Positions 1 through 64,000 of a DNA stretch of 64,000 nucleotides are shown here, piece after piece (positions within the stretch are counted from its first letter, which is position 1; each line of letters begins with the position of its first letter). Where the stretch lies: positions 30,212 to 94,211 of the forward strand of contig VIKI01000004.1 in assembly GCA_008080595.1 (NCBI GenBank), read 5' to 3'. This DNA comes from Comamonadaceae bacterium (GTDB lineage Bacteria > Pseudomonadota > Gammaproteobacteria > Burkholderiales > Burkholderiaceae_C). Below the pieces are notes generated by a model. The model made no database searches. It was given only the letters and a program-made list of their open reading frames with translations, and was not told the origin of the DNA. The position numbers were made by a program, and so were the translations under genes.

Positions 1-234
1 GTTGAAGCGCATGCCTTCGATGATGCCGGCGTAATCCGGGGCAAAAAAGGCGTTGACCTTCATGCCGGTCTTTTGGCTCATGTCGTCCAGAATCGGTTGC
101 CAGTCAGACTTGAGGTTTTGTGACGATTCGGTGGAGATGATGCCGAAATTGAGTTCTTTGAGCTCTTGTGCAGCCACCGGTGTGGTGGCCACTGCCACAG
201 CGGCGGTCAGGCCAGCGAGTAATTTTTTCAACAT
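1..234 (-). CDS. phnD: Phosphonate ABC transporter substrate-binding protein, 5' part (runs off window)
   Basis: Manual translation MLKKLLAGLTAAVAVATTPVAAQELKELNFGIISTESSQNLKSDWQPILDDMSQKTGMKVNAFFAPDYAGIIEGMRFN; signal peptide; follows phnC. Confidence 0.92.
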   Translation of the reverse strand, partial: MLKKLLAGLTAAVAVATTPVAAQELKELNFGIISTESSQNLKSDWQPILDDMSQKTGMKVNAFFAPDYAGIIEGMRFN

Positions 235-286
235 GTGAGTTCCTTCAAAAGAGGGTTGGAGAACAGGGGGGAATGGGGTCTTGCTT

Positions 287-1153
287 TCAAGCCGCAATGG
301 CCATCGGTGTCGGCCATGCGGAAGTCGGCATGACACGAATGGGCTTGTCTTGCAGGCTGGTGATGTGGTCACCCAATGACAAGATGTCGTCAGCCTCAGC
401 GCCGTAAAGCTCGCGCAGCAAGGCCGGGGTCAGCGCCACCGAGGGGCCGTCGTAGACCACGCGGCCATGGTGCAGGGCGACGGTTCTCGGGCAGTATTTG
501 ATGGCCACATTGACCTGGTGCAAAGACACCACCACGGTGCATTGGTCTTCGCGGTTGACCCGTGCCAGGATGTCCATCACCTTGCGGGAGGATTCGGGGT
601 CGAGCGAAGCAATGGGTTCGTCAGCCAGAATCACTTTGGCCCCTTGCACCATGGCGCGGGCAATGGCCGCACGTTGCTGCTGTCCGCCAGAGAGGGTGGA
701 GGCGCGCTGGGCGCAGCACTCCGCGATGCCCACCCGCTTCAAGGCCTCGACACCACAGCACACCTCGGCCGGTGTGAACCAGCGCAACAGGCTGCGCCAC
801 AAGGGCACACGGTGCAGGGTGCCCGCCAGCACATTGACAATCACCGGGAGCCGATCCACCAGATTGAACTGCTGGAAAACAAAGCCGATGTCAGCGCGTA
901 TTTGACGAATATTGCTGGCAATCTTGCCGTTTTGCTGGACTGTTTTGCCATGGATTTGAATCAAGCCAGGTGCAGCAGCGTCCCCGGCCATGAGCCCGGC
1001 CATATGCCTGAGCAAGGTTGATTTGCCCGAACCAGAGGCCCCAATGAGGGCCACCATTTCACCGGTTTGGATGTCTAAATGGACATCATCCAGCGCTTTT
1101 CGGCCGCTGATGAATGTTTTGCTGAGTGCATGGATACGGATGGCGGTCATCAC
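287..1153 (-). CDS. phnC: Phosphonate ABC transporter ATP-binding protein
   Basis: Walker [17 protein letters not shown] signature, [12 protein letters not shown]; upstream of phnD. Confidence 0.93.
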
Positions 1154-1258
1154 AGGTAACTCCTCTGTTGAATGCCGTGACCTTAATAAGGCAATATGTC
1201 AAATTGATGTCCAACCTGCGCATCAGTACAGCCTCGCAAGTCCTGACACAATGTATTC

Positions 1259-3844
1259 ATGACTGTTCCCCATGTGTTGACCAAGTTTTTGACTAGCCCG
1301 AAATGGGTGGTGCTGCTGGTTTTTTTTCTGTCAACACTGGTGAGCGCCACGATGATCTGGCAGTTGGAGGGCAGCCGAATTGGTGCGGCACGTGCGCAAG
1401 CCTACGCACTGGCCAGTGACCGCGCCAATGAAGCGGTCAATCACCTGGATCGGGCCTTGTCTGCGGTCTACACCATGGCTGCACTGGTGCAGCAAGCGCA
1501 GGGGCCAGTGCTCAATTTTGAGTCAGCAGCCAGCAAAATGTTGCCCAATTACCCAGGTGTTTCGGTCTTGATCCAGGCCCCTGGCGGCATCATCAGCCAT
1601 GCCATTCCCCTTGAGGGAAACGAGAAAGCCATCGGGCTGAATCTGTTGCAAGATCCGGTGATGCGGGCTGAAACGCTGCTGGCGCGCAACACGGGCCAGC
1701 TCACACTGGCCGGGCCATTGGAGTTGCGCCAGGGAGGCATGGGGTTGGTGGCACGGCTACCGGTATTTATGGATCAGCCTGAAGACCAGGCCGCCTTCTG
1801 GGGCTTTGTCAACGTGGTGCTCAAATTGCCTCAGGCGTTGGATGCGGTACGCTTACCCGAGTTGGTGCAACGTGGTTTTGAGTACAAACTCTGGCGCGTG
1901 ATCCCCGAGAGCGGCAAGGTTCAGATCATTACCCAATCCAGTGCGCTGCCATTGATTGAGCCGGTGCGCAAAAGTTTTTCGGTGCCCAATGGCGGGTGGA
2001 CGCTGAGCGTAGCCCCCAAGCATGGCTGGAGCGACCCGCTAGGCTTTGCCTACAAAGCCGGTGCTGGGTTGTTGATTTCTTTGCTGTTGGCCTATCTGGC
2101 CAAATTGCAAATCCGCCAGTTGCTGCTGCGCAATGATCTTGAACGTCAGGTGCGCGAACGCACACTGGACATTCAGGAGTCCAAACGACAACTGGCCGCC
2201 ACACTGGATGCCATCCCTGATCTGTTGTTTGAAATGGGGCTGGACGGCCATTACTACACCTGCCACACACCACAGTCCCCGTTGCTGGCTGCATCAGATT
2301 TGGTAGGCAAAACGGTCACTCAAGTCATGCCGGAAGAGGCGGCTCAAGTGGTTCTGGCAGCCTTGGCGCAGGCTCAGCAAGACGGGTTTTCCAATGGACA
2401 ACAGTTGATGCTGTCTTTGCCCGATGGGCCACATTGGTTCGAATTGTCGGTGGCCAGAAAAACCGTGGCAACAGGTCAACCGCCCCGGTTTATCGTGATT
2501 TCGCACGAGGTCACAGCGAGAAAACTGGCTGAAGCACATGTGTCTCAGTTGGCATACTTTGATGCACTCACCGGGCTACCCAACCGCACATTGCTCAATG
2601 ACCGCATGACCCAGGCTCTGAGTGAGGCGAATCGACGCAAAGATGCCTTGTGCGTGATGTTTCTGGATCTGGATCATTTCAAAAACATCAACGACACACT
2701 GGGTCATCGGGTAGGAGACGCTTTGTTGATCACGTTGGCCAAACGCATGCAGGCAACAGTTCGTGAACAAGATACCGTCGCGCGTTTGGGTGGTGACGAA
2801 TTTATTTTGTTGCTGCCTGAAACCGGAGCACAAGGAGCTGCGCTGGTAGCGCAAAAATTGTTGCAGGCGATTTGTGTCCCGGTGACGGTGGAATCGCATG
2901 AGCTGACGGTGACACCATCGATTGGCATTGCCATGTGCCCAGAAGATGGTCGCGATGCCGAAAGTTTGTTCAAACATGCGGACGTGGCCATGTACCTGGC
3001 CAAAAAATCCGGCCGAAACAGTTATCAATTTTTTACCGCCGAGTTGCAGGTGGATGCCGCACGCGCCCTGTTGCTGGACAACGAATTGCGTCGCGCCCTG
3101 GAACGCCAACAGCTTGAATTGCACTATCAGCCCCAAGTGTCTTTGAGCACCGGCAAGGTGACCGGCATGGAAGCCTTGCTGCGCTGGCAACATCCTGATC
3201 TGGGACGGGTGTCACCCGCTGAATTTATTCCTGTTGCCGAACGCAGTGGCCAGATTGTGCAAATCGGCCTGTGGGTGCTGGAAACTGCTGTGGCCCAGGC
3301 TCAGCAGTGGCAAGGCATGGGTCTGGGTGCGCTCACCATGGCGGTGAATGTGTCGGCCGTGCAGTTTCGTCAAGCCAATTTTCCTGAGCTTGTGCGTCAA
3401 ACCTTGCTGCAGGCGAATTTGGACGCACAGTGGCTTGAGATTGAGCTCACCGAGAGCGTCGCCCAACAAGACCCCAGTGAAGCCATGAACATGATGGTGC
3501 AGTTGCACCAGCTGGGCGTGCACTTGTCAATAGATGATTTTGGTACGGGCTATTCGTCACTGAGTTATCTCAAACGCTTCGCTGTATCGCAACTCAAAAT
3601 TGACCAGTCGTTTGTGCGTGACATTTGTGACGATGCCGATGATCTGGCGATTGTCCGGGCCATCATCAGCATGGCACGCAGCCTGGGGCTTGGCACAATT
3701 GCAGAAGGTGTTGAAACTGCAGACCAGCTGGCACTTTTGCGCACCGAGGGTTGCGATGAGGTGCAAGGCTATTTCATCAGTCACCCTTTGCCATTAGCTT
3801 CGGCAACCGCTTTTTTACAGCAACAAAACAAGCTGATTTTTTGA
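1259..3844 (+). CDS. CHASE-PAS-GGDEF-EAL diguanylate cyclase/phosphodiesterase
   Basis: Two TM segments around CHASE-like GPLELRQGG region, PAS, intact GGDEF, EALLRW and DDFGTGYSS. Confidence 0.9.
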   Translation: MTVPHVLTKFLTSPKWVVLLVFFLSTLVSATMIWQLEGSRIGAARAQAYALASDRANEAVNHLDRALSAVYTMAALVQQAQGPVLNFESAASKMLPNYPGVSVLIQAPGGIISHAIPLEGNEKAIGLNLLQDPVMRAETLLARNTGQLTLAGPLELRQGGMGLVARLPVFMDQPEDQAAFWGFVNVVLKLPQALDAVRLPELVQRGFEYKLWRVIPESGKVQIITQSSALPLIEPVRKSFSVPNGGWTLSVAPKHGWSDPLGFAYKAGAGLLISLLLAYLAKLQIRQLLLRNDLERQVRERTLDIQESKRQLAATLDAIPDLLFEMGLDGHYYTCHTPQSPLLAASDLVGKTVTQVMPEEAAQVVLAALAQAQQDGFSNGQQLMLSLPDGPHWFELSVARKTVATGQPPRFIVISHEVTARKLAEAHVSQLAYFDALTGLPNRTLLNDRMTQALSEANRRKDALCVMFLDLDHFKNINDTLGHRVGDALLITLAKRMQATVREQDTVARLGGDEFILLLPETGAQGAALVAQKLLQAICVPVTVESHELTVTPSIGIAMCPEDGRDAESLFKHADVAMYLAKKSGRNSYQFFTAELQVDAARALLLDNELRRALERQQLELHYQPQVSLSTGKVTGMEALLRWQHPDLGRVSPAEFIPVAERSGQIVQIGLWVLETAVAQAQQWQGMGLGALTMAVNVSAVQFRQANFPELVRQTLLQANLDAQWLEIELTESVAQQDPSEAMNMMVQLHQLGVHLSIDDFGTGYSSLSYLKRFAVSQLKIDQSFVRDICDDADDLAIVRAIISMARSLGLGTIAEGVETADQLALLRTEGCDEVQGYFISHPLPLASATAFLQQQNKLIF

Positions 3845-3884
3845 GCCGAAAATTTTGACCCACCACTTCTCTTGACACACCACC

Positions 3885-4940
3885 ATGAATTACCAACCCA
3901 ACTCTACCCGTTACGACAGCATGCCCTACCGCCGATGCGGTGTGAGTGGCCTGAAATTACCGGCCATCAGTCTGGGGTTGTGGCACAACTTTGGTGATGC
4001 CACACCCTTGTCCACCCAGCGTGACATGTTGTGTACGGCCTTCGATGCGGGCATCACCCACTTTGATTTGGCCAACAACTATGGCCCCCCCTATGGCAGT
4101 GCCGAAGCCAACTTTGGCACGCATCTGAAGCGTGACTTCAAACCCTTGCGCGATGAACTGATCATCTCCAGCAAGGCTGGGTATGACATGTGGCCTGGTC
4201 CCTACGGCCAGGGGGGGGGCTCGCGCAAGTACGTGCTGGCCAGTTTGGATCAAAGTCTCCAGCGCATGGGTCTGGACTATGTCGATATTTTCTACAGTCA
4301 CCGCTTCGACCCCGACACTCCCCTGGAGGAAACCATGGGTGCGCTGGCCACAGCCGTGCAGCAAGGCAAGGCCTTGTATGTGGGCGTGAGTCGTTACTCG
4401 GCCAGCCAGACGCGGCAAGCTCACGCCATTTTGCGTTCCATGGGCATCACAGCCCTGATCCATCAGCCGTCATACAGTCTGCTCAACCGCTGGATTGAGG
4501 AAGACCTGCTCGATGCTCTGGGTGAACTCGGCATGGGCTGCATTGCCTTCAGTGCACTGGCGCAAGGACTGCTGACCGACAAGTATTTGAACGGTGTGCC
4601 AAGCAATGCCCGCATCAATCGTCCCGGTGGAGGATCGTTCAAGCCTGAATTTTTAAGTGACAGTAACCTGAAACATGTGCGGGCACTGAACGAGATGGCG
4701 CTGGCGCGTGGTCAAAGTCTGGCGCAGATGGCCACGGCCTGGGTGTTGCGTGATGCCCGTGTGACCAGCGCTCTGATTGGGGCCAGCTCAAGCGCACAGA
4801 TCATTGAGCTGGTGGGTGCGCTGCAAAAGCTGGATTTCAGCACCTCCGAGCTGGCCGCCATTGACCAGCATGCGATTGAAGGAGGCATCAACCTGTGGCC
4901 GCAAACCCGCGCACCAGGTGGATCTGGTTCAAACAAATAG
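3885..4940 (+). CDS. mgrA: Aldo/keto reductase, L-glyceraldehyde 3-phosphate reductase (YghZ/MgrA family)
   Basis: SLGLWHNFG, FDLANNYGPPYGSAE, YVDIFYSHRFDPDTPLEET. Confidence 0.88.
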   Translation: MNYQPNSTRYDSMPYRRCGVSGLKLPAISLGLWHNFGDATPLSTQRDMLCTAFDAGITHFDLANNYGPPYGSAEANFGTHLKRDFKPLRDELIISSKAGYDMWPGPYGQGGGSRKYVLASLDQSLQRMGLDYVDIFYSHRFDPDTPLEETMGALATAVQQGKALYVGVSRYSASQTRQAHAILRSMGITALIHQPSYSLLNRWIEEDLLDALGELGMGCIAFSALAQGLLTDKYLNGVPSNARINRPGGGSFKPEFLSDSNLKHVRALNEMALARGQSLAQMATAWVLRDARVTSALIGASSSAQIIELVGALQKLDFSTSELAAIDQHAIEGGINLWPQTRAPGGSGSNK

Positions 4941-6821
4941 CCCACGTGGATAGGCATAACCGTGCACATGGTGGCGGTTTTTACCCGCTTGCTTAGCCTG
5001 GTACATCGCATGGTCGGCCTGTTCGAGCAAGTCTTCTGATGTCATATCCTGCACCTGTGGATAAAACGTCACGCCCAGGCTGGCAGAAACTTGTAAACGC
5101 AAGTCACCCAAATACACCGGTTCACTGGCCGCTTTGAGCAATCGTTGCAATAGCGGATCACTTTCCTGTTCGTGCTCCAGATCCACCAGGATGGCAGCAA
5201 ACTCATCACCACCAATACGTGCCAACGTATCACCATCTCGCAGGGCTTGCTTCATGCGTTGTGCCAAACTGACCAACAGATGGTCGCCAGCCGCGTGACC
5301 ATGGGTATCGTTGATGGCCTTGAAACCATCCAGATCAATGTACACCAAAGCCAAGCGCAAGCCCCGGCGCAGCGTTTGCGCCATGGCTTGTTGTAAGCGG
5401 TCTGCCTTGAGTCGTCGGTTAGGCAAACCGGTCAAGGTGTCAAAGTGAGCCAACTTGTCAAGCTTGGCTTCTTGTGCCTTGCGACTGGTGATGTCAGAGC
5501 ACAGTGCTACAAAGTGGGTCGTCTGGCCCCGGTCGTCTTTCACGGCACTGATATGCTGCAGTTGCACATACACTTCGCCATTTTTACGGCGGTTCCACAA
5601 CTCACCTGACCATTGGCCCTGCTTGATCAGGCTTTGCCAAAAATTCGTGTAAAACATTTTGTCGTGGCGTCCTGAACCAAGTAAACGCGGATTTTGCCCC
5701 ATGAGCTCATCGTGCGAATAACCCGTAATACGGGTGAAAGCCTGGTTGGCCTCCACGATGGTACCGTCCGCTTTCGTGATCACAATACCTTCAAGAGCAT
5801 GCCCAAACACACTGGCAGCGACTTTAAGTTTGTGCTCATTGAGCTTGCGTTTGGTGATGTCACGAATGGATACATGCACAGCCTGCTGTCCATCAAACAC
5901 GATGGCGGTGCCTTGCACTTCGACCTCCACCGACGTGCCATCAAGCCGCAGAAAACGCGACTCAACCAGCGGCATGGTGGTACGGTGACTGATGATGTTG
6001 CTCAAGCGCTTGAGTTGCTGAGCCATATGATCAGGATGAATCCGGTCAGTGGTACAAGTACCCAGCAAATCCTGTGCCGTTTGGGCACCAAACAGTTTGA
6101 TCGCCGCCGGATTGACATACACGATGTGTGTATGTCGGTGCACCAAGATCGCCTCTGAGGTGTGCTCGGCCAGGGCCCGAAATCGGGCCTCACTCTCTTG
6201 CAGTTGCAGGGCGGCACGACGTTGCACCACCGCCAAGCTGGCTAGTTTGGCCAGTTGTGCCAAGGTAACCAGATCAAGCTCATGTGGGTTTTGTGGAGTA
6301 ATGTGGTACACCGATAACACGCCCACGACTTGTTGACCAGCAGCCAGCATGGGCTCTGACCAGCAGGCTCCCAGCCCAGCACGCGCTGCCAATTCACGGT
6401 ACTTGTCCAAACAAGGATGAGTACTGATGTCGCTCACAATCACTCGTTCGGCGGTAAATGCAGCGGTGGCGCAAACACCATGGCCACGGGCCACTTGCAG
6501 ACCATCCAGAGCCGAAACAAAATAAGCAGGCAAATTGGCGCTGGCCCCCAGCCTAAGGCAGGCGGTTGCGCCATCCGCAGCTTGTTCAAGCAGCAAAACA
6601 GCACAGCTCAAACCAGTTTGCAAACCGACAATACCTTGGGAGAGAACCCTCAGAACGTCAGATAAAGAGGCATCGCAAACCAAAAGCTCAAGCACTTCGC
6701 TGCGCAATTTTTCCTGAAGCGCGGTGGGCCAGCGGCGGGGGGGTGACTGGAGCTTTGTCATGCAGGCAAGAGACCTCATCAAAAACTGGTTAGGACACAG
6801 CGCAACAACCTGCGCAAACAT
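4929..6821 (-). CDS. GAF-PAS-PAS diguanylate cyclase
   Basis: GAF (CATAAFTAERVIVSDI), two PAS, ARIGGDEF; start codon uncertain. Confidence 0.88.
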   Translation of the reverse strand: MFAQVVALCPNQFLMRSLACMTKLQSPPRRWPTALQEKLRSEVLELLVCDASLSDVLRVLSQGIVGLQTGLSCAVLLLEQAADGATACLRLGASANLPAYFVSALDGLQVARGHGVCATAAFTAERVIVSDISTHPCLDKYRELAARAGLGACWSEPMLAAGQQVVGVLSVYHITPQNPHELDLVTLAQLAKLASLAVVQRRAALQLQESEARFRALAEHTSEAILVHRHTHIVYVNPAAIKLFGAQTAQDLLGTCTTDRIHPDHMAQQLKRLSNIISHRTTMPLVESRFLRLDGTSVEVEVQGTAIVFDGQQAVHVSIRDITKRKLNEHKLKVAASVFGHALEGIVITKADGTIVEANQAFTRITGYSHDELMGQNPRLLGSGRHDKMFYTNFWQSLIKQGQWSGELWNRRKNGEVYVQLQHISAVKDDRGQTTHFVALCSDITSRKAQEAKLDKLAHFDTLTGLPNRRLKADRLQQAMAQTLRRGLRLALVYIDLDGFKAINDTHGHAAGDHLLVSLAQRMKQALRDGDTLARIGGDEFAAILVDLEHEQESDPLLQRLLKAASEPVYLGDLRLQVSASLGVTFYPQVQDMTSEDLLEQADHAMYQAKQAGKNRHHVHGYAYPRGLFV

Positions 6822-7004
6822 GCGGACTTGAACAGCTAGTCCAAATTTTTGTGCGTTGTTGTTGGGTCATAACAAGTGTGAAGGATGATGGGTGTCGTGA
6901 TGAAATAGATGCCCTCACCTGCATCTTTGCGACTCATTTTGGGATCGTTACTCAGGTTTGTCTATCCCCCATTTGGGGGATATTGCGCGTATTGGAGCTT
7001 GGAA

Positions 7005-7572
7005 ATGTTTGAATTAGCTGCTATTGAATGCGCTGCCCAGCGTTTGCAAGCTCACGTGTTACGAACACCTTGCGTGGCATCACACACTTTGTCGGATATC
7101 ACCGGGGCACAGGTGTTTTTAAAGTTTGAAAACCTGCAGTTCACAGCCTCATGTGATGTTGCTTGAAGTAGAACAAACACTGGTCGAAGGTGCCGGAGCA
7201 GCCGGATTGGCCGCACTGTTGAAATGTGCTGATCGCTTCAAAGGCAAAAAGCTGGGGCTGGTGCTGTCCGGAGGAAATATCGACCCGCTGCTACTGGCTG
7301 CCATCATTGAGCGTGGCATGGTGCGCGCTGGCCGCTTGGCGCGCCTGAAGGTGAGTGCCCGTGACGTGCCCGGCACGCTGGCCTTGATCACTGCCACAGT
7401 GGCATCCGCCGGAGCCAATATCAACGAGGTGCATCATCAACGGGCATTCACTACCTTAGCTGCGCAAAACGTCGAAATCGAACTGGTGATCCAGACCCGT
7501 GGCCCTCAGCACATTGCCGATGTGATGACTGCCTTGCAAGTCGCTGGCCTGGACGCGCAATGTGTGCAATAA
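7005..7572 (+). pseudogene. Threonine ammonia-lyase (IlvA/TdcB-like, C-terminal ACT) with large internal deletion
   Basis: N-terminus ...FLKFENLQFTAS stops before the expected FKERG PLP-lysine and joins out of frame near 7150 to MLLEVEQTLVEGAGAAGLAA...SGGNID plus ACT domain. Confidence 0.85.
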
Positions 7573-7753
7573 CGCCGCCAATGAATGCTGCATTTTCCAA
7601 CTTGCTTTATGTCAATAGACGGCCAATTTTTGCTGTAACCGTCAGGTAACTGCTAGGCACTGTCTCTAAAATCGCAGGATTGAGTTGTATGGCCCGGAAC
7701 CAAGAGGGCTCGCTACTCTGCCTTTTTTATAACATCGAGAGGACTCATCTGCC

Positions 7754-9569
7754 ATGCCAAATCTGAATTTAACCGCGCCTAGTTTTGTCAAAAACACCAA
7801 ATTGATCGCCTGGGTGGCAGAAATGGCAGCGCTGACCAAGCCCGCCAATATTTACTGGTGCGATGGCTCCGACGAAGAATACGCCCGACTCTGCCAACAG
7901 CTCGTAGATGCTGGCACGTTCATCAAACTCAACGAAGCCAAACGGCCTAACAGCTTTTTGGCTTGCTCAGACCCCAGTGACGTAGCCCGTGTAGAAGATC
8001 GCACATTCATCTGCTGCGAGAAAAAAGAAAATGCTGGTCCGACCAACAACTGGATGGCCCCCGCTGACATGCGCGCCACACTGCAACCGCTGTTTGATGG
8101 TTGCATGAAAGGGCGCACCATGTACGTGGTGCCGTTCAGCATGGGCCCACTGGGTTCGCACATTTCACATATCGGGATTGAGTTGAGCGACAGCGCCTAC
8201 GTGGCCGTCAACCAGAAGATCATGACCCGCATGGGCAAAGCTGTTTATGACGTGCTGGGCATCGATGGCGAATTTGTGCCCTGCATGCATACTGTGGGTG
8301 CACCGTTGGAAGCCGGTCAGGCTGATGTGAAATGGCCTTGTAACAAAAGAAATCTGGAGCCACGGCTCAGGTTATGGTGGCAACGCTTTGCTTGGCAAGA
8401 AATGTTTTGCATTGCGCATTGCATCAAATATGGGGCGCGATCAGGGCTGGTTGGCCGAACACATGCTGATTTTGGGTGTCACCAACCCACAAGGCAAAAA
8501 GTACCATGTGGCCGCGGCTTTCCCAAGTGCCTGCGGCAAAACCAATTTCTCGATGTTGGTGCCGCCCGCTGGCTTCGACGGCTGGAAAGTCACCACCATC
8601 GGTGATGACATTGCCTGGGTCAAGCCACATGCCGATGGCAAGATGTACGCCATCAACCCCGAAGCCGGTTACTTTGGTGTGGCACCGGGCACCAACTTCC
8701 ACACCAATCCGAATTGCATGGCCAGTCTGGACAAAAACGTAATTTTCACCAACGTGGCGCTGACGGATGATGGCGACGTGTGGTGGGAAGGTATGGAGCA
8801 AGACGGTGGTGGCGTGCCAAACCACCTGATCGACTGGCAGGGCAACGACTGGACTCCCGAAATCGCCAAACAGACCGGAGCCAAAGCAGCACATCCGAAC
8901 TCCCGCTTCACAGTGGCAGCAGGCAACAATCCGGCACTTGACCCTGAATGGGACAACCCCGCTGGCGTGGCCATTGATGCCTTCATCTTCGGCGGCCGCC
9001 GCTCCACCACCGTGCCACTGGTCACTGAGGCCCGCACCTGGATGGAGGGCGTGTACATGGCCGCCACCATGGGCTCCGAGACCACTGCGGCTGCAGTCGG
9101 CCAAATGGGTGTGGTGCGCCGAGACCCGTTTGCCATGTTGCCGTTTTGCGGCTACAACATGAGTGACTATTTTCAGCATTGGCTGGACATGGAGCACAAG
9201 CTCGAAGAATTGGGTCACACCTTGCCCAAGATTTATTGTGTGAACTGGTTCCGCAAAGGAGCCAACGGCAAGTTTGTCTGGCCCGGCTATGGGGACAACA
9301 TGCGCGTGCTGAAATGGATGATTGACCGCATTGAAGGCACGGCCCAAGGTGTTGACACCATGTTTGGCGTTGCCCCCTTGTTTGATGAGCTGACCTGGAC
9401 TGGCCTGCCTTTTACTGCAGAGCAATTCGACACCGTCACCAGCATTGATAAGAGTGCCTGGGCTGAGGAATTCAAATTACACGACGCTCATTTTGAGCAA
9501 TTGGCCCACCATCTTCCCAAAGAACTGATTGACACCAAAGACGCACTGCAGCAGCGTCTAAACGGATAA
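7754..9569 (+). pseudogene. pckG: GTP-dependent PEP carboxykinase, frameshifted near 8345-8352
   Basis: Frame 1 ...KWPCNK, frame 2 [19 protein letters not shown]; the expected intervening ~11 residues are missing; FPSACGKTN and IGDDIAW present. Confidence 0.85.
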
Positions 9570-9595
9570 AGCATCCCGCGATCCTGCACGGAAAT

Positions 9596-9621
9596 GGCCA
9601 CTGCTTCCAGTGGCCTTTTTT
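9596..9621 (+). terminator. Rho-independent terminator after pckG
   Basis: GGCCACTG-CTTC-CAGTGGCC-TTTTTT. Confidence 0.8.
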
Positions 9622-9861
9622 ATGTCTGCTTGTTTCAACAAACAGTGCGACGTCTGCATCGCCATCTTGATACCCTCAGGAATGACCAGCAACAGGGATA
9701 TGGCATGAATACCCATCCATAGAATTCCACCCGTAGTCATGAACAGACCCATTCTGCACTCTAGATGCAAGTCACCTTGCAAGACTGACTGTTTCTTGAC
9801 TTCAGGCTACACATCAAAGCTACCTTTAGGTAAACTGACAACCCTTTATTAGGAGTTCCCC

Positions 9862-10281
9862 ATGAAGATTCTTTTGGCCGTTGATGGCAGTAGCTACACC
9901 AAAAAAATGCTGGCTTATCTGGCCGCGCACGAATTGTTCTCGAGCAAAAACGAGTACACCGCCTTCACCGCACAACTGGTACTGCCAACCCAGGCGCGCT
10001 CCGCTCTCGGCAAAGAGCTGGTGCACAAATACTACGAAGATGAAGGTCAACGTGTGATGGGTCCGGTCACGAAATTTCTGGAGCGTCACGGTGTCACGGC
10101 CAAGTGCAGTTGGAAAACCGGCAAGCCAGGTGAGCTGATTGCAAAAATGGCCGAAGAAGGTAAATTTGACCTGGTAGTGATGGGCTCTCACGGCCACGGT
10201 GCCTTGGTCAATCTGGTGGTGGGATCCGTGGCTACGCAAGTGCTGGCCAGTTGCAAAGTGCCCGTACTGATCGTTCGCTAA
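9862..10281 (+). CDS. Universal stress protein
   Basis: KILLAVDGS; VMGSHGHG-x-GSVA; VPVLIVR; AGGAG RBS. Confidence 0.92.
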   Translation: MKILLAVDGSSYTKKMLAYLAAHELFSSKNEYTAFTAQLVLPTQARSALGKELVHKYYEDEGQRVMGPVTKFLERHGVTAKCSWKTGKPGELIAKMAEEGKFDLVVMGSHGHGALVNLVVGSVATQVLASCKVPVLIVR

Positions 10282-10289
10282 CCTTCATA

Positions 10290-10346
10290 TATTTAAATTT
10301 GATAGCGCCTTGCGCAATGCCAGAAAGGCTTATCAGGCTGTTTTTG
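10290..10346 (+). repeat. Bipartite palindromic element R1 (between usp and argP, overlapping the argP 3' end)
   Basis: TATTT-AAATTTG-ATAGC-GCCTT-GCGCAA-TGCCAGA-AAGGCT-TATCAGGCT-GTTTTT. Confidence 0.7.
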
Positions 10347-11256
10347 TATGAGTTAAAACTATGTCTGCGGCTGTTTTCAGTGCTTGCGTCAAAGCATCAA
10401 GCACCGCAGACTCCAGATTCCAGCAGTGCCAGTACAGGGCCACTGGCAGCACCTGTCCTGGCATCAGATCAATCAACGCCCCAGAGCGTAAATACTCGCG
10501 CACCAGCAGTTCCGGTAACACACTGATGCCCCAACCATCCATCACAGCACGCACTTGGCCGATGGAGCTGGGCACATACATTTGACTCAGTGACACATGC
10601 TTGAGCCCACACGCATGGGCCACAAACTCAGACTGCAGATCATCTTTTCGATTAAACGCAATAAAAGGCAGTTTGCTGAAGTTATGAGCTGTCAGCCCCT
10701 CTGGGCATCGCTCGGCAGCAAAATCAGCTTGCGCCACTGCAACGTAACGCATCGTGCCCAGCGGAACCACTTTGCAGCTGCGAAGTGCTGCTGGCAAGGT
10801 GGTGACACAGCCCAGCACTCGTCCTTCACGTAACCACTCAAAGGTAAAGTCCTGATCATCGGTGATGATCTCCAGCCCCAATCCCTGATGCGCCAATGAG
10901 CCCAAGGCGGGCAAAGCCCAGGTGGCAATGCTGTCAGCGTTGATGGCGATGGAGATACGTTCCTCTTCTCCCGCCATGCCAGCTACGCCGGGAGCCATGT
11001 CTTTCAAATCACGCTCCAGGTCAGCGCGCAACAAGCGCATTTGCATGGCATGTTTGAGCAGCAAACGCCCGGCGGTGGTGGCCTTCAAAGGGCGACTGCG
11101 CACAATCAGCACCGTCCCGACCTGCACCTCCAGCGAACGCAAGCGCTGCGACACTGCCGACTGGGTGATTGACAATCGCACCGCTGCACGCTCAAAGCCG
11201 CCTTCTTCCACAATGGCCGCCAGGCATTCCAATGCATCAGGATCAAATGTGCTCAT
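10333..11256 (-). CDS. argP: LysR-family regulator, ArgP/IciA type
   Basis: GFERAA, ITQSAVSQRLRSLE, INADSIATW, LYWHCW; start moved to MSTFDPD because the ORF-track start overlaps the tRNA. Confidence 0.85.
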   Translation of the reverse strand: MSTFDPDALECLAAIVEEGGFERAAVRLSITQSAVSQRLRSLEVQVGTVLIVRSRPLKATTAGRLLLKHAMQMRLLRADLERDLKDMAPGVAGMAGEEERISIAINADSIATWALPALGSLAHQGLGLEIITDDQDFTFEWLREGRVLGCVTTLPAALRSCKVVPLGTMRYVAVAQADFAAERCPEGLTAHNFSKLPFIAFNRKDDLQSEFVAHACGLKHVSLSQMYVPSSIGQVRAVMDGWGISVLPELLVREYLRSGALIDLMPGQVLPVALYWHCWNLESAVLDALTQALKTAADIVLTHTKTA

Positions 11257-11339
11257 GGGTATCTTCAAATATCCGCTTATTTGGCGTTGCAGGCGCGAAT
11301 CGCGGCTCTCCCGGTGTGGCTCAATGTGCCTGAGAGAGA

Positions 11340-11415
11340 TGGTGCGGCTGGCGGGGATCGAACCCACGACCCTTGGCTTCGGAGGCCAATACTCTATCCA
11401 CTGAGCTACAGCCGC
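11340..11415 (-). tRNA. tRNA-Arg (CCG)
   Basis: GCGGCTGTAGCTCAGTGGATAGAGTATTGGCCT-CCG-AAGCCAAGGGTCGTGGGTTCGATCCCCGCCAGCCGCACCA; 76 nt cloverleaf with CCA. Confidence 0.97.
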
Positions 11416-11483
11416 ACTTGTCTAAAAACAAGACTGCATTCTCGCACAGACCCCTACCGCCATCTGACAGCAGGTGAATTGCG

Positions 11484-15246
<3,763 letters not shown>

Positions 15247-15304
15247 GTCATCCTCTTGTGGTGATTAATCTAGGTTGTGCTTGTCATTTTCCCACTCATT
15301 TGGC

Positions 15305-16714
15305 TTAGCCTTTGAGGGTTTGCTCCAGCACGTGCAGTTGTTGGTTCAACTCCGTCATTTGCTGGCGCTCAGCGCCAATTTTGCGCACCGCATGGAGCAC
15401 GGTGGTATGGTCACGCCCGCCAAACAACTCACCAATCTCAGGCAGGCTTTTCTGGGTCAGCTCTTTGGCCAGGAACATGGCAATCTGGCGTGGCCGGGCA
15501 ATGCTGGCCGGACGCTTTTTGGAATACATGTCGGCCACTTTGATCTTGTAATAGTCGGCCACGGTTTTCTGAATGTTTTCTACCGAAATTTGACGGTTCT
15601 GAATTGACAACAGGTCACGTAGCGCCTCACGGGCCAACAAAATCGAAATTTCCTTTTGGTTAAACCGTGAATACGCCAAAATTTTGCGCAGGGCACCTTC
15701 AAGCTCACGCACGTTCGAGCGCACGTTTTTGGCCACAAAAAAGGCCACCTCTTCAGGCATAAAAATGCCTTCAGCTTGGGCTTTGTTGATCAAAATGGCC
15801 ACCCGCATTTCAAGCTCGGGCGGTTCAATGGCGACGGTCAGTCCAGAGTCAAAGCGCGACACCAGTCGCTCATGAATATCCGTCAAACCTTTCGGGTAAG
15901 TGTCGCTGGTCATGACAATGTGCGATTTTTTCGCCAGCAGAGCTTCAAAGGCGTTGAAGAATTCTTCTTGCGTGCGCTCCTTGTTGGCAAAGAATTGCAC
16001 GTCATCAATCAACAGCAAATCCAGTGAGTGGTATCGCTCCTTGAACTCGTCAAAAGCCTTGCGCTGGTAGGCTTTAACCACATCGGTGACAAACTGCTCT
16101 GCATGGATGTAGAGAACTTTGGCATTAGGGCGGTCAGCAATGAGCTGGTTACCCACGGCGTGCATCAAATGGGTTTTGCCCAAACCCACCCCACCGTAGA
16201 TGAAAAGGGGGTTGTACAAGTGCCCGGGCATACCCGCGACATGCATAGCTGCGGCACGTGCCATGCGGTTGGCGCTGCCCTCAACCAGGGCATCAAAAGT
16301 GAGCATGGTATTGAGCCGATTTTTCAGCGGCTCGGGCACAACTTGCTCGACTTGACTGACCGCATTGTCAGGCGCGGCCATGGGCATGAGCCGTTGCGCG
16401 GGCTGGCTCCTGGCAATCGGCTCTCTTGGTGTGAGCGCCAATTCAAGGTGAATGGCCTGCCCTGTCAGACGCTCCATTTGCTGGGCCAGACGGGCGCTGT
16501 ATTGCGCACGAATCCAGTCCATTTTGAAGCGATTGGCCACAAAAATCGTGACCTTGGACAGATCGTCAGCCACTTGGGCAGTGAGTGGTTTGATCCAGGT
16601 TTGAAATTGTTGCTCAGGCAATTCCTGAGCAAGCTGGTCAATACAGGCTTGCCACAAATCAGTACTGGCTTGCAGCTCTGTGAAGGCTGGTTGTGGAGAG
16701 ATTCCCTCGGTCAT
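15305..16714 (-). CDS. dnaA: Chromosomal replication initiator
   Basis: [35 protein letters not shown]. Confidence 0.99.
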
Positions 16715-16730
16715 TTTGAGATCAGCTTGG

Positions 16731-16788
16731 TGTGGATAGTTATGAATTGCTGCGCCGCATATTCTAATTTATCAAAAGCTTATCCACA
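16731..16788. promoter_or_regulatory. Two DnaA boxes upstream of dnaA
   Basis: TGTGGATAG at 16731-16739 (one mismatch, reverse) and perfect TTATCCACA at 16780-16788, AT-rich interval. Confidence 0.75.
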
Positions 16789-16989
16789 CCCTGCATTACG
16801 CGAAATCTGGTCTCCGAGTTCGACCCAAAGTCAAGGGTTCAATCCGGCTTCTTTTAGATGGCTTTGAAAGTTTGCGATAATCCAAGGTTCCCCTGAACTA
16901 TTCAGGAGAAAACTGAGCACCGATAAGGCCCTTGCGTGAAGACCATGGCAGGGCCCGTCGCCTATACGCCCTCTGAGGATTATCTAAAA

Positions 16990-17124
16990 ATGAAACGCAC
17001 TTACCAACCATCCAAGATTCGTCGCGCCCGTACCCACGGCTTTTTGGTTCGCATGAAAACCCGTGGCGGACGTGCCGTGATCAATGCACGTCGCGCCAAA
17101 GGCCGCAAGCGCTTGGCCGTCTAA
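16990..17124 (+). CDS. rpmH: 50S ribosomal protein L34
   Basis: [22 protein letters not shown], 44 aa. Confidence 0.98.
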
Positions 17125-17176
17125 ATCGACGGTGAGTCTGGCCTGTTGCTGATCTGTTCCGCAAAGGCATCCTGTT

Positions 17177-17584
17177 TTGCAACGTCTTCAGAGCCGTCCC
17201 CAGTTCCAGGCTGTGCTGGCGGGTTTGACGCTGTCGCGAACACCACACTTTGCGCTGCATTTCCTGGCACTGGACAAGCAACCTGAAGGGGCCGCACATC
17301 AGCCCTTGTTTGCTCTACAAGATGTCTGGATGGGTGCCATGGTGCCCAAACGGTGGGCTAAACGCGCAGTGACTCGCAACACCATCAAACGCCAGATTTA
17401 CGCGTTGAGTCAAGATTTTGAGCATGAGTTGCAATCTGCCGCTCATGTGGTGCGGCTGCGCGCCGGTTTTGACAAGACGCGATTTATCAGCGCCACATCA
17501 AATGCACTCAAGGCCGCCGTGCGTACCGAATTGCAGCAGCTTTTCACACGAGCGACAGCCAACCCCGTGCAGGGAACGGCATGA
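17177..17584 (+). CDS. rnpA: RNase P protein component
   Basis: KRWAKRAVTRNTIKR; synteny. Confidence 0.92.
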   Translation: MQRLQSRPQFQAVLAGLTLSRTPHFALHFLALDKQPEGAAHQPLFALQDVWMGAMVPKRWAKRAVTRNTIKRQIYALSQDFEHELQSAAHVVRLRAGFDKTRFISATSNALKAAVRTELQQLFTRATANPVQGTA

Positions 17585-17865
17585 TCAAACACGTTTTGAT
17601 AGGTGTCGTTCGGGGCTATCGCTTGCTGCTAAGTCCCTGGCTGGGTTCATCCTGTCGGTTTGAGCCCACTTGCTCCATGTACTCGCTACAGGCACTGGAA
17701 CGCTTTGGTGCCTTTAAAGGCAGTTATTTGACCCTGGGCAGAATTGGGCGTTGCCATCCTTGGTGTCAAGGCGGGCTTGATCCTGTGCCGAACATTCTCC
17801 ACCCGGACAAGCCTGATTTGTTTTCCCGGTTGATTTCCTCTTCCACTCAAAAGAAGTCCTCATGA
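17581..17865 (+). CDS. yidD: Membrane protein insertion efficiency factor
   Basis: CRFEPTCS, RCHPW, DPVP. Confidence 0.95.
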   Translation: MIKHVLIGVVRGYRLLLSPWLGSSCRFEPTCSMYSLQALERFGAFKGSYLTLGRIGRCHPWCQGGLDPVPNILHPDKPDLFSRLISSSTQKKSS

Positions 17866-19577
17866 ACGATATTCGTCGCACCATTCTGTGGGTGATTTTT
17901 GGCTTTTCCCTGGTCATGCTGTGGGATCAATGGCAGGTTTACAACGGGCGCAAACCCACGTTTTTCCCTGGAGCAACACCAACTTCCGTCCAGGCGCAAA
18001 AACCAGCAGGCTCAGCCAGCCGCTCGAACGGGGTTCCAATTGCTACAAATAGCGCAGCAACCCCTGCTCAAATTACGGGCGCAACAGCCCCCAATTCCCC
18101 TCAAGTCAGTGCCCCATCGGTTGCCCATGAAAAAGTGGTCGCACAAACCGATGTGTTCAAGCTGACTTTTGACACCGAGGGGGGGTCTTTGGTGCAAGTG
18201 GAATTGCTCAAACATGCCGATATGGCGAATAAAGCCCGCAATTTTGTTTTGCTCGATGACAGCAAAGACCGCGTCTATCTGGCGCAGTCGGGCCTGATTT
18301 CTGCCACTGTCGGGGCCGCACTTCCCACCCACAAATCGGTCATGACGCTCATGCCGGGTGAACGCACACTGGCTGAAGGCAGTCAGACTCTTGAATTGCG
18401 TTTTGAATCGCCTGAAGTAGGCGGTGTCAAATTGGCCAAAACCTACACCTTGACACGCGGCAGTTATGCCGTTTCAGTGAAACATGAGGTGATCAATGTC
18501 GGTGCAGCCACTGTGAATGCACAGATGTATCTGCAATTGGTACGTGACGGCAACAAACCTGAGGGCGAATCATCGTTCTACTCCACGTTCACCGGGCCTG
18601 CGGTCTACACCGAAGCCAAGAAATACCAGAAAGTGGAATTTACCGACATTGAAAAGGGCAAGGTTGACATTGAAAAATCCGCCAGCAATGGCTATGTCGC
18701 CATGGTTCAGCATTACTTTGCCAGTGCGTGGTTGCTTGCAGATGGCGTTCAGCGTGACCTGTTCATGCGCAAGGTAGACACCAACCTTTACTCCGTCGGC
18801 ATGATTGCCCCTCTGGAACCGATTGCACCGGGTGCACGCAAAACCGTTGAGGCGCGTTTGTTTGCCGGCCCGCAAGAAGAAAAAATGCTGGAGTCACTGA
18901 CTCCTGGGTTGGAATTGGTCAAAGACTATGGCTGGCTGACCATTTTGGCCAAACCGTTGTACTGGTTGCTGGATCAATTACACGCCGTCATCAACAACTG
19001 GGGCTGGGCGATTGTGGCGCTGGTGCTGTTGCTCAAAATTGCTTTCTATTGGCTCAATGCCAAGGCTTACGCCAGCATGGCCAAGATGAAAGCAGTGAAC
19101 CCGCGGATTACAGAAATGCGTGAACGCCTGAAAGACAATCCACAACAGATGCAACAAGAGATGATGCGCATCTACCGTGAAGAAAAAGTCAATCCCATGG
19201 GGGGCTGTTTCCCGATCATGATCCAGATCCCCGTGTTCATTGCCCTCTACTGGGTACTGCTGGCCAGTGTGGAGATGCGCAACACCCCGTGGATCGGCTG
19301 GATTGCTGACTTGTCTTCACCAGACCCCTGGTACATCTTACCCGTGGTGATGGCACTCACCACCATGCTGCAAACCTCGCTGAACCCGGCCCCGCCTGAT
19401 CCTATGCAAGCCAAGATGATGTGGTTCATGCCACTGGCTTTCAGTGTGATGTTCTTCTTCTTCCCGTCGGGTCTGGTGCTGTACTGGATCACCAACAACG
19501 TGTTGTCGATTGCCCAGCAGTGGGTCATCAACGTGCGCATGGGTGTGCCGCCAAAGTTCCATTTGCCCAAGTTCTGA
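17862..19577 (+). CDS. yidC: Membrane protein insertase
   Basis: DYGW, NWGWAI, NPMGGCFP, GLVLYWITNN. Confidence 0.98.
   Translation: MNDIRRTILWVIFGFSLVMLWDQWQVYNGRKPTFFPGATPTSVQAQKPAGSASRSNGVPIATNSAATPAQITGATAPNSPQVSAPSVAHEKVVAQTDVFKLTFDTEGGSLVQVELLKHADMANKARNFVLLDDSKDRVYLAQSGLISATVGAALPTHKSVMTLMPGERTLAEGSQTLELRFESPEVGGVKLAKTYTLTRGSYAVSVKHEVINVGAATVNAQMYLQLVRDGNKPEGESSFYSTFTGPAVYTEAKKYQKVEFTDIEKGKVDIEKSASNGYVAMVQHYFASAWLLADGVQRDLFMRKVDTNLYSVGMIAPLEPIAPGARKTVEARLFAGPQEEKMLESLTPGLELVKDYGWLTILAKPLYWLLDQLHAVINNWGWAIVALVLLLKIAFYWLNAKAYASMAKMKAVNPRITEMRERLKDNPQQMQQEMMRIYREEKVNPMGGCFPIMIQIPVFIALYWVLLASVEMRNTPWIGWIADLSSPDPWYILPVVMALTTMLQTSLNPAPPDPMQAKMMWFMPLAFSVMFFFFPSGLVLYWITNNVLSIAQQWVINVRMGVPPKFHLPKF
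18042..18097 (+). repeat. Degenerate element R3, in the yidC linker
   Basis: GCTAC-AAATAGC-GCAGC-AACCC-CTGCTC-AAATTAC-GGGCGC-AACAGCCC-CCAATT, encoding ATNSAATPAQITGATAPN. Confidence 0.5.
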
Positions 19578-19598
19578 ATCCCTCGGGCCTGAACCGCC

Positions 19599-21005
19599 GT
19601 GAGTTTGCCACGTCATCAGGATCCGATATTGGCCATTGCCACCGCACCTGGACGCGGGGCGGTGGGTATTGTGCGCATCAGTGGGCGAGGTCTCACCGCC
19701 CTCAGCCAGGCACTGTGCGCACGTATTCTGAAGCCGCGCGAAGCCACTTACACCGCTTTTCTGGATGCTCAAGGTGTCCCTATTGATCAGGGTTTGGCCA
19801 TCTTTTTCCCCGGCCCACATTCATTCACGGGTGAAGATGTGCTGGAGCTGCAAGCCCACGGTGGGCCGGTGGTGTTACAGCTATTGCTTTCCCGCTGTTT
19901 GCAAGCAGCGGCACAAGTCGGCCATGATGGCTTGCCACTGTTACCGCATCTGCGCGTGGCTTTGCCTGGTGAATTCTCTGAGCGGGCCTTTCTGAACAAC
20001 AAAATCGATCTGGCACAAGCCGAAGCCATTGCCGATTTGATTGATGCCAGCACCGAAGCCGCTGCGCGCAGTGCAACACGTTCACTGTCTGGCGCATTCT
20101 CACAAGAGATTCACCATTTGCGTGATGCCTTGGTTCATCTGCGCATGTTGGTCGAAGCCACACTGGATTTTCCTGAAGAAGAAATTGACTTCCTGCGCAA
20201 GGCTGACGCGCATGGGCAGCTCTCAAATTTGCAGCACTCTTTGAATTTGGTACTGAGTCGGGCACGCCAGGGGGCATTGCTACGCGAAGGCATCAAGGTG
20301 GTGATTGCGGGCCAGCCCAATGCGGGTAAATCATCCTTGCTCAATGCCTTGGCAGGCGCTGAATTGGCCATCGTGACGGCCATTGCGGGAACCACCCGTG
20401 ACAAGGTGCAACAAACCATCCAGATTGAAGGTGTGCCGCTGCACGTCATTGACACTGCTGGCCTGCGTGAAAGTGTGGATGAGGTTGAGCAAATTGGCAT
20501 TGAACGCGCCTGGGAAGCCATTACTCAGGCCGATGCCGTGCTGTTTTTGCATGATTTGACACGCTGCGATGCTCCTGAATACAAAGCGGATGACGCTCGC
20601 ATCTCAAGGCTCATGGCCGAAAAACTACCAAAATCTGTGCCCGTCATCGATATTTGGAACAAAGCAGATGCGGCTACCCATGCACAAGCTGGTGATGGTT
20701 TGCTTTTGTCTGCCAAAAATGGCTCAGGATTGGATGTTTTACGTGAGCGTCTACTGCAATTGGCTGGTTGGCAATCCGTGACCGAAGGTGTTTTTATCGC
20801 CCGGACACGTCATGTACAGGCCTTGCATGTTGCACAAATACATCTTCAGGCCGCCCAAATGCATCTTGATATTCACCATCAGGCATTGGATTTATTGGCC
20901 GAAGAGCTGCGTCTGGCGCACAATGCGCTCTGTGAGATTCTCGGTGAGTTCACGTCCGACGATTTGCTGGGTGTGATCTTTTCTAGTTTTTGTATTGGCA
21001 AATAA
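19599..21005 (+). CDS. mnmE: tRNA modification GTPase
   Basis: [24 protein letters not shown]-terminus. Confidence 0.98.
20571..20625 (+). repeat. Degenerate element R4, inside mnmE
   Basis: GCTCC-TGAATAC-AAAGC-GGATG-ACGCTC-GCATCTC-AAGGCT-CATGGCC-GAAAA. Confidence 0.55.
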
Positions 21006-21034
21006 TACTTGCTTGTTTTAATGGAGTGTAAATC

Positions 21035-21727
21035 GTGGCGTTTTTTGACTGGCTAAAAAGAAAACCGGCCCAACCGCAACATACGGTCTTTCCACCGAGT
21101 GAGTTGACTCCGCACGCTCCTCAGGCTGCACCCGTGCGCCCAACCGTATCCCCGGTGGATGAAGACCTGAAAATCCAACGCCAGGAACGCCGGGAACACA
21201 TGTACGCAGTTGTGCGCGATGTCATGCTGCGCAGTGAAGTGTTGGCCTCCAGATACAAATTCAAGGTGCTGTCGCTGGACGTGCGGGGGCGTCAGTTCTT
21301 GATCATGATGGACTTGCTCAATACCAACGATCTCCCTAGCGAGAAATTCATGGATGTGGAGCGCTTGATGGCCGCCACCGCCGCCCAACAGCATGATTTG
21401 CAGGTCAAAGCCGTGTATTGGCGTGTCAGTTTCCAAGCAGAAGTCATCCCGCAACCTGAAACCAAAGCACCACCCACAACGACACCAGCGCCACGGGTTC
21501 GCCGAGATTTACCAAAAGCACAGAGCGACTTTGAGCCGATTGGTCAAGACGAAGTGTTAGCTTTTCAGCAGGCAGTCGCTGCGGGTACGGCAGCCAAACC
21601 AGTGGCACGCACCGCAGCCCAACCCATCAGTCAGCCCGAATCTTTGACGGGTTATGAAGATACACAAGTGCTTGAACCCGCAGACAATGGTTCGCCACTC
21701 AGTGCCACCCAGTATGGTGGGCTTTAA
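21035..21727 (+). CDS. Hypothetical protein
   Basis: 230 aa ORF with GGAG RBS; globular core (YKFKVLSLD...AVYWR) flanked by Pro-rich segments. Confidence 0.75.
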   Translation: MAFFDWLKRKPAQPQHTVFPPSELTPHAPQAAPVRPTVSPVDEDLKIQRQERREHMYAVVRDVMLRSEVLASRYKFKVLSLDVRGRQFLIMMDLLNTNDLPSEKFMDVERLMAATAAQQHDLQVKAVYWRVSFQAEVIPQPETKAPPTTTPAPRVRRDLPKAQSDFEPIGQDEVLAFQQAVAAGTAAKPVARTAAQPISQPESLTGYEDTQVLEPADNGSPLSATQYGGL

Positions 21728-21810
21728 ACTGAAGCACCTCATCAGCACATTCAGGGATTGATTGACCATTACCGGGTCAAGTATCTGGTCGCTCGTTCGG
21801 CCAGAAGGGA

Positions 21811-23802
21811 CTAGAACGGACCTTTCAGCAAGCGCAGCTCGGCAAGTTCTAGTTTGTCAGCCTGACCAGCTAGAACCAGTGCGTCGCCATTCATCAGCTC
21901 CAGTTCATCTGACAAAACCATCACCTGCCCAGAACTGCGGCGCAAACTCACCAGGCGCACATCCAGCGTCTGCAACTCCAGGTCAGCAACCGTGCGACCA
22001 ATCGCACGGGCAGCAAGTGTCAAACTCAACGAACTCAGACGCTCCTGGCTCAATTCATCCACCGAACCGTCATCAGCACCACGGAAAAAGCCACGCAACA
22101 ATTTGTATCGAGCATCCCGCTGCTCCTGCACAATACGAATCACCCTTCGCATCGGCACACCAACCAGTGCCAAAGCATGACTGGCCAGCATGAGTGAGCC
22201 CTCAATAGCTTCGGGCACAACTTCGGTCGCACCCGCATGGCGCAGGGCCTCAAGGTCATGGTCGTCCTGGGTTCGCACGACCACCGGAACTTGCGGGGCG
22301 TGCTCATGGATATGCGCCAGCACTTTCATGGCGCTGTGGGTTTCCAGATAGGTCACAACCACTGCGCTGGCACGAGCCAAACCAGCGGCCATCAAGGCTT
22401 GCAAGCGGGCAGCGTCGCCGAACACCACGGAGTCACCTGCGGCAGCAGCTTGGCGCACGCGATCCGGGTCCAGGTCTAGCGCCATGTAAGGAATGTGCTC
22501 CTTGTCGAGCATTCGCGCCAGGTTTTGTCCGCAACGGCCATAGCCACAAATGATCACGTGTTTGTTGGTTTTGATGGCTTTGCGGGCAATGCTGGTCATT
22601 TGTACTGATTCCATCAGCCACTCGTTGCTGACCAAACGCATCACCAGTGCACCGCTGTGCATCACGATGAACGGGGTGGCCAGCATGGACAACACCATGG
22701 CCGCCAGAATCGGGTTGAGCAACTCCGGTGGTACCAGCCGGTTGGCCTGCGCCAGTGTCAACAGAACAAATCCGAACTCGCCTGCTTGCGCCAGATAAAG
22801 ACCGGTACGCAAAGCCACACCCATCGTGGAGCCGAAGGCGCGCGTGAGCAACGTCACCACCACAGCTTTGTACAGTACGGGCACGGTCATCAACAGCAGA
22901 ACCAAAGGCCAACGCTCCAGCACCAGCCGCCAGTCCAGCATCATGCCGATGCTAATGAAAAACAGGCCGAGCAACACGTCATGAAATGGCCGAATGTCAG
23001 TTTCCACCTGGTGCTTGTATTGGGTCTCGGAAATCAGCATGCCAGCGATGAAGGAGCCCAGAGCCAGACTCAGGCCGGCCAGCTCAGTCATCCAGGCCAG
23101 ACCCAAGGTGACCAACAGCAAGTTCAGCACAAACAGCTCTTCACTCTTGCGCCGTGCCACCAGCGTGAGCCACCAGCGCATGACACGCGGGCCACCAACC
23201 AACAGGACAGAAATCAAGGCCGCGGCCTTGAGCAGGGCCCAAACCAGTGTTTCAGCCATGTGCTCGGGTGTTGCGCTCAGCGCAGGAATCAACACCAGCA
23301 GCGGCACCACCGCCAAATCCTGGAACAACAACACACCCATGACCCGCTTGCCATGTTCGGACTCCAACTCCAGCCGCTCACTCATGAGTTTGACCACAAT
23401 GGCGGTGCTGCTCATGGCCATGGCGCTGGACAAGGCCAACGCAGTGCGCCAATCCATGCCCCACTGAGAGGGAGCCATCAGCGCAAACACCATGCTGGCG
23501 GCGGTGGTCACCGACATGGTCAATGCCACCTGAAACAAGCCCAAGCCAAACACATGACTGCGCATGCTGCGCAATTTGGGTAAATTAAATTCCAACCCAA
23601 TCACAAACATCAAAAACACCACGCCAAACTCACCCAGATGACGCACACTGTCTGCATTTTTAGCCACCGCCAGGGCATTCGGGCCAATGATCACCCCCAC
23701 CGCCAAATAACCCAACATAGGGGGCAATTTCAGGGAACGACAAACCACCACGCCCAGCACGGCAGCCAACAGGTACAACAGGGTCAGGTCAAGTGGATTC
23801 AC
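21811..23802 (-). CDS. CPA2-family monovalent cation:proton antiporter with TrkA-N/TrkA-C domains (Kef-like)
   Basis: Many TM helices, LLFQD, QAGEFGF, CGYGRCG. Confidence 0.92.
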   Translation of the reverse strand: MNPLDLTLLYLLAAVLGVVVCRSLKLPPMLGYLAVGVIIGPNALAVAKNADSVRHLGEFGVVFLMFVIGLEFNLPKLRSMRSHVFGLGLFQVALTMSVTTAASMVFALMAPSQWGMDWRTALALSSAMAMSSTAIVVKLMSERLELESEHGKRVMGVLLFQDLAVVPLLVLIPALSATPEHMAETLVWALLKAAALISVLLVGGPRVMRWWLTLVARRKSEELFVLNLLLVTLGLAWMTELAGLSLALGSFIAGMLISETQYKHQVETDIRPFHDVLLGLFFISIGMMLDWRLVLERWPLVLLLMTVPVLYKAVVVTLLTRAFGSTMGVALRTGLYLAQAGEFGFVLLTLAQANRLVPPELLNPILAAMVLSMLATPFIVMHSGALVMRLVSNEWLMESVQMTSIARKAIKTNKHVIICGYGRCGQNLARMLDKEHIPYMALDLDPDRVRQAAAAGDSVVFGDAARLQALMAAGLARASAVVVTYLETHSAMKVLAHIHEHAPQVPVVVRTQDDHDLEALRHAGATEVVPEAIEGSLMLASHALALVGVPMRRVIRIVQEQRDARYKLLRGFFRGADDGSVDELSQERLSSLSLTLAARAIGRTVADLELQTLDVRLVSLRRSSGQVMVLSDELELMNGDALVLAGQADKLELAELRLLKGPF

Positions 23803-23859
23803 CCCCTGATGCTACCAAGTCCAAACTCTGGTCAGGAGTCTGGTCGATAGAATGCCAAC

Positions 23860-24861
23860 ATGAAATTTACGCTCTCCCCTGCGCCTCAGTTTGACCCTGA
23901 TCGGGCTCTTGCCTTGGCTCATGAAACACTGGACATTGAGTCTGCTGCAGTGCTCGGACTCAAGCGCCAGCTAGGTGCGGGATTTGTCCAGGCGGTAGGT
24001 TTGATGCTGGCGGTCAAAGGCCGGGTCGTGGTGATGGGTATGGGCAAAAGTGGGCATATCGGTCGGAAAATTGTCGCCACACTGGCCTCTACTGGCACAG
24101 CTGCCATGTTTGTCCACCCGGCCGAAGCCAGTCACGGTGATCTGGGCATGATCAAACCGGTCGATGTCGTACTGGCCATTTCCAACAGTGGCGAATCAGA
24201 AGAAATTACCGCCATCTTGCCGATGATCAAGCGTCTTGGGGCCCCCTTGGTGGCCATGACCGGACACCCGCAATCGTCCTTGGCACGTTATGCCGATGTT
24301 TTTCTTCACAGCGGTGTTGAAAAAGAAGCCTGCCCACTGAACCTGGCACCCACTGCAAGTACCACAGCACAACTTGCTTTGGGCGATGCCTTGGCAGTGG
24401 CATTATTGGATGCGCGCGGCTTCAAAGCCGAAGACTTTGCGCGCTCTCATCCGGGTGGCGCTCTGGGGCGCAAGCTGTTGACCTTGGTGAGTGACATCAT
24501 GCGCAGTGGAGATCATGTTCCACGCGTAGGCCTGCAGGCAGGATTCAGTGAACTCATGCGCGAGATGAGCGCCAAAGGTCTGGGCGCGACCGCTGTGGTG
24601 GATGCAGCAGGCACGGTATGCGGCATATTTACCGATGGTGATCTGCGTCGGCTGATTGAAAAAGGCGCTGACTTGCGCAGTTGCACGGCCGAGCAGGTGA
24701 TGCACACCAATCCCAGCACCATCAGCCCCGATGCCTTGGCGGTAGACGCGGTCGAGTTGATGGAGCAACGCTGCATCACCAGTGTACTGGTGGTAGATCA
24801 CACGGGTGTGCTGTGCGGCGCACTCAACACCAATGATCTGATGCGGGCCAAGGTGATCTGA
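23860..24861 (+). CDS. kdsD: Arabinose-5-phosphate isomerase (SIS+CBS)
   Basis: GMGKSGHIG, EASHGDLG, EACPLNLAPT. Confidence 0.95.
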   Translation: MKFTLSPAPQFDPDRALALAHETLDIESAAVLGLKRQLGAGFVQAVGLMLAVKGRVVVMGMGKSGHIGRKIVATLASTGTAAMFVHPAEASHGDLGMIKPVDVVLAISNSGESEEITAILPMIKRLGAPLVAMTGHPQSSLARYADVFLHSGVEKEACPLNLAPTASTTAQLALGDALAVALLDARGFKAEDFARSHPGGALGRKLLTLVSDIMRSGDHVPRVGLQAGFSELMREMSAKGLGATAVVDAAGTVCGIFTDGDLRRLIEKGADLRSCTAEQVMHTNPSTISPDALAVDAVELMEQRCITSVLVVDHTGVLCGALNTNDLMRAKVI

Positions 24862-25406
24862 TGCAAGCCGCATTGAACTTCCCCCCCGAACTGTTGCTCA
24901 AGGCCCAGGGTATTCGTGTGGTTTTTTTCGATGTCGATGGCGTACTGACCGATGGTGGCCTGTATTTTTCAGAGCATGGCGAAACCCTCAAACGCTTCAA
25001 CACACTTGATGGTCATGGGCTCAAGCTGTTGCAACGCGCAGGCATCACCCCCGTGGTGATCACCGGGCGTGATTCCAAGCCCCTGCGGCTGCGTTTGTCG
25101 GCCTTAGGTATTCAACACGCCCACTATGGCACCGAAGACAAGCGCCCTGCAGCCCTTGCCACACTTCAAACACTCGGGCTTGATTGGTCACAGGCCGCTG
25201 CCATGGGTGACGACTGGCCCGATTTGCCCGTACTGACACGCTGCGCACTGGCCTGTGCGCCCGCCAATGCACAAGCCGATGTGCTGGCACGGGCACACCA
25301 CATCACCCGTTTGGCCGGTGGAGCCGGTGCTGTGCGTGAGCTGTGTGACTTGCTGTTGGTGGCCAGTGGGTGCTATGCCAAGTTGCTGCAAGAGGCCTTG
25401 GAATGA
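24861..25406 (+). CDS. kdsC: KDO 8-phosphate phosphatase
   Basis: DVDGVLTDG, GDDWPD, GGAGAVRE. Confidence 0.95.
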   Translation: MQAALNFPPELLLKAQGIRVVFFDVDGVLTDGGLYFSEHGETLKRFNTLDGHGLKLLQRAGITPVVITGRDSKPLRLRLSALGIQHAHYGTEDKRPAALATLQTLGLDWSQAAAMGDDWPDLPVLTRCALACAPANAQADVLARAHHITRLAGGAGAVRELCDLLLVASGCYAKLLQEALE

Positions 25407-26017
25407 ATGCCGTGCGTGCTTTATGGGAACGTTTGGCCTTGTACCTGCCAGTGCTGCTGATGGGGGTGCTGGCCATGGCCACTTACTGGCTGGTACGCAA
25501 CACCCCGACACCCAGCCAGCCAGAGCCTGCCGCAGCCGTTGTACACGAGCCAGACTATGTCATGCGCAAGTTTGCCGTCAAAACCTATGCGGCCAACGGC
25601 CAACTCAAAAGTGATGTCACGGGGGTTGAAGCACGTCACTTTCCCGATACCGACACGCTTGAAATAGACCAGGCGCATATTCGCTCATTCAATGAACAAG
25701 GTCGCTTGACCACCGCTACCGCACGTCGAGCCGTGACCAACGGTGATGCGTCCGAGGTGCAGCTGATTGGCAGTGCCCAGGTGGTACGCGCAGAAATCAA
25801 AGATGACAAAGGCAAAATCCAGCCCAGCCTGACGTTCAACGGCGAGTTCTTGCACGCCTTCATGAACACCGAGCGGGTCAAATCCCACAAACCGGTTGAG
25901 TTGACCCGTGGCAAAGATCGCTTTACTGCCGAAAGCATGGACTATGACAATCTGGAGCGCGTGATGCTGCTGCGTGGCCGGGTACGCGGCCAGCTTGTCC
26001 CTGGCAATACCCATTAA
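25403..26017 (+). CDS. lptC: LPS export periplasmic protein
   Basis: Single N-terminal TM, EPDY motif, position after kdsC. Confidence 0.88.
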   Translation: MNAVRALWERLALYLPVLLMGVLAMATYWLVRNTPTPSQPEPAAAVVHEPDYVMRKFAVKTYAANGQLKSDVTGVEARHFPDTDTLEIDQAHIRSFNEQGRLTTATARRAVTNGDASEVQLIGSAQVVRAEIKDDKGKIQPSLTFNGEFLHAFMNTERVKSHKPVELTRGKDRFTAESMDYDNLERVMLLRGRVRGQLVPGNTH

Positions 26018-26027
26018 GCGGATGCTT

Positions 26028-26810
26028 ATGACACCCTTGATTTTGATCACTGGCGCTTCCAGCGGAATTGGCCAGGCCATGGCCTTGCACTACGCCCGCA
26101 AAGGTGCACGTCTGGCCCTGACGGCGCGTCGCACAGACACCATCAAATCGTGGCTTGATGCTCATGGAATAAGCGCAAGCAGCTATGAACTTTATAGTGC
26201 AGATGTTGCCAACATCGACAGCATGGCCACATTGGCACAAGACTGCCAGAAACGCCAGGGAATTCCTGACGTGGTGATTGCCAACGCAGGTATCAGCCTG
26301 GGTGTGGATTCTTCTGAGCGCGCGGACCTGGATGTCATGGCACGTATTTTGGCCACCAATGTCATGGGGGTTGCGGCCACCTTTGGCCCATTCATCAACG
26401 CCATGCGTGCACGTGGTTCCGGCACACTGGTTGGCATAGGCAGCGTGGCGGGCATTCGGGGTCTGCCTGGGCATGGTGCTTACTGCGCCAGCAAGGCGGC
26501 AGTGATCAGCTATTGCGAAAGCTTGCGCGGTGAATTGCGCACCAGTGGTGTCAAAGTGGTGACGATCTGCCCTGGCTATATAGCGACACCACTGACTCAG
26601 AACAACAGTTATCGCATGCCGTTTTTGATGCAAGCAGACGCATTTGCCCAGCAAGCCGTGCGAGCCATTGAGGCCGCTGACAGCTATTGCGTGATCCCAT
26701 GGCAAATGGGCGTGGTGGCCAAATTGTTGCGCATGCTGCCAAACGCTTGGTTTGACAAATTGTTGGCTGGGCGGCCGCGCAAACCGCGGAAAACCGATTC
26801 GGCGCAATGA
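26028..26810 (+). CDS. SDR-family oxidoreductase
   Basis: TGASSGIG, NAG, YCASK. Confidence 0.92.
   Translation: MTPLILITGASSGIGQAMALHYARKGARLALTARRTDTIKSWLDAHGISASSYELYSADVANIDSMATLAQDCQKRQGIPDVVIANAGISLGVDSSERADLDVMARILATNVMGVAATFGPFINAMRARGSGTLVGIGSVAGIRGLPGHGAYCASKAAVISYCESLRGELRTSGVKVVTICPGYIATPLTQNNSYRMPFLMQADAFAQQAVRAIEAADSYCVIPWQMGVVAKLLRMLPNAWFDKLLAGRPRKPRKTDSAQ
26145..26198 (-). repeat. Element R5, inside SDR gene (antisense)
   Basis: Reverse strand ACTAT-AAAGTTC-ATAGC-TGCTT-GCGCTT-ATTCCAT-GAGCAT-CAAGCCAC-GATTT. Confidence 0.8.
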
Positions 26811-26825
26811 CTCACCAGCCAAACA

Positions 26826-26849
26826 AAAAGGGCTCCGAAGAGCCCTTTT
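26826..26849. terminator. Bidirectional terminator
   Basis: AAAAGGGCTC-CGAA-GAGCCCTTTT between convergent genes. Confidence 0.85.
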
Positions 26850-26888
26850 GAGTCGTCAGGCTTGCGCCTGACAGATCTTTGGTTCAGC

Positions 26889-27305
26889 TTAGTAGCTGCT
26901 ACGGCCACCGCCGTAACCACCACCGCCGCCGCCTGAACGGCCACCGCCAGCGCCACCACCGTAGCCGCCGCCACCTGAGCGACCGCCGCCAGCGCCACCA
27001 CCGTAGCCGCCACCACCGCCACCGCCAAAGCCGCCACCAGAGCGGGGAGGACGGGGTTCCATCGGACGAGCTTCGTTCACCACGAGACCACGACCGCCAA
27101 ATTGCTGGCCATTCATGGCAGCAATAGCGTTTTGTGCTTGTGCGTCATCGCCCATTTCGACAAAGCCGAAACCTTTTGAGCGGCCAGTGTCACGTTCCAT
27201 CATGACTTTGGCGCTGGTGACGGAACCGTGTGCTGCAAACGCTTGTTGCAGGTCTTCGTCACGGAAAGAATAAGGCAGGTTGCCTACGTAAAGTTTGTTG
27301 CCCAT
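26889..27305 (-). CDS. RRM RNA-binding protein with Gly-rich tail
   Basis: RNP2 LYVGNL, RNP1 KGFGFVEM, repeated GGGYGGGAGGGRS. Confidence 0.95.
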   Translation of the reverse strand: MGNKLYVGNLPYSFRDEDLQQAFAAHGSVTSAKVMMERDTGRSKGFGFVEMGDDAQAQNAIAAMNGQQFGGRGLVVNEARPMEPRPPRSGGGFGGGGGGGYGGGAGGGRSGGGGYGGGAGGGRSGGGGGGYGGGRSSY

Positions 27306-27506
27306 GAAAGGACTCCTCAAAATAACTCAAAACGCGATGGAGTCCAAAACCGCAACAACCAAACCTGAGAAGACTTAGAGCAGACGCGAGACTGACATTC
27401 ACCGCAAACCACACACTGTTTTCATAAACAATGCGTGGCGCATGATACGTCAAGTTTTTGTTTTTACATATTTATTTTTTAAACTGCCAAAAATGTGTGG
27501 CATCTC

Positions 27507-27746
27507 TCATGAAGAGCTTAGAGTATCTTTGGTCACCGATTCAGGCGGGCTCGGCGGTTCCTGATAGTTACGCCACTGCTGCATGGCGTTGCGCATGGTC
27601 AGCACCTGGCGCTCGAATTTGGGGCAAGCTCCGCACATAGCCATGTGCAAGCGCAGCGCGATACGCTCGCGCAAGGGCAAGGCCTGGTCTTCCCGCGCAA
27701 CGATCAATGCGGCGACTTCTTTACAGCTGCGCTTCAACGGAATCAT
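27507..27746 (-). CDS. zf-HC2 putative anti-sigma factor
   Basis: HMAMCGAC; directly downstream of ECF sigma. Confidence 0.85.
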   Translation of the reverse strand: MIPLKRSCKEVAALIVAREDQALPLRERIALRLHMAMCGACPKFERQVLTMRNAMQQWRNYQEPPSPPESVTKDTLSSS

Positions 27747-27751
27747 GACAG

Positions 27752-28327
27752 TTATTGGGTGGTAGCAAACCAGTTGTGTTCCAGGCACTCCCTCAAACGC
27801 AATCGGGCACGGTGTAATTGCACATAGAGATTGGTCGCTGTCAGGTTCAATTCCTTACAAATTTCTTCAACTGAAAGCTCCAGCCACTCGCGCATCAGAA
27901 ACAGGCGCCCCTGAGCCGCGGGCAGTTTTTCCACGCAGGCATCCATGATTTTCATGAATTGCTGGCTGCTCAAATCCTGCTCTGGGTTACCCCATTCAGC
28001 AGGCATTTCAGCAAAGTGACCATCGGGCTTGAAACCGATCAAATCCAGCATGTCTACAGAGTCGTCGTCATCCATGCTGGTGCTGATCTCACGCCCATGC
28101 AAGCGCAGCATGTCAATCACCTTGTGTTTGAGAATGCCGACCAACCATGTTTTCAACTGGGAGCGGCTCTGAAACGCCTGAGGTTTGGCCAGGGCAGCCA
28201 ACAGGGTTTCAGACACCGCATCTTCGGCCCACGCCTGATTGCGCAATTGCAACCGGGCAAACCGCAGCAAGCCAGCCTGGTGGTCAACGAGCTGTTGTTC
28301 AAAGGTGGCTTGCGGCGAAGATGTCAT
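27752..28327 (-). CDS. ECF sigma-70 factor
   Basis: AEDAVSET, TWLVGILKHK, LHRARLRLRECL. Confidence 0.92.
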   Translation of the reverse strand: MTSSPQATFEQQLVDHQAGLLRFARLQLRNQAWAEDAVSETLLAALAKPQAFQSRSQLKTWLVGILKHKVIDMLRLHGREISTSMDDDDSVDMLDLIGFKPDGHFAEMPAEWGNPEQDLSSQQFMKIMDACVEKLPAAQGRLFLMREWLELSVEEICKELNLTATNLYVQLHRARLRLRECLEHNWFATTQ

Positions 28328-28517
28328 GAAAACTCGTCATGGAACAAAAAAATTCTGAAGGGTTCTTGAACACCTGCAAAAGCGTGTACTCAAGTCAACT
28401 TCATCATAACCAGTCGACCAACCTTTCACCGATGTTCCATCGGTTAACTGGATGGCATCGACCAGGGGCCTGCAGATATACCATTACCCACCATGATCAC
28501 CTTCTTAGTCGAACACC

Positions 28518-28892
28518 ATGCAAGGCCTGCACCTGACCGCTGATTTGCATCAATGCGCTTGCGAGTCGGCCTGGCTGTGTGATGCCCACCGGCTCGGCCA
28601 GCACTGCCTGCAAGCCGTCAGCGATGCCGGACTACAAGCCGTGGCGCAGCTTTTTCACACTTTCCCAGCCACCACACACGGCCCTGGTGGAATCACCGCC
28701 ACCGTGCTGCTGGCCGAATCACACCTGTGTATTCACACCTGGCCCGAGCAAGGTGCAGTGACGCTGGACGTGTATGTGTGCAATTTTGGTGGCGACCACA
28801 GCGCCAAGGCGCAGGCCCTGATGGACACGCTGTGCGCGCTGTTTGAACCCGCACTGATCACCCATTCCCGACTGCAACGCGGTTCGACCTAG
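28518..28892 (+). CDS. speD: S-adenosylmethionine decarboxylase-family proenzyme (pyruvoyl)
   Basis: LLAE/SHLCIHTWPE cleavage motif, DVYVC. Confidence 0.85.
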   Translation: MQGLHLTADLHQCACESAWLCDAHRLGQHCLQAVSDAGLQAVAQLFHTFPATTHGPGGITATVLLAESHLCIHTWPEQGAVTLDVYVCNFGGDHSAKAQALMDTLCALFEPALITHSRLQRGST

Positions 28893-28894
28893 GT

Positions 28895-29284
28895 TCAGCG
28901 CTGCGGGCAGGGGGCAGCGGTGGTGATGCCTGCCGCGAGGGGAACCCAGTGTGACAGCGGTTGGCAGACACCGCCCATACACAGGTCATAGTCCAGGGCA
29001 AACTCTGAGCGGGTGAGCAGCAAGCGGCGCGTCCAGCGCATGTCCGGTGCGGGGCGGTAGTGCCACACACCTTTTTCAAAAAAAGAGCCAGGCGGCGGCT
29101 CCATCCCCGCGCCGCTGCCACGAATCCGGGCGCTGCTCAGGTAGAGCCAATCCCCCGCAACCCGGTAATCTTCTTCCCAGTCGATTTTTTCAATGGAATG
29201 CTGCCAGCGCAAGGTGAAGCGATCCACCGGCAGCTCCACCTGGAGACTGCCCGCCAGCAAACAAAGCGCGGCCAGCAAAGCCAT
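28895..29284 (-). CDS. DUF1850-like protein
   Basis: WQHSIEKIDWEEDY, GSGAGMEPP; typical partner of TAXI-TRAP operons. Confidence 0.8.
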   Translation of the reverse strand: MALLAALCLLAGSLQVELPVDRFTLRWQHSIEKIDWEEDYRVAGDWLYLSSARIRGSGAGMEPPPGSFFEKGVWHYRPAPDMRWTRRLLLTRSEFALDYDLCMGGVCQPLSHWVPLAAGITTAAPCPQR

Positions 29285-31389
29285 CTAGCTGGCCGTTGCC
29301 GCTACGGCCCCCTGACGGGCACGCCAGACACACCACACCAGCAACACCGCCGCCATGGCAAAACCGATCTCATCCGTGAGCCGCAAGGCCGACACCAACA
29401 TGCCTGCCGTGATCGCACACCAAACCCGCTGTGCCGTGCTCAGGTTGGCATGCAGGTGGCCGACCACCACGCCGCCCCACAGGCCACGGCCACATAAGTC
29501 CAGTTGCCTTGCAGCATCAAGGCGTTGTCGTACACCGCCATGAAGGGGATGACAAACCCGGCAACCGCAATCTGGGTGGCCTTGAAACCGATCTTCATGG
29601 GGGAAGCCTTGGCGATCGAGGCCGCGGCAAACGCCGCCAGCGCCACCGGCGGGGTCAGGTCAGCCATGATGCCGAAATAAAACACAAACATGTGCGACAC
29701 CAGCAGCGGCACACCGAGCTTGAGCAAAGCGGGCGCGGCAATCGAGCTGGTGATGATGTAGTTGGGAATGGTCGGAATCCCCATGCCCAACACCAGGCAC
29801 ACCAGCATGGTCAACAGCAGGGACAAAAACACGCTGGTGTCGCCCACCTTGAGTACCACACCGGCAAAGCTGGTGGCCGCACCGGTGAGCGACAGCACAC
29901 CAATGATCACCCCCACAATCCCGCAGGCCAGGCCCACCGGCACGGCCTGCTTGGCCCCGTCGGTCAAGCCATCACGCAGCGAGTGCAGCGTTTTTCTGCC
30001 CCCTTTGATGTACAGGCACGCCAGCACCAGCACGGCAATCACCGCCAGCACCGGTTGAATGCCCCATTTAAGAAACGTGGAAGCGCCCAGACCCAGCCCG
30101 AACCACATCACATACCGGAAGGCGGTGGAATGAATTCGCGCCGCCAGGGCCGCCCCCAGAATCAGCAGCGCGGTCATGCACAGGCCCATCATGCCGGCAA
30201 ATTTGGGCGTGAAGCCATGGAACAGCATGAACACCAGCACCGCCAGCGGCACCATCAGGTACCAGTTCTCCCGCATGTGTTTCCACGGGTTGGGGCACTG
30301 CTCTTTGGGCAAGCCCATGAGTTTGGCGCGGCCCGCCTCCAGATGCACCATGGTGAAGGCGGTGAAGTAATACAACAGCGCCGGGATGATGGCCGCCTTG
30401 ACAATTTCGGCATACGGTAAATTCAGCGTCTCGGCCATGATGAAGGCCACCGCACCCATCACCGGCGGCATGATCTGCCCACCCATTGACGCGGTGGCCT
30501 CCACCGCCCCGGCAAACACCGGCGTGTAACCAAAACGCTTCATCAAGGGAATGGTGAACTGCCCCACCGTCAACACATTGGCGACACCCGAGCCCGAAAT
30601 CATGCCCATGAAACCCGACGACAACACCGCCACCTTGGCCGGGCCGCCCTTGGCGTGGCCGACAAAACCCAGGGCAATGGCGTTGAACAAGCGGATCATG
30701 CCCGCATGCTCCAGAAACGAGCCAAACAGAATGAACAGAAAGATGTAGGTGGCCGACACCAGCGTCGGCGTGCCATAAATGCCGTCAGTGCCCAGAAAGA
30801 GCTGGTTGACGATGGCACTGAAGTCGTAGCCGCGATGACCCAAGTCACCCGGCAGGTATTGGCCCAACAGACCATAGGCCAGAAACAGGCCACACACAAT
30901 GGGCAGCGCCAGCCCCATGACCCGGCGCGTGCCTTCAAACACCAGCACAATCATGAGCGTGCCCAGCACAATTTCGGTGGTATTGGGGTCGCCGCTGTTC
31001 TGGATCACCTCGGCCTCAAAAATCAGATGGTAGAACCCGATGGCAAAGCCACCCAGGCCCAGCAACCAGTCGTACCAGGCCACCGACGACAAACTGCTTT
31101 TCTTGAATGCCGGGTAGAGGATAAACGTCAGCAAGATCAAAAAGCTGATGTGAATGGCGCGAATCGGCAGGCTCGACAGCGCCACCAAGTCGGCGGCAAT
31201 GACCAACTGAAAGGTCGAAAACAGCAGCGCAAACAGCATCAACAAGCGGGCCGAAAAGCCGCTTAAAGATCGCTTTTTGCCATGTTCATCAAATTCAGGT
31301 TCATCCCCTGCAGGTGCTTTGTGGTCCAGCAAGGCATCCAGATCAAGGGCATCCGCAGGCTGTTGGGGGGTGGGGTGGGGCTGGCTCAT
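29285..31389 (-). pseudogene. TRAP transporter fused 4TM/12TM permease, frameshifted near 29485
   Basis: ASMGGQIMPPVMG, ADLTPPVALAA; C-terminal helices GLWGGVVVGHL...TDEIG continue in another frame to 29285. Confidence 0.8.
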
Positions 31390-31414
31390 GGTGGGTTCTC
31401 TGCCTGGCCGTCGA

Positions 31415-32392
31415 TTACTTCAGCAGCCCGGCTTCACGGTAGTATTTTTCAGCCCCTGGGTGCAAAGGAATCGGCAGGCCCACTGCGGCATCTTTCTTGA
31501 CGATGCCTTTGGCCGCCGTGTGTGCCGCCACCAAGCCGTCCATGTTGTCAAACATCGATTTGGTCATGGCATAGACCGTGTCGGTGGGCACCCCTTCGTG
31601 CGTGACCAGAATGTTCTTGATAGCTACGGTCGGTATGGCGGCCGTCTGGCCTTTGTAGGTGTCCGCCGGAATACTGGCAGCCTGGTAGGCCGGGTCACCC
31701 ACCTTGGCCACCACATCAGCCGGAACCGAGACCACCACGATGTTGATGGAGATGGCCAGATCACGAATCGATGCCGCCCCCAGCCCCACGGATTGCAGCG
31801 TCACGTCCAACTGGCGGTTTTTCATCAGCTCCACCGACTCACCAAAACCCAGGTACTCCACTTTGGAAAAGTCTTTGTAAGTCAGGCCAGCGGCTTTCAA
31901 AATCGCACGGGCATTGAGCTCAGTGCCCGACTTGGGGGCACCGACGGAAATACGTTTGCCTTTTAAATCGGCAATGCTTTTGATGCCGGACTCGGCATTG
32001 GCAATGATCTGAATGTAGTTGGAATACAAGCCCGCCACCGCACGCAATTTGGTCAGCGGGGCTTTGAAACCGGCTTCCACGTCACCCTTCCAGGCATCCG
32101 AAACCGCATCGCCCAGCGCAAAGGCCACTTCGCCCTTACCCTGTTGCAACAGGTTCAGGTTTTCAGCCGATGCCTTGGTCGCCTGCACGGAAATCTTGGC
32201 CGCTGGCAACACCTTGCCGTAAGCCTGGCTCAAGGCCACGCCCAGCGGGTAATAAATGCCGCTCTGACCACCGGTGAGCACATTGATGAACACCTGTTGT
32301 GCATGCACCGCCGGAGCCAGCACCAGGCTGGCCATACCGGCCAGGCCCAGCAAGACCTGGCGACGTGTGGAAGGGATTGATTTCAAAGTCAT
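31415..32392 (-). CDS. TAXI-family TRAP solute-binding protein
   Basis: TGGQSGIYYPLG, GAPKSGT, PLHPGAEKYY; RR-containing signal peptide. Confidence 0.93.
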   Translation of the reverse strand: MTLKSIPSTRRQVLLGLAGMASLVLAPAVHAQQVFINVLTGGQSGIYYPLGVALSQAYGKVLPAAKISVQATKASAENLNLLQQGKGEVAFALGDAVSDAWKGDVEAGFKAPLTKLRAVAGLYSNYIQIIANAESGIKSIADLKGKRISVGAPKSGTELNARAILKAAGLTYKDFSKVEYLGFGESVELMKNRQLDVTLQSVGLGAASIRDLAISINIVVVSVPADVVAKVGDPAYQAASIPADTYKGQTAAIPTVAIKNILVTHEGVPTDTVYAMTKSMFDNMDGLVAAHTAAKGIVKKDAAVGLPIPLHPGAEKYYREAGLLK

Positions 32393-32477
32393 GTTTGTCT
32401 CCATCTCATTTAAAAAAATAGTCCGACAGCCTCCTGCGAGCCGCGCTGGCAACAAAAGGCTGACTGAATATACCCCT

Positions 32478-32494
32478 TGCACGCTTTGTGCCAA
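32478..32494 (-). promoter_or_regulatory. Sigma-54 promoter of the TAXI-TRAP operon
   Basis: Reverse strand TTGGCACAAAGCGTGCA = GG-N10-GC, ~85 bp upstream of the TAXI start. Confidence 0.8.
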
Positions 32495-32577
32495 GCGCCA
32501 AGCCCACAGCGACATTTTCTAAGCCATTGAAAACAAAAGACAAATTCACCACAAAAGGATGACGGGGCAGAAACTTG

Positions 32578-32625
32578 TGTGCGGATTTCTGGAATTTTTC
32601 TGCCGCCTCATGCGGAATTCAGCAC
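32578..32625. promoter_or_regulatory. Tandem DctD-type upstream activator sites
   Basis: TGTGCGGATTTCTGGAA and TGCGGAATTCAGCAC resemble the rhizobial DctD site TGTGCGGnnnTCCGCACA; ~100 bp upstream of the sigma-54 promoter. Confidence 0.6.
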
Positions 32626-32641
32626 CTTGCACTGCAACAAA

Positions 32642-33982
32642 TCAGTGGGCATCCGTTGAAATCTGGTGCCGTTTAAGTTTGTCGTAAAGCGTTTTTTTGG
32701 GGATGCCCAGGCGCTCTGCGGCCTGCGCCACATTAAACGCCGCGTCACGCAAGGCCGCAGCGATCAGGGCCGCTTCATAGGCATCCATGCGCTGCGGAAG
32801 GCTGTCGGGCGCATCACCCTGCGTGGGCTGGGTCAGCAGGCTCGCATGGCCCAGGTCAGCCACGCCCAGCACCAACTGATCGGCAAAATTGCGCAGCTCA
32901 CGCACATTGCCCGGCCAGTCCTGCAACTGCCAGCGGGCCATGTCGGCCGCGCTCCAGCTGGGCACCGCCTTCTGGTAGCGCAGGGCGGCACGCTGGACAA
33001 AATGCGCCAGCAGCAGCGCAATGTCTTCGCGCCGCTCGTTCAGGCGTGGCAAGTCGATGCGCACCACACTCACGCGGTAGTACAAGTCTTCACGGAACTT
33101 GCCTTCGGTGCTGAGCTGGCGCAAATCCAGCTTGGTGGCGGCAATCACCCGGCAGCTCAATTCCACCGTGCTGTTGCTGCCCAGGCGCTGCAACTGGCGC
33201 TCTTGCAACACCCGCAAGAGTTTGACTTGCAAGGCCATCGGCATGCTTTCGATTTCGTCCAGAAACACCGTGCCGCCGTGGGCATATTCGAGCTTGCCGA
33301 TGCGCCGCTTGTGCGCCCCGGTAAAAGCCCCGGCCTCAAAGCCAAAAATCTCGCTCTCAAACATCGCCTCGGGCAAGGCCGCGCAATTGATCGCCACAAA
33401 CTCCCCCTTGCAGCCACTGGCCAAATGCAGTTGGCGCGCCACCACTTCTTTGCCGCAGCCGGTGGCCCCGTGGATCAACACATCAACCTGGCTGGGGCCA
33501 ATGTTGCGGATGAATTGACGCACCTTGTCCATGGCCGGTGACAAGCCGACCAGCTCAGGCATCGACGGATGGGCCGCCCAGGCTTGTTTCAAGCGCCGGT
33601 TCTCCAGCACCAGGCGGCGTTTTTCCTGCGCCCTCAGGCAACTCTCCAGCAAACGCTCGGCGGCAAAGGGTTTTTCAATGAAGTCATAGGCCCCACTGCG
33701 CATGGCTTGCACCGCCATCACCACATCGCCGTGCCCGGTCACCAGCACCACCGGCAGATCGGCATCGAGCTGCATCACCTGCGCCAGCAAGTCCAGCCCA
33801 GAGGCCTTGGGCAGGCGCACATCGGTCACCACAATGCCCGCATAGTCCGCATGCAGCAGCCCCAGGGCCTCTTCGGCACTGGCGCAAGCCCGCACCACAA
33901 AGCCGCCAAGCTCCAGGGTTTGACTGGTGGCCAGGCGCACCGCCTGTTCATCTTCGACCAAGATGGCGTGGAACTGGGACAT
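32642..33982 (-). CDS. dctD: Sigma-54-dependent response regulator, DctD-like
   Basis: Receiver, GATGCGKE, GAFTGA, WPGNVREL, Fis-type HTH. Confidence 0.85.
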   Translation of the reverse strand: MSQFHAILVEDEQAVRLATSQTLELGGFVVRACASAEEALGLLHADYAGIVVTDVRLPKASGLDLLAQVMQLDADLPVVLVTGHGDVVMAVQAMRSGAYDFIEKPFAAERLLESCLRAQEKRRLVLENRRLKQAWAAHPSMPELVGLSPAMDKVRQFIRNIGPSQVDVLIHGATGCGKEVVARQLHLASGCKGEFVAINCAALPEAMFESEIFGFEAGAFTGAHKRRIGKLEYAHGGTVFLDEIESMPMALQVKLLRVLQERQLQRLGSNSTVELSCRVIAATKLDLRQLSTEGKFREDLYYRVSVVRIDLPRLNERREDIALLLAHFVQRAALRYQKAVPSWSAADMARWQLQDWPGNVRELRNFADQLVLGVADLGHASLLTQPTQGDAPDSLPQRMDAYEAALIAAALRDAAFNVAQAAERLGIPKKTLYDKLKRHQISTDAH

Positions 33983-33993
33983 GGGGATTTCCT

Positions 33994-35757
33994 TCATGGG
34001 GTGGGTGCTTGGCAACGCGGCAGCGTGACCACAAACTCGGCCCCGCCGCTGGCCAGGTTGCTGGCCGTCAGGCTGCCATTCATGGCCTGCACGATCGACG
34101 ATGAAATGGCCAGCCCAAGACCCAGGCCCTGCCCGCTGGCCTTGGTGGTGAAAAACGGCTCGAACAAATGCTTGGCCACCGCCTCCGGCAAACCGCAGCC
34201 GGTGTCGGTGATTCGGATGACGCTGTGTTGTGCGTCAGCCGCCAGCCAGATCTGCACTTTTTTGACCGGGGCCTGCTCCACCGCATCCAGCGCGTTGCGC
34301 AACAGGTTGATCAGCACCTGTTCCACCCGCACCGAGTCGCCCAACACATGCAGCAGCTCGGGGGTGTGCAGCTCCAGTGACACCGCCAGCCGCTCAAACT
34401 CGCCTTGCAGCAGCCGTGCAGCAGAGGCGATGGCGTGATTCACCTCCACCACCTGCACGGCCTGCGGGCTTTTGCGGGCAAAACCCTTGAGCTGCAACAC
34501 GATGCTGCCCATGCGGGCACTGGCCGCACTGATGTGGCGCAAGTTCTCATCCACCTGCGGCAGATTGCCGCGCTGCAAAAAGGTGCTGGCGTTGTCGGCA
34601 AAGGCCCGAATCGCCGTCAGTGGCTGGTTCAGCTCATGGGTGATGCCTGCCGCCATCTGCCCGAGCATGGCCAGCTTGCCGGCTTGCACCATCTCGTTGC
34701 GGGTCGAGCGCAGCAGGGCATCGGTCTGTTGCAGCTTGGTGTTCTTGCTGGCCAGCAGCGCGTTGGCGGACAACAGCTCCTGGGTGCGCAGCGTGATCTT
34801 GTGCTCCAGCTCGTCGGCGGCTTGCTTCAAAGCCTGCTGCGCCGCACTGCGCTCTTGCAAGCGCCGCTTGCGCTGGTCATAACTCACCGCCATGGCGGCG
34901 GCCACCAGCAACAACAGCAAGGTCACCGCAGCCGACAACAGACCCGCCCGCACCACCTTGCCCTGCGCCGGAAACTGCATCAGCTGCCAGCCCAGCCGCC
35001 CCACCGGGCGTGCAATGGCATCGCCAAAACCTTGGCGCTCTGGTGCGGCCAGGCTGGCAATCGGGGTGACTTGTTTGTCCAGGTACTGCAGCGTTTGGCC
35101 AATGCCTTGCTGCACCGACGGTTCCAATGGGCGCAGGCTGTGGTAGTTCCAGGCGCTGCGGTTGCTGAGGAACACAATGCCTTGGCGATCCGTCAGCGCA
35201 ATCGGGTCTTCGTTGCGGCTCCAGGTGTTCTCAAACGCATCCAGGGTGATCTTGACGGCAATCACGCCCGCTGGTGCAGCGGCCCCGCCGGGAATGTGGG
35301 TGGTGCTGCCAATGGCGTAAAAGTAGCCCGGTTTGCCCTGTATCGCCTCCTGAAAATACGGGCGGAATCTGAAGTTTTGCCCCATGAAACTGCTTGGCGT
35401 ATCCCAATTGCTGGAAGCAATGGTTTTGCCGTCCTGATCCATCAGGTAAATCGCGGCCACCTTGGCCTGGCGTTGCAAATCCTGCAAGCTGTCGTTGAGT
35501 TCGCTGATCAAGGCGGCCTGCGTCGGCGCAGCCAGGGCCTGTGCGGCCAGTGGCAAATGGGCAATGGCATAGGGCAGCGTGTCATAACGCTCCAGCACCG
35601 CCTCCAGGTCGAGCGCAATGATTTGCAATTGGCGCTCGCTGCTCAGGTGAATCGCCTCATAAGCGTTGCGTGCGCCCAACCAGTACGCCGCAAACACCAA
35701 GCCAGCGGCCAGCAGCCCGGCGCTGAGCCAACGAAGCGTGCGGTGGGTGGGTTTCAT
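33994..35757 (-). CDS. dctB: DctB-like sensor histidine kinase (possible in-frame deletion in the sensor domain)
   Basis: SFMGQNFRFRPYF, HELNQPL, FEPFFTTK, GLGLGL. Confidence 0.82.
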   Translation of the reverse strand: MKPTHRTLRWLSAGLLAAGLVFAAYWLGARNAYEAIHLSSERQLQIIALDLEAVLERYDTLPYAIAHLPLAAQALAAPTQAALISELNDSLQDLQRQAKVAAIYLMDQDGKTIASSNWDTPSSFMGQNFRFRPYFQEAIQGKPGYFYAIGSTTHIPGGAAAPAGVIAVKITLDAFENTWSRNEDPIALTDRQGIVFLSNRSAWNYHSLRPLEPSVQQGIGQTLQYLDKQVTPIASLAAPERQGFGDAIARPVGRLGWQLMQFPAQGKVVRAGLLSAAVTLLLLLVAAAMAVSYDQRKRRLQERSAAQQALKQAADELEHKITLRTQELLSANALLASKNTKLQQTDALLRSTRNEMVQAGKLAMLGQMAAGITHELNQPLTAIRAFADNASTFLQRGNLPQVDENLRHISAASARMGSIVLQLKGFARKSPQAVQVVEVNHAIASAARLLQGEFERLAVSLELHTPELLHVLGDSVRVEQVLINLLRNALDAVEQAPVKKVQIWLAADAQHSVIRITDTGCGLPEAVAKHLFEPFFTTKASGQGLGLGLAISSSIVQAMNGSLTASNLASGGAEFVVTLPRCQAPTP

Positions 35758-35768
35758 GGGGCTTGAAT

Positions 35769-35824
35769 ACTATTGTTTTGATAGCTGTTTGCGCTTGTAT
35801 GATAAGCGCTAGAGGCCAATTTTG
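35769..35824 (+). repeat. Element R6 (near-consensus, between dctB and GNAT)
   Basis: ACTAT-TGTTTTG-ATAGC-TGTTT-GCGCTT-GTATGAT-AAGCGC-TAGAGGCC-AATTTTG. Confidence 0.9.
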
Positions 35825-35848
35825 TTCATAGAAATGGCTTCCAAAGCC

Positions 35849-36346
35849 TCATTTCAGCCCCTTGCTCAGCACCACGCTGCGATACACCTTGCCAGACCAC
35901 TGGACAAAACCAACATGCTGGTAGCCCAGGCCGGTGTACAGCGTGATCAGGTGCTGCGCTTGCTCGGCGGTATCCATGGCCAGCTCGGCAAATCCGTGCG
36001 CCAGTGCCCACTGCTCGCAGGCCAGCAGCAGGGCTCGCCCAATGCCTTGCCCCTGGCAAGCGGGGTCAACCGCAAACTGATGAACAGCGGCGACACCGGG
36101 CCGGGTGAAGTAGGCACACTCATTCACGTCGTAAGTCGGCTTCACCACAATCGTGCCGGCCATCTGGCCAGCCACTTCGGCCACAAAACACTGCCCGCCA
36201 GCCAGACGCTGGGCGGTGACTTCTGGGGTTTGATCGACAGCGGTGTAGTTGAGCCCCATCGCACCCAGGCGGGCGTAGGCGCGATGCAGCAAGTGGGTGA
36301 GGTCAAGCAGGGAGTCGTTGGGCTGAAGGGGGCGGATCGGGTGCAT
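35849..36346 (-). CDS. GNAT N-acetyltransferase
   Basis: QFAVDPACQGQGIGRALL acetyl-CoA motif; start MHPIRP. Confidence 0.88.
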   Translation of the reverse strand: MHPIRPLQPNDSLLDLTHLLHRAYARLGAMGLNYTAVDQTPEVTAQRLAGGQCFVAEVAGQMAGTIVVKPTYDVNECAYFTRPGVAAVHQFAVDPACQGQGIGRALLLACEQWALAHGFAELAMDTAEQAQHLITLYTGLGYQHVGFVQWSGKVYRSVVLSKGLK

Positions 36347-36423
36347 GGGCTGGCGTTCTGTGGATGCCGTGATTCTATGAATCTGCCCCAGGGTGACGGC
36401 CTGCACCAAGCCTGCGCCAACAA

Positions 36424-36776
36424 TCACTCGGCTGGACGACTCACAGCGGCTACCGGCCCGCCGGACTCCAGCACCCCAATGGCGTAGTTGGCCAGCGCCT
36501 GGTCGGCCCTGGGCGAATGGGCTCGGCCTTTGGCTTTGGTTTGGTAGGCCTCGGTGGCTTCCTTGCCGCACCAGGGCAGGATGATGCTGGGTGGGGTCGG
36601 GTGCTCGGGCAGGTAGGCGCTCAGGTCGTACACCGCACTTCGGCCAGAGCAATACCGTGGGGTTTTTCTGGCATGGACTGCCGGGGTGCTGGCGGTGTCA
36701 GCCAGGCCACAAGCGCCAGCGCGATCAGCGCCAGCCAGAAAAGGCCAGTCCCGATGAAGAAGAGTTTGCGCATCAT
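36424..36776 (-). pseudogene. Membrane-anchored cytochrome b5-domain protein with internal deletion/frameshift near 36635
   Basis: MMRKLFFIG...IALAEV, then out of frame VYDLSAYLPEHP...WCGKEATEAY...HS; the b5 HxxxxDCW segment is absent. Confidence 0.78.
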
Positions 36777-38035
36777 CGAAAGTCAAACCGTTCAAAGTGA
36801 ATGTGTGGCGTGGGCACACCACGCTGGCGCAACACGGCCACCGCCGCGTTGATCAGACCAGCCGGGCCACACAGGTAGCAGTGGCAATGCTTCAAGTCTT
36901 CGGTGCTGGGCAACAAGGCAGGCAAATCAGGCAGGCCCTTGTCACTCGCCACCAGCTGCAGGCTGAGTTGGGGCTGATGACTGGCCAGTTCGCCCAGCTC
37001 ATACCGGTAAGCAGCGTCAGCCTGGTTGCGGTACAGGTACATCAGCCGCACCGCCTGGGTCAATGGGCCGCTGCGCAATCTGGCCAGAAAGGGCGTGATG
37101 CCAATACCTCCGGCCAGCCATAGGCTCGGGCCATCGACGCTGGCGCACATGAACTCGCCAAATGGCCCCTGTAGCCGCACAGCAGTACCCGGCGCAACAG
37201 CTTGAATATGCCGGGTGCAATCACCCAGTGCCTTGATGCCCAGCGACACATGGCCGTCCGGGGCGATGGCACTCAGGGTATAGGGGTGGTATTCGCCACA
37301 GCCCTGAAAACCGGGGCCCCTGAAAAACGCCACCACCACAAACTGCCCCGGCTGCGCGGTGATAGACCGGGCCAGCGGCCGCAACGACACTTCGACCAGG
37401 TCTTGCGTCTGGCGTGTCACCTGGTTGACCACATAGGGTTGGGCCGCCAGCCCGCAATCGGCGCGCAACAAGCGCCACAGCAAGAAAAACAGGGCCAGCA
37501 GCGGGGCCAGGATGAGGGGGGCCTCCAAACCCAGCAGCACCAGATGGGCACCACCCAGCAGCACCGAGAGTGTCAGCACATGGTGCAGCTTGCGCCAGCT
37601 GGCATAGGCCAGCCTGGGCGACAGCGACAGCATCAAACCCGCCATCATGCCCACCAGCGAGCCCCAGCCCAACCACACCGGCCAGCTTTGCTGCCAGGGG
37701 TCAAGGGCGGACCAGGCCTGCGCGGCAGACTCCTGCCACGCATCAGCCGCCAGGGCCAGCGGATGCAGCAGCAAAAACAGGTACGCCCCGATGCCCAGGC
37801 GGTGATGCCAGAGGTACATCGGCTCCAGGCCACCGAGTCTGGCGGCCAGCCAGGGCTCACGGATCATGAGCAACAAGCTGGCCAGCAGCAGGCCGGAGCC
37901 GATCCAGCCCGTCACGATGGCCATGCTGCGCCAGAAGCTGAGGTCCTGCGGAAAAGCCCAACCCACCAGTGTGCCCACCAGTGCCACCGTGATCAGGTGG
38001 ATCGGTTGGGTGCGCAGCAAACGAAAGGCCGTCAT
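36773..38035 (-). CDS. Ferric reductase-like transmembrane + FAD/NAD-binding oxidoreductase
   Basis: TM His motifs WHHRLG and WRKLHH, YHPYTLS, AGGIGITPF, CGP, ERFDFR. Confidence 0.88.
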   Translation of the reverse strand: MTAFRLLRTQPIHLITVALVGTLVGWAFPQDLSFWRSMAIVTGWIGSGLLLASLLLMIREPWLAARLGGLEPMYLWHHRLGIGAYLFLLLHPLALAADAWQESAAQAWSALDPWQQSWPVWLGWGSLVGMMAGLMLSLSPRLAYASWRKLHHVLTLSVLLGGAHLVLLGLEAPLILAPLLALFFLLWRLLRADCGLAAQPYVVNQVTRQTQDLVEVSLRPLARSITAQPGQFVVVAFFRGPGFQGCGEYHPYTLSAIAPDGHVSLGIKALGDCTRHIQAVAPGTAVRLQGPFGEFMCASVDGPSLWLAGGIGITPFLARLRSGPLTQAVRLMYLYRNQADAAYRYELGELASHQPQLSLQLVASDKGLPDLPALLPSTEDLKHCHCYLCGPAGLINAAVAVLRQRGVPTPHIHFERFDFR

Positions 38036-38053
38036 GCTTGTCTTGCCGGAGGG

Positions 38054-38335
38054 TTATTGGCGCGCTTTGTCAGCCGACCAATGTGCGCAGAAATCGCGGC
38101 GATTCAGGCGCAACGGCTGCCCCTGCGCCTGGGCACGTGCCAGCATCCGTTGGTGGTGTTCGGCCTGGTAGGCCCGGCAGGCTTCCAGGGTCTTGAGGCT
38201 GCGGAGTTGGCTCTGGTGCTCAAGGCGCTCCTGCGGTGACATGAGATGCCAGCCGCTGGTATCGCCTTCGCTGGCACGCAAGGGGCCACGCGCCAACACT
38301 GGGGCACTCATCACCAACAGCCACACCACCATCAA
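38054..38335 (-). CDS. Small exported hypothetical protein
   Basis: Signal-like N-terminus, GWHLMSPQERLEH...C...C; co-directional with the reductase; start uncertain. Confidence 0.65.
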   Translation of the reverse strand: MMVVWLLVMSAPVLARGPLRASEGDTSGWHLMSPQERLEHQSQLRSLKTLEACRAYQAEHHQRMLARAQAQGQPLRLNRRDFCAHWSADKARQ

Positions 38336-38531
38336 ACACCGTGCGGATTCTTTCCGGATGTTTCAACGATTGTGCGGCGAACGGTTCGCCACGAACCACG
38401 AATGCATCAACTTTGTGTGCATCATGCCGGGGCCCCAGCGGCCCCTGGCAATCCAAGGAAAAGACACGGTCTACTTCACCACAACCGCCGTGCTGTCCGT
38501 GGAGGTCAGGCCCGCTCCCGGCGTATGAATG

Positions 38532-38587
38532 CCGCGTTGTTTTGTAGCTGCTTGTGCTTGTTCTGAATGCGCTGTTTGCGGGTTCAC
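38532..38587 (+). repeat. Element R7
   Basis: CCGCG-TTGTTTT-GTAGC-TGCTT-GTGCTT-GTTCTGA-ATGCGC-TGTTTGCG. Confidence 0.75.
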
Positions 38588-38666
38588 TGCCACCGTTCGC
38601 AGCTTGCGGTGCTCCTGCAAGGCCAGGATAAGCTAACTATGGGCTTGTTCGCTTATCCGCGCTGGA

Positions 38667-38915
38667 TCATTGCTTGGTGGCCGCAGCTTTTTTATCTGCT
38701 GCCGCTTTGCGCTTGTCGGTCACGAGTTTGACGCATTGGGCGATTTCCTTCTTGTCTCCATCAAGCACTTCTTCACAGCATGTTTTTATGTTTCTTTTGT
38801 CCTTGTAGCACTGTTTGGCTGCATAGTCTGGATCAGCCGAATCAGCCAAAGACAGCTGTGCGAAGGTGGTCAGTGACAAGCCCAAAATGGCCGCAGTGAC
38901 GAATTTTCCAGTCAT
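38667..38915 (-). CDS. Small secreted Cys/Lys-rich hypothetical protein (82 aa)
   Basis: AAAGGAG RBS, signal peptide ending SLA, four Cys. Confidence 0.7.
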   Translation of the reverse strand: MTGKFVTAAILGLSLTTFAQLSLADSADPDYAAKQCYKDKRNIKTCCEEVLDGDKKEIAQCVKLVTDKRKAAADKKAAATKQ

Positions 38916-39076
38916 TTGAATACTCCTTTTAAAAACTACTGTTTGGTCAATGTCCACGTAGAGGTGATGGCAGTACGTGCATCGCCATCGCGAGCGTGTC
39001 GCCAGGAATGATGTGCCGTCGGGTCGCCACTGGTTGACCGCGTGCGCCGTACATCAGTGATTCAAATCCGAAGTGG

Positions 39077-42000
39077 TTACGATTTTGTGTTGGCGGTGGG
39101 TGTTGAGTTGGCGACTGGCTGCAGATTCCAGATTTCGACACAGTTGCTTGCCAAATTACAGCTTCTGTTGCTGGTCGTCAGTCTGTAATCGACACCCAAG
39201 TTAACAGTGTCGCTGCCAGAGATACCGCTCATTGCCCCGGTGAGTTTGACAGTTTGCTGATCCGCAATTTGCTGGGTTTTCTTATCTGTTTTGGTCCACA
39301 CACCTTGGACTGGCAGACTTACAAAATCAACCGAACCGCGCATGGTCGCTGGTAATGCGGTTGGCACAGTACCGCCGGCAGTTCCGATTTGACCAAAGTG
39401 CCCATATTGATAACCAGAAGCAAAGGCTGGATTTTGCGTTGGCGATGCCGTGTTGATGCCAGACAGCTCGTAGTCGTAGTTGGTGTCAAACCATTTTCCG
39501 GACATGGTTGACGTGCAGTTGTCGGTCAATTCAACCCAGTTCAGGAAACTGAGTTTGGCAGCCGACTTCAGATCATTGCGGCTGAAATTGACACTGCCGG
39601 TGGTGCGTACCGGGCAGGAAATATCAACCTTGCCATTCGGGTAGGCATTAGGCACAAAAGACTGCGTGATGGTTCCAGCCCATTGGGTAAGTGGCACCGG
39701 AAAACTTTGCAAGCCTTGGGTTTCAACGACCATAGGCCCGGCCAGGTTGGCAATGGATGCCGTGTTGATTTTGACTTCCCAGGGCAACCAGCTCCCTGGC
39801 ACCGCAGTCTGTTCCAAACCGTTGATAAAAATCTTTCCGGGTGTCTTTCCGAAGCTGTTGTCGTGGGCACTTACCGTGAGGGTGTAGACGTTGGTGCCTT
39901 GTGATGTCACGGTATTGGGTGGGTCGACATGAATGCCCGAAATGCTGGGCAACAGCGTCGCGTTGATCCCGGTACCCTGGACTACTAATTTCGCGGGTGA
40001 CGCAGGCGCTTCGTTGGGAGAAAAAACAGAGGTGTCGGTGGTTATTTTCAGCGTGTCGCGCATGTAATTAAAAATCGACGTGGCAGGCATGGGGCGTGCC
40101 GGTGGTGTCATGCTCAAGCTGTCACCGCGTCCCAGGGCGTAGTCATAAAACTTGGCTGCAGTTGTCGCGGCCCAATCTGCGCCAACTTCCTCATCAAAAC
40201 CAATCAAATTGACGGCATGGTTGGCGGTCTTGCTCTGCAGGGTAGACAGAAAGTTGAGCCAATTCATGCCGTCTTTGTAGAGCTCGCAGGCATCCACGTA
40301 GACCCAGGCATCTGCCGCAAAAGTCCAGTGCCTACGGATAAAATTTTTGCTAATGGCCCAATAGACATAGCCACCTTTTACCTGCGTTAATCGCAGATCG
40401 CCCTTATCCCAGAGACGCCCTAGTTCTGTCTTGACCATCTCGCTGTAGGGCGGTGTCTCTTTACCCATGAAGTGGTCGGCAGTGGCAAGGTAATAGCTTG
40501 GGTTTCCCCAGTGATCGGCTGAGTTGAAGCCATGGGTATCCAGGTGCAGCACAGAGACATCCTTCATGTCCGCCATGAGGTCGGCAACGAAGCTAAAAGA
40601 AATGCCTGCTTTGTACCCGGCCTGTTGAAGCCAGCCTGTCAATTGCGTAGGAAAGCCACGGCCCAGGCCATCGACATCCACCATCACAGCGCGTTTTTGG
40701 GTTGGACTAGGGCCACTTGCCGGTGCAATGGCCGCTACAGTTTTTGTCGTCAGGCTGGCCGTTGTGGATGTCGCTGTAGCCTTCAACGCAGTTGCCGGCG
40801 GGGTGGTCATCAGCCACGAGGTACCACGGCCGTCCTTGAAGCGCGCCCACACCGTGGAGTTGGAGCCAATGCCTGCGTCGGCAAATTCTGGCAGTGTGGG
40901 TATAAATGCCACCAGCTCAGCGCTGTCAGTGGCGACATTGCCCGTCGCCACCTGAGTCAAATGGTTACTGACTTTGGCCATGGCGGCCAGGCGTTCATCA
41001 AACGTCATGGAGACTGGCATGCCGCTCATATTCTTTGCAACAGCGAACATTGGACTGATGATTTCAAAGGTCAATGTCTGGGTGTTGGATGCGCCGTCTT
41101 TGTCGCTGGCCGTGATCTGGACACTGTAAGCCCCCCCCATCATGGCCGTCGGACTGGTGGCAGATGGCGTACCAGAAATCACACCGGTGCTGGCATCCAG
41201 CAGGATGCCCTCTGGCAGCGCACCATCGGTAATGGTGTAAGTCAGTATCGGGTCACCATCGGTCGCCGCCACATAGTTGGCCAGGCTCAGGTTGGCAATC
41301 GGTGTGCCAACCGCGCTCTCGATGTCTGGCAGCTCAGCCAGTATGGGCGGTATGGCTGTGGCAGCTGATGACACAGTAAACGCAATGGTCTTGGATACCG
41401 AGCTGCCATCTTTGTCGATCGCATTGACGGATGCACTGTAAGTGCCAGCTGCAGTGGGTATACCATCAATGATGCCCGTCAAAAGGTTCAGCCCCAAGCC
41501 GGGTGGCAAGCTGCCAGCCGAAAGCGTAAATCCCATGGGGTCACCGTTTGTCTGCGTGGCAAAGCCGGTCAGTCGCAGTGGTTCGCTCGCTGTACCTACC
41601 GTTGCGACTTGCGCCGGAATATCACTCATGAGCGGTGGCGATGTGGTGCTGACGGGCGTAGGCCGATTGATCCAGATGCCTTGGTTTGCCGCAATTGGCG
41701 TGGTACCAAAGTCCAGGTAATTGCGGCTGGTGATGTAACTGGCGAGACCACCACTGGATGCCAGGCTGGGCGCATAAAACAACCAGTTGTTCAGTGCGCT
41801 GTCCCAGGCCCACAGCGTGGTGACATTGCCCAGCAGCGATGTCAGAGCGGGGGCCGACAAGCCATCCGAAGTTGACGACAAATTCCACCCGGAAGTCAAA
41901 TTGGCAGCAGACAGCGAAAAGCCGATGCCGGACTGGCTGCCCAGGTCCAGTGGCAGTGCCGAGCTGTTGTTGACCCAGTAGCCTTCTCCAGGCTGAATGG

Positions 42001-42322
42001 TTGTCAGAACGCCATAACCTTTGCCAGCGGCATAAGTACTTAAGGTGCCGGCACTTTCCAGCGAGGGGGCGTAAAACGCCCAACTGCTTGTGCGGGCATT
42101 CCAGGTCCAGACTGAAGTGACACCTGGCTGGGCACCAAAAGTCTGTTTAACGTCGATGGGTGTGGTCAAACTATTGCCAAGCAGAGTCCATCCCTTGGCC
42201 AGGGTGAGCGGGTAAGACACCGGTGCAGCGCAGGCATTGGAGCCCCATGTCAACGCGGCGCAAAGCAGGCCACAAGCAATCACTGGATATACAGTGAGTT
42301 TGAATCGGATAGCTTTTACCAT
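39077..42322 (-). CDS. Large secreted protein: duplicated Trp-rich N-terminal domain, two putative Ig (He_PIG-like) domains, clan-CD-like peptidase motif region
   Basis: Signal peptide; GW...W.W...W.FYAP twice; LPPGL...GIIDGIP and LPEGI...GVISGTP; VLHLDTHG...VYVDAC. Confidence 0.8.
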   Translation of the reverse strand: MVKAIRFKLTVYPVIACGLLCAALTWGSNACAAPVSYPLTLAKGWTLLGNSLTTPIDVKQTFGAQPGVTSVWTWNARTSSWAFYAPSLESAGTLSTYAAGKGYGVLTTIQPGEGYWVNNSSALPLDLGSQSGIGFSLSAANLTSGWNLSSTSDGLSAPALTSLLGNVTTLWAWDSALNNWLFYAPSLASSGGLASYITSRNYLDFGTTPIAANQGIWINRPTPVSTTSPPLMSDIPAQVATVGTASEPLRLTGFATQTNGDPMGFTLSAGSLPPGLGLNLLTGIIDGIPTAAGTYSASVNAIDKDGSSVSKTIAFTVSSAATAIPPILAELPDIESAVGTPIANLSLANYVAATDGDPILTYTITDGALPEGILLDASTGVISGTPSATSPTAMMGGAYSVQITASDKDGASNTQTLTFEIISPMFAVAKNMSGMPVSMTFDERLAAMAKVSNHLTQVATGNVATDSAELVAFIPTLPEFADAGIGSNSTVWARFKDGRGTSWLMTTPPATALKATATSTTASLTTKTVAAIAPASGPSPTQKRAVMVDVDGLGRGFPTQLTGWLQQAGYKAGISFSFVADLMADMKDVSVLHLDTHGFNSADHWGNPSYYLATADHFMGKETPPYSEMVKTELGRLWDKGDLRLTQVKGGYVYWAISKNFIRRHWTFAADAWVYVDACELYKDGMNWLNFLSTLQSKTANHAVNLIGFDEEVGADWAATTAAKFYDYALGRGDSLSMTPPARPMPATSIFNYMRDTLKITTDTSVFSPNEAPASPAKLVVQGTGINATLLPSISGIHVDPPNTVTSQGTNVYTLTVSAHDNSFGKTPGKIFINGLEQTAVPGSWLPWEVKINTASIANLAGPMVVETQGLQSFPVPLTQWAGTITQSFVPNAYPNGKVDISCPVRTTGSVNFSRNDLKSAAKLSFLNWVELTDNCTSTMSGKWFDTNYDYELSGINTASPTQNPAFASGYQYGHFGQIGTAGGTVPTALPATMRGSVDFVSLPVQGVWTKTDKKTQQIADQQTVKLTGAMSGISGSDTVNLGVDYRLTTSNRSCNLASNCVEIWNLQPVANSTPTANTKS

Positions 42323-42549
42323 TTCTTCTCCTTATTGTGATGCTGAGACTGTCATGCAACTTTGCACCCGTTTCTGGATAGGGGGATGCAAGTTGTCTCA
42401 GTAAGGAAGGGAATCCCGCCCGCCCCGCACATAGTTGGTCATGTCAAGAAATGATGGTAGGCGGCATGGCCTGTTTCTCCTATAGTCCATTCAGACTAGC
42501 TCGCAATAAATGCTTGCAATGGGGACGCACTCAGGAGTAAGTTCGCTGC

Positions 42550-43167
42550 ATGTTGAACGCCAAAATTTTGCTGATTGACGACCATGCCATGTTTCGCACC
42601 GGGCTGCGCATGGTGTTGAATTCGGGCTTGCCCGATGCACAGATCGTTGAAGCGGGTTCGCTCAACCACGCCCTGCATCACGCACCTGAGATGCCGGACA
42701 TCGTTCTGTTGGACATCAAGATGCCAGGGCTGAGTGGGGTCGAAGGAATCGCTTTGCTCAAGCGCAAATGGCCGCAAGTTCCAGTGCTGATGCTGTCATC
42801 TCAGGACGAGCCAGAAACGGTGCACCTTGCAATGACCAGGGGTGCGGCAGGCTTCATTTCAAAGGTCGATACCGCCGACCACATCGTCGAAGTCGTTGTG
42901 CGCATCCTGCAGGGTGAATTCACCGAGCCCTTGGTTCAAGCGTTACATCACGAAAATCTGGTCGATACACCGACGCATTTGACTCCACGCCAATGCGAAG
43001 TGCTCGAGTTGTTGAATACCGGCATGTCGAACAAACTGATCGCCAAGCATCTATCGCTTTCTGAAAATACCGTGCGTGTGCATGTGCAAGGAATACTGGA
43101 GTTTTTGCAGGTGTCTGGCCGTTCCGAAGCTGTTTTTGTCGCACGCCAACGCGGCCTGCTGGGTTGA
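42550..43167 (+). CDS. NarL/LuxR-family response regulator
   Basis: IDDH receiver, LTPRQCEVL...SNKLIA...TVRVHV. Confidence 0.92.
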   Translation: MLNAKILLIDDHAMFRTGLRMVLNSGLPDAQIVEAGSLNHALHHAPEMPDIVLLDIKMPGLSGVEGIALLKRKWPQVPVLMLSSQDEPETVHLAMTRGAAGFISKVDTADHIVEVVVRILQGEFTEPLVQALHHENLVDTPTHLTPRQCEVLELLNTGMSNKLIAKHLSLSENTVRVHVQGILEFLQVSGRSEAVFVARQRGLLG

Positions 43168-43197
43168 TGAGGGGTACACGTTCTGAAGCTGACACAC

Positions 43198-44999
43198 TTG
43201 CTGCAGTTGGATGAGGATCGCTTTCTGGTCGAGCAGTTGCGATTGATCTTGGGTAACGTGGCCCGCACCGTCATCCCGGTCATTTCGCTGGCGATATTGT
43301 TGTGTGTTTTCCTGTCCAACGACAGCAATGCATGGGCGCTGAGGCTGTGGACTGTAGCGGCCATTGCATCCAATCTGAATGGCTACTTCTACACGCGGCG
43401 CCAAGTCCTTGGTGGCATTCCATCCGAACGGGCGCATCACATCGTCTGGATGCTGATGCTCCTGACGGCCATTGATGGTGCACTCTGGGCGGCATTGCCC
43501 TGGATCACCTTGGATACCGCCAGCCCGGCTGGCAGTATTCTGGTGGTTTCGGTCATTGCAGGCATGGCAGCCGGTGCCATGGCGACACAGTCTCAGGTGC
43601 TGGTCGTGTTCATTGCCTGTGTGATCCCGGAGATCGGCATTTCTGCCATGAAGGTTTGGCTTCGCTTCTCGGTGGTAGCCAATACCAGGCGCTGGCAATA
43701 GCCGCAGCGCTGTACCTTGCCGCTTTGCTGGGTCAGGCTCGCAACACGGCACAAGCCACACGTGCTGCCATACAACTGCGTTTTGACAACACCGAGTTGC
43801 TGGAACAACTGCGCTTCAAGACAGCGGTGGCCGAATCAGCACGACTTGAAGCCGAAGCTGCCAACAGTGCCAAATCAAAATTCCTCGCAGCCGCCAGTCA
43901 CGATTTGCGCCAACCGATCCATGCCCAGGGGCTATTTCTGGCCGTTCTTGCTCGCACGGAACTGACACCCCACCAGCAGGTGCTGCTCTCCAATGCACGC
44001 GCTGCGTCTGCCGACTCGAGGGACATGCTCAACAAGCTGCTGGATTTTTCGCGCATTGAAGCCGGTGTGATTGAGCCCAATCTGCAACCGGTTGGTTTGC
44101 AGTCACTGCTGCACAAGATTGAACGCGACCTTGCACCCCAGGCCAACGAAAAAGACCTGGTCTATCGCTCGCGTGAAACGCATCTATCGGTTCGCTCTGA
44201 TCCGGTGCTGTTGGAATTGATTTTGCGCAATCTGGTGTCCAACGCCATCCGTTACACCGAGCGCGGCGGAATTTTGGTGGCATGCAGACAACGCGGCGAT
44301 CAGGTGGTGCTGGAGGTCTGGGACACCGGCATGGGCATTGCCATCGAACAACAGCAAGCCATCTTTCGGGAATTTCACCAGTTGGGCAATCCGGAACGTG
44401 ATCGCAGCAAGGGACTGGGTCTTGGTTTGGCCATCGCGGAGCGACTGACGCAGAGCCTTGGACATCGCTTGTCGCTGGTGTCCACACCGCAACGTGGCAG
44501 CGTGTTTCGACTTGCCTTGCCTCTTGTGGATAGTACCCTGTCAAATCAACTGGAGCCCACGGCGCACATTCCGGTGCGCTTGCTGAACGCGCGGGTTCTG
44601 GTGGTGGACGATGATGCAGCGGTATGTTTCGGCATGCTCCATTTGCTGCGTGATTGGGGTTGCATCTGCGTCGCGGCGCAGTCCATTGAGGAAGCTCTGG
44701 TCATTGCCAATGAGCAAGCGCTTGACCTGCTCATTTGCGACTATCGCCTGCGCGGACACCGTACCGGTTCGGAATGTATCGTCGCTTTGCGAGCCCTGCT
44801 CGGGCAGGACAAGCCCGCACTGCTCGTCACCGGCGACACCGCACCCGAGCGCCTGCGCGAGGCGCAAGGCAGTGGCATACCGCTGTTGCACAAACCTGTT
44901 TCCCCTGGCCAGTTGTACCGGCGCTTGGTTGAGATACTTGAAGCCACGGCACTTGCCCCCGAAAGGGCACCCTCAGCTCCAGTTGCAACGCCCCACTAG
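43198..44999 (+). pseudogene. Membrane hybrid sensor kinase split by a 5-bp duplication
   Basis: GCTTC-GCTTC at 43659-43668; removing one copy gives continuous KVWLLGGSQYQ, joining the TM part to SHDLRQP/HATPase/receiver. Confidence 0.85.
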
Positions 45000-45126
45000 G
45001 CGCAGGTTGAGGTGCGTTACAGCTCGGATGTGCTGGCCGCTTTTCGCTCACGGGCGCAGGCTGGCAGACGTACCGAATCGCGGCTGGTGCCGCTCCTGCA
45101 AATGCCATCTCAGACATCTAAAAAAT

Positions 45127-45182
45127 AATATGATTTTGCTAGCTTGTTGCGCTTAACTGACAAGGCCTACAGGCTAATTCAA
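45127..45182 (+). repeat. Element R8
   Basis: AATAT-GATTTTG-CTAGC-TTGTT-GCGCTT-AACTGAC-AAGGCC-TACAGGCT-AATTC. Confidence 0.8.
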
Positions 45183-45549
45183 TACCGGCAGTACGGCCGT
45201 GCCGTTCACCATGAGCTCTGGCGGGGTCACGTCCAAAGGTGAACTGACATTTGGCTCCTGTATTTTCACGATCACTGAATGGCCTGTAGGTGCTAAGCTG
45301 ACCCCTCCACGGGTCTACACCATTCCCACGGAAAAATGCAAGATGACGGTGAATACCACCAATGCCAAGGCCGATGGCTCCACGGCTAACCGGGATGTCA
45401 CCTTAACGATTGGGCGGGAGTTAGGCAATCCGTTTCCATACCCGATCACAGTTGCCGCAGATGGGACTATCCGCGTAGTGGCCAATGGTAAGTCCTTCGC
45501 TACGCCACTTAAAGGTACCGTTGTTCAGATCACCGGCGCTGGCAACTGA
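45178..45549 (+). pseudogene. Probable 5'-truncated fragment of a beta-rich, Thr/Gly-rich exported protein gene
   Basis: Frame opens at the tail of R8 (FNTGSTAVPFTMSSGG...TFGSCIF); no RBS or signal peptide. Confidence 0.55.
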
Positions 45550-45658
45550 TCAAGCCACCTCCTGAACGGTCAAGGCAGCATCTGCACTTTGACCGTGACG
45601 CGCTGCCCTGAAGGCCAGACCTGCCAGGGCATCGCCACCCCTCTCCCACTCCACCCTC

Positions 45659-45790
45659 TCACGCCGCCCAGTGCCCGAGCGTGAACGCCTCCTCCAACAC
45701 CGAGTAGCCCGCCCAGTCACTGTGGGCAAAGTTCAGGCGCTCATGGGTGATTTGGAAGCACTCTTATTTTTGTAGCTGCTTGCGCTTATT
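45659..45790 (-). repeat. Diverged duplicate of the 3' end of the FAD oxidoreductase gene (direct repeat of 47447-47578)
   Basis: 132 bp, 10 mismatches by manual count; encodes ...FAHSDWAGYSVLEEAFTLGHWAA*. Confidence 0.95.
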
Positions 45791-45815
45791 AGACAAGCGC
45801 CAGAGGTCCATTTGA
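45760..45815 (+). repeat. Element R9
   Basis: ACTCT-TATTTTT-GTAGC-TGCTT-GCGCTT-ATTAGAC-AAGCGC-CAGAGGTC-CATTTG. Confidence 0.9.
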
Positions 45816-45941
45816 ACATCAACATGAGACTCGAAATCAACTGTGGCTTGCGCGTCTTGAGTCTGATCTCAAGGCCATCCCATAAACTCTGTGGGTCTGG
45901 CACCTGGATGTGAACCCGCTGTCCTTTTAACGCCCAAATTC

Positions 45942-45997
45942 ACGATGAAAACAGTAGCTGCTTGCGCAAGTGCAGCCTTGGCTGGAGACGAAAAATG
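45942..45997 (+). repeat. Element R10, abutting the AlbA_2 gene start
   Basis: ACGAT-GAAAACA-GTAGC-TGCTT-GCGCAA-GTGCAGC-CTTGGC-TGGAGACG-AAAAATG. Confidence 0.75.
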
Positions 45998-47434
45998 CAC
46001 TCAATGTCCGTGACCACCCTCCAGGCTCTGGTCGCCAAAGGTGAATCTGTGACGCTGGAGCTGAAAAAGTCCACCGCCGAAAAAGACCGCGCCTGTCGCA
46101 CCCTGTGTGCTTTTGCCAATGGGCAGGGCGGGCAATTGGTGTTTGGGGTTACGCCTGCGGGCAAGGTGATGGGCCAGCGCGTCACCGACCGCACGCTGGA
46201 AGAGCTGGCGCAGGAACTGCAAGGCTTTGAGCCGCCACTGTTTCCCCGCGTGCAGCGCATCCAAGTGGCCGATGGGCTGGAGGCCTTGCTGCTGGCGGTT
46301 GACCCCGCCACGCATGGGCCGGTGTCGTTTCGCGGTGTGCCCTATGAGCGGGTGCTCAACACCACCCGCGTGATGTCGCGCAGCACCTACCAAGCCCTGT
46401 TGCTTGAATCGTTACACGCCAGCCAGCGCTGGGAAACCCAGCCTGCCCCTGGCTGGAGCGTAGACCAGTTGGACACGCGCGAAATGGTGTTGACGCTGGA
46501 AGAGGCCATCCGCCGGGGCCGCAGCGTTGACCCCGGCACCCGTGACCCGCTGGAGATTTTGCGCGGGCTGGGGCTGCTGGTGGCGGGAGGGCAAGTGTCC
46601 CGCGCTGCGGTGGCCTTGTTTTGCCAGGGTGAGCAGCCCTTGCCCGATTTCACCCAACTCACCTTGCGCCTGGCCCGCTTCAAGGGGCGTGAACGCAACG
46701 AGTTTTTGGACAACCGCCAGTTTCACGGCAACGCCTTTGAGCTGATGCGCCGGGCCGAGCGGTTTTTGATCGACTGGTTGCCGGTGGCCGGGCGCGTTGT
46801 GCCAGGCCAGTTGCAGCGGGAAGACACCCCCAGTTTGCCGGTGGAGGCGCTGCGCGAAGCGCTGGCCAACGCCTTTGTGCACCGCGACTATGCCAGCGGC
46901 TCTGGAGCGGTGGCGGTGGCGCTGTTTGATGACCGGCTGGAAATCATTTCGTCAGGAGAGTTGCACTTTGGCCTGACCCCGGAGATGCTGTTCCAGCCCC
47001 ATGAATCCCGTCCCTGGAACCCGTTGATTGCCAGCGTGTTTTATCGGCGTGGTCACATCGAGAGCTGGGGTCGGGGCACATTGAAATTCATTCGCCTGAT
47101 GCAAGAGGCCGGGCTGACTCCACCCACACTGAAGGTGCAGGCGGGCTTTGTGACGGTGACGTTTGCCTTGCCCACCAGCCTTGTGCCCCGCATACAAGAC
47201 CGCACCTCTGGAAAAACGTCGGTGAAAACGTCGGTGAAAACGTCGGTGAAAACGTCGGTGAAAATTTTGGCCGAGGTACGCGAAAACGCGCAGATCACCA
47301 TTCCAGAGCTGGCCGCGCTGCTGGGCATCAGCACCCGCTCGGTGGAGCGCCAGTTGCGCCAGTTGCAGAACAACAAGCGCCTGGCGCGTATCGGTGCTGC
47401 CAAAGGCGGGCACTGGCAGGTGGTTGACCCATGA
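45995..47434 (+). CDS. Schlafen/AlbA_2 + HATPase_c_4 + HTH protein
   Basis: GESVTLELKKS, AFANGQGG..VFGV, REALANAFVHRDY, DDRLEIIS, IESWGRG, C-terminal HTH and GAAKGGHW. Confidence 0.88.
   Translation: MHSMSVTTLQALVAKGESVTLELKKSTAEKDRACRTLCAFANGQGGQLVFGVTPAGKVMGQRVTDRTLEELAQELQGFEPPLFPRVQRIQVADGLEALLLAVDPATHGPVSFRGVPYERVLNTTRVMSRSTYQALLLESLHASQRWETQPAPGWSVDQLDTREMVLTLEEAIRRGRSVDPGTRDPLEILRGLGLLVAGGQVSRAAVALFCQGEQPLPDFTQLTLRLARFKGRERNEFLDNRQFHGNAFELMRRAERFLIDWLPVAGRVVPGQLQREDTPSLPVEALREALANAFVHRDYASGSGAVAVALFDDRLEIISSGELHFGLTPEMLFQPHESRPWNPLIASVFYRRGHIESWGRGTLKFIRLMQEAGLTPPTLKVQAGFVTVTFALPTSLVPRIQDRTSGKTSVKTSVKTSVKTSVKILAEVRENAQITIPELAALLGISTRSVERQLRQLQNNKRLARIGAAKGGHWQVVDP
47213..47260 (+). 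repeat. In-frame 12-bp tandem repeat x4 (KTSV)
   Basis: AAAACGTCGGTG four perfect times in the linker before the HTH. Confidence 0.95.
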
Positions 47435-47446
47435 ACCCGCGCTGCC

Positions 47447-49078
47447 TCAAGCCGCCCAGTGCCCCAGCGTGAACGCTTCTTCAAACACCGAGTAGCCCGC
47501 CCAGTCGCTGTGGGCAAAGTTCAGGCTCTCATGGGTGATTTGGAAATACTCTGATTTTTGTAGCTGCTTGCGCTTATTCTGAAAGCTCTGAAGGCCAATT
47601 CCACCATCCATATTGGGCACCGGCACAGCCATCGCGTGGCCGTAGCGGGTGAGGTCGATGCGGCGGGTTTTGGCGGGCAGATCGGGGTGAGCTGCGCAGA
47701 GCTCGGCCAGAATCGCGTCGCGCCAAGTTGCCCACGGCTGCTCCAGCAGCAGGCGGCGGCCCGCGTGGCCCAGCGCCTCACCTGCACCGCCCAGATCACC
47801 CAGCGCCCGGTAATAGGTCAGAACCGTGGCCCCTGACACGCTTTGCAGGCTCTGGTGCATGGCATCGACATAGCCCAGGCCCGCGGCCCCATACAGCACG
47901 TTGTCCCAGCTCGGCGGTGCGCCGGGGCGGTCGTGCAAGGGCTGCTGGAGCTGAATATTGGCCACCAGCCACGGCGCGTAGACCGTGCGGGCCGCGGCCT
48001 GGCGCAGCCAGTCGGGCGGATTTTGCAGCACCCGGGCGGCCATAAAAATCGGCAGCGCCACAATGGCCCGGCGGGCTTGCCAGCGCTCCACGGCTTGGGT
48101 GGTGGTGTTGAACACATCCACCTCCACACCGTGTTTCAGGTTGGTCACGCGCAGCACCACCTGGCCGGTGTGCAGGCGTTGTTGCAAGGGGGCGGCCAGG
48201 CGGCGGGTGAGCCAGGCGTTGCCCTCGGGCCAGGTCAGCAGGCCTTCGCGCTCGGCGCTTTCCACACCCGGCGCAGCAAAGCCGTGGCGGCTGGCAAAGT
48301 AGTGGATACCGGCCCAGGCCGACACCTGGGCCAGCCCGGCCCCGTAGTCGTCACGGCAGCAGTAGTTCAGATACCAGCGCAGCTGCGGGTCGGTGAGCTG
48401 GTGCTGGTTCAGCCACGCTTCAAAAGTGAGAGCTGCCAGCGCTTGTTTAACGGGAGTTACAGGCGACTTTGATGCAGGCATGCTCCAGCGCTCGGTACGC
48501 CGCAGCTGCTCGATCCGCTGGGCGAATTGCCGGTATTGCGCCAGGGTGTCGGCCGCCACACCGTGCTGCGGCAGCAAGCCGTCTTGCCATTCGCCGTCGA
48601 AATACAAGCGCTCTTGCGGGCTGTGGCACAGGTGGCGCTCGTCATAAACCCAGCGCCCGGCCACGCGGCGGCGCAGGCCCAGCTCTTCCAGCAAGTCTTG
48701 CACTTCCCAGGCATCGTCACCCGGCAAGGGCAGGTAATGCGCGCCCTGCGGGCAGGCCATACCGCCCAGCTGCCCGGCACGGCTGTTGCCACCGGCGCTG
48801 TCTTCCAGCTCCAGCAGGGCAAAGTCTTCGATGCCTTTGAGTCGCAAGCCGCGGGCGGCGGCCAGGCCAGCCACACCGCCACCAGCAATCAGCACATCGG
48901 TCTGGCGCGTGCGGCTGGGGGTGGGCCAGGCCTGCGCTTTTTGCAGCAGGTGACCGCGCGCATGCCCGATGCCGGTGAAGCCACCGCTGATGTGGGCCCC
49001 ATCGGCCTGCGGCTGGCAGGCCGCCAGGGGCAGCAGGGCGGTGCTTAAAAACTGGCGTCGGTACATGGTGGGAGGCAT
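47447..49078 (-). CDS. FAD-dependent oxidoreductase (amine oxidase-like), Tat/lipoprotein-type signal
   Basis: RRQFL...LAAC, GGGVAG, GAHYLP, YCCRDDYG, FAHSD. Confidence 0.88.
   Translation of the reverse strand: MPPTMYRRQFLSTALLPLAACQPQADGAHISGGFTGIGHARGHLLQKAQAWPTPSRTRQTDVLIAGGGVAGLAAARGLRLKGIEDFALLELEDSAGGNSRAGQLGGMACPQGAHYLPLPGDDAWEVQDLLEELGLRRRVAGRWVYDERHLCHSPQERLYFDGEWQDGLLPQHGVAADTLAQYRQFAQRIEQLRRTERWSMPASKSPVTPVKQALAALTFEAWLNQHQLTDPQLRWYLNYCCRDDYGAGLAQVSAWAGIHYFASRHGFAAPGVESAEREGLLTWPEGNAWLTRRLAAPLQQRLHTGQVVLRVTNLKHGVEVDVFNTTTQAVERWQARRAIVALPIFMAARVLQNPPDWLRQAAARTVYAPWLVANIQLQQPLHDRPGAPPSWDNVLYGAAGLGYVDAMHQSLQSVSGATVLTYYRALGDLGGAGEALGHAGRRLLLEQPWATWRDAILAELCAAHPDLPAKTRRIDLTRYGHAMAVPVPNMDGGIGLQSFQNKRKQLQKSEYFQITHESLNFAHSDWAGYSVFEEAFTLGHWAA
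47548..47603 (+). repeat. Element R11, in frame near the FAD oxidoreductase C-terminus
   Basis: ACTCT-GATTTTT-GTAGC-TGCTT-GCGCTT-ATTCTGA-AAGCTC-TGAAGGCC-AATTCC, encoding IGLQSFQNKRKQLQKSE. Confidence 0.88.
48417..48472 (+). repeat. Element R12, second copy in the FAD oxidoreductase
   Basis: GCTTC-AAAAGTG-AGAGC-TGCCA-GCGCTT-GTTTAAC-GGGAGT-TACAGGCG-ACTTTGA. Confidence 0.7.
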
Positions 49079-49172
49079 CAGGTTGGGCTTGGCTGCTGCG
49101 CATCAAAAGCGCAGGATTTGCACCCTTATTTTCGGTGCTGCCATCCGCCTTCACGTGTTACACCATGCCACC

Positions 49173-50894
49173 ATGACGAAACCCCTTTGCATTGCGCTTG
49201 CCACCCCCAGGGTGTTGCGCTGGTTTGGGCTGCTGATGGGGATGCTGCTGTGGCTGGCCAGCACCCAGGTGCAGGCCACAAGCCTGAGTCTGGCGAACCT
49301 GCCGGACGGTGCGCTGGGGCAGTTCACCGAGTTTGATCAGGACGGCTCGGCCACGCTGGCGCAAGCGCAGCAGCGCTACCAGCAGGGGCATTTTCAGCCA
49401 GGCCAAGCGGCGGCGCTCAACTTTGGCCTGGGGGCACGCCCGGTGTGGGTTCGGCTGGCGCTCATGAACCCAACACCGCAGCCCCAGACTTATCGCCTGA
49501 GCCTGGGACCCAGCTGGACTGACCACTTGGCGGTGTCCCTGGTACAACATGGCCGCGTGCTGCAAACCTGGCAGGGCGGCGACGAACAGCCGGGTGCACT
49601 GGGGGTGCTTCCGGGTTTGAATGTGGGCTGGACAACGGCGCTGCCGCCCGGTGAGTTCGAGTTGTGGGTGCATGCGCAAAGCGATGACCCTTTGCAAATC
49701 GCCCTGCAATTGCACAGCCCAAGCCAGCTCGATCAGGCCCGGGTCACGGTGCATTACGCCTATGGTGCGATGTACGGCTTTTTGCTGGCGCTGGCGGTTT
49801 ACAACCTGGCGCTGGCGCTTGGGCTGCGCCAATGGCGGTTTTGGTTTTATTCGCTGTATCTGCTGTGTTTCATTGGGGCCAACATCAGCTACACCGGCCA
49901 CGGCTGGGTCTGGCTGTGGCCGGATCTGCCCGGTGTCCAGCGCTATGTGATTCTGGTGTTCATGGTGCTCTACGGTGTCACCGGGCTGCTGTTTGCCAGC
50001 CATTTTCTGAAACTGCCCCAACGCTTGCCCAGGGTGCAGCGGGGCCTGCATGCTTACGCATTACTCGCCTTGCTGGGCATGACCAGTTGTGTGGTGGCGG
50101 ACAGTCATCTGGCCGCCACCTGGCTGGCGTTTGCATTTGTCAGCTCGTTTTCGGTGCTGATGCTGGCGCTGGGGGCCTTTTCCCTGCGTGCCGGGCTGGT
50201 GGCCGGGCGCTACTTTTTTGCCGCCATGGTGGCGGGCTTGCTGGGCTCGATGCTGACCACATTGACGGTGGCCGGCTGGATTTCCTTCACCGCCATCCAC
50301 TTCCATGCGGTAGAAGTCGGCGTGCTGCTGGAAGCCACGCTGCTGGCCTTGGCGCTGGCGCAGCAATTCCGGCAAGATCAGATCAAGCGGCTTCAAGCAG
50401 AGTTCATGGCGCAGCACGATGCCCTGACCGGCTTGTACAACCGCCGGGCCTTTGTGGAGCTGAGCAAATCCAGCTGGGCTTTGGCACAGCGCAGTGGCCG
50501 ACCTTTGAGTGTGATGCTGCTCGACATTGACCACTTCAAACAGATCAACGACCAATATGGCCATGGGGTTGGCGACCAGGTGCTGGTGGGCCTCAGCCGC
50601 ACACTCGCCAGCAGTTGCCGCGCCGGCGATGTGCTGGCACGTTGGGGCGGCGAAGAATTCATTGTCCTGCTGCCAGAAACTGACCTGGAGGCCGCCCGCC
50701 TGCTGGCAGAGCGCATCCGGCAAGTTGTGGCTGACGAATCGGCCCGGTTTCAACACCCCCCAATGGCCTGCACCGTGAGTCTGGGTGTGGCGCAATATGT
50801 GGCCGAGACCCACCTGGAGGCCCTGATCGAGCGTGCCGATGCCCACTTGTACCAAGCCAAACGCAACGGGCGCAACCAGGTGGTCGCAGGGTAA
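49173..50894 (+). CDS. 7TM-DISM sensor diguanylate cyclase
   Basis: DISMED2-like periplasmic region, 7 TM helices, RWGGEEF; start moved to MTKPL to avoid overlap. Confidence 0.88.
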   Translation: MTKPLCIALATPRVLRWFGLLMGMLLWLASTQVQATSLSLANLPDGALGQFTEFDQDGSATLAQAQQRYQQGHFQPGQAAALNFGLGARPVWVRLALMNPTPQPQTYRLSLGPSWTDHLAVSLVQHGRVLQTWQGGDEQPGALGVLPGLNVGWTTALPPGEFELWVHAQSDDPLQIALQLHSPSQLDQARVTVHYAYGAMYGFLLALAVYNLALALGLRQWRFWFYSLYLLCFIGANISYTGHGWVWLWPDLPGVQRYVILVFMVLYGVTGLLFASHFLKLPQRLPRVQRGLHAYALLALLGMTSCVVADSHLAATWLAFAFVSSFSVLMLALGAFSLRAGLVAGRYFFAAMVAGLLGSMLTTLTVAGWISFTAIHFHAVEVGVLLEATLLALALAQQFRQDQIKRLQAEFMAQHDALTGLYNRRAFVELSKSSWALAQRSGRPLSVMLLDIDHFKQINDQYGHGVGDQVLVGLSRTLASSCRAGDVLARWGGEEFIVLLPETDLEAARLLAERIRQVVADESARFQHPPMACTVSLGVAQYVAETHLEALIERADAHLYQAKRNGRNQVVAG

Positions 50895-50920
50895 ACCCTG
50901 AGTTTCCAATCGCTTTGGAA

Positions 50921-50975
50921 CAAATCAGGCGGTAGCGCTTATCGCATAAGCGCAGGCAGCTCTGATATTTGCAGC
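50921..50975 (-). repeat. Element R13
   Basis: Reverse strand GCTGC-AAATATC-AGAGC-TGCCT-GCGCTT-ATGCGAT-AAGCGC-TACCGCCT-GATTTG. Confidence 0.85.
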
Positions 50976-51065
50976 ATAGAAGAGCGTAAATCCGTGCCAC
51001 TCTTTACAATCTTGTCCGCAGCGTTGGCGCACCCTTACTCCCCATTTTTTTCCCCGGACACGAGC

Positions 51066-52193
51066 ATGCAGCATCCACAAGGTATCGTCATTCACGGCTG
51101 GGCGGATGCCGATGCCGCGCACAGCCGCCAGCAGGTGCTGCAAGCCCTGCAAGCCACCGATCTGGCCGAGCATGTACACAGCCAGCTGGGTACCGATGCC
51201 CAGGGCGGCGTGTTTCAGCTCTGGCTCAGCCCGGCGCAAATCGCGCTCTGGGCTCCCGGCCTGGACACCTTGATGCTGGGGCAGAAGCTCCAACTGGACA
51301 TCGTCAACAGTGAAGCCGATCTGCTGCGCGAAATCGTCCTGACCCTGCTGATGGGGCCGGTGGCGTTTGAGTTTCCCAGCCTGGACGAGCTGCTGTCGGC
51401 GCTGCGCATTCGGCGCAACATGGTGCAGGCCGCCCGCAAGACCAACCTGGCCTTTCACACCAGCCAGGCCGAGCGGCCCGAAGACTGCTGGCGCTACGAC
51501 GAAGAGCGTGGCTTTGTCATCCGCGCCGGGGCCTCGCTGATTGACGCGCTGATCAAGGCTACCCAGCCCGAGGTGTCAGGCACGCTGTATGCGTTCTCTT
51601 GTTACCGGGCTTCTGAATACGTGATTGTGCTGGCCATTGCCCAGGAGCTGGCCCAGTGCAATCCGCCGCTGTACCAGCAGTTGCAAACGCTGTGGCAGCA
51701 GCGCCCGATTCGCTCCGGCGAGTTTCACGAGGTGTTTTTGCGTGAGCAGGGCAGCATGCAGGCCCCGTTGCCACCACGCTACTACGTGCCGGGGGACCGC
51801 ACCTGGTTTCGCAACCCGGACGGTGTGTCGGCCGAGGCCTCGGGCTTTGAGGGTTCCTGGGTGATGTACATGGGCGGCGGGCTGTTCACCAACTTCTGGA
51901 AGCGTGACCAGCCCTACACGCTGGAGCAAAAATGCCTGGAGATTTACCACTGGCGCAACGGCCTGTACTTCGACGAGGAAGGCGAAGAACGTATTGACGA
52001 AGACAAGGTAGACCAGCTGGTGGCGCAAACCCGGCAAGACCCGGCCGAGGTGGCACGCATCCAGGCGCTGATGCAGCGTTACCGCGAAGCACGCGGCATC
52101 TACACCGAAGCCGGTGGCTGTATTGACACCACCCGCGAGTTCGCCCGCTGGGTGCGCCCCGGCACGGCTGACCTGGTGCTGCCCGCGCCATGA
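51066..52193 (+). CDS. Tgl-like (protein-glutamine gamma-glutamyltransferase-like) protein
   Basis: LRIRRNMVQAA, WRYDEERGFVIRAGASLIDAL, YAFSC, PGDRTWFRNPD resemble Bacillus Tgl blocks, by recall. Confidence 0.65.
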   Translation: MQHPQGIVIHGWADADAAHSRQQVLQALQATDLAEHVHSQLGTDAQGGVFQLWLSPAQIALWAPGLDTLMLGQKLQLDIVNSEADLLREIVLTLLMGPVAFEFPSLDELLSALRIRRNMVQAARKTNLAFHTSQAERPEDCWRYDEERGFVIRAGASLIDALIKATQPEVSGTLYAFSCYRASEYVIVLAIAQELAQCNPPLYQQLQTLWQQRPIRSGEFHEVFLREQGSMQAPLPPRYYVPGDRTWFRNPDGVSAEASGFEGSWVMYMGGGLFTNFWKRDQPYTLEQKCLEIYHWRNGLYFDEEGEERIDEDKVDQLVAQTRQDPAEVARIQALMQRYREARGIYTEAGGCIDTTREFARWVRPGTADLVLPAP

Positions 52194-53239
52194 GGGAGGC
52201 CACTGCACCGCGCCAACTGCGCCTGGATCTGCTCAAACTGCTGTGTGCCCAGTGCATCATGCTGCACCATTTCTCGGTGTATGGGCCGTTTGCGCAAGCG
52301 CTGGAGCGCAGCGCACCGGCGCTCTCGGCCTGGCTGTTTGACTATGGCCGCATGGCGGTGCAGGTGTTTCTGGTGCTGGGCGGCTATCTGGCCGCGGCCA
52401 GCCTGCAACGCCTAGCCAGTGCCAGACCGATGCGCCTGGGCTCGGTGCTGTGGCGGCGTTATCTGCGCCTGATCGGGCCGCTGCTGGCGGCGCTGCTGCT
52501 GGTGAGTGCCGCCGCAGCGCTGGTGCGCCCCTGGCTGCAGGATGACTTTGTGCCCGCCGCCCCCAGCTGGGCGCAGGTGCTCAGCCATCTGGTGCTGATG
52601 CAGGATGTGCTGGGCATTGAGGCGCTGTCGGTGGGCGTGTGGTACGTGGCGATTGACTTCCAGCTCTATGCCTTGCTGGCGCTGCTGATCTGGCTGGGCA
52701 CGCGCGTACCCGCCGTGCCCCGGCTGACCCAGGGCTTGGTGGTAGTGTTGATGGGCGCATCCTTGTTTTACGCCAATCTTCAGCCGGATTGGGACGTAGC
52801 TGCGTTGTATTTTTTTGGCGCTTATGGCCTGGGGGTGATGGCGTATCAGGCGCAGCAAATGCCGCACCCCAAGCGCCTGCTGCTGGGGCTGACGCTGGTT
52901 GTGCTGCTGGCCTTGGTGTGGGCGTTTCGCGAGCGGCTGGTGCTGGCCTTGTTCACCCTGTGGCTGCTGGGCACTTTGCCTGCCCGCAGCCGGACCTGGC
53001 CAACTGGCGTTCAGCGCTGGGTGGGCCGGCTGGGTGGGTCATCCTATGGCTTGTTTCTGACCCACTTCGCGGTGCTGCTGTTGGTCAACGCACTGGTGGC
53101 GCAGTGGGGTGAGCTGGGGGCCGGCGCGACCTGGCTGGTGCTGCTGGCCAGTGTGCTGCTGTGCACTGGCTTGGGGCTGGCGTTTACCCGGTTTGTGGAG
53201 CAGCCCTTGGCGGCGCGTTTGGGGCTGGCGCGGGGGTAA
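52190..53239 (+). CDS. Acyltransferase-3 family membrane protein
   Basis: LDLLK...LHH, AVQVFLVLGGYL, RRYLRL, WYVAIDFQLY, SYGLFLTH, VEQP. Confidence 0.88.
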   Translation: MREATAPRQLRLDLLKLLCAQCIMLHHFSVYGPFAQALERSAPALSAWLFDYGRMAVQVFLVLGGYLAAASLQRLASARPMRLGSVLWRRYLRLIGPLLAALLLVSAAAALVRPWLQDDFVPAAPSWAQVLSHLVLMQDVLGIEALSVGVWYVAIDFQLYALLALLIWLGTRVPAVPRLTQGLVVVLMGASLFYANLQPDWDVAALYFFGAYGLGVMAYQAQQMPHPKRLLLGLTLVVLLALVWAFRERLVLALFTLWLLGTLPARSRTWPTGVQRWVGRLGGSSYGLFLTHFAVLLLVNALVAQWGELGAGATWLVLLASVLLCTGLGLAFTRFVEQPLAARLGLARG

Positions 53240-53288
53240 CGCCATCGCGGCTGCCGCCGCTCCTACAAACTTCAGGTCACACATCCGG

Positions 53289-54038
53289 TCAAATTAACAG
53301 GGTCGCCAGCACCGCCAGCGCGGCCGTTTCAGCCCGCAACACCCGTGGGCCGAGGGTGGTGGGCAGGAAGCCTGCGGCCAGGGCCGCGTCTTCTTCTGCC
53401 GCACTCAAACCGCCCTCCGGCCCGGATAAAAAACAAATGGATGAGCCGCTGCTTAACGCAGGGATCATCCGTTCCCGCAACCCTTGGGTTGGTGCCCGCA
53501 AAGACAGCAGCAGATCCAGTGCTGGGCCGGTTTGGGCAGGGCGAGCCTTCAGCCACTGGGCCAGGCTCATCACCTCGTGCACCACGGGCACCTGGTTGCC
53601 GCCGCATTGTTCGCAGGCGGCTACCGCCACACTTTGCCAGTGGCTTTGTTTTTTGCTGGCCCGCTCCCCGCTCAGGCGCAGCACGCTACGCTCGGTCATC
53701 AGGGGCTGAATGCTGGCCACACCCAGCTCGGCGGCTTTTTCCACCAGCCAGTCCATGCGTTCGTTGGCAGGCATGCCGACAGCCAGGTGCACGCTGTAGC
53801 GGGCTTCGCGCTGGGTCGCCGTCCACTCGCCCACCTGCACTTGCACGCTGCTGCGGCCCATGTGGGTCACCTGCGCCGCCCATTCGCCAAACTGCCCATG
53901 GGCATCGGCCTGGCCGTTGAACAAGGTGATGGCATCGCCCGGTTGCAGGCGCAACACCTGCACATGGCGGGCTGGGCCTTCGGGCAAGTCCAGCACAGCG
54001 CCGCTTGCGAGTGGGGCGGGGCAGTAAAAACGCGGCAT
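53289..54038 (-). CDS. rsmE: 16S rRNA m3U1498 methyltransferase
   Basis: HVQVLRL, ACEQCG, GPEGG, LGPRVLRAETA. Confidence 0.96.
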   Translation of the reverse strand: MPRFYCPAPLASGAVLDLPEGPARHVQVLRLQPGDAITLFNGQADAHGQFGEWAAQVTHMGRSSVQVQVGEWTATQREARYSVHLAVGMPANERMDWLVEKAAELGVASIQPLMTERSVLRLSGERASKKQSHWQSVAVAACEQCGGNQVPVVHEVMSLAQWLKARPAQTGPALDLLLSLRAPTQGLRERMIPALSSGSSICFLSGPEGGLSAAEEDAALAAGFLPTTLGPRVLRAETAALAVLATLLI

Positions 54039-54042
54039 GGCT

Positions 54043-55188
54043 TTATTCGGTAAAGTACCAGTAACCGGCGTTCACCCATTCGGTGAGTTTGCTGGCAAAT
54101 TCAGGGTTGTCCAGGGCACGCTCCAGCATGTCGAGGCTAAGTTCATCCTGGTCACACAGGCTGATGACTGACGGCATCAGCTCTGCGCCAAAGGCGTAAC
54201 GCTCGCCGTCGACGTAACACACGCCCAGTGCCACCGTGCTGTCCACATAGAAGCAGCGCAAACCGCCGGTGCGGATCAGCGGCTGGTCTTGCAGCATCTC
54301 CACCAGATCTGAGGTTTCCAGCGGCTCATCAAGCGCCTGCAAGTCCAGGGCACATTTGGTGGTGGAGAAGTAGCTGCCAGCAAAATCGGCCATCAGTTGA
54401 TCGTTGTCCAGCAGGCTTTGCAGGTTGGCGCGGATCAGGGTCAGGTCACTCACATCGATGCGGCCTTGCTGGTGCGCGATCGGGCGTTTCGGGTCGGCCA
54501 GCAGGGTCTTGCCCAGCTCTTTGTCGATCACGTAGTCGGCCAGGCCACTGAGCATGTCGCAGCCGGATTTGGCGCGAAAACCGACCGAGTAGCTCATGGA
54601 TTCTTCCAGCGTCACGCCATCGTGCGGGAAGCCGGGCGGAATGTACAGAATGTCGCCGGGCAGTAATTCCACGTCGATGATGGCCTCGAACGGCTCGGTG
54701 TGTAACAGTGCGGCGTGGGCGGCAAATTGCTTGTGGTTGCCCTTGTCGCCGACACGCCAGCGGCGGCGGCCCGAGCCCTGGCAAATGAACACGTCGTACA
54801 GGTCGATGTGCGGGCCAACACCACCACCGGGGGTGGCGTAGCTGATCATCACATCGTCCAAGCGCCATTTGGGAATGAAGGCAAAGGGTTTGACCAGTTC
54901 GGCCACCTCGGGTGAATAGTGGTTGACCGCCTGCACCACCAGCGACCAGTCGGTTTTGCCAAAGCGTTTGAACGATTCAAAGGGACCGGTTTCGGCCTGC
55001 CATTTGCCGTCTTGTCTGTACACCACGCGCGACTCCACCGCGTCTTCCATGGCCAGACCGGCCAGCTCGTTGGGGCTGATCAGGTCTTCAAAATCCTGAA
55101 AGCCCTGGCGAATCACCAGCGGCTTTTGCTGCCAGTAACAGGCCATGAAGTGTTCGAGGGAAAAGTCGGCGAGGTGAAGTGTGAGCAT
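54043..55188 (-). CDS. roxA: JmjC/cupin ribosomal protein uL16 hydroxylase (YcfD/RoxA family)
   Basis: WRLDDVMISYA..GGGVGPHIDLYDVF, PGDILYIPPGFPHDG. Confidence 0.85.
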   Translation of the reverse strand: MLTLHLADFSLEHFMACYWQQKPLVIRQGFQDFEDLISPNELAGLAMEDAVESRVVYRQDGKWQAETGPFESFKRFGKTDWSLVVQAVNHYSPEVAELVKPFAFIPKWRLDDVMISYATPGGGVGPHIDLYDVFICQGSGRRRWRVGDKGNHKQFAAHAALLHTEPFEAIIDVELLPGDILYIPPGFPHDGVTLEESMSYSVGFRAKSGCDMLSGLADYVIDKELGKTLLADPKRPIAHQQGRIDVSDLTLIRANLQSLLDNDQLMADFAGSYFSTTKCALDLQALDEPLETSDLVEMLQDQPLIRTGGLRCFYVDSTVALGVCYVDGERYAFGAELMPSVISLCDQDELSLDMLERALDNPEFASKLTEWVNAGYWYFTE

Positions 55189-55273
55189 GGAGCACCAACA
55201 GAAAAAATGAGGCATCGAGTATCGCACCCGCCCCCTGATCAAAGCTGAATTCCATGAAGCACAATCATGGCCT

Positions 55274-55759
55274 ATGACACGCTATTCCATTCTCTTTGTG
55301 TGCACAGACAACCTGAGCCGCAGCCCCACCGCCGAAGAGGTGTTGCGCCAGAAAGCCATCCAACAGGGTCTGGCTAGCCGTGTGGCGGTGGGTTCAGCCG
55401 CTACTGATGATCTGAACACTGGCGAGCCCATTGATTACCACACCCAGAAACACGCTCTGCGCCGGGGGTATGACCTGTCAGCCCAGTGTGTCAGGCTGTT
55501 GCAGCCCGAAGACTTTGAGCGTTTTGATTTGATTTTGGCCATGCAGCAAAGCAACCTGCAAACTCTGCGTAGCCAATGTCCGCCACAGTACCAGTCCAAG
55601 CTGCATGCCTTCACGGACTATGGCACAGACAGAGCTGGTGTCGATGTGCCTGATCCGTTTTATGGTCAAGCCAATGAGCTTGAGCAAGTGCTTGACATCA
55701 TTGAAGACGGTTGTGACGGTGTCTTGCTGCATGTCATGAGCCAACTCGACAAAGCTTGA
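55274..55759 (+). CDS. Low molecular weight protein-tyrosine phosphatase
   Basis: LFVCTDNLSRS P-loop, DVPDPFYG. Confidence 0.88.
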   Translation: MTRYSILFVCTDNLSRSPTAEEVLRQKAIQQGLASRVAVGSAATDDLNTGEPIDYHTQKHALRRGYDLSAQCVRLLQPEDFERFDLILAMQQSNLQTLRSQCPPQYQSKLHAFTDYGTDRAGVDVPDPFYGQANELEQVLDIIEDGCDGVLLHVMSQLDKA

Positions 55760-55790
55760 ACTCCGCCATTGACCCGCCCCGACTGCAATA

Positions 55791-55816
55791 AAAAACGCGC
55801 CCTCAGGCGCGTTTTT
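55791..55816. terminator. Bidirectional terminator downstream of gap
   Basis: AAAAACGCGCC-CTCA-GGCGCGTTTTT. Confidence 0.88.
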
Positions 55817-55835
55817 CATGGAGGGTCAAGCCAGA

Positions 55836-58926
<3,091 letters not shown>

Positions 58927-59113
58927 GGGAATGCTCCGGGGATTGACGGTGACTCAAATAAGGTAGAGCGCGATTTTATGGTGCATGCCAACAGCCATCC
59001 CAAAAACACCGCACCGGGGGGTCTTCTGGGCACGCAGCCCACCCGCTTTGGGGGCCTGTTTGGGCTATGCTTTGCGCTCTTTGCCGAAACCAGCCTCACC
59101 TTGGATACACCCT

Positions 59114-60235
59114 ATGAGCCATTTGTTTACCCCTTTGCATTTGCCCTCCCCACGTGGTGGTCTGACCCTGCCCAACCGCATGGTGGTGGCCCCGATGTGC
59201 CAATACCAGGCACAAAACGGCTGCGCCACCGACTGGCATCTGATGCACTGGGGCAACCTGCTCAACAGCGGCGCGGCGATGTTCACCATCGAAGCCACCG
59301 CAGTGTTGCCTGAAGGCCGCATCACCCCTAACTGTCTGGGTCTGTGGGACGCACGCACCGAGGCGGCGATGGTCGAACATTTACACCGCGCCCGCGCGCT
59401 GGCCCCGAACACTGCCGTATGCATCCAGCTGGCGCACGCCGGGCGCAAGGCCTCCAGTGCGGTGCCTTGGCAAGGTGGGCAACTGCTGTCACCCGAGCAA
59501 GGCGGCTGGCAAACGGTGGCGCCATCTGCATTACCCCACTTGCCTACTGAGGCACCACCCCACGCCCTCACCGCGGAAGAATTGAACAACATCGTCGCAG
59601 CCTTTGTCGCAGCAGCCCAGCGCGCAGACCACATGGGGGTGGATGCGATTGAGCTGCACGGTGCCCACGGCTATTTGCTGCACCAGTTTTTGTCGCCCCT
59701 GGCCAATCAGCGCAGCGATGCATATGGCGGCACATTCGAGAACCGCAGCCGTTTTCCACTGCAGGTGTTTGCCGCCGTGCGTGCCGCTTATGACGGCGTG
59801 CTGGGTCTGCGTTTGTCCGCCACCGACTGGGTCGATGGCGGCTGGGATTTGCCGCAAAGCGTGGCCCTGGCCCAGCAGCTCAAAGCGCTGGGGTGTGACT
59901 TCATCCATGTGTCATCCGGTGGCGTGTCGCCCCAGCAAAAAATCAGCCTGGGAGCAGGCTACCAAGTGCCATTTGCCCGTGCCATCCGGCAAGCCACCGG
60001 CATGGTCACCACCACCGTGGGGCTGATCACCGAACCCCAACAAGCCGAGGCCATTGTGCAAGCAGGGGATGCCGATCTGGTGGCATTGGCCCGGGCCTTT
60101 TTGTACCAGCCGCGCTGGGGCTGGCATGCCGCCGCGGCCTTACAAGGCACGCTGCAAGCCCACCCGGCCTACTGGCGTTGCCTGCCACGTGAAGCGCAGG
60201 CGGTGTTTGGCAAGGTGTCGATCCACCAACGTTAG
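59114..60235 (+). CDS. NADH:flavin oxidoreductase (Old Yellow Enzyme, YqjM/NamA-like)
   Basis: APMCQY, QLAHAGRKAS, HGAHGYLLHQFLSP. Confidence 0.92.
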   Translation: MSHLFTPLHLPSPRGGLTLPNRMVVAPMCQYQAQNGCATDWHLMHWGNLLNSGAAMFTIEATAVLPEGRITPNCLGLWDARTEAAMVEHLHRARALAPNTAVCIQLAHAGRKASSAVPWQGGQLLSPEQGGWQTVAPSALPHLPTEAPPHALTAEELNNIVAAFVAAAQRADHMGVDAIELHGAHGYLLHQFLSPLANQRSDAYGGTFENRSRFPLQVFAAVRAAYDGVLGLRLSATDWVDGGWDLPQSVALAQQLKALGCDFIHVSSGGVSPQQKISLGAGYQVPFARAIRQATGMVTTTVGLITEPQQAEAIVQAGDADLVALARAFLYQPRWGWHAAAALQGTLQAHPAYWRCLPREAQAVFGKVSIHQR

Positions 60236-61965
60236 GGGTCAAGCGCCAGCCGCGCACCGGACAACACCAGGCGCTCAAAGTCAGGCACGGGCACCGGCGG
60301 ACTGAACAGATAGCCTTGCAGCTGGTCGCAGCCCAGCTGGCGCAAAAACGCCATTTGCTCAGGGGTTTCCACCCCTTCGGCCACAATTTCCTGGCGCAGT
60401 TGTTTGGCCAGGGTGATGATCGCCCGGGCAATGGCACAGTCGTTTTCATCGGTGGGCACACCAATCACAAACGCACGGTCAATTTTGAGGGTGGTGATGG
60501 GAAATTTTTTCAGGTAAGACAGGCTGGAGTAACCCGTGCCAAAGTCGTCCATCGACAGCGCCAGGCCCATGGCCACCAGTTCATTCATGATGCTGATGAC
60601 GCCATCTGCGCCACGCACCAGCAGACTCTCGGTGATTTCGAGCTGCAAGCAGCTGGCCGGCAACTGGTAACGCTCCAGCACCGTGCTCAGGCGGTCGGGC
60701 AATAAGCGGTCAAACTGGCGGGCCGACAAATTGACCGCAATCGCGGGCATGACCAAGCCCGCATCCAGCCAGGCACGAATCTGGCGGCAGGCTTCTTCCA
60801 GTACCCAGCTGCCAATGTCCATGATCAGCCCGGTTTCTTCCGCCACCGGAATAAATTTGGCTGGTGACACCATGCCGTTGGTGGGATGACGCCAGCGGAT
60901 CAAGGCTTCAGCTCCCATGATTTGCCCGGTGCGCAGGCTCACCTTGGGCTGGTAATACAAGACCAATTGCTGGGCCACCAAGGCGTGACGCAACTCACCT
61001 TCAAGCTGCCATTTTTCTTTGGCGCGCTGGTTCATTTCGGAACTGTAAAAGAGGTAGCCAGACTCCTCTTCGGCCTTGATGCGGTTGACCGCCACATCGG
61101 CAAAACGCAGCAGAGAGGCTACATCTTGTGCATCATCAGGAAACACCGCAATACCCACGCTCAAGCCCACATGCACCAGTTGGGAGCGCAGATGAAACGG
61201 TGCTTCCATGGCTGCCAGCAATTTTTTGGCCACGATACCGGCATGCTCACGCTGCTCCAAACTGAGCAAGCCCACCACAAATTGGTCGCTGCCCACTTTG
61301 GCCAGCACATCGGTGGTGCGTAAGGTCTGACCAAAACGCTGGCTGATTTGTTTCAGCAACTCGTCTGCCACATCCAGGCCGAGCGAGTCGCTGATGTTGG
61401 ACAGGCGCTCCAGCTCGACCATCATGACCGCCGCCACCTGATGCTGGCGCTTGACGCTGGCCAGCGCCACGTCAAACAACTGGATGAAATGGCTGCGGTT
61501 GGGCAAACCGGTCAGATCGTCAAAATTTGCCAGCCGGACAATGCGCGCCTGCGCCTCATGTAACACGCTGATGTCTGAAAAAATCGAAAACGCATGGGAG
61601 ATGACCCCGGACTGATCCCGCACCACGCTGATCGACACGTTTTGCGGAAACATTTCACCGTTTTTGCGCTTGCCAATGATTTCCCCTTGCCAAGGCCCCG
61701 AACCCGCCATGGCCGCCCTGACCTTGGCACGAAACTCGGCATCATGCACGCCTGAGCGCAGCAAGTCAGTGGTTTTGCCAATCGCCTCGGCACGGCTGAA
61801 ACCGGTGATTTTGGTGAACGCCGCGTTGACCGACACAATGCGCTCATGGGCATCGGTGATCAAAATGCCCTGGTCGCTGTCGTTGAAGATGCGCGAATGC
61901 AGGCGCTGCAGTTCATCGGGGGTCAAATCCGGGTAAATGTCATCATGCTTGGGTAAGTCAGTCAT
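60232..61965 (-). CDS. PAS-GGDEF(degenerate)-EAL phosphodiesterase
   Basis: GSDQF replaces GGDEF; EALIRW and DDFGTGYSS intact. Confidence 0.88.
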   Translation of the reverse strand: MTDLPKHDDIYPDLTPDELQRLHSRIFNDSDQGILITDAHERIVSVNAAFTKITGFSRAEAIGKTTDLLRSGVHDAEFRAKVRAAMAGSGPWQGEIIGKRKNGEMFPQNVSISVVRDQSGVISHAFSIFSDISVLHEAQARIVRLANFDDLTGLPNRSHFIQLFDVALASVKRQHQVAAVMMVELERLSNISDSLGLDVADELLKQISQRFGQTLRTTDVLAKVGSDQFVVGLLSLEQREHAGIVAKKLLAAMEAPFHLRSQLVHVGLSVGIAVFPDDAQDVASLLRFADVAVNRIKAEEESGYLFYSSEMNQRAKEKWQLEGELRHALVAQQLVLYYQPKVSLRTGQIMGAEALIRWRHPTNGMVSPAKFIPVAEETGLIMDIGSWVLEEACRQIRAWLDAGLVMPAIAVNLSARQFDRLLPDRLSTVLERYQLPASCLQLEITESLLVRGADGVISIMNELVAMGLALSMDDFGTGYSSLSYLKKFPITTLKIDRAFVIGVPTDENDCAIARAIITLAKQLRQEIVAEGVETPEQMAFLRQLGCDQLQGYLFSPPVPVPDFERLVLSGARLALDP

Positions 61966-62137
61966 ACGAGTCCCTTATGAGCCATCAACACCAAGGTGTC
62001 TTCCGTGAGCGGGGTTGAGTTGCATGATAGCAAGGAGGCAAAAAGCTGCTTGTGGACAACAAGCCAGCCCAGCCAGAGCCGCCAGAACGTGGCGTTTGGG
62101 CTATGCTTGCCTTCCCCATTCACACCTGAGTCTGCCC

Positions 62138-62953
62138 TTGTCAAACCCTGCCCCCACTCCCAAGCTCGCCACCGCCATGCTGCTGGCCGCTGGCCGGGGT
62201 GAGCGGATGCGCCCGCTCACCGATACCTGTCCGAAACCCTTGCTGACGGTGCAGGGCAAACCGCTGATGCAGTGGCATCTGGAAGCCTTGGCGCAGGGCG
62301 GCTGTGCCAGCGTGGTGGTCAACACCGCTTGGCTGGGGCAGCAGATTGAACAGACTTTTCATGATGTTTTTGAGCTGCAGCGCATATCAGATATGCGCAA
62401 GCAGCTATTTAATTCAGAGCAATCACCACGCTTGAATATTCGTTACTCACACGAAGGCCGGGACTTTGGCGGGGCGCTGGAAACCGCTGGTGGTATTGCC
62501 CGTGCCCTGCCGCTGCTGGACGACGTGTTCTGGCTGATGGCTGGCGATGTGTACACGCCGGGCTTTGAATTTGACCCGATCACACTGACGCGTTTTGCCG
62601 CCAGCGACAAGCTGGCCCACCTGTGGCTGGTGCCCAACCCGGCGCACAACCCCGGTGGTGACTTTGGCTTGCAAGCCAGCCCTGACGGCGGCCCGGCGCT
62701 GGCGCTGAACCTGCCCAAAGACACGGCGCAACCGCGTTACACCTATTCCACCATTGGCCTGTTTCGCCGCGCGTTGTTTCAAACCCCGTGGTGCGACATT
62801 GCCAGCGGCAACCCCGAGGGTGTCAAAGCCCCACTGGCTCCCTTGTTACGCCACGCCATGGACAATCAGCGCATCAGTGCCGAGCTGTACACCGGGCCGT
62901 GGACCGATGTCGGAACCCCCCAGCGGCTGGCCGAACTCAACACATTGCCATGA
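62138..62953 (+). CDS. murU: Nucleotidyltransferase, MurNAc-alpha-1-P uridylyltransferase-like
   Basis: AAGRGERMRPLT..PKPL, LETAGGI, WTDVGTP. Confidence 0.82.
   Translation: MSNPAPTPKLATAMLLAAGRGERMRPLTDTCPKPLLTVQGKPLMQWHLEALAQGGCASVVVNTAWLGQQIEQTFHDVFELQRISDMRKQLFNSEQSPRLNIRYSHEGRDFGGALETAGGIARALPLLDDVFWLMAGDVYTPGFEFDPITLTRFAASDKLAHLWLVPNPAHNPGGDFGLQASPDGGPALALNLPKDTAQPRYTYSTIGLFRRALFQTPWCDIASGNPEGVKAPLAPLLRHAMDNQRISAELYTGPWTDVGTPQRLAELNTLP
62365..62420 (-). repeat. Element R15, in frame in murU (antisense)
   Basis: Reverse strand GCTCT-GAATTAA-ATAGC-TGCTT-GCGCAT-ATCTGAT-ATGCGC-TGCAGCTC-AAAAACA, encoding FELQRISDMRKQLFNSE. Confidence 0.88.
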
Positions 62954-64000
62954 ACTCCAACGCCATCTACACCCAGCGCCGCGCCCAACTGGCGGCAAAA
63001 ATTGGCCCGAACAGTGTGGCCATCATTCCCACCGCACCGGAGCAGCAGCGCAACCGCGACAGCGACTTTCCGTACCGGCCCGACAGCTATTTTTATTACC
63101 TGTGTGGCTTCACCGAACCCCGCGCCTGGCTGGTGATCAGCGGCGACGGCCAGACCACTTTGTTTTGCCAGCCCAAAGACCTGGAGCGTGAAATCTGGGA
63201 CGGCTACCGGCTCGGCCCGGAAGCCGCGCCGGGCCAACTGGCGGTGAACGCCGCTTTTTCCGTGACCGAGCTGGATGCCAAGCTGCCCGCCCTGCTGGAT
63301 GGCCGTGAGGCGGTGTGGTTCCCGTTTGCCACCCACAAGGGCCTGGAAACCCGGCTGGACGGCTGGCTGGGCAGCTTGCGTGGCCGGGTGCGTTACGGCA
63401 GCCTGTGCCCGCAGACCCAGCGCGATCTGTGTGGTGTGCTCGATGAAATGCGGCTGGTGAAAGACCCACATGAGCAAGCCATCATGCGCCGCGCCGGGCA
63501 GATCAGTGCCGCAGCGCACATTCGCGCCATGCAATGCTCGGTGCACATGCTGCAGGCTGATCAAGAGCTGCGTGAGTACCACCTGGAAGCCGAGTTGCTG
63601 CACGAGTTCCGCCGCCACGGCTCCCAGTTTCCGGCCTACGGCTCAATCGTCGCGGCCGGGGCCAACGCCTGCGTGCTGCATTACCGGGCTGACCGGGGCC
63701 TGATCCGCAATGGTGAGCTGGTGCTGATTGATGCCGCCTGCGAGTTGGACGGTTATGCCAGCGACATCACCCGCACCTTCCCGGCCAATGGGCGCTTCAC
63801 CGGGCCGCAGCGCACGCTGTATGAGCTGGTGCTGGCCGCGCAAGAGGCCGCCATTGCCGCCACCCGGGCCGGGGCTCGCTTTACCGACCCGCACGATGCC
63901 GCCGTCAAAGTGCTGGCGCAAGGCATGCTGGATGTGGGGTTGCTCGACAAGAACAAGGTGGGCAGCCTGCAAGACGTGATTGAAAAACGCGCCTACTTCC
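62950..64000 (+). CDS. pepP: Xaa-Pro aminopeptidase, runs off window
   Basis: MNSNAIYTQRR...RNRDSDFPYRPDSYFYYLCGFTEP; LIDAACELDGYASDITRTFP. Confidence 0.93.
   Translation, partial: MNSNAIYTQRRAQLAAKIGPNSVAIIPTAPEQQRNRDSDFPYRPDSYFYYLCGFTEPRAWLVISGDGQTTLFCQPKDLEREIWDGYRLGPEAAPGQLAVNAAFSVTELDAKLPALLDGREAVWFPFATHKGLETRLDGWLGSLRGRVRYGSLCPQTQRDLCGVLDEMRLVKDPHEQAIMRRAGQISAAAHIRAMQCSVHMLQADQELREYHLEAELLHEFRRHGSQFPAYGSIVAAGANACVLHYRADRGLIRNGELVLIDAACELDGYASDITRTFPANGRFTGPQRTLYELVLAAQEAAIAATRAGARFTDPHDAAVKVLAQGMLDVGLLDKNKVGSLQDVIEKRAYF

Follow-up and report, generated by a model that had tools for sequence, protein, structure and literature searches.

DNA-uptake signal sequences of the Pasteurellaceae (USS) and Neisseriaceae (DUS) occur in hundreds to thousands of copies, and their retention is ascribed to biased transmission, not to transposition. 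Their core of 9-12 bp (approx. 30 bp with the flanks) is found about once per kb. HIP1 (GCGATCGC) of cyanobacteria is an 8-bp highly iterated palindrome, the maintaining force of which is debated, and the Rickettsia palindromic elements (RPE) are insertions of 100-150 bp confined to Rickettsia, described as 'selfish DNA in protein-coding genes'. The motif considered here, first noticed in a window of 64,000 nucleotides, resembles USS/DUS in its many copies in equal orientations, with a conserved core and adjoining A/T tracts, in its intergenic position, often near 3' ends, in coding copies that occupy permissive frames without a change in length, in its lineage 'dialects' and in its rarity on mobile DNA. 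The over-representation in both orientations, the insertion-free coding copies and the scarcity on mobile DNA that are typical of uptake sequences are all found, whereas the short core and the frequency of approx. 1 per kb are not: the motif has a 54-nt core within a span of approx. 70 bp and occurs once per 6.3 kb, i.e. at an approximately five times lower density, and some of its copies are true insertions. No paper on a competence phenotype, a receptor or an uptake bias was found for these bacteria.

As in REP/BIME/REPIN families, which are short palindromic extragenic repeats, hundreds of copies lie near gene 3' ends, a (G/A)TAG-like tetranucleotide adjoins an imperfect palindrome, and RAYT homologues are present in the genome; here, however, the copies are mostly singletons, many are in genes, and the stems are weak and uncompensated. 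With HIP1 the motif shares iteration, retention at orthologous sites and being written into coding sequence by substitutions, but it is a composite of approx. 70 bp with fixed internal spacing. As with RPEs, in-frame copies are found in loops of housekeeping proteins that tolerate extra residues (MoeA, GarD and FtsJ, among others, in the present case). However, there is no sequence relationship, and about half of the domain-internal copies add no length; to our knowledge, length-neutral copies have not been described for RPEs. The Beta-proteobacterial repeat element (BRE) of Bordetella, Polaromonas, Rhodoferax, Acidovorax and Delftia is, like the motif, partly located inside ORFs (Hot et al. 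2011, PMC3110155). Identity with BRE was rejected on the basis of the published supplementary sequences, which are GC-rich (approx. 69% GC), 75-91 bp long, tandem, with cores such as GCCCCCTCGGGGGGCAGCAAGC, and unrelated (PMC3110155). The motif differs from published BRE and matches no Rfam family.

Architecture of the motif and its copies in the window

An nhmmer profile iterated genome-wide identified 865 copies at E<0.01 in the 5.4-Mb genome of this groundwater Comamonadaceae bacterium (433 on the plus and 432 on the minus strand), 859 of which are ungapped with respect to the 54-nt core. The copies have sharp ends and constant length, and the conserved span extends from approx. −4 to +66 relative to the core. 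In the window, TAGCTNNTTGCGC with at most one mismatch is found 9 times vs 1.47 expected from shuffles, with none of 100 shuffles reaching 9, and GCGCTT-N7-AAGCGC 4 times vs 0.44 expected. These values bear out the initial proposal of a real repeat family, commoner than in shuffled sequence, the spacers of which are fixed in length and variable in sequence, a property that holds genome-wide. The consensus consists of two short palindromic GC blocks (…ATAGCT-N2-TTGCGC… and …AAG(C/G)GCTA-N-AGGCC…) set between A/T-only tracts, with (A/G)TAG followed by an imperfect palindrome and a per-column information content that ranges from 0.08 to 2.19 bits. Strong mutual information is limited to positions within 4 nt of each other, and no linked subfamily sites were found among the copies by this analysis. 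At positions 52-54 and 63-64, the tracts switch as whole blocks between AAA and TTT, which suggests a DNA shape requirement.

Two short hairpins can be drawn from the consensus and, by taking into account the proximity of the copies to gene 3' ends, the double hairpin might be the functional form of a structured RNA (a small RNA, a 3'-UTR stabilizer or a terminator). This reading is already disfavoured, and we regard it as extremely improbable. The first-pass annotation had described the arms as covarying; in 859 copies, the Watson−Crick fraction equals the product of the column frequencies for every proposed pair, so that no covariation is detected in any tested helix, and in 100 copies paired cells amount to 78.5% vs 78.3% in shuffles. 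An A-A mismatch is present at positions 27/37 in half of the copies, the folding-energy z-scores of six window copies are between −3.15 and +1.28, and orientation with respect to flanking genes is nearly symmetric. No match of the motif to Rfam was obtained at gathering thresholds, at which the window yields only a tRNA, and at E<=1 nothing falls on a locus that holds a copy.

Among the 15 window copies initially listed, profile bit scores make nine robust and two marginal, and leave four unsupported; the original observation as a whole is partly confirmed. The best copy (35765..35834, core 35769-35822, +; 50.9 bits) is intergenic, flanked on one side by the start of a histidine-kinase gene (33994-35757, −) and on the other by the stop of a GNAT acetyltransferase gene (35849-36427, −); its positions 35781-35823 are matched by a pile of many other copies from metagenome contigs. 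Also intergenic are the copies at 45756..45825 (core 45760-45813, +; 43.4 bits), the 5' flank of which is, by alignment, a duplicate of the 3' tail of the gene at 47447, at 50910..50979 (core 50922-50975, −; 36.6 bits), with a GGDEF gene that stops at 50894 on one side and a TGL gene that starts at 51066 on the other, and at 45123..45192 (core 45127-45180, +; 32.2 bits), downstream of a hybrid histidine-kinase gene (43656-44999, +). A decayed copy (45938..46007, core 45942-45995, +; 21.2 bits) lies just upstream of a Schlafen/AlbA_2-HTH gene (46004-47434, +) and has an orthologous copy in G020, a relative with approx. 86% DNA identity to the window's genome (G000).

The other robust copies are inside genes. 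That of the nucleotidyl-transferase gene (62015/62138-62953, +; Pfam NTP_transferase match at aa 54-309) is at 62355..62424 (core 62367-62420, −; 40.4 bits) and is insertion-like, the ortholog of G008 being approx. 20 aa shorter at this point in the alignment. The FAD-dependent oxidoreductase gene (47447-49066, −) carries two copies, neither of which changes its length. The first (47544..47613, core 47548-47601, +; 34.7 bits) has PWM scores of 51, 61 and 32 in the element-rich G000, G020 and G010, and aligns without gaps to the ortholog of the element-poor G062, with a score of −26. The second, decayed (48413..48482, core 48417-48470, +; 21.9 bits), falls on a conserved protein segment (ALAA.TF) and scores 35, 35 and 43 in element-rich genomes vs −14 in G062. 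The partial copy in the short-chain dehydrogenase (SDR) gene (25974-26810, +) at 26133..26202 (core 26145-26198, −; 27.6 bits) covers model positions 2-39 over the alpha3-beta3 region with unchanged length: 26 orthologs align gap-free, with motif-like DNA only in element-rich genomes, and the Pfam adh_short match spans 189 aa vs 188 profile positions. Marginal or degenerate are the copies at 10286..10355 (+; 14.5 bits, E=0.0018 in the window), where the match of copy 10290 is restricted to model positions 5-30 in a convergent gap between genes at 9862-10281 (+) and 10333-11367 (−), and at 38528..38597 (+; intergenic, 13.9 bits, E=0.0028 in the window). The four unsupported copies are those at 12073 (6.6 bits, E=0.5 in the window), 57088 (8.0 bits, E=0.2), 18042 (0.7 bits) and 20571 (no profile match).

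Genomic placement and copies inside protein-coding genes

According to gene calls from a crude purpose-made caller, with a Pfam check on approx. 40 genes only, approx. 28% of the copies are inside ORFs, where most of the weak ones are found. The median distance to a stop codon is 27 nt. Genes were called on either side of 513 intergenic copies, 29% of which are in convergent gaps, although these make up 13% of all intergenic gaps, and divergent gaps contain fewer copies than expected. The copies are randomly spaced (CV 0.92), with neither regular spacing nor replichore bias found in the genome, and the motif is rare on plasmids and viral contigs. Neighbouring pairs separated by 100 nt or less are 31 out of 616, and inverted pairs are 22 in the +− vs 2 in the −+ orientation.

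The enrichment immediately downstream of stop codons and in convergent gaps, in which positive supercoils build up, would be consistent with a protein-binding site that benefits the host and is kept copy by copy by ordinary natural selection, as proposed for REP/BIME, with gyrase/topology handling, a nucleoid-associated protein or transcript 3' ends as candidate roles. The position-specific purifying constraint in situ (see below) also speaks for such a site, as do the A/T tracts that alternate with GC blocks and flip as AAA/TTT units. However, a local advantage is hard to see for copies within the coding sequence of mutS, moeA, SDR and ECH, whole lineages of the genus have lost the family, the spacing is random and we know of no binding protein for the motif, so that this explanation appears unlikely.

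In-frame copies are found in housekeeping genes. Those in MoeA, GarD, NTP_transferase, APH, SpoU, FtsJ and Beta_elim_lyase are insertion-like and add 15-32 aa, and at least six cause no length change (MutS, SDR, FAD oxidoreductase, with two, ECH_2 and the TrmA-like protein). The MutS copy is strong (46.3 bits with nhmmer, PWM 62.4), and the segment that carries it is universally conserved, the Neisseria MutS chains 5x9w/5yk4 aligning through it with a single 1-residue gap. For 5 out of 10 further domain-internal copies, the excess over the Pfam profile is 9 aa or less; no insertion is suggested for Glyco_transf_9, Hydrolase and LNT_N by Pfam length excess alone, without ortholog alignment, and the +9 aa of the former two is borderline. 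In variable loops, equal-length replacement could reflect block conversion instead of gradual substitution.

The insertion-like copies would be expected from a non-autonomous mobile repeat (MITE/REP-like, and RPE-like in frame) that spread in the ancestor of the genera and is now mostly fossil, with the conserved blocks as old transposase-binding sites and the in-gene copies as tolerated in-frame insertions. Such an origin would also accommodate the sharp ends and fixed length, the preference for gene 3' ends and avoidance of divergent promoter regions, the patchy distribution among genomes and the presence of some inverted pairs. It is, however, opposed by the copies that leave length unchanged, one of them in the universally conserved MutS segment, by the lack of subfamily linkage and by the absence of a TIR or TSD signal: among 859 copies no excess of direct or complementary identity was detected between flanks or ends (largest z approx. 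3, no diagonal). On this basis, assignment as a MITE, defined by TIR and TSD, is not supported.

Distribution, orthologous copies and candidate partner proteins

In the genomes searched, the family is confined to the Comamonadaceae, with the motif in 59 out of 141 genera and many copies in approx. 29. The architecture is shared by Polaromonas, Rhodoferax, Acidovorax, Giesbergeria and Ottowia, the lineages differing in 'dialect' at positions 27-37. The window's genus is bimodal, its genomes containing either hundreds of copies (approx. 21 out of 41) or almost none, and in the MoeA tree element-poor genomes are nested among element-rich ones.

G020, with 1 copy per 6.5 kb, allowed a comparison of orthologous sites. 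Of 105 G020 copies in syntenic surroundings, 85 have a counterpart at the corresponding place in G000. The few differences among these approx. 105 sites are deletions or rearrangements, and a clean empty site was encountered neither here nor in metagenome contigs; older filled/empty contrasts exist for the MoeA and GarD copies. Identity between intergenic orthologous copies is 0.92 at high-information and 0.66 at low-information positions, with approx. 0.8 in the flanks (rho=0.68), and the diversity of the moeA-embedded copy among 14 species (G000 excluded) is 0.28 vs 0.52, respectively, values that carry some ascertainment bias because the copies were found with the profile. At third codon positions of the moeA copy, the one locus on which the synonymous-site test was done, diversity is 0.31 vs 0.45 for the 4-fold sites elsewhere in the gene. 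Thus, evolution is slower at motif positions than at loop positions and 4-fold degenerate sites. Orthologous segments in element-poor relatives are decayed, with PWM scores from −14 to −51 vs approx. +33 to +72 in element-rich genomes (the exception being the TrmA-like site in the element-rich G010, +10), and are still well above random 54-mers (mean −85, 99.9th percentile −25).

These observations also bear on the fossil mobile repeat, the copies of which should decay evenly and gain indels. Instead, 99% are ungapped and the motif positions are kept in orthologs; furthermore, no clean empty site was found among the approx. 105 syntenic sites of G020 and G000, and neither Y1 transposase tracks the element. 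On balance, we consider this origin doubtful, if worth retaining.

Co-occurrence with a RAYT, for which the first-pass annotation had proposed a search, is not borne out. Two RAYT genes of G000 score above the NCBIfam NF047646 cut-off (150 and 232 aa) and each is accompanied by a single adjacent element, present on one side only, which, along with the REP-like (A/G)TAG and imperfect palindrome, could point to a REP family mobilized by RAYT. However, the 150-aa protein is found in 2 out of 141 genera vs the approx. 29 with many copies, and the 232-aa protein is near-universal (130 out of 141 genera, 39 out of 41 genomes of the genus), being intact in element-free genomes as well, and has no element within ±1.5 kb of its orthologue in the element-rich G192 and G170. 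By taking into account also the prevalence of singletons over REPIN doublets, the share of copies inside ORFs and the stems without compensatory change, this reading is already largely refuted, and we give it very little credence. REP/RAYT membership was rejected for want of a co-occurring RAYT, of inverted flanking REPs and of a preserved palindrome or doublets.

Tyrosine-recombinase core sites, to which the motif had also been compared, have inverted arms around a spacer of 6-8 bp and occur singly or in small numbers, each in association with a recombinase or a cassette. The analogy is superficial and one of geometry only: the 865 copies are dispersed, 28% of them are located in ORFs, and neither a recombinase gene linked to them nor a cassette arrangement is present, so that a dif/Xer-like or attC-like site is not supported.

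A proposed double-stranded DNA signal and its possible maintenance

The motif is of fixed length, is present in approx. 865 copies and in many genera, and is found between genes as well as in conserved coding sequence without a change in protein length; it therefore behaves as would be expected of a stationary, protein-read signal and not of an ordinary jumping repeat. The protein-recognized signal read by an unlinked factor that had been proposed at the outset is partly supported: the motif is genome-wide, of fixed geometry and constrained at the DNA level, given the position-specific conservation, the coupled AAA/TTT tracts and the lack of RNA-type covariation, and no linked gene explains it, but neither of the candidate RAYTs co-occurs with it. 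Our preferred, still tentative reading, to which we attach slightly less than even confidence, is that the motif is a double-stranded DNA signal read by an unlinked putative protein and kept in situ, most likely by biased transmission, or else by selection. The data show the architecture of the motif, its position-specific constraint, the retention of copy positions, the length-neutral copies, the decay in element-poor lineages and the lack of RNA, REP and MITE hallmarks; both the reading by a protein and drive instead of ordinary selection are what we infer.

According to this proposal, an unlinked candidate protein would read the motif as double-stranded DNA, and the family would persist through in-situ maintenance of each copy instead of continued transposition. 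The maintaining force would most likely be a molecular drive through biased transmission, similar to that of DNA-uptake signal sequences, so that variants nearer the preference of the reader would be passed on more often, e.g. owing to templated repair or to a bias in uptake or packaging. Further copies may arise by insertion or patch copying or, alternatively, when tolerant sequence, housekeeping codons included, is converted to the motif step by step. Purifying selection would restrict them to the 3' ends of genes and to protein loops that tolerate them, and loss of the reader in a lineage would let the copies decay.

Against drive, neither a reader protein nor a transmission bias was found, and ComEC is present in 37 out of 41 genomes of the genus whatever their element content, in element-rich and element-poor genomes alike. 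The true insertions of 15-32 aa are unexplained by pure point-mutation drive. Copy density is not lower in G020 DNA unshared with G000 (0.165 per kb vs 0.145 per kb in shared DNA), unlike known uptake sequences, and the motif is far longer, carries far more information and is less dense than any known uptake signal.

The most unusual properties of the family were those missed in the first-pass annotation, namely its distribution across the Comamonadaceae, the in-frame copies in housekeeping genes, the overwriting of coding sequence with no change in length and the lineage-specific decay.

Size and distribution of the motif family

The copies that the first-pass annotation listed in the window (G000:C243:30212-94211, G000 being the window's genome) align to a common consensus, as claimed, with core strings far above shuffle expectation. 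An nhmmer profile iterated to convergence on the genome (5.42 Mb, 322 contigs, 57.7% GC) recovered 865 copies, 433 on the plus and 432 on the minus strand, 859 of them ungapped with respect to the 54-nt core. When the 15 claimed window copies were scored with this genome-wide profile, nine were robust and two marginal, and the claim failed for four, namely those in gyrB (12073) and tkt (57088) and those at 18042 and 20571, none of which was significant. Conservation begins at approximately −4 and stops at approximately +66, with information per column lying between 0.08 and 2.19 bits; positions A15 G16 C17 T18, C24 G25 C26 and A45 are conserved in at least 90% of copies, and loop positions 32–33 are essentially random.

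The strict motif pattern was found in 18 of the 36 other genomes of the window's genus and in none of 25 other families of the order; carriers in a scan with one genome per species include Polaromonas, Rhodoferax, Acidovorax, Giesbergeria, Ottowia, Variovorax, Diaphorobacter, Comamonas and others. With a sequence-only model, matches were obtained in 59 of the 141 genera of the family, approximately 29 of which reach the top of the counting range, so that copy numbers there are lower bounds. The motif makes up approximately 1% of many Comamonadaceae genomes, and its architecture is constant from genus to genus, the preferred bases at positions 27–37 depending on the lineage. Within the window's genus, copy number is bimodal: among 41 genomes, approximately 21 hold at least 121 copies, approximately 12 hold 1–120 (mostly 1–21) and eight hold none. 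The element-poor genomes are nested among the element-rich ones on a MoeA tree, a single-gene tree with a weak backbone standing in for the species tree, on which five to seven changes of state are needed. ComEC was considered as a discriminator of the two classes and discarded, being found in element-rich and element-poor genomes alike.

The DNA of the window is represented mainly in groundwater metagenome runs, and no RNA run is listed as containing it. In viral contigs of IMG/VR the motif is rare (16 stretches), and the only match in the plasmid collection PLSDB lies inside the cobN coding sequence of NZ_CP049911.1 (107819-107873), a 242-kb replicon of Diaphorobacter sp. HDW4A.

Placement and upkeep at orthologous sites

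According to the gene calls of a home-made and crude ORF caller (5167 genes, 87% coding), G000 has 540 intergenic copies; another 242 (28%) have more than 80% of their length in ORFs, where they are spread evenly along genes and occupy frames free of stop codons. The intragenic share is 49% among copies scoring 18–25 bits versus 11% among those of at least 45 bits. Intergenic copies lie, in either orientation, at a median of 27 nt from stop codons versus 97 nt from starts; convergent gaps, which are 13% of all intergenic gaps, hold 29% of the 513 intergenic copies flanked by called genes, and divergent gaps are under-represented. Only 31 pairs of neighbouring copies lie within 100 nt of each other. 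Outside the window, at approximately 4.4–11.9 kb of contig C96, six tandem paralogous units each carry a plus/minus pair of elements approximately 95 nt apart, such pairs being listed also at C176:17323 and C244:3416. The spacer of the C96 pairs is conserved with an inverted repeat of its own (gactcaggtca.caacaccc…), and pair plus spacer may form a composite element or include a second small repeat.

In the complete, element-rich relative G020 (approximately 86% DNA identity), 182 copies were located in the first 1.2 Mb (L190-L249). Within one replichore there is no bias of polarity (97 plus versus 85 minus), and the spacing of copies is that of random placement (CV 0.92 versus 0.99). Element density increases with local GC content, being 0.58 per 10 kb in blocks below 54% GC versus 2.0 above 60% GC; bins unshared with G000 showed no depletion of copies, density being lower only in the low-GC blocks, and these are no less shared with G000 than the rest of the region.

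Of the G020 copies, 105 have syntenic flanks in G000, and at 85 of these sites G000 carries a copy as well, with an exact length match in 45 of the 85. No clean empty site was found between G000 and G020, the few differences being messy deletions, nor in four groundwater and drinking-water DNA runs; the one joint skipping the copy at 47548 was dismissed as an empty site, since it results from the piecewise alignment of a distant homologue. Orthologous intergenic copies are 0.92 identical at high-information positions, 0.66 at low-information ones and approximately 0.8 in the flanks (Spearman rho 0.68). For the copy embedded in moeA, diversity in 14 other species is 0.28 at high-information versus 0.52 at low-information positions, and at third codon positions it is 0.31 versus 0.45 at 4-fold sites outside the copy, a synonymous-site test made at one locus. 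Despite some ascertainment bias, these conservation tests, taken with how nearly indels are lacking, indicate in situ maintenance of motif positions.

Intragenic copies with and without a change in length

Approximately 13 intragenic copies were checked against orthologues and 20 more by Pfam span only, and they are of two kinds, insertion-like and without change in length. To the first kind belongs the MoeA copy, at which element-rich species have approximately 24–32 extra residues. Of ten element-poor species lacking the full insert, six have nothing at the site and four (G008, G034, G026 and G006) retain a small number of additional residues, which is also true of G007, G014, G019 and G035. 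There are 15 extra amino acids at the copy in GarD and approximately 20 in the nucleotidyl transferase of the window, and Pfam length excesses of +26 to +32 amino acids were obtained for APH, SpoU, FtsJ and Beta_elim_lyase domains.

The second kind includes MutS, in which a strong copy (46.3 bits by nhmmer, PWM score 62.4) encodes TLQKTELLAPVIQGLEAYL. In element-poor relatives this segment has homologous residues, position for position, specified by different codons, and the Neisseria MutS chains 5x9w/5yk4 align across it with a single 1-residue gap. Similarly, no length change accompanies the copy at 26145 in the SDR gene of the window across 26 orthologues, either of the two copies (47548 and 48417) in the window FAD oxidoreductase gene (47447-49066, minus strand), or those in an ECH_2 enzyme and a TrmA-like methyltransferase; in five of ten further domain-internal copies the Pfam excess is at most 9 amino acids. 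At the orthologous sites of these copies the PWM score is mostly +33 to +72 in element-rich genomes (the exception, +10, being the TrmA-like gene of G010) and approximately −51 to +9 in element-poor ones, the latter still well above random 54-mers (mean −85, 99.9th percentile −25). Most simply, the ancestor of the genus would already have had the motif at these sites, with some lineages actively keeping it and others letting it decay.

Some further features of these regions were observed. The 3′ tail of the FAD oxidoreductase gene and the first approximately 30 nt of the adjacent element form a 132-bp duplicate (window 45659-45790 and 47447-47578), which sits 1.8 kb upstream, adjoining the copy at 45760. 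The counterpart of this upstream flank in G020 is much more diverged, which suggests that an old segmental duplication was followed by conversion in G000. The stretch between the duplicated element-plus-flank copies contains a gene for a Schlafen/AlbA_2–HATPase_c_4–wHTH protein (46004-47434, plus strand); genes of this type are frequent in contexts of defence or mobility. In element-poor genomes of the genus, hypervariable protein linkers contain another in-frame repeat, GC-rich and palindromic, with core TTGCGGGTCGAGCCCGCAA and peptide GIHGLRVEPAMT, found at PurL loci L301 (G015) and L300 (G062) and at the UvrA-like locus L295 (G015); the exact core is absent from G000. The UvrA-like gene (L124/L291; G000:C79; G020:C1:4030754-4032997) lies within an open frame of approximately 2000–2200 amino acids in all five genomes, and its hypervariable linker holds different in-frame repeats by lineage.

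Nature of the motif and of the force maintaining it

The arms had been proposed to covary, and this was not borne out: in every pair of the two proposed hairpins the observed Watson–Crick fraction is no different from what multiplying the column frequencies gives, and the same is true of an alternative long hairpin. Among the 859 ungapped copies strong mutual information is confined to neighbours at most 4 nt apart, with no stem or distant pair standing out; paired cells amount to 78.5% versus 78.3% in shuffles, and six window copies folded as single strands gave weak structures that do not agree with one another. The motif has no Rfam match at gathering thresholds or at E ≤ 1, the only Rfam match in the window being a tRNA gene (11343-11415, minus strand). 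An RNA structure was therefore set aside, there being no covariation in any of the three hairpins and only weak DNA folds; the arms are thus conserved as sequence. A/T tracts at positions 52–54 and 63–64 flip between TTT and AAA as units, a behaviour that belongs to the shape of duplex DNA and not to base-specific or RNA pairing. A promoter reading was also rejected, as the hexamer spacings, with the consensus judged by eye, misfit sigma-70 and sigma-54.

Profiling for a co-occurring RAYT had been suggested as a check. Two genes of G000 pass the RAYT model NCBIfam NF047646, each with one adjoining element: L001 (C231:5456-6154, minus strand, 232 aa) and L002 (a 150-aa ORF on C14). Neither tracks the element. 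The 150-aa gene occurs in only two of 141 genera; the 232-aa gene is near-universal, single-copy and vertically inherited in the family, is intact in element-free genomes, and has no element beside it in the element-rich G192 and G170. The RAYT link is thus rejected on gene distribution and on flanks. The scan of the copies gave no TIR or TSD signal, and the BRE of Bordetella and Comamonadaceae (Hot et al. 2011, PMC3110155) is unrelated in sequence. Transposition alone cannot put an approximately 54-nt motif, free of indels, onto a segment of MutS that is universally conserved, nor can it preserve the motif positions of orthologous copies as their loop positions drift. That positions are independent fits an equilibrium motif whose reader is position-specific, as opposed to descent from master copies. 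Since transposition is insufficient and positions are independent, a reader of duplex DNA, putatively a protein, is the best-supported model.

The maintaining force could be biased transmission (by uptake, packaging or templated repair) or ordinary selection for a role in DNA topology or the nucleoid at the ends of genes. Of the two we favour drive, because copies lie in housekeeping coding sequence without plausible local benefit and weak copies pile up in ORFs, and because mobile DNA is mostly devoid of the motif and whole lineages lose it. Biased transmission would resemble that of uptake signals; what counts against a classical uptake signal is the greater length of the motif, its lower density, the inclusion of true insertions, a density that is alike in DNA shared and unshared with G000, and the occurrence of ComEC in both element-rich and element-poor genomes. 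The more specific proposal that the motif serves as recognition signal for a self-DNA transmission system of the Comamonadaceae, acting through uptake, packaging (gene-transfer-agent or phage-like) or a templated-repair bias, is a tentative and rather unlikely one; a reader would bind the composite site of approximately 70 bp, molecular drive would rewrite codons, e.g. those of mutS, and lineages losing the reader would lose the signal.

The motif appears undescribed, literature searches on its core, on Comamonadaceae repeats or REPs and on uptake sequences having yielded no paper that describes it. For a bacterial repeat it behaves unusually, with base-by-base upkeep at orthologous sites, conserved coding sequence overwritten without indels, and wholesale loss in some lineages of one genus. 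In practice, it affects gene calling and assembly, and it marks proteins carrying lineage-specific loop sequences. The contrast of element-rich and element-poor genomes within a genus makes the question of selection or drive on iterated DNA motifs directly testable, in a family (Acidovorax, Polaromonas, Rhodoferax, Variovorax and relatives) of major freshwater, soil and groundwater bacteria. Should the motif be a self-DNA transmission signal, uptake-signal-like systems would extend for the first time beyond Pasteurellaceae and Neisseriaceae, and this signal would be the longest of them by a wide margin.

Follow-up and report, generated by a model that had tools for sequence, protein, structure and literature searches.

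The seven co-oriented short repeats (R6 to R12) that are scattered through about 13 kb of the 64,000-nt stretch of Comamonadaceae DNA analyzed here (the window) are, in our assessment, ordinary members of a high-copy repeat family, and ordinary recombination between dispersed repeats is the best explanation for the two scars found among them; we put the probability of this reading as a whole at roughly 0.8. The interval is not an integron-like cassette array. One of its scars marks the arrival of a rare accessory gene with an AlbA_2 domain, which we infer to have been imported from a relative via a junction inside a single copy of the repeat, a history that is read from one genome.

The repeat family

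An nhmmer profile built from this genome's own copies of the repeat recovered 833 copies at E < 1e-3 across the 5.4-Mb genome, with a mean spacing of one copy per 6.5 kb and a strand split of 418 + to 415 -. The repeat is about 65 to 70 bp long, and its consensus reads roughly TTGCTATAAATTTAATAGCTGCTTGCGC-N8-AAGCGCTAGAGGCCAATTTT. The copies are 66% intergenic, compared with 15% of the genome, are concentrated 3' of gene ends, and are enriched in convergent gaps (30% versus 13%). A motif survey from 2017, which lists parts of the repeat as uncharacterized motifs, reports the same enrichment at 3' ends and in convergent gaps for its motifs (PMC5217627); a literature search for any MITE or REP already named in Comamonadaceae gave nothing beyond this survey. 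An exact 18-mer of the repeat is present in Acidovorax, Comamonas, Rhodoferax, Polaromonas, and others, and the family is common to the Comamonadaceae. Among species of the genus, the copy number of the core varies about 4- to 200-fold, a range that is inflated by dialect differences.

About a fifth of the copies (162) lie deep in strong open reading frames (ORFs), no closer than 150 nt to the start and 60 nt to the end, where they are read through in frame; 120 of these 162 use two preferred frames, which are read without stop codons. Orientation is weakly tied to gene direction (177 versus 131) and weakly correlated with GC skew. A polar KOPS-like motif was rejected, the orientation being merely 46% versus 53% across the skew sign. 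The left half and the core are conserved as sequence, without pairing covariation: across 533 copies, the maximal column mutual information was 0.12 bit and no mutual-information link joined the arms of the palindrome. Because covariation is absent, we also rejected a hairpin or RNA function, and a search of the window with Rfam at gathering scores returned tRNA only. Neither hallmark of a MITE was found: aligned to the reverse-complemented end, the first 25 nt match at no more than 11 of 25 positions, which leaves no terminal inverted repeats, and 8-mers shared across the flanks occur in 13 of 293 copies versus 5.3 in shuffled pairs, which indicates no general target-site duplication.

Several parallels are offered by the REP, BIME, and REPIN sequences of enterobacteria and pseudomonads, which are likewise short, high-copy, mostly extragenic, and enriched at 3' ends and in convergent gaps. 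As in REP/BIME elements, which are known as join points of duplications, the palindromic core begins G/ATAG and the copies are substrates for ectopic recombination. Unlike them, the present repeat is longer, its conserved sequence is asymmetric, its copies are almost all singletons rather than inverted pairs (32 of 586 adjacent pairs lie less than 100 nt apart), a fifth of the copies stand in frame in genes, and no hairpin is backed by covariation. The inverted palindromes flanking a RAYT gene and the genome-wide pairing that define a REP/REPIN-with-RAYT system are not displayed by the repeat. The genome has two RAYT genes. The one on contig C14 has a different, GTAG-type REP of about 100 copies on either side, and was rejected as the mobilizing enzyme since its own cognate REP differs. 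The one on contig C231 has a low-copy palindrome on its flanks and a single copy of the element at its 3' end, as also seen in some relatives; it is conserved in 17 of 18 genomes of the genus irrespective of element count, and a mobilizing role for it is unsupported.

Copies, genes, and base composition of the interval

All seven copies are on the same strand, as the first-pass annotation of this DNA had stated, namely, the + strand; six were found by nhmmer, and the seventh, the partial R7, was recovered only by repeat and 17-mer searches (Table 1). The next copies on either side (26160 and 50915) are on the - strand. R6 sits between the start of dctB (35757) and the stop of the GNAT gene (35849), and R7 lies in the 1-kb gap from the ferric reductase to the Ig-repeat gene. 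R11 and R12 lie within a gene, not between modules, with R11 being translated antisense and in frame in the oxidoreductase (GLQSFQNKRKQLQKSE...). Five of the seven copies are degenerate, and the predicted fold beats that of shuffled sequence for R6 (two small hairpins, z -2.7) and R9 only, the other five having z values of -0.9 to +1.2.

Table 1. Repeat copies and genes of the interval (positions in the window)
Feature	Position	Strand	Remarks
R6	35766-35832	+	nhmmer E 2.8e-15; full, well preserved
R7	38540-38574	+	Degenerate, left half only; missed by nhmmer at E < 0.01; fold z -0.7
Ig-repeat protein (-), LuxR-type response regulator (+), hybrid histidine kinase (+)	39077-44999	mixed	Pfam
R8	45129-45179	+	nhmmer E 4e-7; degenerate; fold z 0.07; 3' of histidine kinase
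Lipoprotein gene fragment, 5'-truncated	45178-45549	+	About 95 N-terminal residues, with signal peptide and lipobox, missing
tail', displaced last 32 codons and stop of the FAD-oxidoreductase gene	45658-45754	-	Part of the 133-nt duplication (92% identity)
R9	45759-45815	+	nhmmer E 4e-12; chimeric element
R10	45945-46004	+	nhmmer E 3e-4; weak; fold z +1.2; directly 5' of AlbA_2 start
AlbA_2/HATPase_c_4/HTH gene	45962-47434	+	Pfam; rare accessory gene
FAD/NAD-binding oxidoreductase gene	47447-49078	-	Pfam; carries R11 and R12 in frame
R11	47545-47602	+	nhmmer E 4e-9; inside the FAD-oxidoreductase ORF
R12	48416-48473	+	nhmmer E 2e-4; weak element-like stretch in the oxidoreductase ORF

The gene content of the modules is borne out by Pfam as previously described. 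A 5-nt indel breaks the ORF of the hybrid histidine kinase in this assembly, and the true start of the AlbA_2 gene is probably near 46010. A record of the same strain (L005), in which the AlbA_2 protein is called at 475 aa, was the only one returned by an exact look-up of the oxidoreductase protein, with no mismatches and three small indels; the corresponding look-up of the AlbA_2 protein gave no match.

The GC content at 38 to 46 kb is 0.53 to 0.59, versus 0.60 to 0.67 alongside, and third-position GC (GC3) in the 39077-44999 block is 0.61 to 0.63, versus 0.76 to 0.79 in the neighboring genes. The region from 38.6 to 45.6 kb is, in this sense, more AT-rich, as had been judged by eye; however, the block is near the genome mean (GC 0.577; GC3 0.69 +/- 0.08), and the flanks are therefore the GC-rich part. 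Genome-wide, the jump in GC3 across gaps with an element does not differ from that across gaps without one (p = 0.39). The low-GC3 block is flanked by the co-oriented R7 and R8, as the insertion of a circle by recombination between two elements would leave it.

Clustering and strand compared with chance

The genome-wide count of copies per 12.7-kb window has a mean of 1.93 and a variance of 1.92, and windows with at least six copies make up 1.0% of the total, versus 1.4% under a Poisson distribution; in these counts, the R6-R12 cluster is one of 7. Neighboring copies are co-oriented in 326 of 586 cases, and six other same-strand runs of at least seven copies occur elsewhere in the genome. For this single cluster, the same-strand run is still an event of about 3%. 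Coincidence accounts for the run, with some help from a weak strand bias of the region, from the origin of R9 and R11 in one duplication (R9 being its by-product, so that the two are mutually dependent), and from the need of R11 and R12 to avoid stop codons within a gene. Because most copies occupy intergenic gaps, any stretch of 13 kb that is rich in short genes and gene remnants will look "punctuated." The impression of an array thus holds for the copies and their strand but not for any excess over chance, given the Poisson-like density and the other long runs.

Two scars and the import of the AlbA_2 gene

At R8, the truncation point of the lipoprotein gene coincides exactly with the right edge of the element; the surviving fragment is 57% identical to residues ~97 to 190 of a full-length paralogue elsewhere in the genome (~205 aa; contig C51, ~11.55 to 12.17 kb). 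The second scar is a 133-nt duplication (45658-45790 versus 47446-47578; 92% identity, 10 mismatches), whose homology ends in the middle of an element, at 45790 in R9 and 47578 in R11. The left half of R9 runs on without a break from the displaced oxidoreductase tail (tail'), and its right half leads directly into the imported AlbA_2 segment. Between the two oxidoreductase tails, 7 of the 10 mismatches fall at third codon positions (binomial p ~0.02), an excess which indicates that the two accumulated their differences as parts of functional genes in separate lineages. Ancestrally, the lipoprotein and oxidoreductase genes faced each other in convergent order. At present, the in-gene element of the oxidoreductase is interrupted by a segment made up, in order, of the right half of an element, a spacer, R10, the AlbA_2 gene, the 3' end of an oxidoreductase gene, and the left half of an element; this segment restores the gene and displaces its old 3' end.

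We propose that the donor would have been a related lineage that already had an AlbA_2 gene beside its oxidoreductase. On one side, recombination would have been anchored in the homologous oxidoreductase gene, and on the other, the crossover would have fallen in the ~25-nt conserved core common to two different element copies, the whole being an ectopic or homology-facilitated recombination event. The elements would therefore act as portable homology rather than as sites of a dedicated recombinase. REP, Correia, and insertion sequence (IS) copies likewise act as portable homology for recombination. The integration of a circle at the in-gene element would give the R9/R11 scar equally well as a double crossover with linear DNA.

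A search of 150 family genomes detected homologues of the AlbA_2 gene in 2. In another genus (G135), the gene is flanked by three co-oriented elements; no internal duplication scar was seen at the AlbA_2 loci of G135 and G076. Of the 475 intragenomic homology-block ends that are intergenic, 44 lie in elements versus 5.3% expected (1.7-fold), with no such excess for block ends in coding DNA. The scar also resembles those of integrative islands that restore a 3' end (attL/attR) and of homology-facilitated illegitimate recombination, in that the 3' end of the target gene is duplicated, native and incoming 3' ends flank the insert, and one junction lies in a short shared sequence with the other anchored in long homology. 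It differs from the islands in that the insert is only 1.8 kb, with no integrase in it or nearby, and the shared sequence is a dispersed repeat copy and not a dedicated att core. The earlier suggestion that DNA is exchanged at the elements hence survives for the two local scars, at R8 and R9, but not for the seven copies as cassette boundaries.

Other strains and species

Contigs of the one other strain compared, independent and from another study (X3; ~96 to 99.7% identical, ~97% overall), bridge R6, R7, and R10 and cover every bin from 33 to 52 kb in the same order as here. The whole block is collinear in this strain, an outcome that the first-pass annotation had named as refuting its inference. 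No joints at elements were present in contigs of four metagenome runs, contigs being blind to rare excised forms. A form joining 36967 to 39219 with 22 other letters between them (X1, X2, and X4) has ends that are not at elements and probably comes from another organism, since its depth in X4 exceeds that of the strain.

Orthologues of the oxidoreductase are 65 to 71% identical over their full length in four species. One of these (G010) has an element at the position of R11 (L001, 1929-1987) and a stronger match, with an E value of 5e-10, at that of R12 (L001, 2787-2848). The R11 segment is 15 aa shorter in G004, the rest of the oxidoreductase being conserved, whereas R12 overlies codons and the orthologues show no length difference there. 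These in-gene copies recall the Rickettsia palindromic elements (RPE), which also occur in frame in intact conserved genes and in stop-free frames only; the 162 in-ORF copies and the extra 15 aa of R11 relative to G004 are of this kind. Unlike RPE, the present repeat has a different sequence and host group, most of its copies are intergenic, and some in-gene copies, such as R12, add no length.

In G005, the regulator, the kinase, and a downstream element occur together, with the element placed and oriented relative to the kinase as R8 is here. In nearly all species searched, homologues of the oxidoreductase, GNAT, dctBD, and kinase genes have different neighbors, and breakpoints are unplaceable relative to the elements at this level. 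A metagenome scan with the Ig protein found one distant contig (L150; 79% identity over the first 225 residues) with a different context; an element lies 40 nt upstream of the start of its Ig gene.

Alternative readings

Unlikely, in our estimate, is that the elements are maintained host signals (a site to which a nucleoid or chromosome-handling protein binds, a 3'-end signal, or a DNA-uptake-type signal) and not recombination substrates, with the two scars being coincidental. Such signals might account for the abundance of copies past 3' ends and between convergent genes, a pattern shared with the motifs of PMC5217627, as well as for copies at the same places across species (in the oxidoreductase of G010 and downstream of the kinase in G005), the position of R12 over codons without a change in length, the conservation of the left half and core as sequence rather than as pairing, and the lack of terminal inverted repeats and general target duplication. 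They sit less well with the weak link between orientation and gene direction, with the wide differences in core copy count within the genus (even if inflated by dialects), and with the breaks at an element in both of the two local scars together with the 1.7-fold enrichment of homology-block ends in elements between genes. Even if maintained, a motif would supply homology for recombination, and the two readings are compatible to this extent.

Very improbable is that an undescribed trans-acting enzyme recombines at hundreds of dispersed sites, with DNA between co-oriented copies leaving as a circle and re-entering any copy, including those in genes; the AlbA_2 insert and the R7-R8 block would be such events. 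Least probable of all is the related proposal of the first-pass annotation, namely, a dispersed integron-like system whose trans-acting enzyme excises DNA between co-oriented copies as a circle and reinserts it elsewhere, so that the interval is a cassette array. Like attC arrays, the interval has co-oriented short repeats, seven in all, between unrelated genes and one insertion junction inside a repeat. The restored 3' end of the target, as in attL/attR scars, the gene truncated exactly at the edge of R8, the low-GC3 block bounded by R7 and R8, and the AlbA_2 gene beside co-oriented elements in a second genus are also what such a system might leave. Nevertheless, IntI, attI, Pc, and attC architecture are all lacking here. 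The best match to the integron integrase model TIGR02249 scored 94 bits, versus a cutoff of 265, in an assembly that is 89% complete, by which absence from the organism is not proven. The contig of the window has no match to Phage_integrase, Y1_Tnp, rve, DDE_Tnp_1, or Resolvase, in agreement with the earlier remark that no recombinase or transposase is in the window, and none of the five PF00589 matches in the genome is on contig C243.

The sites of integrons, attC, carry RYYYAAC/GTTRRRY cores in inverted repeats that are imperfect and fold in single-stranded form. In contrast, the consensus of the present repeat has no GTTRRRY on either strand, the five degenerate copies fold no better than shuffled sequence, and covariation is absent from the 533 copies. 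Integron cassettes are mostly promoterless, single-gene, and in one orientation, whereas the copies here enclose genes of either strand, with several genes in some intervals; the three-gene block of the kinase has its own response regulator, and gene fragments are present. Moreover, R11 and R12 are old in-gene copies common to another species, the independent strain is collinear, the metagenome contigs show no element joints, and the copies are distributed evenly across the genome at a Poisson-like density with no genome-wide compositional signal. These findings do not support the claim of integron-like gene capture in trans.

Implications

Capture via hundreds of dispersed sites would, if true, be a new bacterial route to gene acquisition; the evidence here says that the interval is not one. 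With one copy per 6.5 kb, chance "arrays" of the repeat are to be expected, which is a warning for readers of such genomes. On the reading that we prefer, recombination between dispersed repeats, the interval is instead a clear, datable case of a rare accessory gene entering the chromosome via a junction in a copy of a Comamonadaceae repeat, with the incoming DNA restoring the gene that it interrupted. An uncharacterized, family-wide repeat can, in this manner, act as portable homology for exchange between relatives.

Distribution of the element

The element to which R6 to R12 belong, ~65 to 70 nt in length, is a dispersed repeat that is still uncharacterized. Using a profile made from copies of the window's own genome (G000; 5.42 Mb in 322 contigs, GC 57.7%, 89% complete), we recovered 833 matches at E<1e-3, with 418 on the plus strand and 415 on the minus strand, or one per 6.5 kb. 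By our in-house gene call (4,526 genes, 85% coding), 66% of the copies are intergenic, with convergent gaps being enriched for them (30% versus 13% of gaps) and divergent gaps under-represented. Deep within strong ORFs lie 162 copies, 120 of them in two frames, giving recurrent peptides. An exact 18-mer of the element is present in Acidovorax, Comamonas, Rhodoferax/Albidiferax, Polaromonas, Giesbergeria, Extensimonas, and others. Across 18 congeneric species, matches to the core with at most two mismatches number 227 in G000 and 0 to 58 in the rest, and outside the genus they are at background; owing to sequence dialects, these counts are only lower bounds. A motif survey from 2017 described GCTTAT(N)5AAGCG in Acidovorax ebreus and ATAGCT(N)22CAAAAG in Polaromonas naphthalenivorans, both mainly intergenic, frequent in convergent gaps, and classed as uncharacterized (PMC5217627). 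These two motifs are parts of the window's element.

The array in the window

The first-pass annotation described seven copies on a common strand, R6 to R10 of them lying between unrelated gene modules, with no recombinase in the window, and these observations were borne out. The 17-mer TAGCTGCTTGCGCTTAT from the repeat has nine matches in the window with at most three mismatches, versus 0.22 in shuffled sequence. The profile returned six copies in the annotated interval (35769 to 48472), all on the plus strand; given the profile, repeat, and 17-mer matches, R6 to R12 and their shared strand are real. The copies flanking them, at 26160 and 50915, are both on the minus strand. The modules found match those described, and none of the Phage_integrase, Y1_Tnp, rve, DDE_Tnp_1, and Resolvase families has a match anywhere on the window's contig.

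Element copies, genes of the window interval, and RAYT genes of the same genome
Feature	Position	Strand	Remark
R6	35766-35832	+	profile
R7, partial	38540-38574	+	repeat and 17-mer searches only
R8	45129-45179	+	profile
R9	45759-45815	+	profile
R10	45945-46004	+	profile
R11	47545-47602	+	profile
R12	48416-48473	+	profile
dctB/dctD and TRAP transporter genes	window interval
GNAT and ferric-reductase-type flavoprotein	window interval
Ig-repeat protein (1,081 aa) with LuxR-type regulator and hybrid kinase	window interval
AlbA_2/HATPase_c_4/HTH gene	45962-47434	+	window interval
FAD/NAD-binding oxidoreductase	47447-49078	-
RAYT (L015)	G000 C14:1600-2600		NCBIfam REP_Tyr_transpos, 149 bits
Second RAYT-like gene (L014/L016)	G000 C231:5200-6400		also L017-L027

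The array is real, yet not unusual for this genome. Element counts per 12.7-kb segment of G000 have a mean of 1.93 and a variance of 1.92; segments with at least six copies make up 1.0% of the total, against a Poisson expectation of 1.4%, and form seven regions, of which the R6 to R12 cluster is one. Of 586 pairs of neighboring copies, 326 have both members on one strand, and six runs of at least seven same-strand copies occur elsewhere in G000, where coin flips over these contigs would give 1.1. Element orientation correlates weakly with both GC skew and gene direction (177 versus 131). Nor are the seven copies independent of one another: a duplication ties R9 to R11, and R11 and R12 sit within a single gene, in which only frames free of stop codons persist. 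The sole strongly over-dense region of G000 lies outside the window (C96:4442-11813), where thirteen copies within 12.7 kb form plus/minus pairs ~145 nt apart, every 1 to 3 kb, with paralogous flanks at 75 to 92% identity.

Tests of an integron-like mechanism

The proposal that R6 to R12 bound cassettes captured in trans by an integron-like system fared poorly, as every membership test with a clear outcome went against such a cassette array. The oxidoreductase ORF contains both R11 and R12, and its orthologue in a comparison genome (G010), 71% identical in protein alignment, has profile matches at both positions (E of 4e-7 and 5e-10). In an alignment of the proteins of four species, the segment that R11 encodes is variable, with 15 aa fewer in G004, and R12 covers a stretch of constant length. 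Only R6 (z of -2.7) and R9 (-2.1) fold better than shuffled sequence, versus -0.9 to +1.2 for the remaining five. Across 533 near-full copies, no column pair exceeded 0.12 bit of mutual information, and conservation is stronger in the left arm than in the right one. The copies have neither terminal inverted repeats nor a general target duplication. No integron integrase was found in the 89% complete assembly, the best TIGR02249 match reaching 94 bits where the cut-off is 265, and the jump in GC3 across gaps is equal with and without an element (p of 0.39).

The two RAYT genes of G000 were considered as possible partners. That on contig C14 has on both sides a classical GTAG REP pair, GTAGGAGCGGCGG.AGCCGCGA, which differs from the window's element, is present in ~100 copies in G000, and sometimes adjoins the 70-nt element as a composite. 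The gene on contig C231 is single-copy and found in 17 of 18 genomes of the genus at 70 to 84% identity, whatever their element count. In many species, genes of this type are flanked by inverted AATTGGGGTCAGATTCCAATT, of which G000 has only 9 copies; a sigma-54-type promoter, TGGCAC-N5-TTGCA, lies 3' of the C231 gene, for the next gene.

Comparison with close strains and other species

An ENA contig (L005) with no mismatches and three small indels relative to the window represents the same strain. The window stretch is present in four metagenome runs: three groundwater runs from one study hold the same strain, and a drinking-water run from a separate study (X3) holds one ~96 to 99.7% identical. 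X3 contigs span R6, R7, and R10 and leave no bin between 33 and 52 kb uncovered; therefore, the modules are co-inherited at this identity, which is the outcome that the first-pass annotation had set as refutation. Contigs of the four runs have no joints at elements. At the species level, nearly all neighbor relations are lost, and the regulator-kinase-element arrangement alone recurs, in G005. Within G000, 9.3% of the intergenic ends of homology blocks lie in or beside elements, versus 5.3% expected, a mild excess partly inflated by BLAST extension through the shared element; for ends in coding DNA, both values are 0.61%.

Several further differences were seen. Groundwater contigs from the three runs join window position 36967 to 39219 via 22 unrelated letters, at a depth above the strain's in one run; they probably come from another organism. 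Positions 47469 to 47852, part of the oxidoreductase gene, differ by ~9% between X3 and the window, versus 0.3 to 4% in adjoining pieces, and may be a recombination tract in either strain. In the window assembly, five extra bases (GAAGC, ~43659-43663, within 43656-43701) split the hybrid histidine kinase into two ORFs; they are absent from L005, which has a single 598-aa kinase gene, and from contigs of X2, X3, and X4, and probably reflect either an error of assembly or variation between strains. A 12-nt tandem repeat of the ACGTCGGTGAAA type (4 to 5 copies, 47204-47264), near the 3' end of the AlbA_2 gene, differs by one unit between the window assembly and L005/X3. A genome from a different family of the same taxonomic order (L008; G027:C2:472-476 kb), which lacks the element, has dctD and dctB genes with protein identities to the window's of 70% and 57%, respectively; its dctD DNA is 72% identical to the window's, exceeding most same-genus genomes.

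Rearrangement scars at two elements

Exchange at elements is, however, indicated by two scars at 45.1 to 45.8 kb. Positions 45178 to 45549 carry the C-terminal portion of a gene for a lipoprotein, whose full paralogue on contig C51 encodes ~205 aa with a signal peptide and lipobox; the fragment is without the first ~95 residues and starts at the right edge of R8. The second scar, 45658 to 45790, is 92% identical to 47446 to 47578; this homology takes in the final 32 codons and the stop codon of the oxidoreductase gene, together with the left half of the element inside that gene, and breaks off mid-element. Seven of the ten mismatches between these tails fall at third codon positions (binomial p of about 0.02), from which it follows that the tails diverged within working genes and derive from different lineages.

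Between the two tails are carried R10 and the AlbA_2 gene, homologues of which were found in 2 of the 150 family genomes searched. One, from another genus (L148; G135:C1:1279986-1284398), is 69% identical and is likewise surrounded, within 3 kb, by three element copies that share one orientation, which relative to the gene is opposite to that in the window.

In the simplest history, the recipient would have had the lipoprotein and oxidoreductase genes facing each other, and would have taken up DNA from a relative in which an element, a spacer, R10, and AlbA_2 lay beside the donor's own oxidoreductase gene. One crossover would have occurred within the homologous oxidoreductase genes and the other between the element inside the recipient's gene and the one upstream in the donor, two copies that would have a conserved core of ~25 nt in common. 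A circle integrating at an element would give the same product as this double crossover. Of the proposed DNA exchange at elements, then, the junctions at the R8 edge and in the middle of R9 stand and the capture system does not: copies of the element have served here twice as recombination junctions, once importing an accessory gene.

Follow-up and report, generated by a model that had tools for sequence, protein, structure and literature searches.

How did the 3′ end of an intact oxidoreductase gene come to lie a second time, in decayed form, on the far side of an AlbA_2 gene? We studied this arrangement in a 64,000-nt stretch of DNA from a Comamonadaceae bacterium (GCA_008080595.1 VIKI01000004.1:30212-94211), which we call the window and whose coordinates are used throughout. 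The host gene (47447–49078, − strand) encodes a 543-aa FAD-dependent amine-oxidase-like oxidoreductase, 93% identical to Rhodoferax lithotrophicus MIZ03_0139. Its functional 3′ end, the last 33 codons plus the stop codon (47447–47547, − strand), is convergent with the AlbA_2 gene and lies 12 nt from the AlbA_2 stop codon. The AlbA_2 gene (45992–47434, + strand), the only gene in the 1,788-bp insert, encodes SLFN_AlbA_2, GHKL-like HATPase_c_4 and winged HTH domains; its reading frame opens at TTG 45962, with ATG 45992 as the likely start. The protein showed only weak PADLOC matches, to pAgo-associated modules, and received no name from NCBIfam. The insert is shorter than 20 kb and holds no mobile-element gene, and a Pfam domain search detected no integrase or transposase within it or anywhere from 28.5 to 52 kb.

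A repeat search of the locus returned a single direct repeat (45658–45825 versus 47446–47613, offset 1,788), with an E value of 1e-50 that excludes chance. Base-by-base comparison bore out the core described in a first-pass annotation, a 132-bp repeat running from the stop codon to the middle of a dispersed element (45659–45790 versus 47447–47578), with 10 mismatches (92% identity, 7.6% diverged). Nine of these fall in the 101-nt coding-only part and one in the element's left half (31 nt); over the 35 nt that follow, 15 positions mismatch, which is family-level similarity of two element copies only. At the other limit, homology begins no more than 1 nt from the stop codon (TCA on the + strand at 45659–45661 and 47447–47449). 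The 9 nt preceding it in the two copies match at 3 of 9 positions, the repeat flanks being unrelated, and neither the 12-nt spacer nor the AlbA_2 3′ end is present twice. Across the 5.4-Mb assembly, the ~100-nt coding part is confined to these 2 places; the final ~50 nt of the repeat, by contrast, belong to the dispersed family (222 first-look candidates and 668 nhmmer hits).

The displaced copy of the last 33 codons and stop codon (45659–45759, − strand) has 9 differences from the functional end in its 101 positions. Its frame is killed by an in-frame TAA (45764–45766, − strand), also recognized in the first-pass annotation, where the functional copy has TCA (Ser); the translation reads ...NKRKQLQK*ECFQITHERLNFAHSDWAGYSVLEEAFTLGHWAA*. 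All four bases are affected among the 10 differences between the copies and, whichever copy is taken as the template, no more than 4 fall at A positions. A diversity-generating retroelement was rejected, as the differences were not adenine-specific and a Pfam domain search around the locus found no RT domain. From their sequences, the two copies have the look of distinct alleles rather than of a recent duplication.

A chimeric contig, falsely joined at the repeat during metagenome assembly, would produce a similar picture, and the genome is a 322-contig draft of 89% completeness. Logan contigs of two runs, however, reproduced both junctions exactly: in run X1, a 2,301-nt contig covers 44736–47036 with zero differences and a 337-nt contig covers 47385–47721. 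Run X3, from a different study, contains a 95–98% identical strain in which one contig spans 45509–45817 and joins the DNA left of the displaced end, the displaced end itself and the element. The longest exact run common to both copies is 25 nt. As independent assemblies, including that of a diverged strain from another study, carry the duplication, misassembly is very unlikely, its chance being close to nil.

The dispersed element and a closed relative genome

The element at the inner limit of the repeat is 53 nt long and occurs in ~668 copies genome-wide (nhmmer), on both strands and also inside genes; it matches no Rfam family. The copy E2 (47548–47600, + strand) lies in frame within the oxidoreductase gene, and its peptide (...IGLQSFQNKRKQLQKSE...) is ~70% identical across orthologues, indicating that E2 is old. 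The copy E1 (45760–45815, + strand) is a chimera: its left half, to 45790, continues the 92–97% homology with the gene, whereas its right half resembles the in-gene copy at only ~57% and is instead collinear with an intergenic element in the closed genome G020. A degenerate third copy (45946–45987, + strand) lies directly upstream of the AlbA_2 start.

Two Y1_Tnp genes each have one element copy within ~350 nt, neither being flanked on both sides; a RAYT (REP/REPIN-like) link of the element is suggestive only. An integron cassette array was rejected, there being no integrase and the element forming a genome-wide family on both strands, including inside genes. Co-orientation was likewise discarded as a sign of a cassette array: adjacent copies are co-oriented in 57% of cases genome-wide and long runs are not over-represented, against which the local 7/7 run (including 3 weak copies) is only mildly unusual.

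In G020, the element, spacer, AlbA_2 and oxidoreductase genes are collinear with the window from 45737 rightwards, and the two genomes differ only leftwards, where G020 has no intact pseudo-end. The window and G020 differ at a dS of 0.28 in AlbA_2 and 0.26 in a flanking gene, and the 130-nt spacer (45816–45945) is 77% identical. Any remnant of the gene end in G020 is, at most, an in-register stretch that has decayed heavily, with about 62% identity over ~80 nt (shuffle p 0.001–0.045). To the left, the window carries a ‘Y block’ (38540–45658) with no DNA match in G020, encoding a He_PIG Ig-domain protein, a LuxR-type response regulator, a hybrid histidine kinase and the fragment orf116. Its left edge is the exact start of a weak element copy (38540–38573, + strand) and it ends in the pseudo-end; the whole 7.2-kb segment that differs from G020 (38540–45736) has element copies at both bounds. 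A further synteny break at 50894 also abuts an element. For orf116, metagenome contigs yielded no relatives and 143 further genomes of the genus no DNA match; Pfam, PADLOC and NCBIfam assigned it to no family. G020 also encodes a tyrosine recombinase and an IS91-type transposase 2–3 kb from its intergenic element; the recombinase is part of an IS91-like unit that is absent from the window.

As G020 has AlbA_2 in place without an intact pseudo-end, two pieces could be the newcomer in the window: the 1.8-kb segment with AlbA_2, or the 7.2-kb block whose right end is the pseudo-end. Sliding-window identity against G020 gave no extended low-divergence tract, and a recent import of the AlbA_2 piece was rejected; the functional end is a mere local conservation peak (96–97%), like two others in the region. 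The pseudo-end shows 9–10 differences against about 13–18 expected since the split of the window and G020, and 9 differences in 101 nt against ~13.6 expected (Poisson p about 0.13) is not decisive. Comparison of both 3′ ends with 43 orthologous ends, as the first-pass annotation had advised, identified just codons 12 and 44 as informative, so the polarity signal is too weak to carry an argument; most private synonymous states of the displaced copy recur elsewhere among these ends as polymorphisms.

The search that the same annotation had recommended for strains lacking exactly the 1,788 bp came back empty: there was no empty site for the window locus among 144 genomes of the genus, 80 orthologous loci and 4 sequencing runs, which counts against an insertion. 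In runs X1–X4, no contig skips the 1,788 bp and none joins across it in the way a circular intermediate would, and run X4 contains AlbA_2 and the oxidoreductase gene with no cover over the pseudo-end; neither is evidence of absence.

Duplicated gene ends around other cargo

The usual convergent neighbour of the oxidoreductase gene is an AdoMet_dc gene (28518–28892, + strand, in the window). The two lie 2–131 nt apart in 12 other genomes and 18.5 kb apart in the window, and this gap is a hotspot, with a spacing from 2 nt to >10 kb across species.

The same oxidoreductase gene end is duplicated around other cargo in two other Rhodoferax species. In G021, a 164-bp duplication (95.7% identity, offset 9,488) encloses type I HsdM/S/R and YgjP, and in G058 a 196-bp duplication (96.9%, offset 1,930) encloses two unknown ORFs; neither insert contains an integrase or transposase. 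In all three cases, the repeat stops at the stop codon of the displaced copy. The gene-internal boundary lies at about codon 500 of 543 in the window (mid-element), 488 of 546 in G021 (the outer edge of the element) and 462 of 528 in G058 (20 codons further upstream). As this boundary differs in each case, the three have no core in common. Divergence between the displaced and functional ends, pooled across all three, gave a pN/pS of 0.31 (p = 0.003 against purely neutral divergence), which differs only weakly (p about 0.1) from a model of in situ duplication with one selected copy.

G038 provides a near-empty site for G058, and thus a single-copy comparison for this sister case. The two G058 copies differ at 12 sites: at the first 5, the gene-attached copy equals G038, and at the last 7, a tract that includes the stop codon, the displaced copy does. 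The two G058 termini read HYAV* and HWAV*, the displaced one matching G038, and past the stop codon only the displaced copy continues to match. In G058, then, the native terminus survives in the displaced copy, and the match to G038 passes from one copy to the other at one clean switch point. This shows directly that the cargo is the newcomer, having arrived with its own copy of the gene end and displaced the native one. The pattern fits a single crossover of DNA carrying the cargo and its own gene-end copy; alternatively, the switch could stem from mosaic alleles of older date instead of from the insertion crossover.

AlbA_2 homologues elsewhere are also bracketed by duplicated host-gene termini, with homology starting at a start or stop codon. 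The duplicated part is the 5′ end of a NAD-epimerase gene (loci L140/L142), the 5′ end of hsdR (L143 and L172), the 3′ end of an alpha/beta-hydrolase gene (L150) or the first 9 codons of the downstream gene (L155). AlbA_2 loci totalling 0.22 Mb contained 8 such repeat pairs, of which 4 bracket the gene exactly, far more than the background of 2 pairs in 1.23 Mb of control loci. The first-pass annotation had proposed looking for other element-associated genes with duplicated ends, and this proved fruitful: a second AlbA_2 paralogue of the same genome (C304) has 334-bp repeats, each containing the element. Distant AlbA_2 homologues (32–50% identity) had no bracketing repeats within 1.5 kb; the trait belongs to the closer AlbA_2 subfamily. 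No empty sites for the C32 and C304 cassettes were found in G020. An AAA_21 module is present at another locus in G020, without repeats.

Origin of the displaced end

We give roughly even odds (a probability of about 0.5) to the reading that the 132-bp copy is the inert bracket of a cassette inserted through homologous recombination without a dedicated recombinase. On this reading, the AlbA_2 gene would have come in on DNA that also bore an allelic version of the oxidoreductase gene's last ~44 codons, and this DNA would have recombined into the resident gene end; the likeliest route is one Campbell-type crossover by a molecule that was circular or had been joined into a circle. The product would run in the order gene body, element, working end, AlbA_2, displaced end and old downstream DNA. 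As the oxidoreductase gene stays intact, such an insertion would be tolerated, with the displaced end left to decay and now holding a TAA. The gene-internal limit of the repeat falls in the loop of the 53-nt element, which is present both in the gene and upstream of AlbA_2; this element may have provided the joint at which the incoming piece was closed or delimited. The pseudo-end would have no function today, and the 92%-identical repeats would at most permit rare excision of the cassette. We infer that the process seen in G058 also made the copy in the window; a single ancestral insertion leaves the mere 7.6% divergence of this copy unexplained, unless the cassette was later re-integrated or exchanged.

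The first-pass annotation had envisaged entry of a 1.8-kb AlbA_2 piece with a related 3′ end. G058 and G038 show that such arrivals happen, but the G020 comparison leaves the 7.2-kb block as another possible newcomer in the window. In that event, a donor Y block would have adjoined an oxidoreductase allele, and an element-to-element segment would have dragged along the last 33 codons as it entered, or replaced, the DNA to the left of the intergenic element that precedes a resident AlbA_2 gene. The restriction of the differences from G020 to the left of 45737 suits this account, as do a left edge exactly at the element start (38540), a right edge within E1 and the abutment of the 50894 break on an element; the pseudo-end is also fresher than a scar predating the G020 split should be, and codons 12 and 44 suggest another allele. 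It would make the exact bracketing of AlbA_2 a coincidence, yet AlbA_2 genes are so bracketed in many unrelated contexts. No genome or metagenome contig was found with the Y block or orf116 beside the oxidoreductase gene, and in G058 the newcomer is demonstrably the cargo between the repeats. We consider arrival of the Y block unlikely.

The annotation had also seen an attL/attR-like integration scar. A scar of recombination it is, but a site-specific recombinase finds little place at a locus free of integrase and transposase genes from 28.5 to 52 kb and with boundaries that vary among the three cases. Replacement of a gene 3′ end with displacement of the native copy is the classical footprint of gene-end-targeting integrases, and decayed attL and attR sites could have been left in the oxidoreductase 3′ end by an element mobilized in trans, or by a CIME-like remnant after integrase loss. 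The hotspot character of the oxidoreductase/AdoMet_dc spot and the recombinase and transposase genes near the intergenic element in G020 would agree with this origin. It is nevertheless quite improbable, given that none of the three inserts contains an integrase and the window has none within 18 kb, that no core is shared, that AlbA_2 brackets elsewhere use unrelated genes at both 5′ and 3′ ends and that the G020 recombinase sits in an IS91-like unit of its own. We give equally little credence to rearrangement in situ without foreign DNA, by unequal exchange between co-oriented elements followed by deletions that left only the gene end, and later decay. In its favour, the two element copies are direct repeats separated by 1.8 kb, neighbouring elements show a slight excess of co-orientation genome-wide, and the pN/pS is not significantly off a model of one neutral and one selected copy. 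However, a second deletion ending exactly at the stop codon would be required, the 12-nt spacer and the AlbA_2 3′ end being unduplicated; the process would have to have ended at the stop codon again in G021 and G058, and at start codons in L140 and L143; and the G058 termini are different alleles, one matching the empty-site relative. Plain tandem duplication, which had been named as an outcome that would overturn the first-pass reading, does not account for the locus either, the boundaries being a dispersed element and a stop codon and the copies looking allelic.

Insertion by homologous recombination may extend beyond this locus. We tentatively propose, as a possibility that is more doubtful than the reading of the window itself, that long target duplications are not target duplications; they would be the chimeric pair left by one homologous crossover, in which a resident gene end recombined with an allelic copy on circularized foreign DNA. 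The Rhodoferax 53–66-nt motif would then be a portable joint, and AlbA_2, AAA_21 ATPase, Fic and type I restriction–modification (R–M) genes would be recombinase-less cassettes landing in gene ends without gene breakage. If true, this would explain how small defence genes spread into chromosomes without a mobility gene and without damaging target genes, and would provide a simple rule for recognizing such cassettes in genome annotation. The reciprocal chimerism of G058 and G038 makes the idea testable, and points to ordinary homologous recombination of a donor carrying its own target copy. In practical terms, little changes for the window: its 132-bp copy is a dead relic, to be annotated as a pseudogene fragment.

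Comparison with known systems

Integrative elements that rebuild a gene end include e14 and phage 21, which insert in icd of E. coli. As in these and in tRNA-gene islands, an element-borne end appears to have replaced the native one, which was displaced to the far side of the insert. Such elements, however, use a tyrosine integrase and a fixed core site, whereas the window has no integrase and crossover limits vary. In laboratory insertion-duplication, a non-replicating circle carrying a gene fragment undergoes Campbell-type integration. The product likewise consists of fragment, insert and intact gene, both copies being chimeric around the crossover as in G058 compared with G038; here, the circular intermediate would be a reconstruction from the product.

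The minimal mobile elements and hotspots of Neisseria (PMC3787668) resemble the oxidoreductase/AdoMet_dc gap in placing strain-variable cargo without mobility genes between conserved genes, but their exchange through flanking homology leaves no duplication, whereas the window locus has one. The cargo protein shares its SLFN_AlbA_2 and HATPase_c_4 domains with SLFN-pAgo (bioRxiv 10.64898/2026.05.29.728809) and Cash proteins (PMC13462974), which have roles in defence; the window protein, known from sequence alone, differs in being stand-alone: it carries a winged HTH at its C terminus and is linked to neither Argonaute nor CRISPR.

Among known classes, the nearest is insertion with long target duplication, on record for R–M genes since 2000 (Nobusato et al. 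2000, Gene 259:99; Furuta, Abe & Kobayashi 2010, PMC2853133). Those duplications are variable, imperfect repeats of host sequence, 46–423 bp long, without transposase or integrase genes; they often span a start or stop codon and keep the host gene intact, and betaproteobacterial cases have been reported (PMC2853133). The window locus is alike in its defence-type cargo between long host-sequence repeats (132 bp at 92%, against a >30 bp criterion), in an insert of <20 kb and in having no mobility gene, and G021 has a type I R–M island (hsdM, hsdS and hsdR) at the same gene end. It differs in that one repeat limit lies within a dispersed element embedded in the target gene, and in that the copies look allelic rather than freshly duplicated. 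An empty site, which belongs to the definition of the class, was found for G058 in G038; the 144 genomes, 80 loci and 4 runs yielded none for the window. One proposal holds that long target duplication depends on DNA cutting by the restriction enzymes themselves. As the cargo in the window is a single AlbA_2/Schlafen-type gene, with no R and M genes, such dependence cannot apply here. The long-target-duplication footprint is seen around a Schlafen-type gene and other non-restriction cargo, and recurs at one host gene in three species.

The displaced gene end and its dispersed element

The window belongs to a draft Rhodoferax genome (322 contigs, 89% complete) and encodes on its minus strand, at 47447–49078, an FAD-dependent, amine-oxidase-like oxidoreductase of 543 aa that is 93% identical to R. 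lithotrophicus MIZ03_0139. As the first-pass annotation had reported, 47447–47578 is repeated at 45659–45790, 1788 bp away and with 10 mismatches, and the displaced copy has gained a TAA. The repeat comprises the last 44 codons of this gene; homology starts no more than one base from the stop codon, next to unrelated preceding bases, and the extra TAA (45764–45766) is in frame. Translation of this copy gives a recognizable C-terminus with the TAA and two more replacements, and the coding part of the repeat occurs at these two sites only in the whole genome. The two copies are separated by 12 nt, by a convergent gene for an SLFN_AlbA_2, HATPase_c_4 and winged-HTH protein (hereafter AlbA_2; 45992–47434) and, further left, by a degenerate element copy (45946–45987) and a 130-nt spacer. 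Misassembly had been named as a possible source of the arrangement, which is no artefact: both junctions were reproduced by independently assembled contigs of public sequencing runs. For a strain from another study, 95–98% identical, a single contig spans the displaced end, the element and the end of the block to their left (the Y block, 38540–45736, which ends in the displaced copy). No public-run contig lacked the 1788 bp. Runs X1–X3 stem from groundwater and drinking water.

An element of ~53 nt with a hairpin contributes its left half as the final ~31 nt of the repeat; an nhmmer model made from the genome's own copies detected 668 copies of it on both strands; no Rfam family matched. The in-frame copy within the oxidoreductase gene (47548–47600) encodes a peptide kept in orthologues at ~70% identity, and has thus long belonged to the gene. 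The two window copies stay highly identical only as far as the hairpin loop, in agreement with the earlier proposal that homology ends inside the element, and past the loop the element half of the displaced copy is orthologous to an intergenic element of the related closed genome G020, not to the in-gene copy.

Several further features of the element family and the AlbA_2 gene were observed. A second, weaker element copy lies within the oxidoreductase gene body (48419–48464), and the orthologue in the Rhodoferax genome G021 has a strong copy at another position (L057 1725–1777). Two Y1_Tnp (IS200/IS605- or RAYT-like) genes of the window's genome (G000:C231:5789–6115 and G000:C14:1811–2140) each lie within ~350 nt of a single element copy, which hints that the family may be REP/RAYT-related. 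At G000:C96:4400–11900, at least six repeats of ~300 bp, spaced 1–3.3 kb and each with two inverted element copies ~200 nt apart, have the appearance of a genuine cassette array punctuated by repeats. The stretch of the AlbA_2 gene that links the ATPase-like domain to the HTH contains a 12-nt tandem repeat (47204–47264) encoding four KTSV units; this repeat is shorter by 12 and 24 nt in the strains of runs X3 and X4, so the linker length is polymorphic. On a run X4 contig (strain ~90–93% identical), 47367 is fused to 47447, a join that omits or replaces the final 22 AlbA_2 codons and the 12-nt spacer and reaches the oxidoreductase stop codon.

Duplicates of the oxidoreductase gene end in other species

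In 12 other genomes a convergent AdoMet_dc gene follows 2–131 nt past the oxidoreductase gene. The gap is 0.6–9.5 kb in 21 genomes, many others having the two genes more than 10 kb apart or unlinked, and in the window AdoMet_dc (28518–28892) is 18.5 kb away; these gaps mark the gene end as a hotspot of accessory DNA. We found a downstream duplicate of this same end in two further Rhodoferax species. That in G021 (164 bp, 95.7% identity, offset 9488) encloses a type I restriction–modification (R–M) island with HsdM, HsdS, HsdR, a Bro-N protein and YgjP, and that in G058 (196 bp, 96.9%, offset 1930) encloses two ORFs without a family. In both, homology goes no further than the displaced copy's stop codon, and its gene-internal limit is unlike that in the window. 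Among 80 further orthologous loci the pattern was present on the G058 contig only, so the duplicated end is recurrent but uncommon. The gene-attached copy of G021 runs 8 codons longer (…GHGAGLLLKQVAK) than the displaced copy, which ends …GHGAG (L057 2731–2760 versus 12220–12222); the insertion altered the C-terminal tail of the oxidoreductase.

The genome G038 has an oxidoreductase gene 95% identical to that of G058, with only ~20 nt from its stop codon to the conserved downstream DNA, and so presents a near-empty form of the G058 site. The two G058 copies differ at 12 sites: at the first five the gene-attached copy matches G038, while at the last seven, terminal codons and stop included, the displaced copy does. 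The displaced copy therefore holds the native terminus and native downstream DNA, and the gene-attached copy terminates in foreign sequence adjoining the cargo. A single reciprocal crossover of a cargo-borne copy with the resident gene end would be expected to give this product. There is one switch in the twelve sites, and by our own count about 24 of 4096 arrangements would have one switch or none; older allele mosaicism retains a small probability as the source of the pattern.

Brackets around AlbA_2 homologues and other single genes

AlbA_2 homologues on metagenome and genome contigs also lie between direct repeats, each pair a duplicated terminus of the neighbouring host gene: the 5′ end of an NAD-epimerase gene (492 bp in L140 and, decayed, 144 bp in L142), the 5′ end of hsdR (201 bp in L143, 61 bp in L172), the 3′ end of an alpha/beta-hydrolase gene (228 bp in L150) and the first nine codons of the downstream gene (L155). 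In these brackets a start or stop codon marks where homology begins, with unrelated flanks outside it. On several Rhodoferax-type contigs, two co-oriented element copies directly bracket the AlbA_2 gene. Counting direct-repeat pairs (≥100 bp, ≥80% identity, 0.8–4 kb apart), we obtained 8 pairs in 0.22 Mb of AlbA_2 loci, half of which bracket the gene exactly, and as a control 2 pairs (one being that of G058) in 1.23 Mb of oxidoreductase loci. No bracketing was found for distant AlbA_2 homologues (32–50% identity). In L143 (5794–7606), AlbA_2 sits within a type I R–M operon with translational coupling at both sides: on one side a truncated hsdR′ ORF stops within a TGATG that also starts AlbA_2, and on the other the AlbA_2 stop runs into the GTG with which hsdR starts.

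The first-pass annotation had suggested a look for other element-containing genes with duplicated ends. In the window's own genome, where the element covers just 0.6% of the sequence, both copies of nearby direct repeats nevertheless contain or border on it at some eleven loci. Four were inspected. Three are single-gene cassettes whose bracketing 109–334-bp repeats contain the element: a second AlbA_2/HATPase_c_4/HTH paralogue (L166, G000:C304:4500–9800; 334 bp, 81%), an AAA_21 (AbiEii-like) ATPase (L165, G000:C32:43000–48500; 331 bp, 90%), where the repeats are composed of an ABC-ATPase gene 3′ end plus the element, and a Fic/DOC protein (L167, G000:C276:60000–64838; 109 bp). The fourth, on C159, is a HiPIP pair. 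In G020 the AAA_21 module stands at a different locus, without repeats.

Proposed origin of the displaced end

The reading with the best support, to which we give a probability of about 0.5, takes the displaced end as the outer bracket of a cassette inserted without a recombinase, in the long-target-duplication manner. Incoming DNA would have carried AlbA_2 and an allelic copy of the oxidoreductase gene end; its homologous recombination would yield a bracketed insertion, the element embedded in the oxidoreductase gene supplying the gene-internal joint. The displaced copy differs at 10 of 132 positions from the functional ends of both the window and G020, which differ from each other at 2. Pooling the three oxidoreductase cases gives a pN/pS of 0.31 for displaced against functional copies, a value that rejects purely neutral divergence (P = 0.003) but departs only weakly from a model of one selected and one neutral copy. 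Neutral divergence of the window genome from G020 is ~0.27; by this measure the displaced copy looks a little younger than a scar predating their split would be, a difference that is not significant. Outgroup states inform just two codons: codon 44 of the displaced copy has the majority outgroup state, and codon 12 is one step from a common allele and two from the resident one. No low-divergence tract was found as a mark of recent AlbA_2 import.

G020 has the window's layout in mosaic form. From 45737 to the right it is collinear through element, spacer, AlbA_2 (dS 0.28) and oxidoreductase (dS 0.26), and it has no DNA match for the 7.2 kb to the left (38540–45736), a block that begins at the exact start of a weak element copy. 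Since only this left block differs, the newcomer could be the Y block ending in the displaced copy rather than the AlbA_2 piece, a reading that we consider unlikely. Left of the G020 element there is weak, in-register likeness to the oxidoreductase gene end and nothing more; this vestige matches at 16 of 25 positions, compared with a maximum of 15 among ~455 other element copies (P = 0.001–0.045 in local alignment shuffles). Arrival of a 1.8-kb AlbA_2 piece with a related 3′ end by crossover at the element, as originally proposed, is partly supported. In G020 AlbA_2 is in place beside a decayed vestige only; as the window bracket is fresher, the cassette would have been re-integrated or exchanged later. 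An integrase scar and an in-situ duplication of the gene end both seem improbable to us. Between 28.5 and 52 kb the window encodes neither an integrase nor a transposase.

The corresponding G020 block ends in a tyrosine recombinase (Phage_integrase and SAM_4) and then an IS91-family Y2 transposase (L044 6257–8470; G020:C1:142256–144469), ~1 kb away from the intergenic element that precedes AlbA_2; remodelling on this side of the locus may be their work. On the other side, 2.4 kb of the window (50895–53288) is replaced in G020 by ~235 nt; this segment opens at a minus-strand element copy (50922–50972) and contains a TGL (protein-glutamine gamma-glutamyltransferase) family gene (50994–52193).

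Insertion with long target duplication is a class described for R–M genes (PMC2853133), and the work of Nobusato and Furuta is the published precedent for the bracketed-cassette design (PMC2853133). To this the present locus adds one host gene hit repeatedly with three different cargoes, a repeat boundary that falls inside a gene-embedded dispersed element, and the single switch between the G058 copies when scored against G038.
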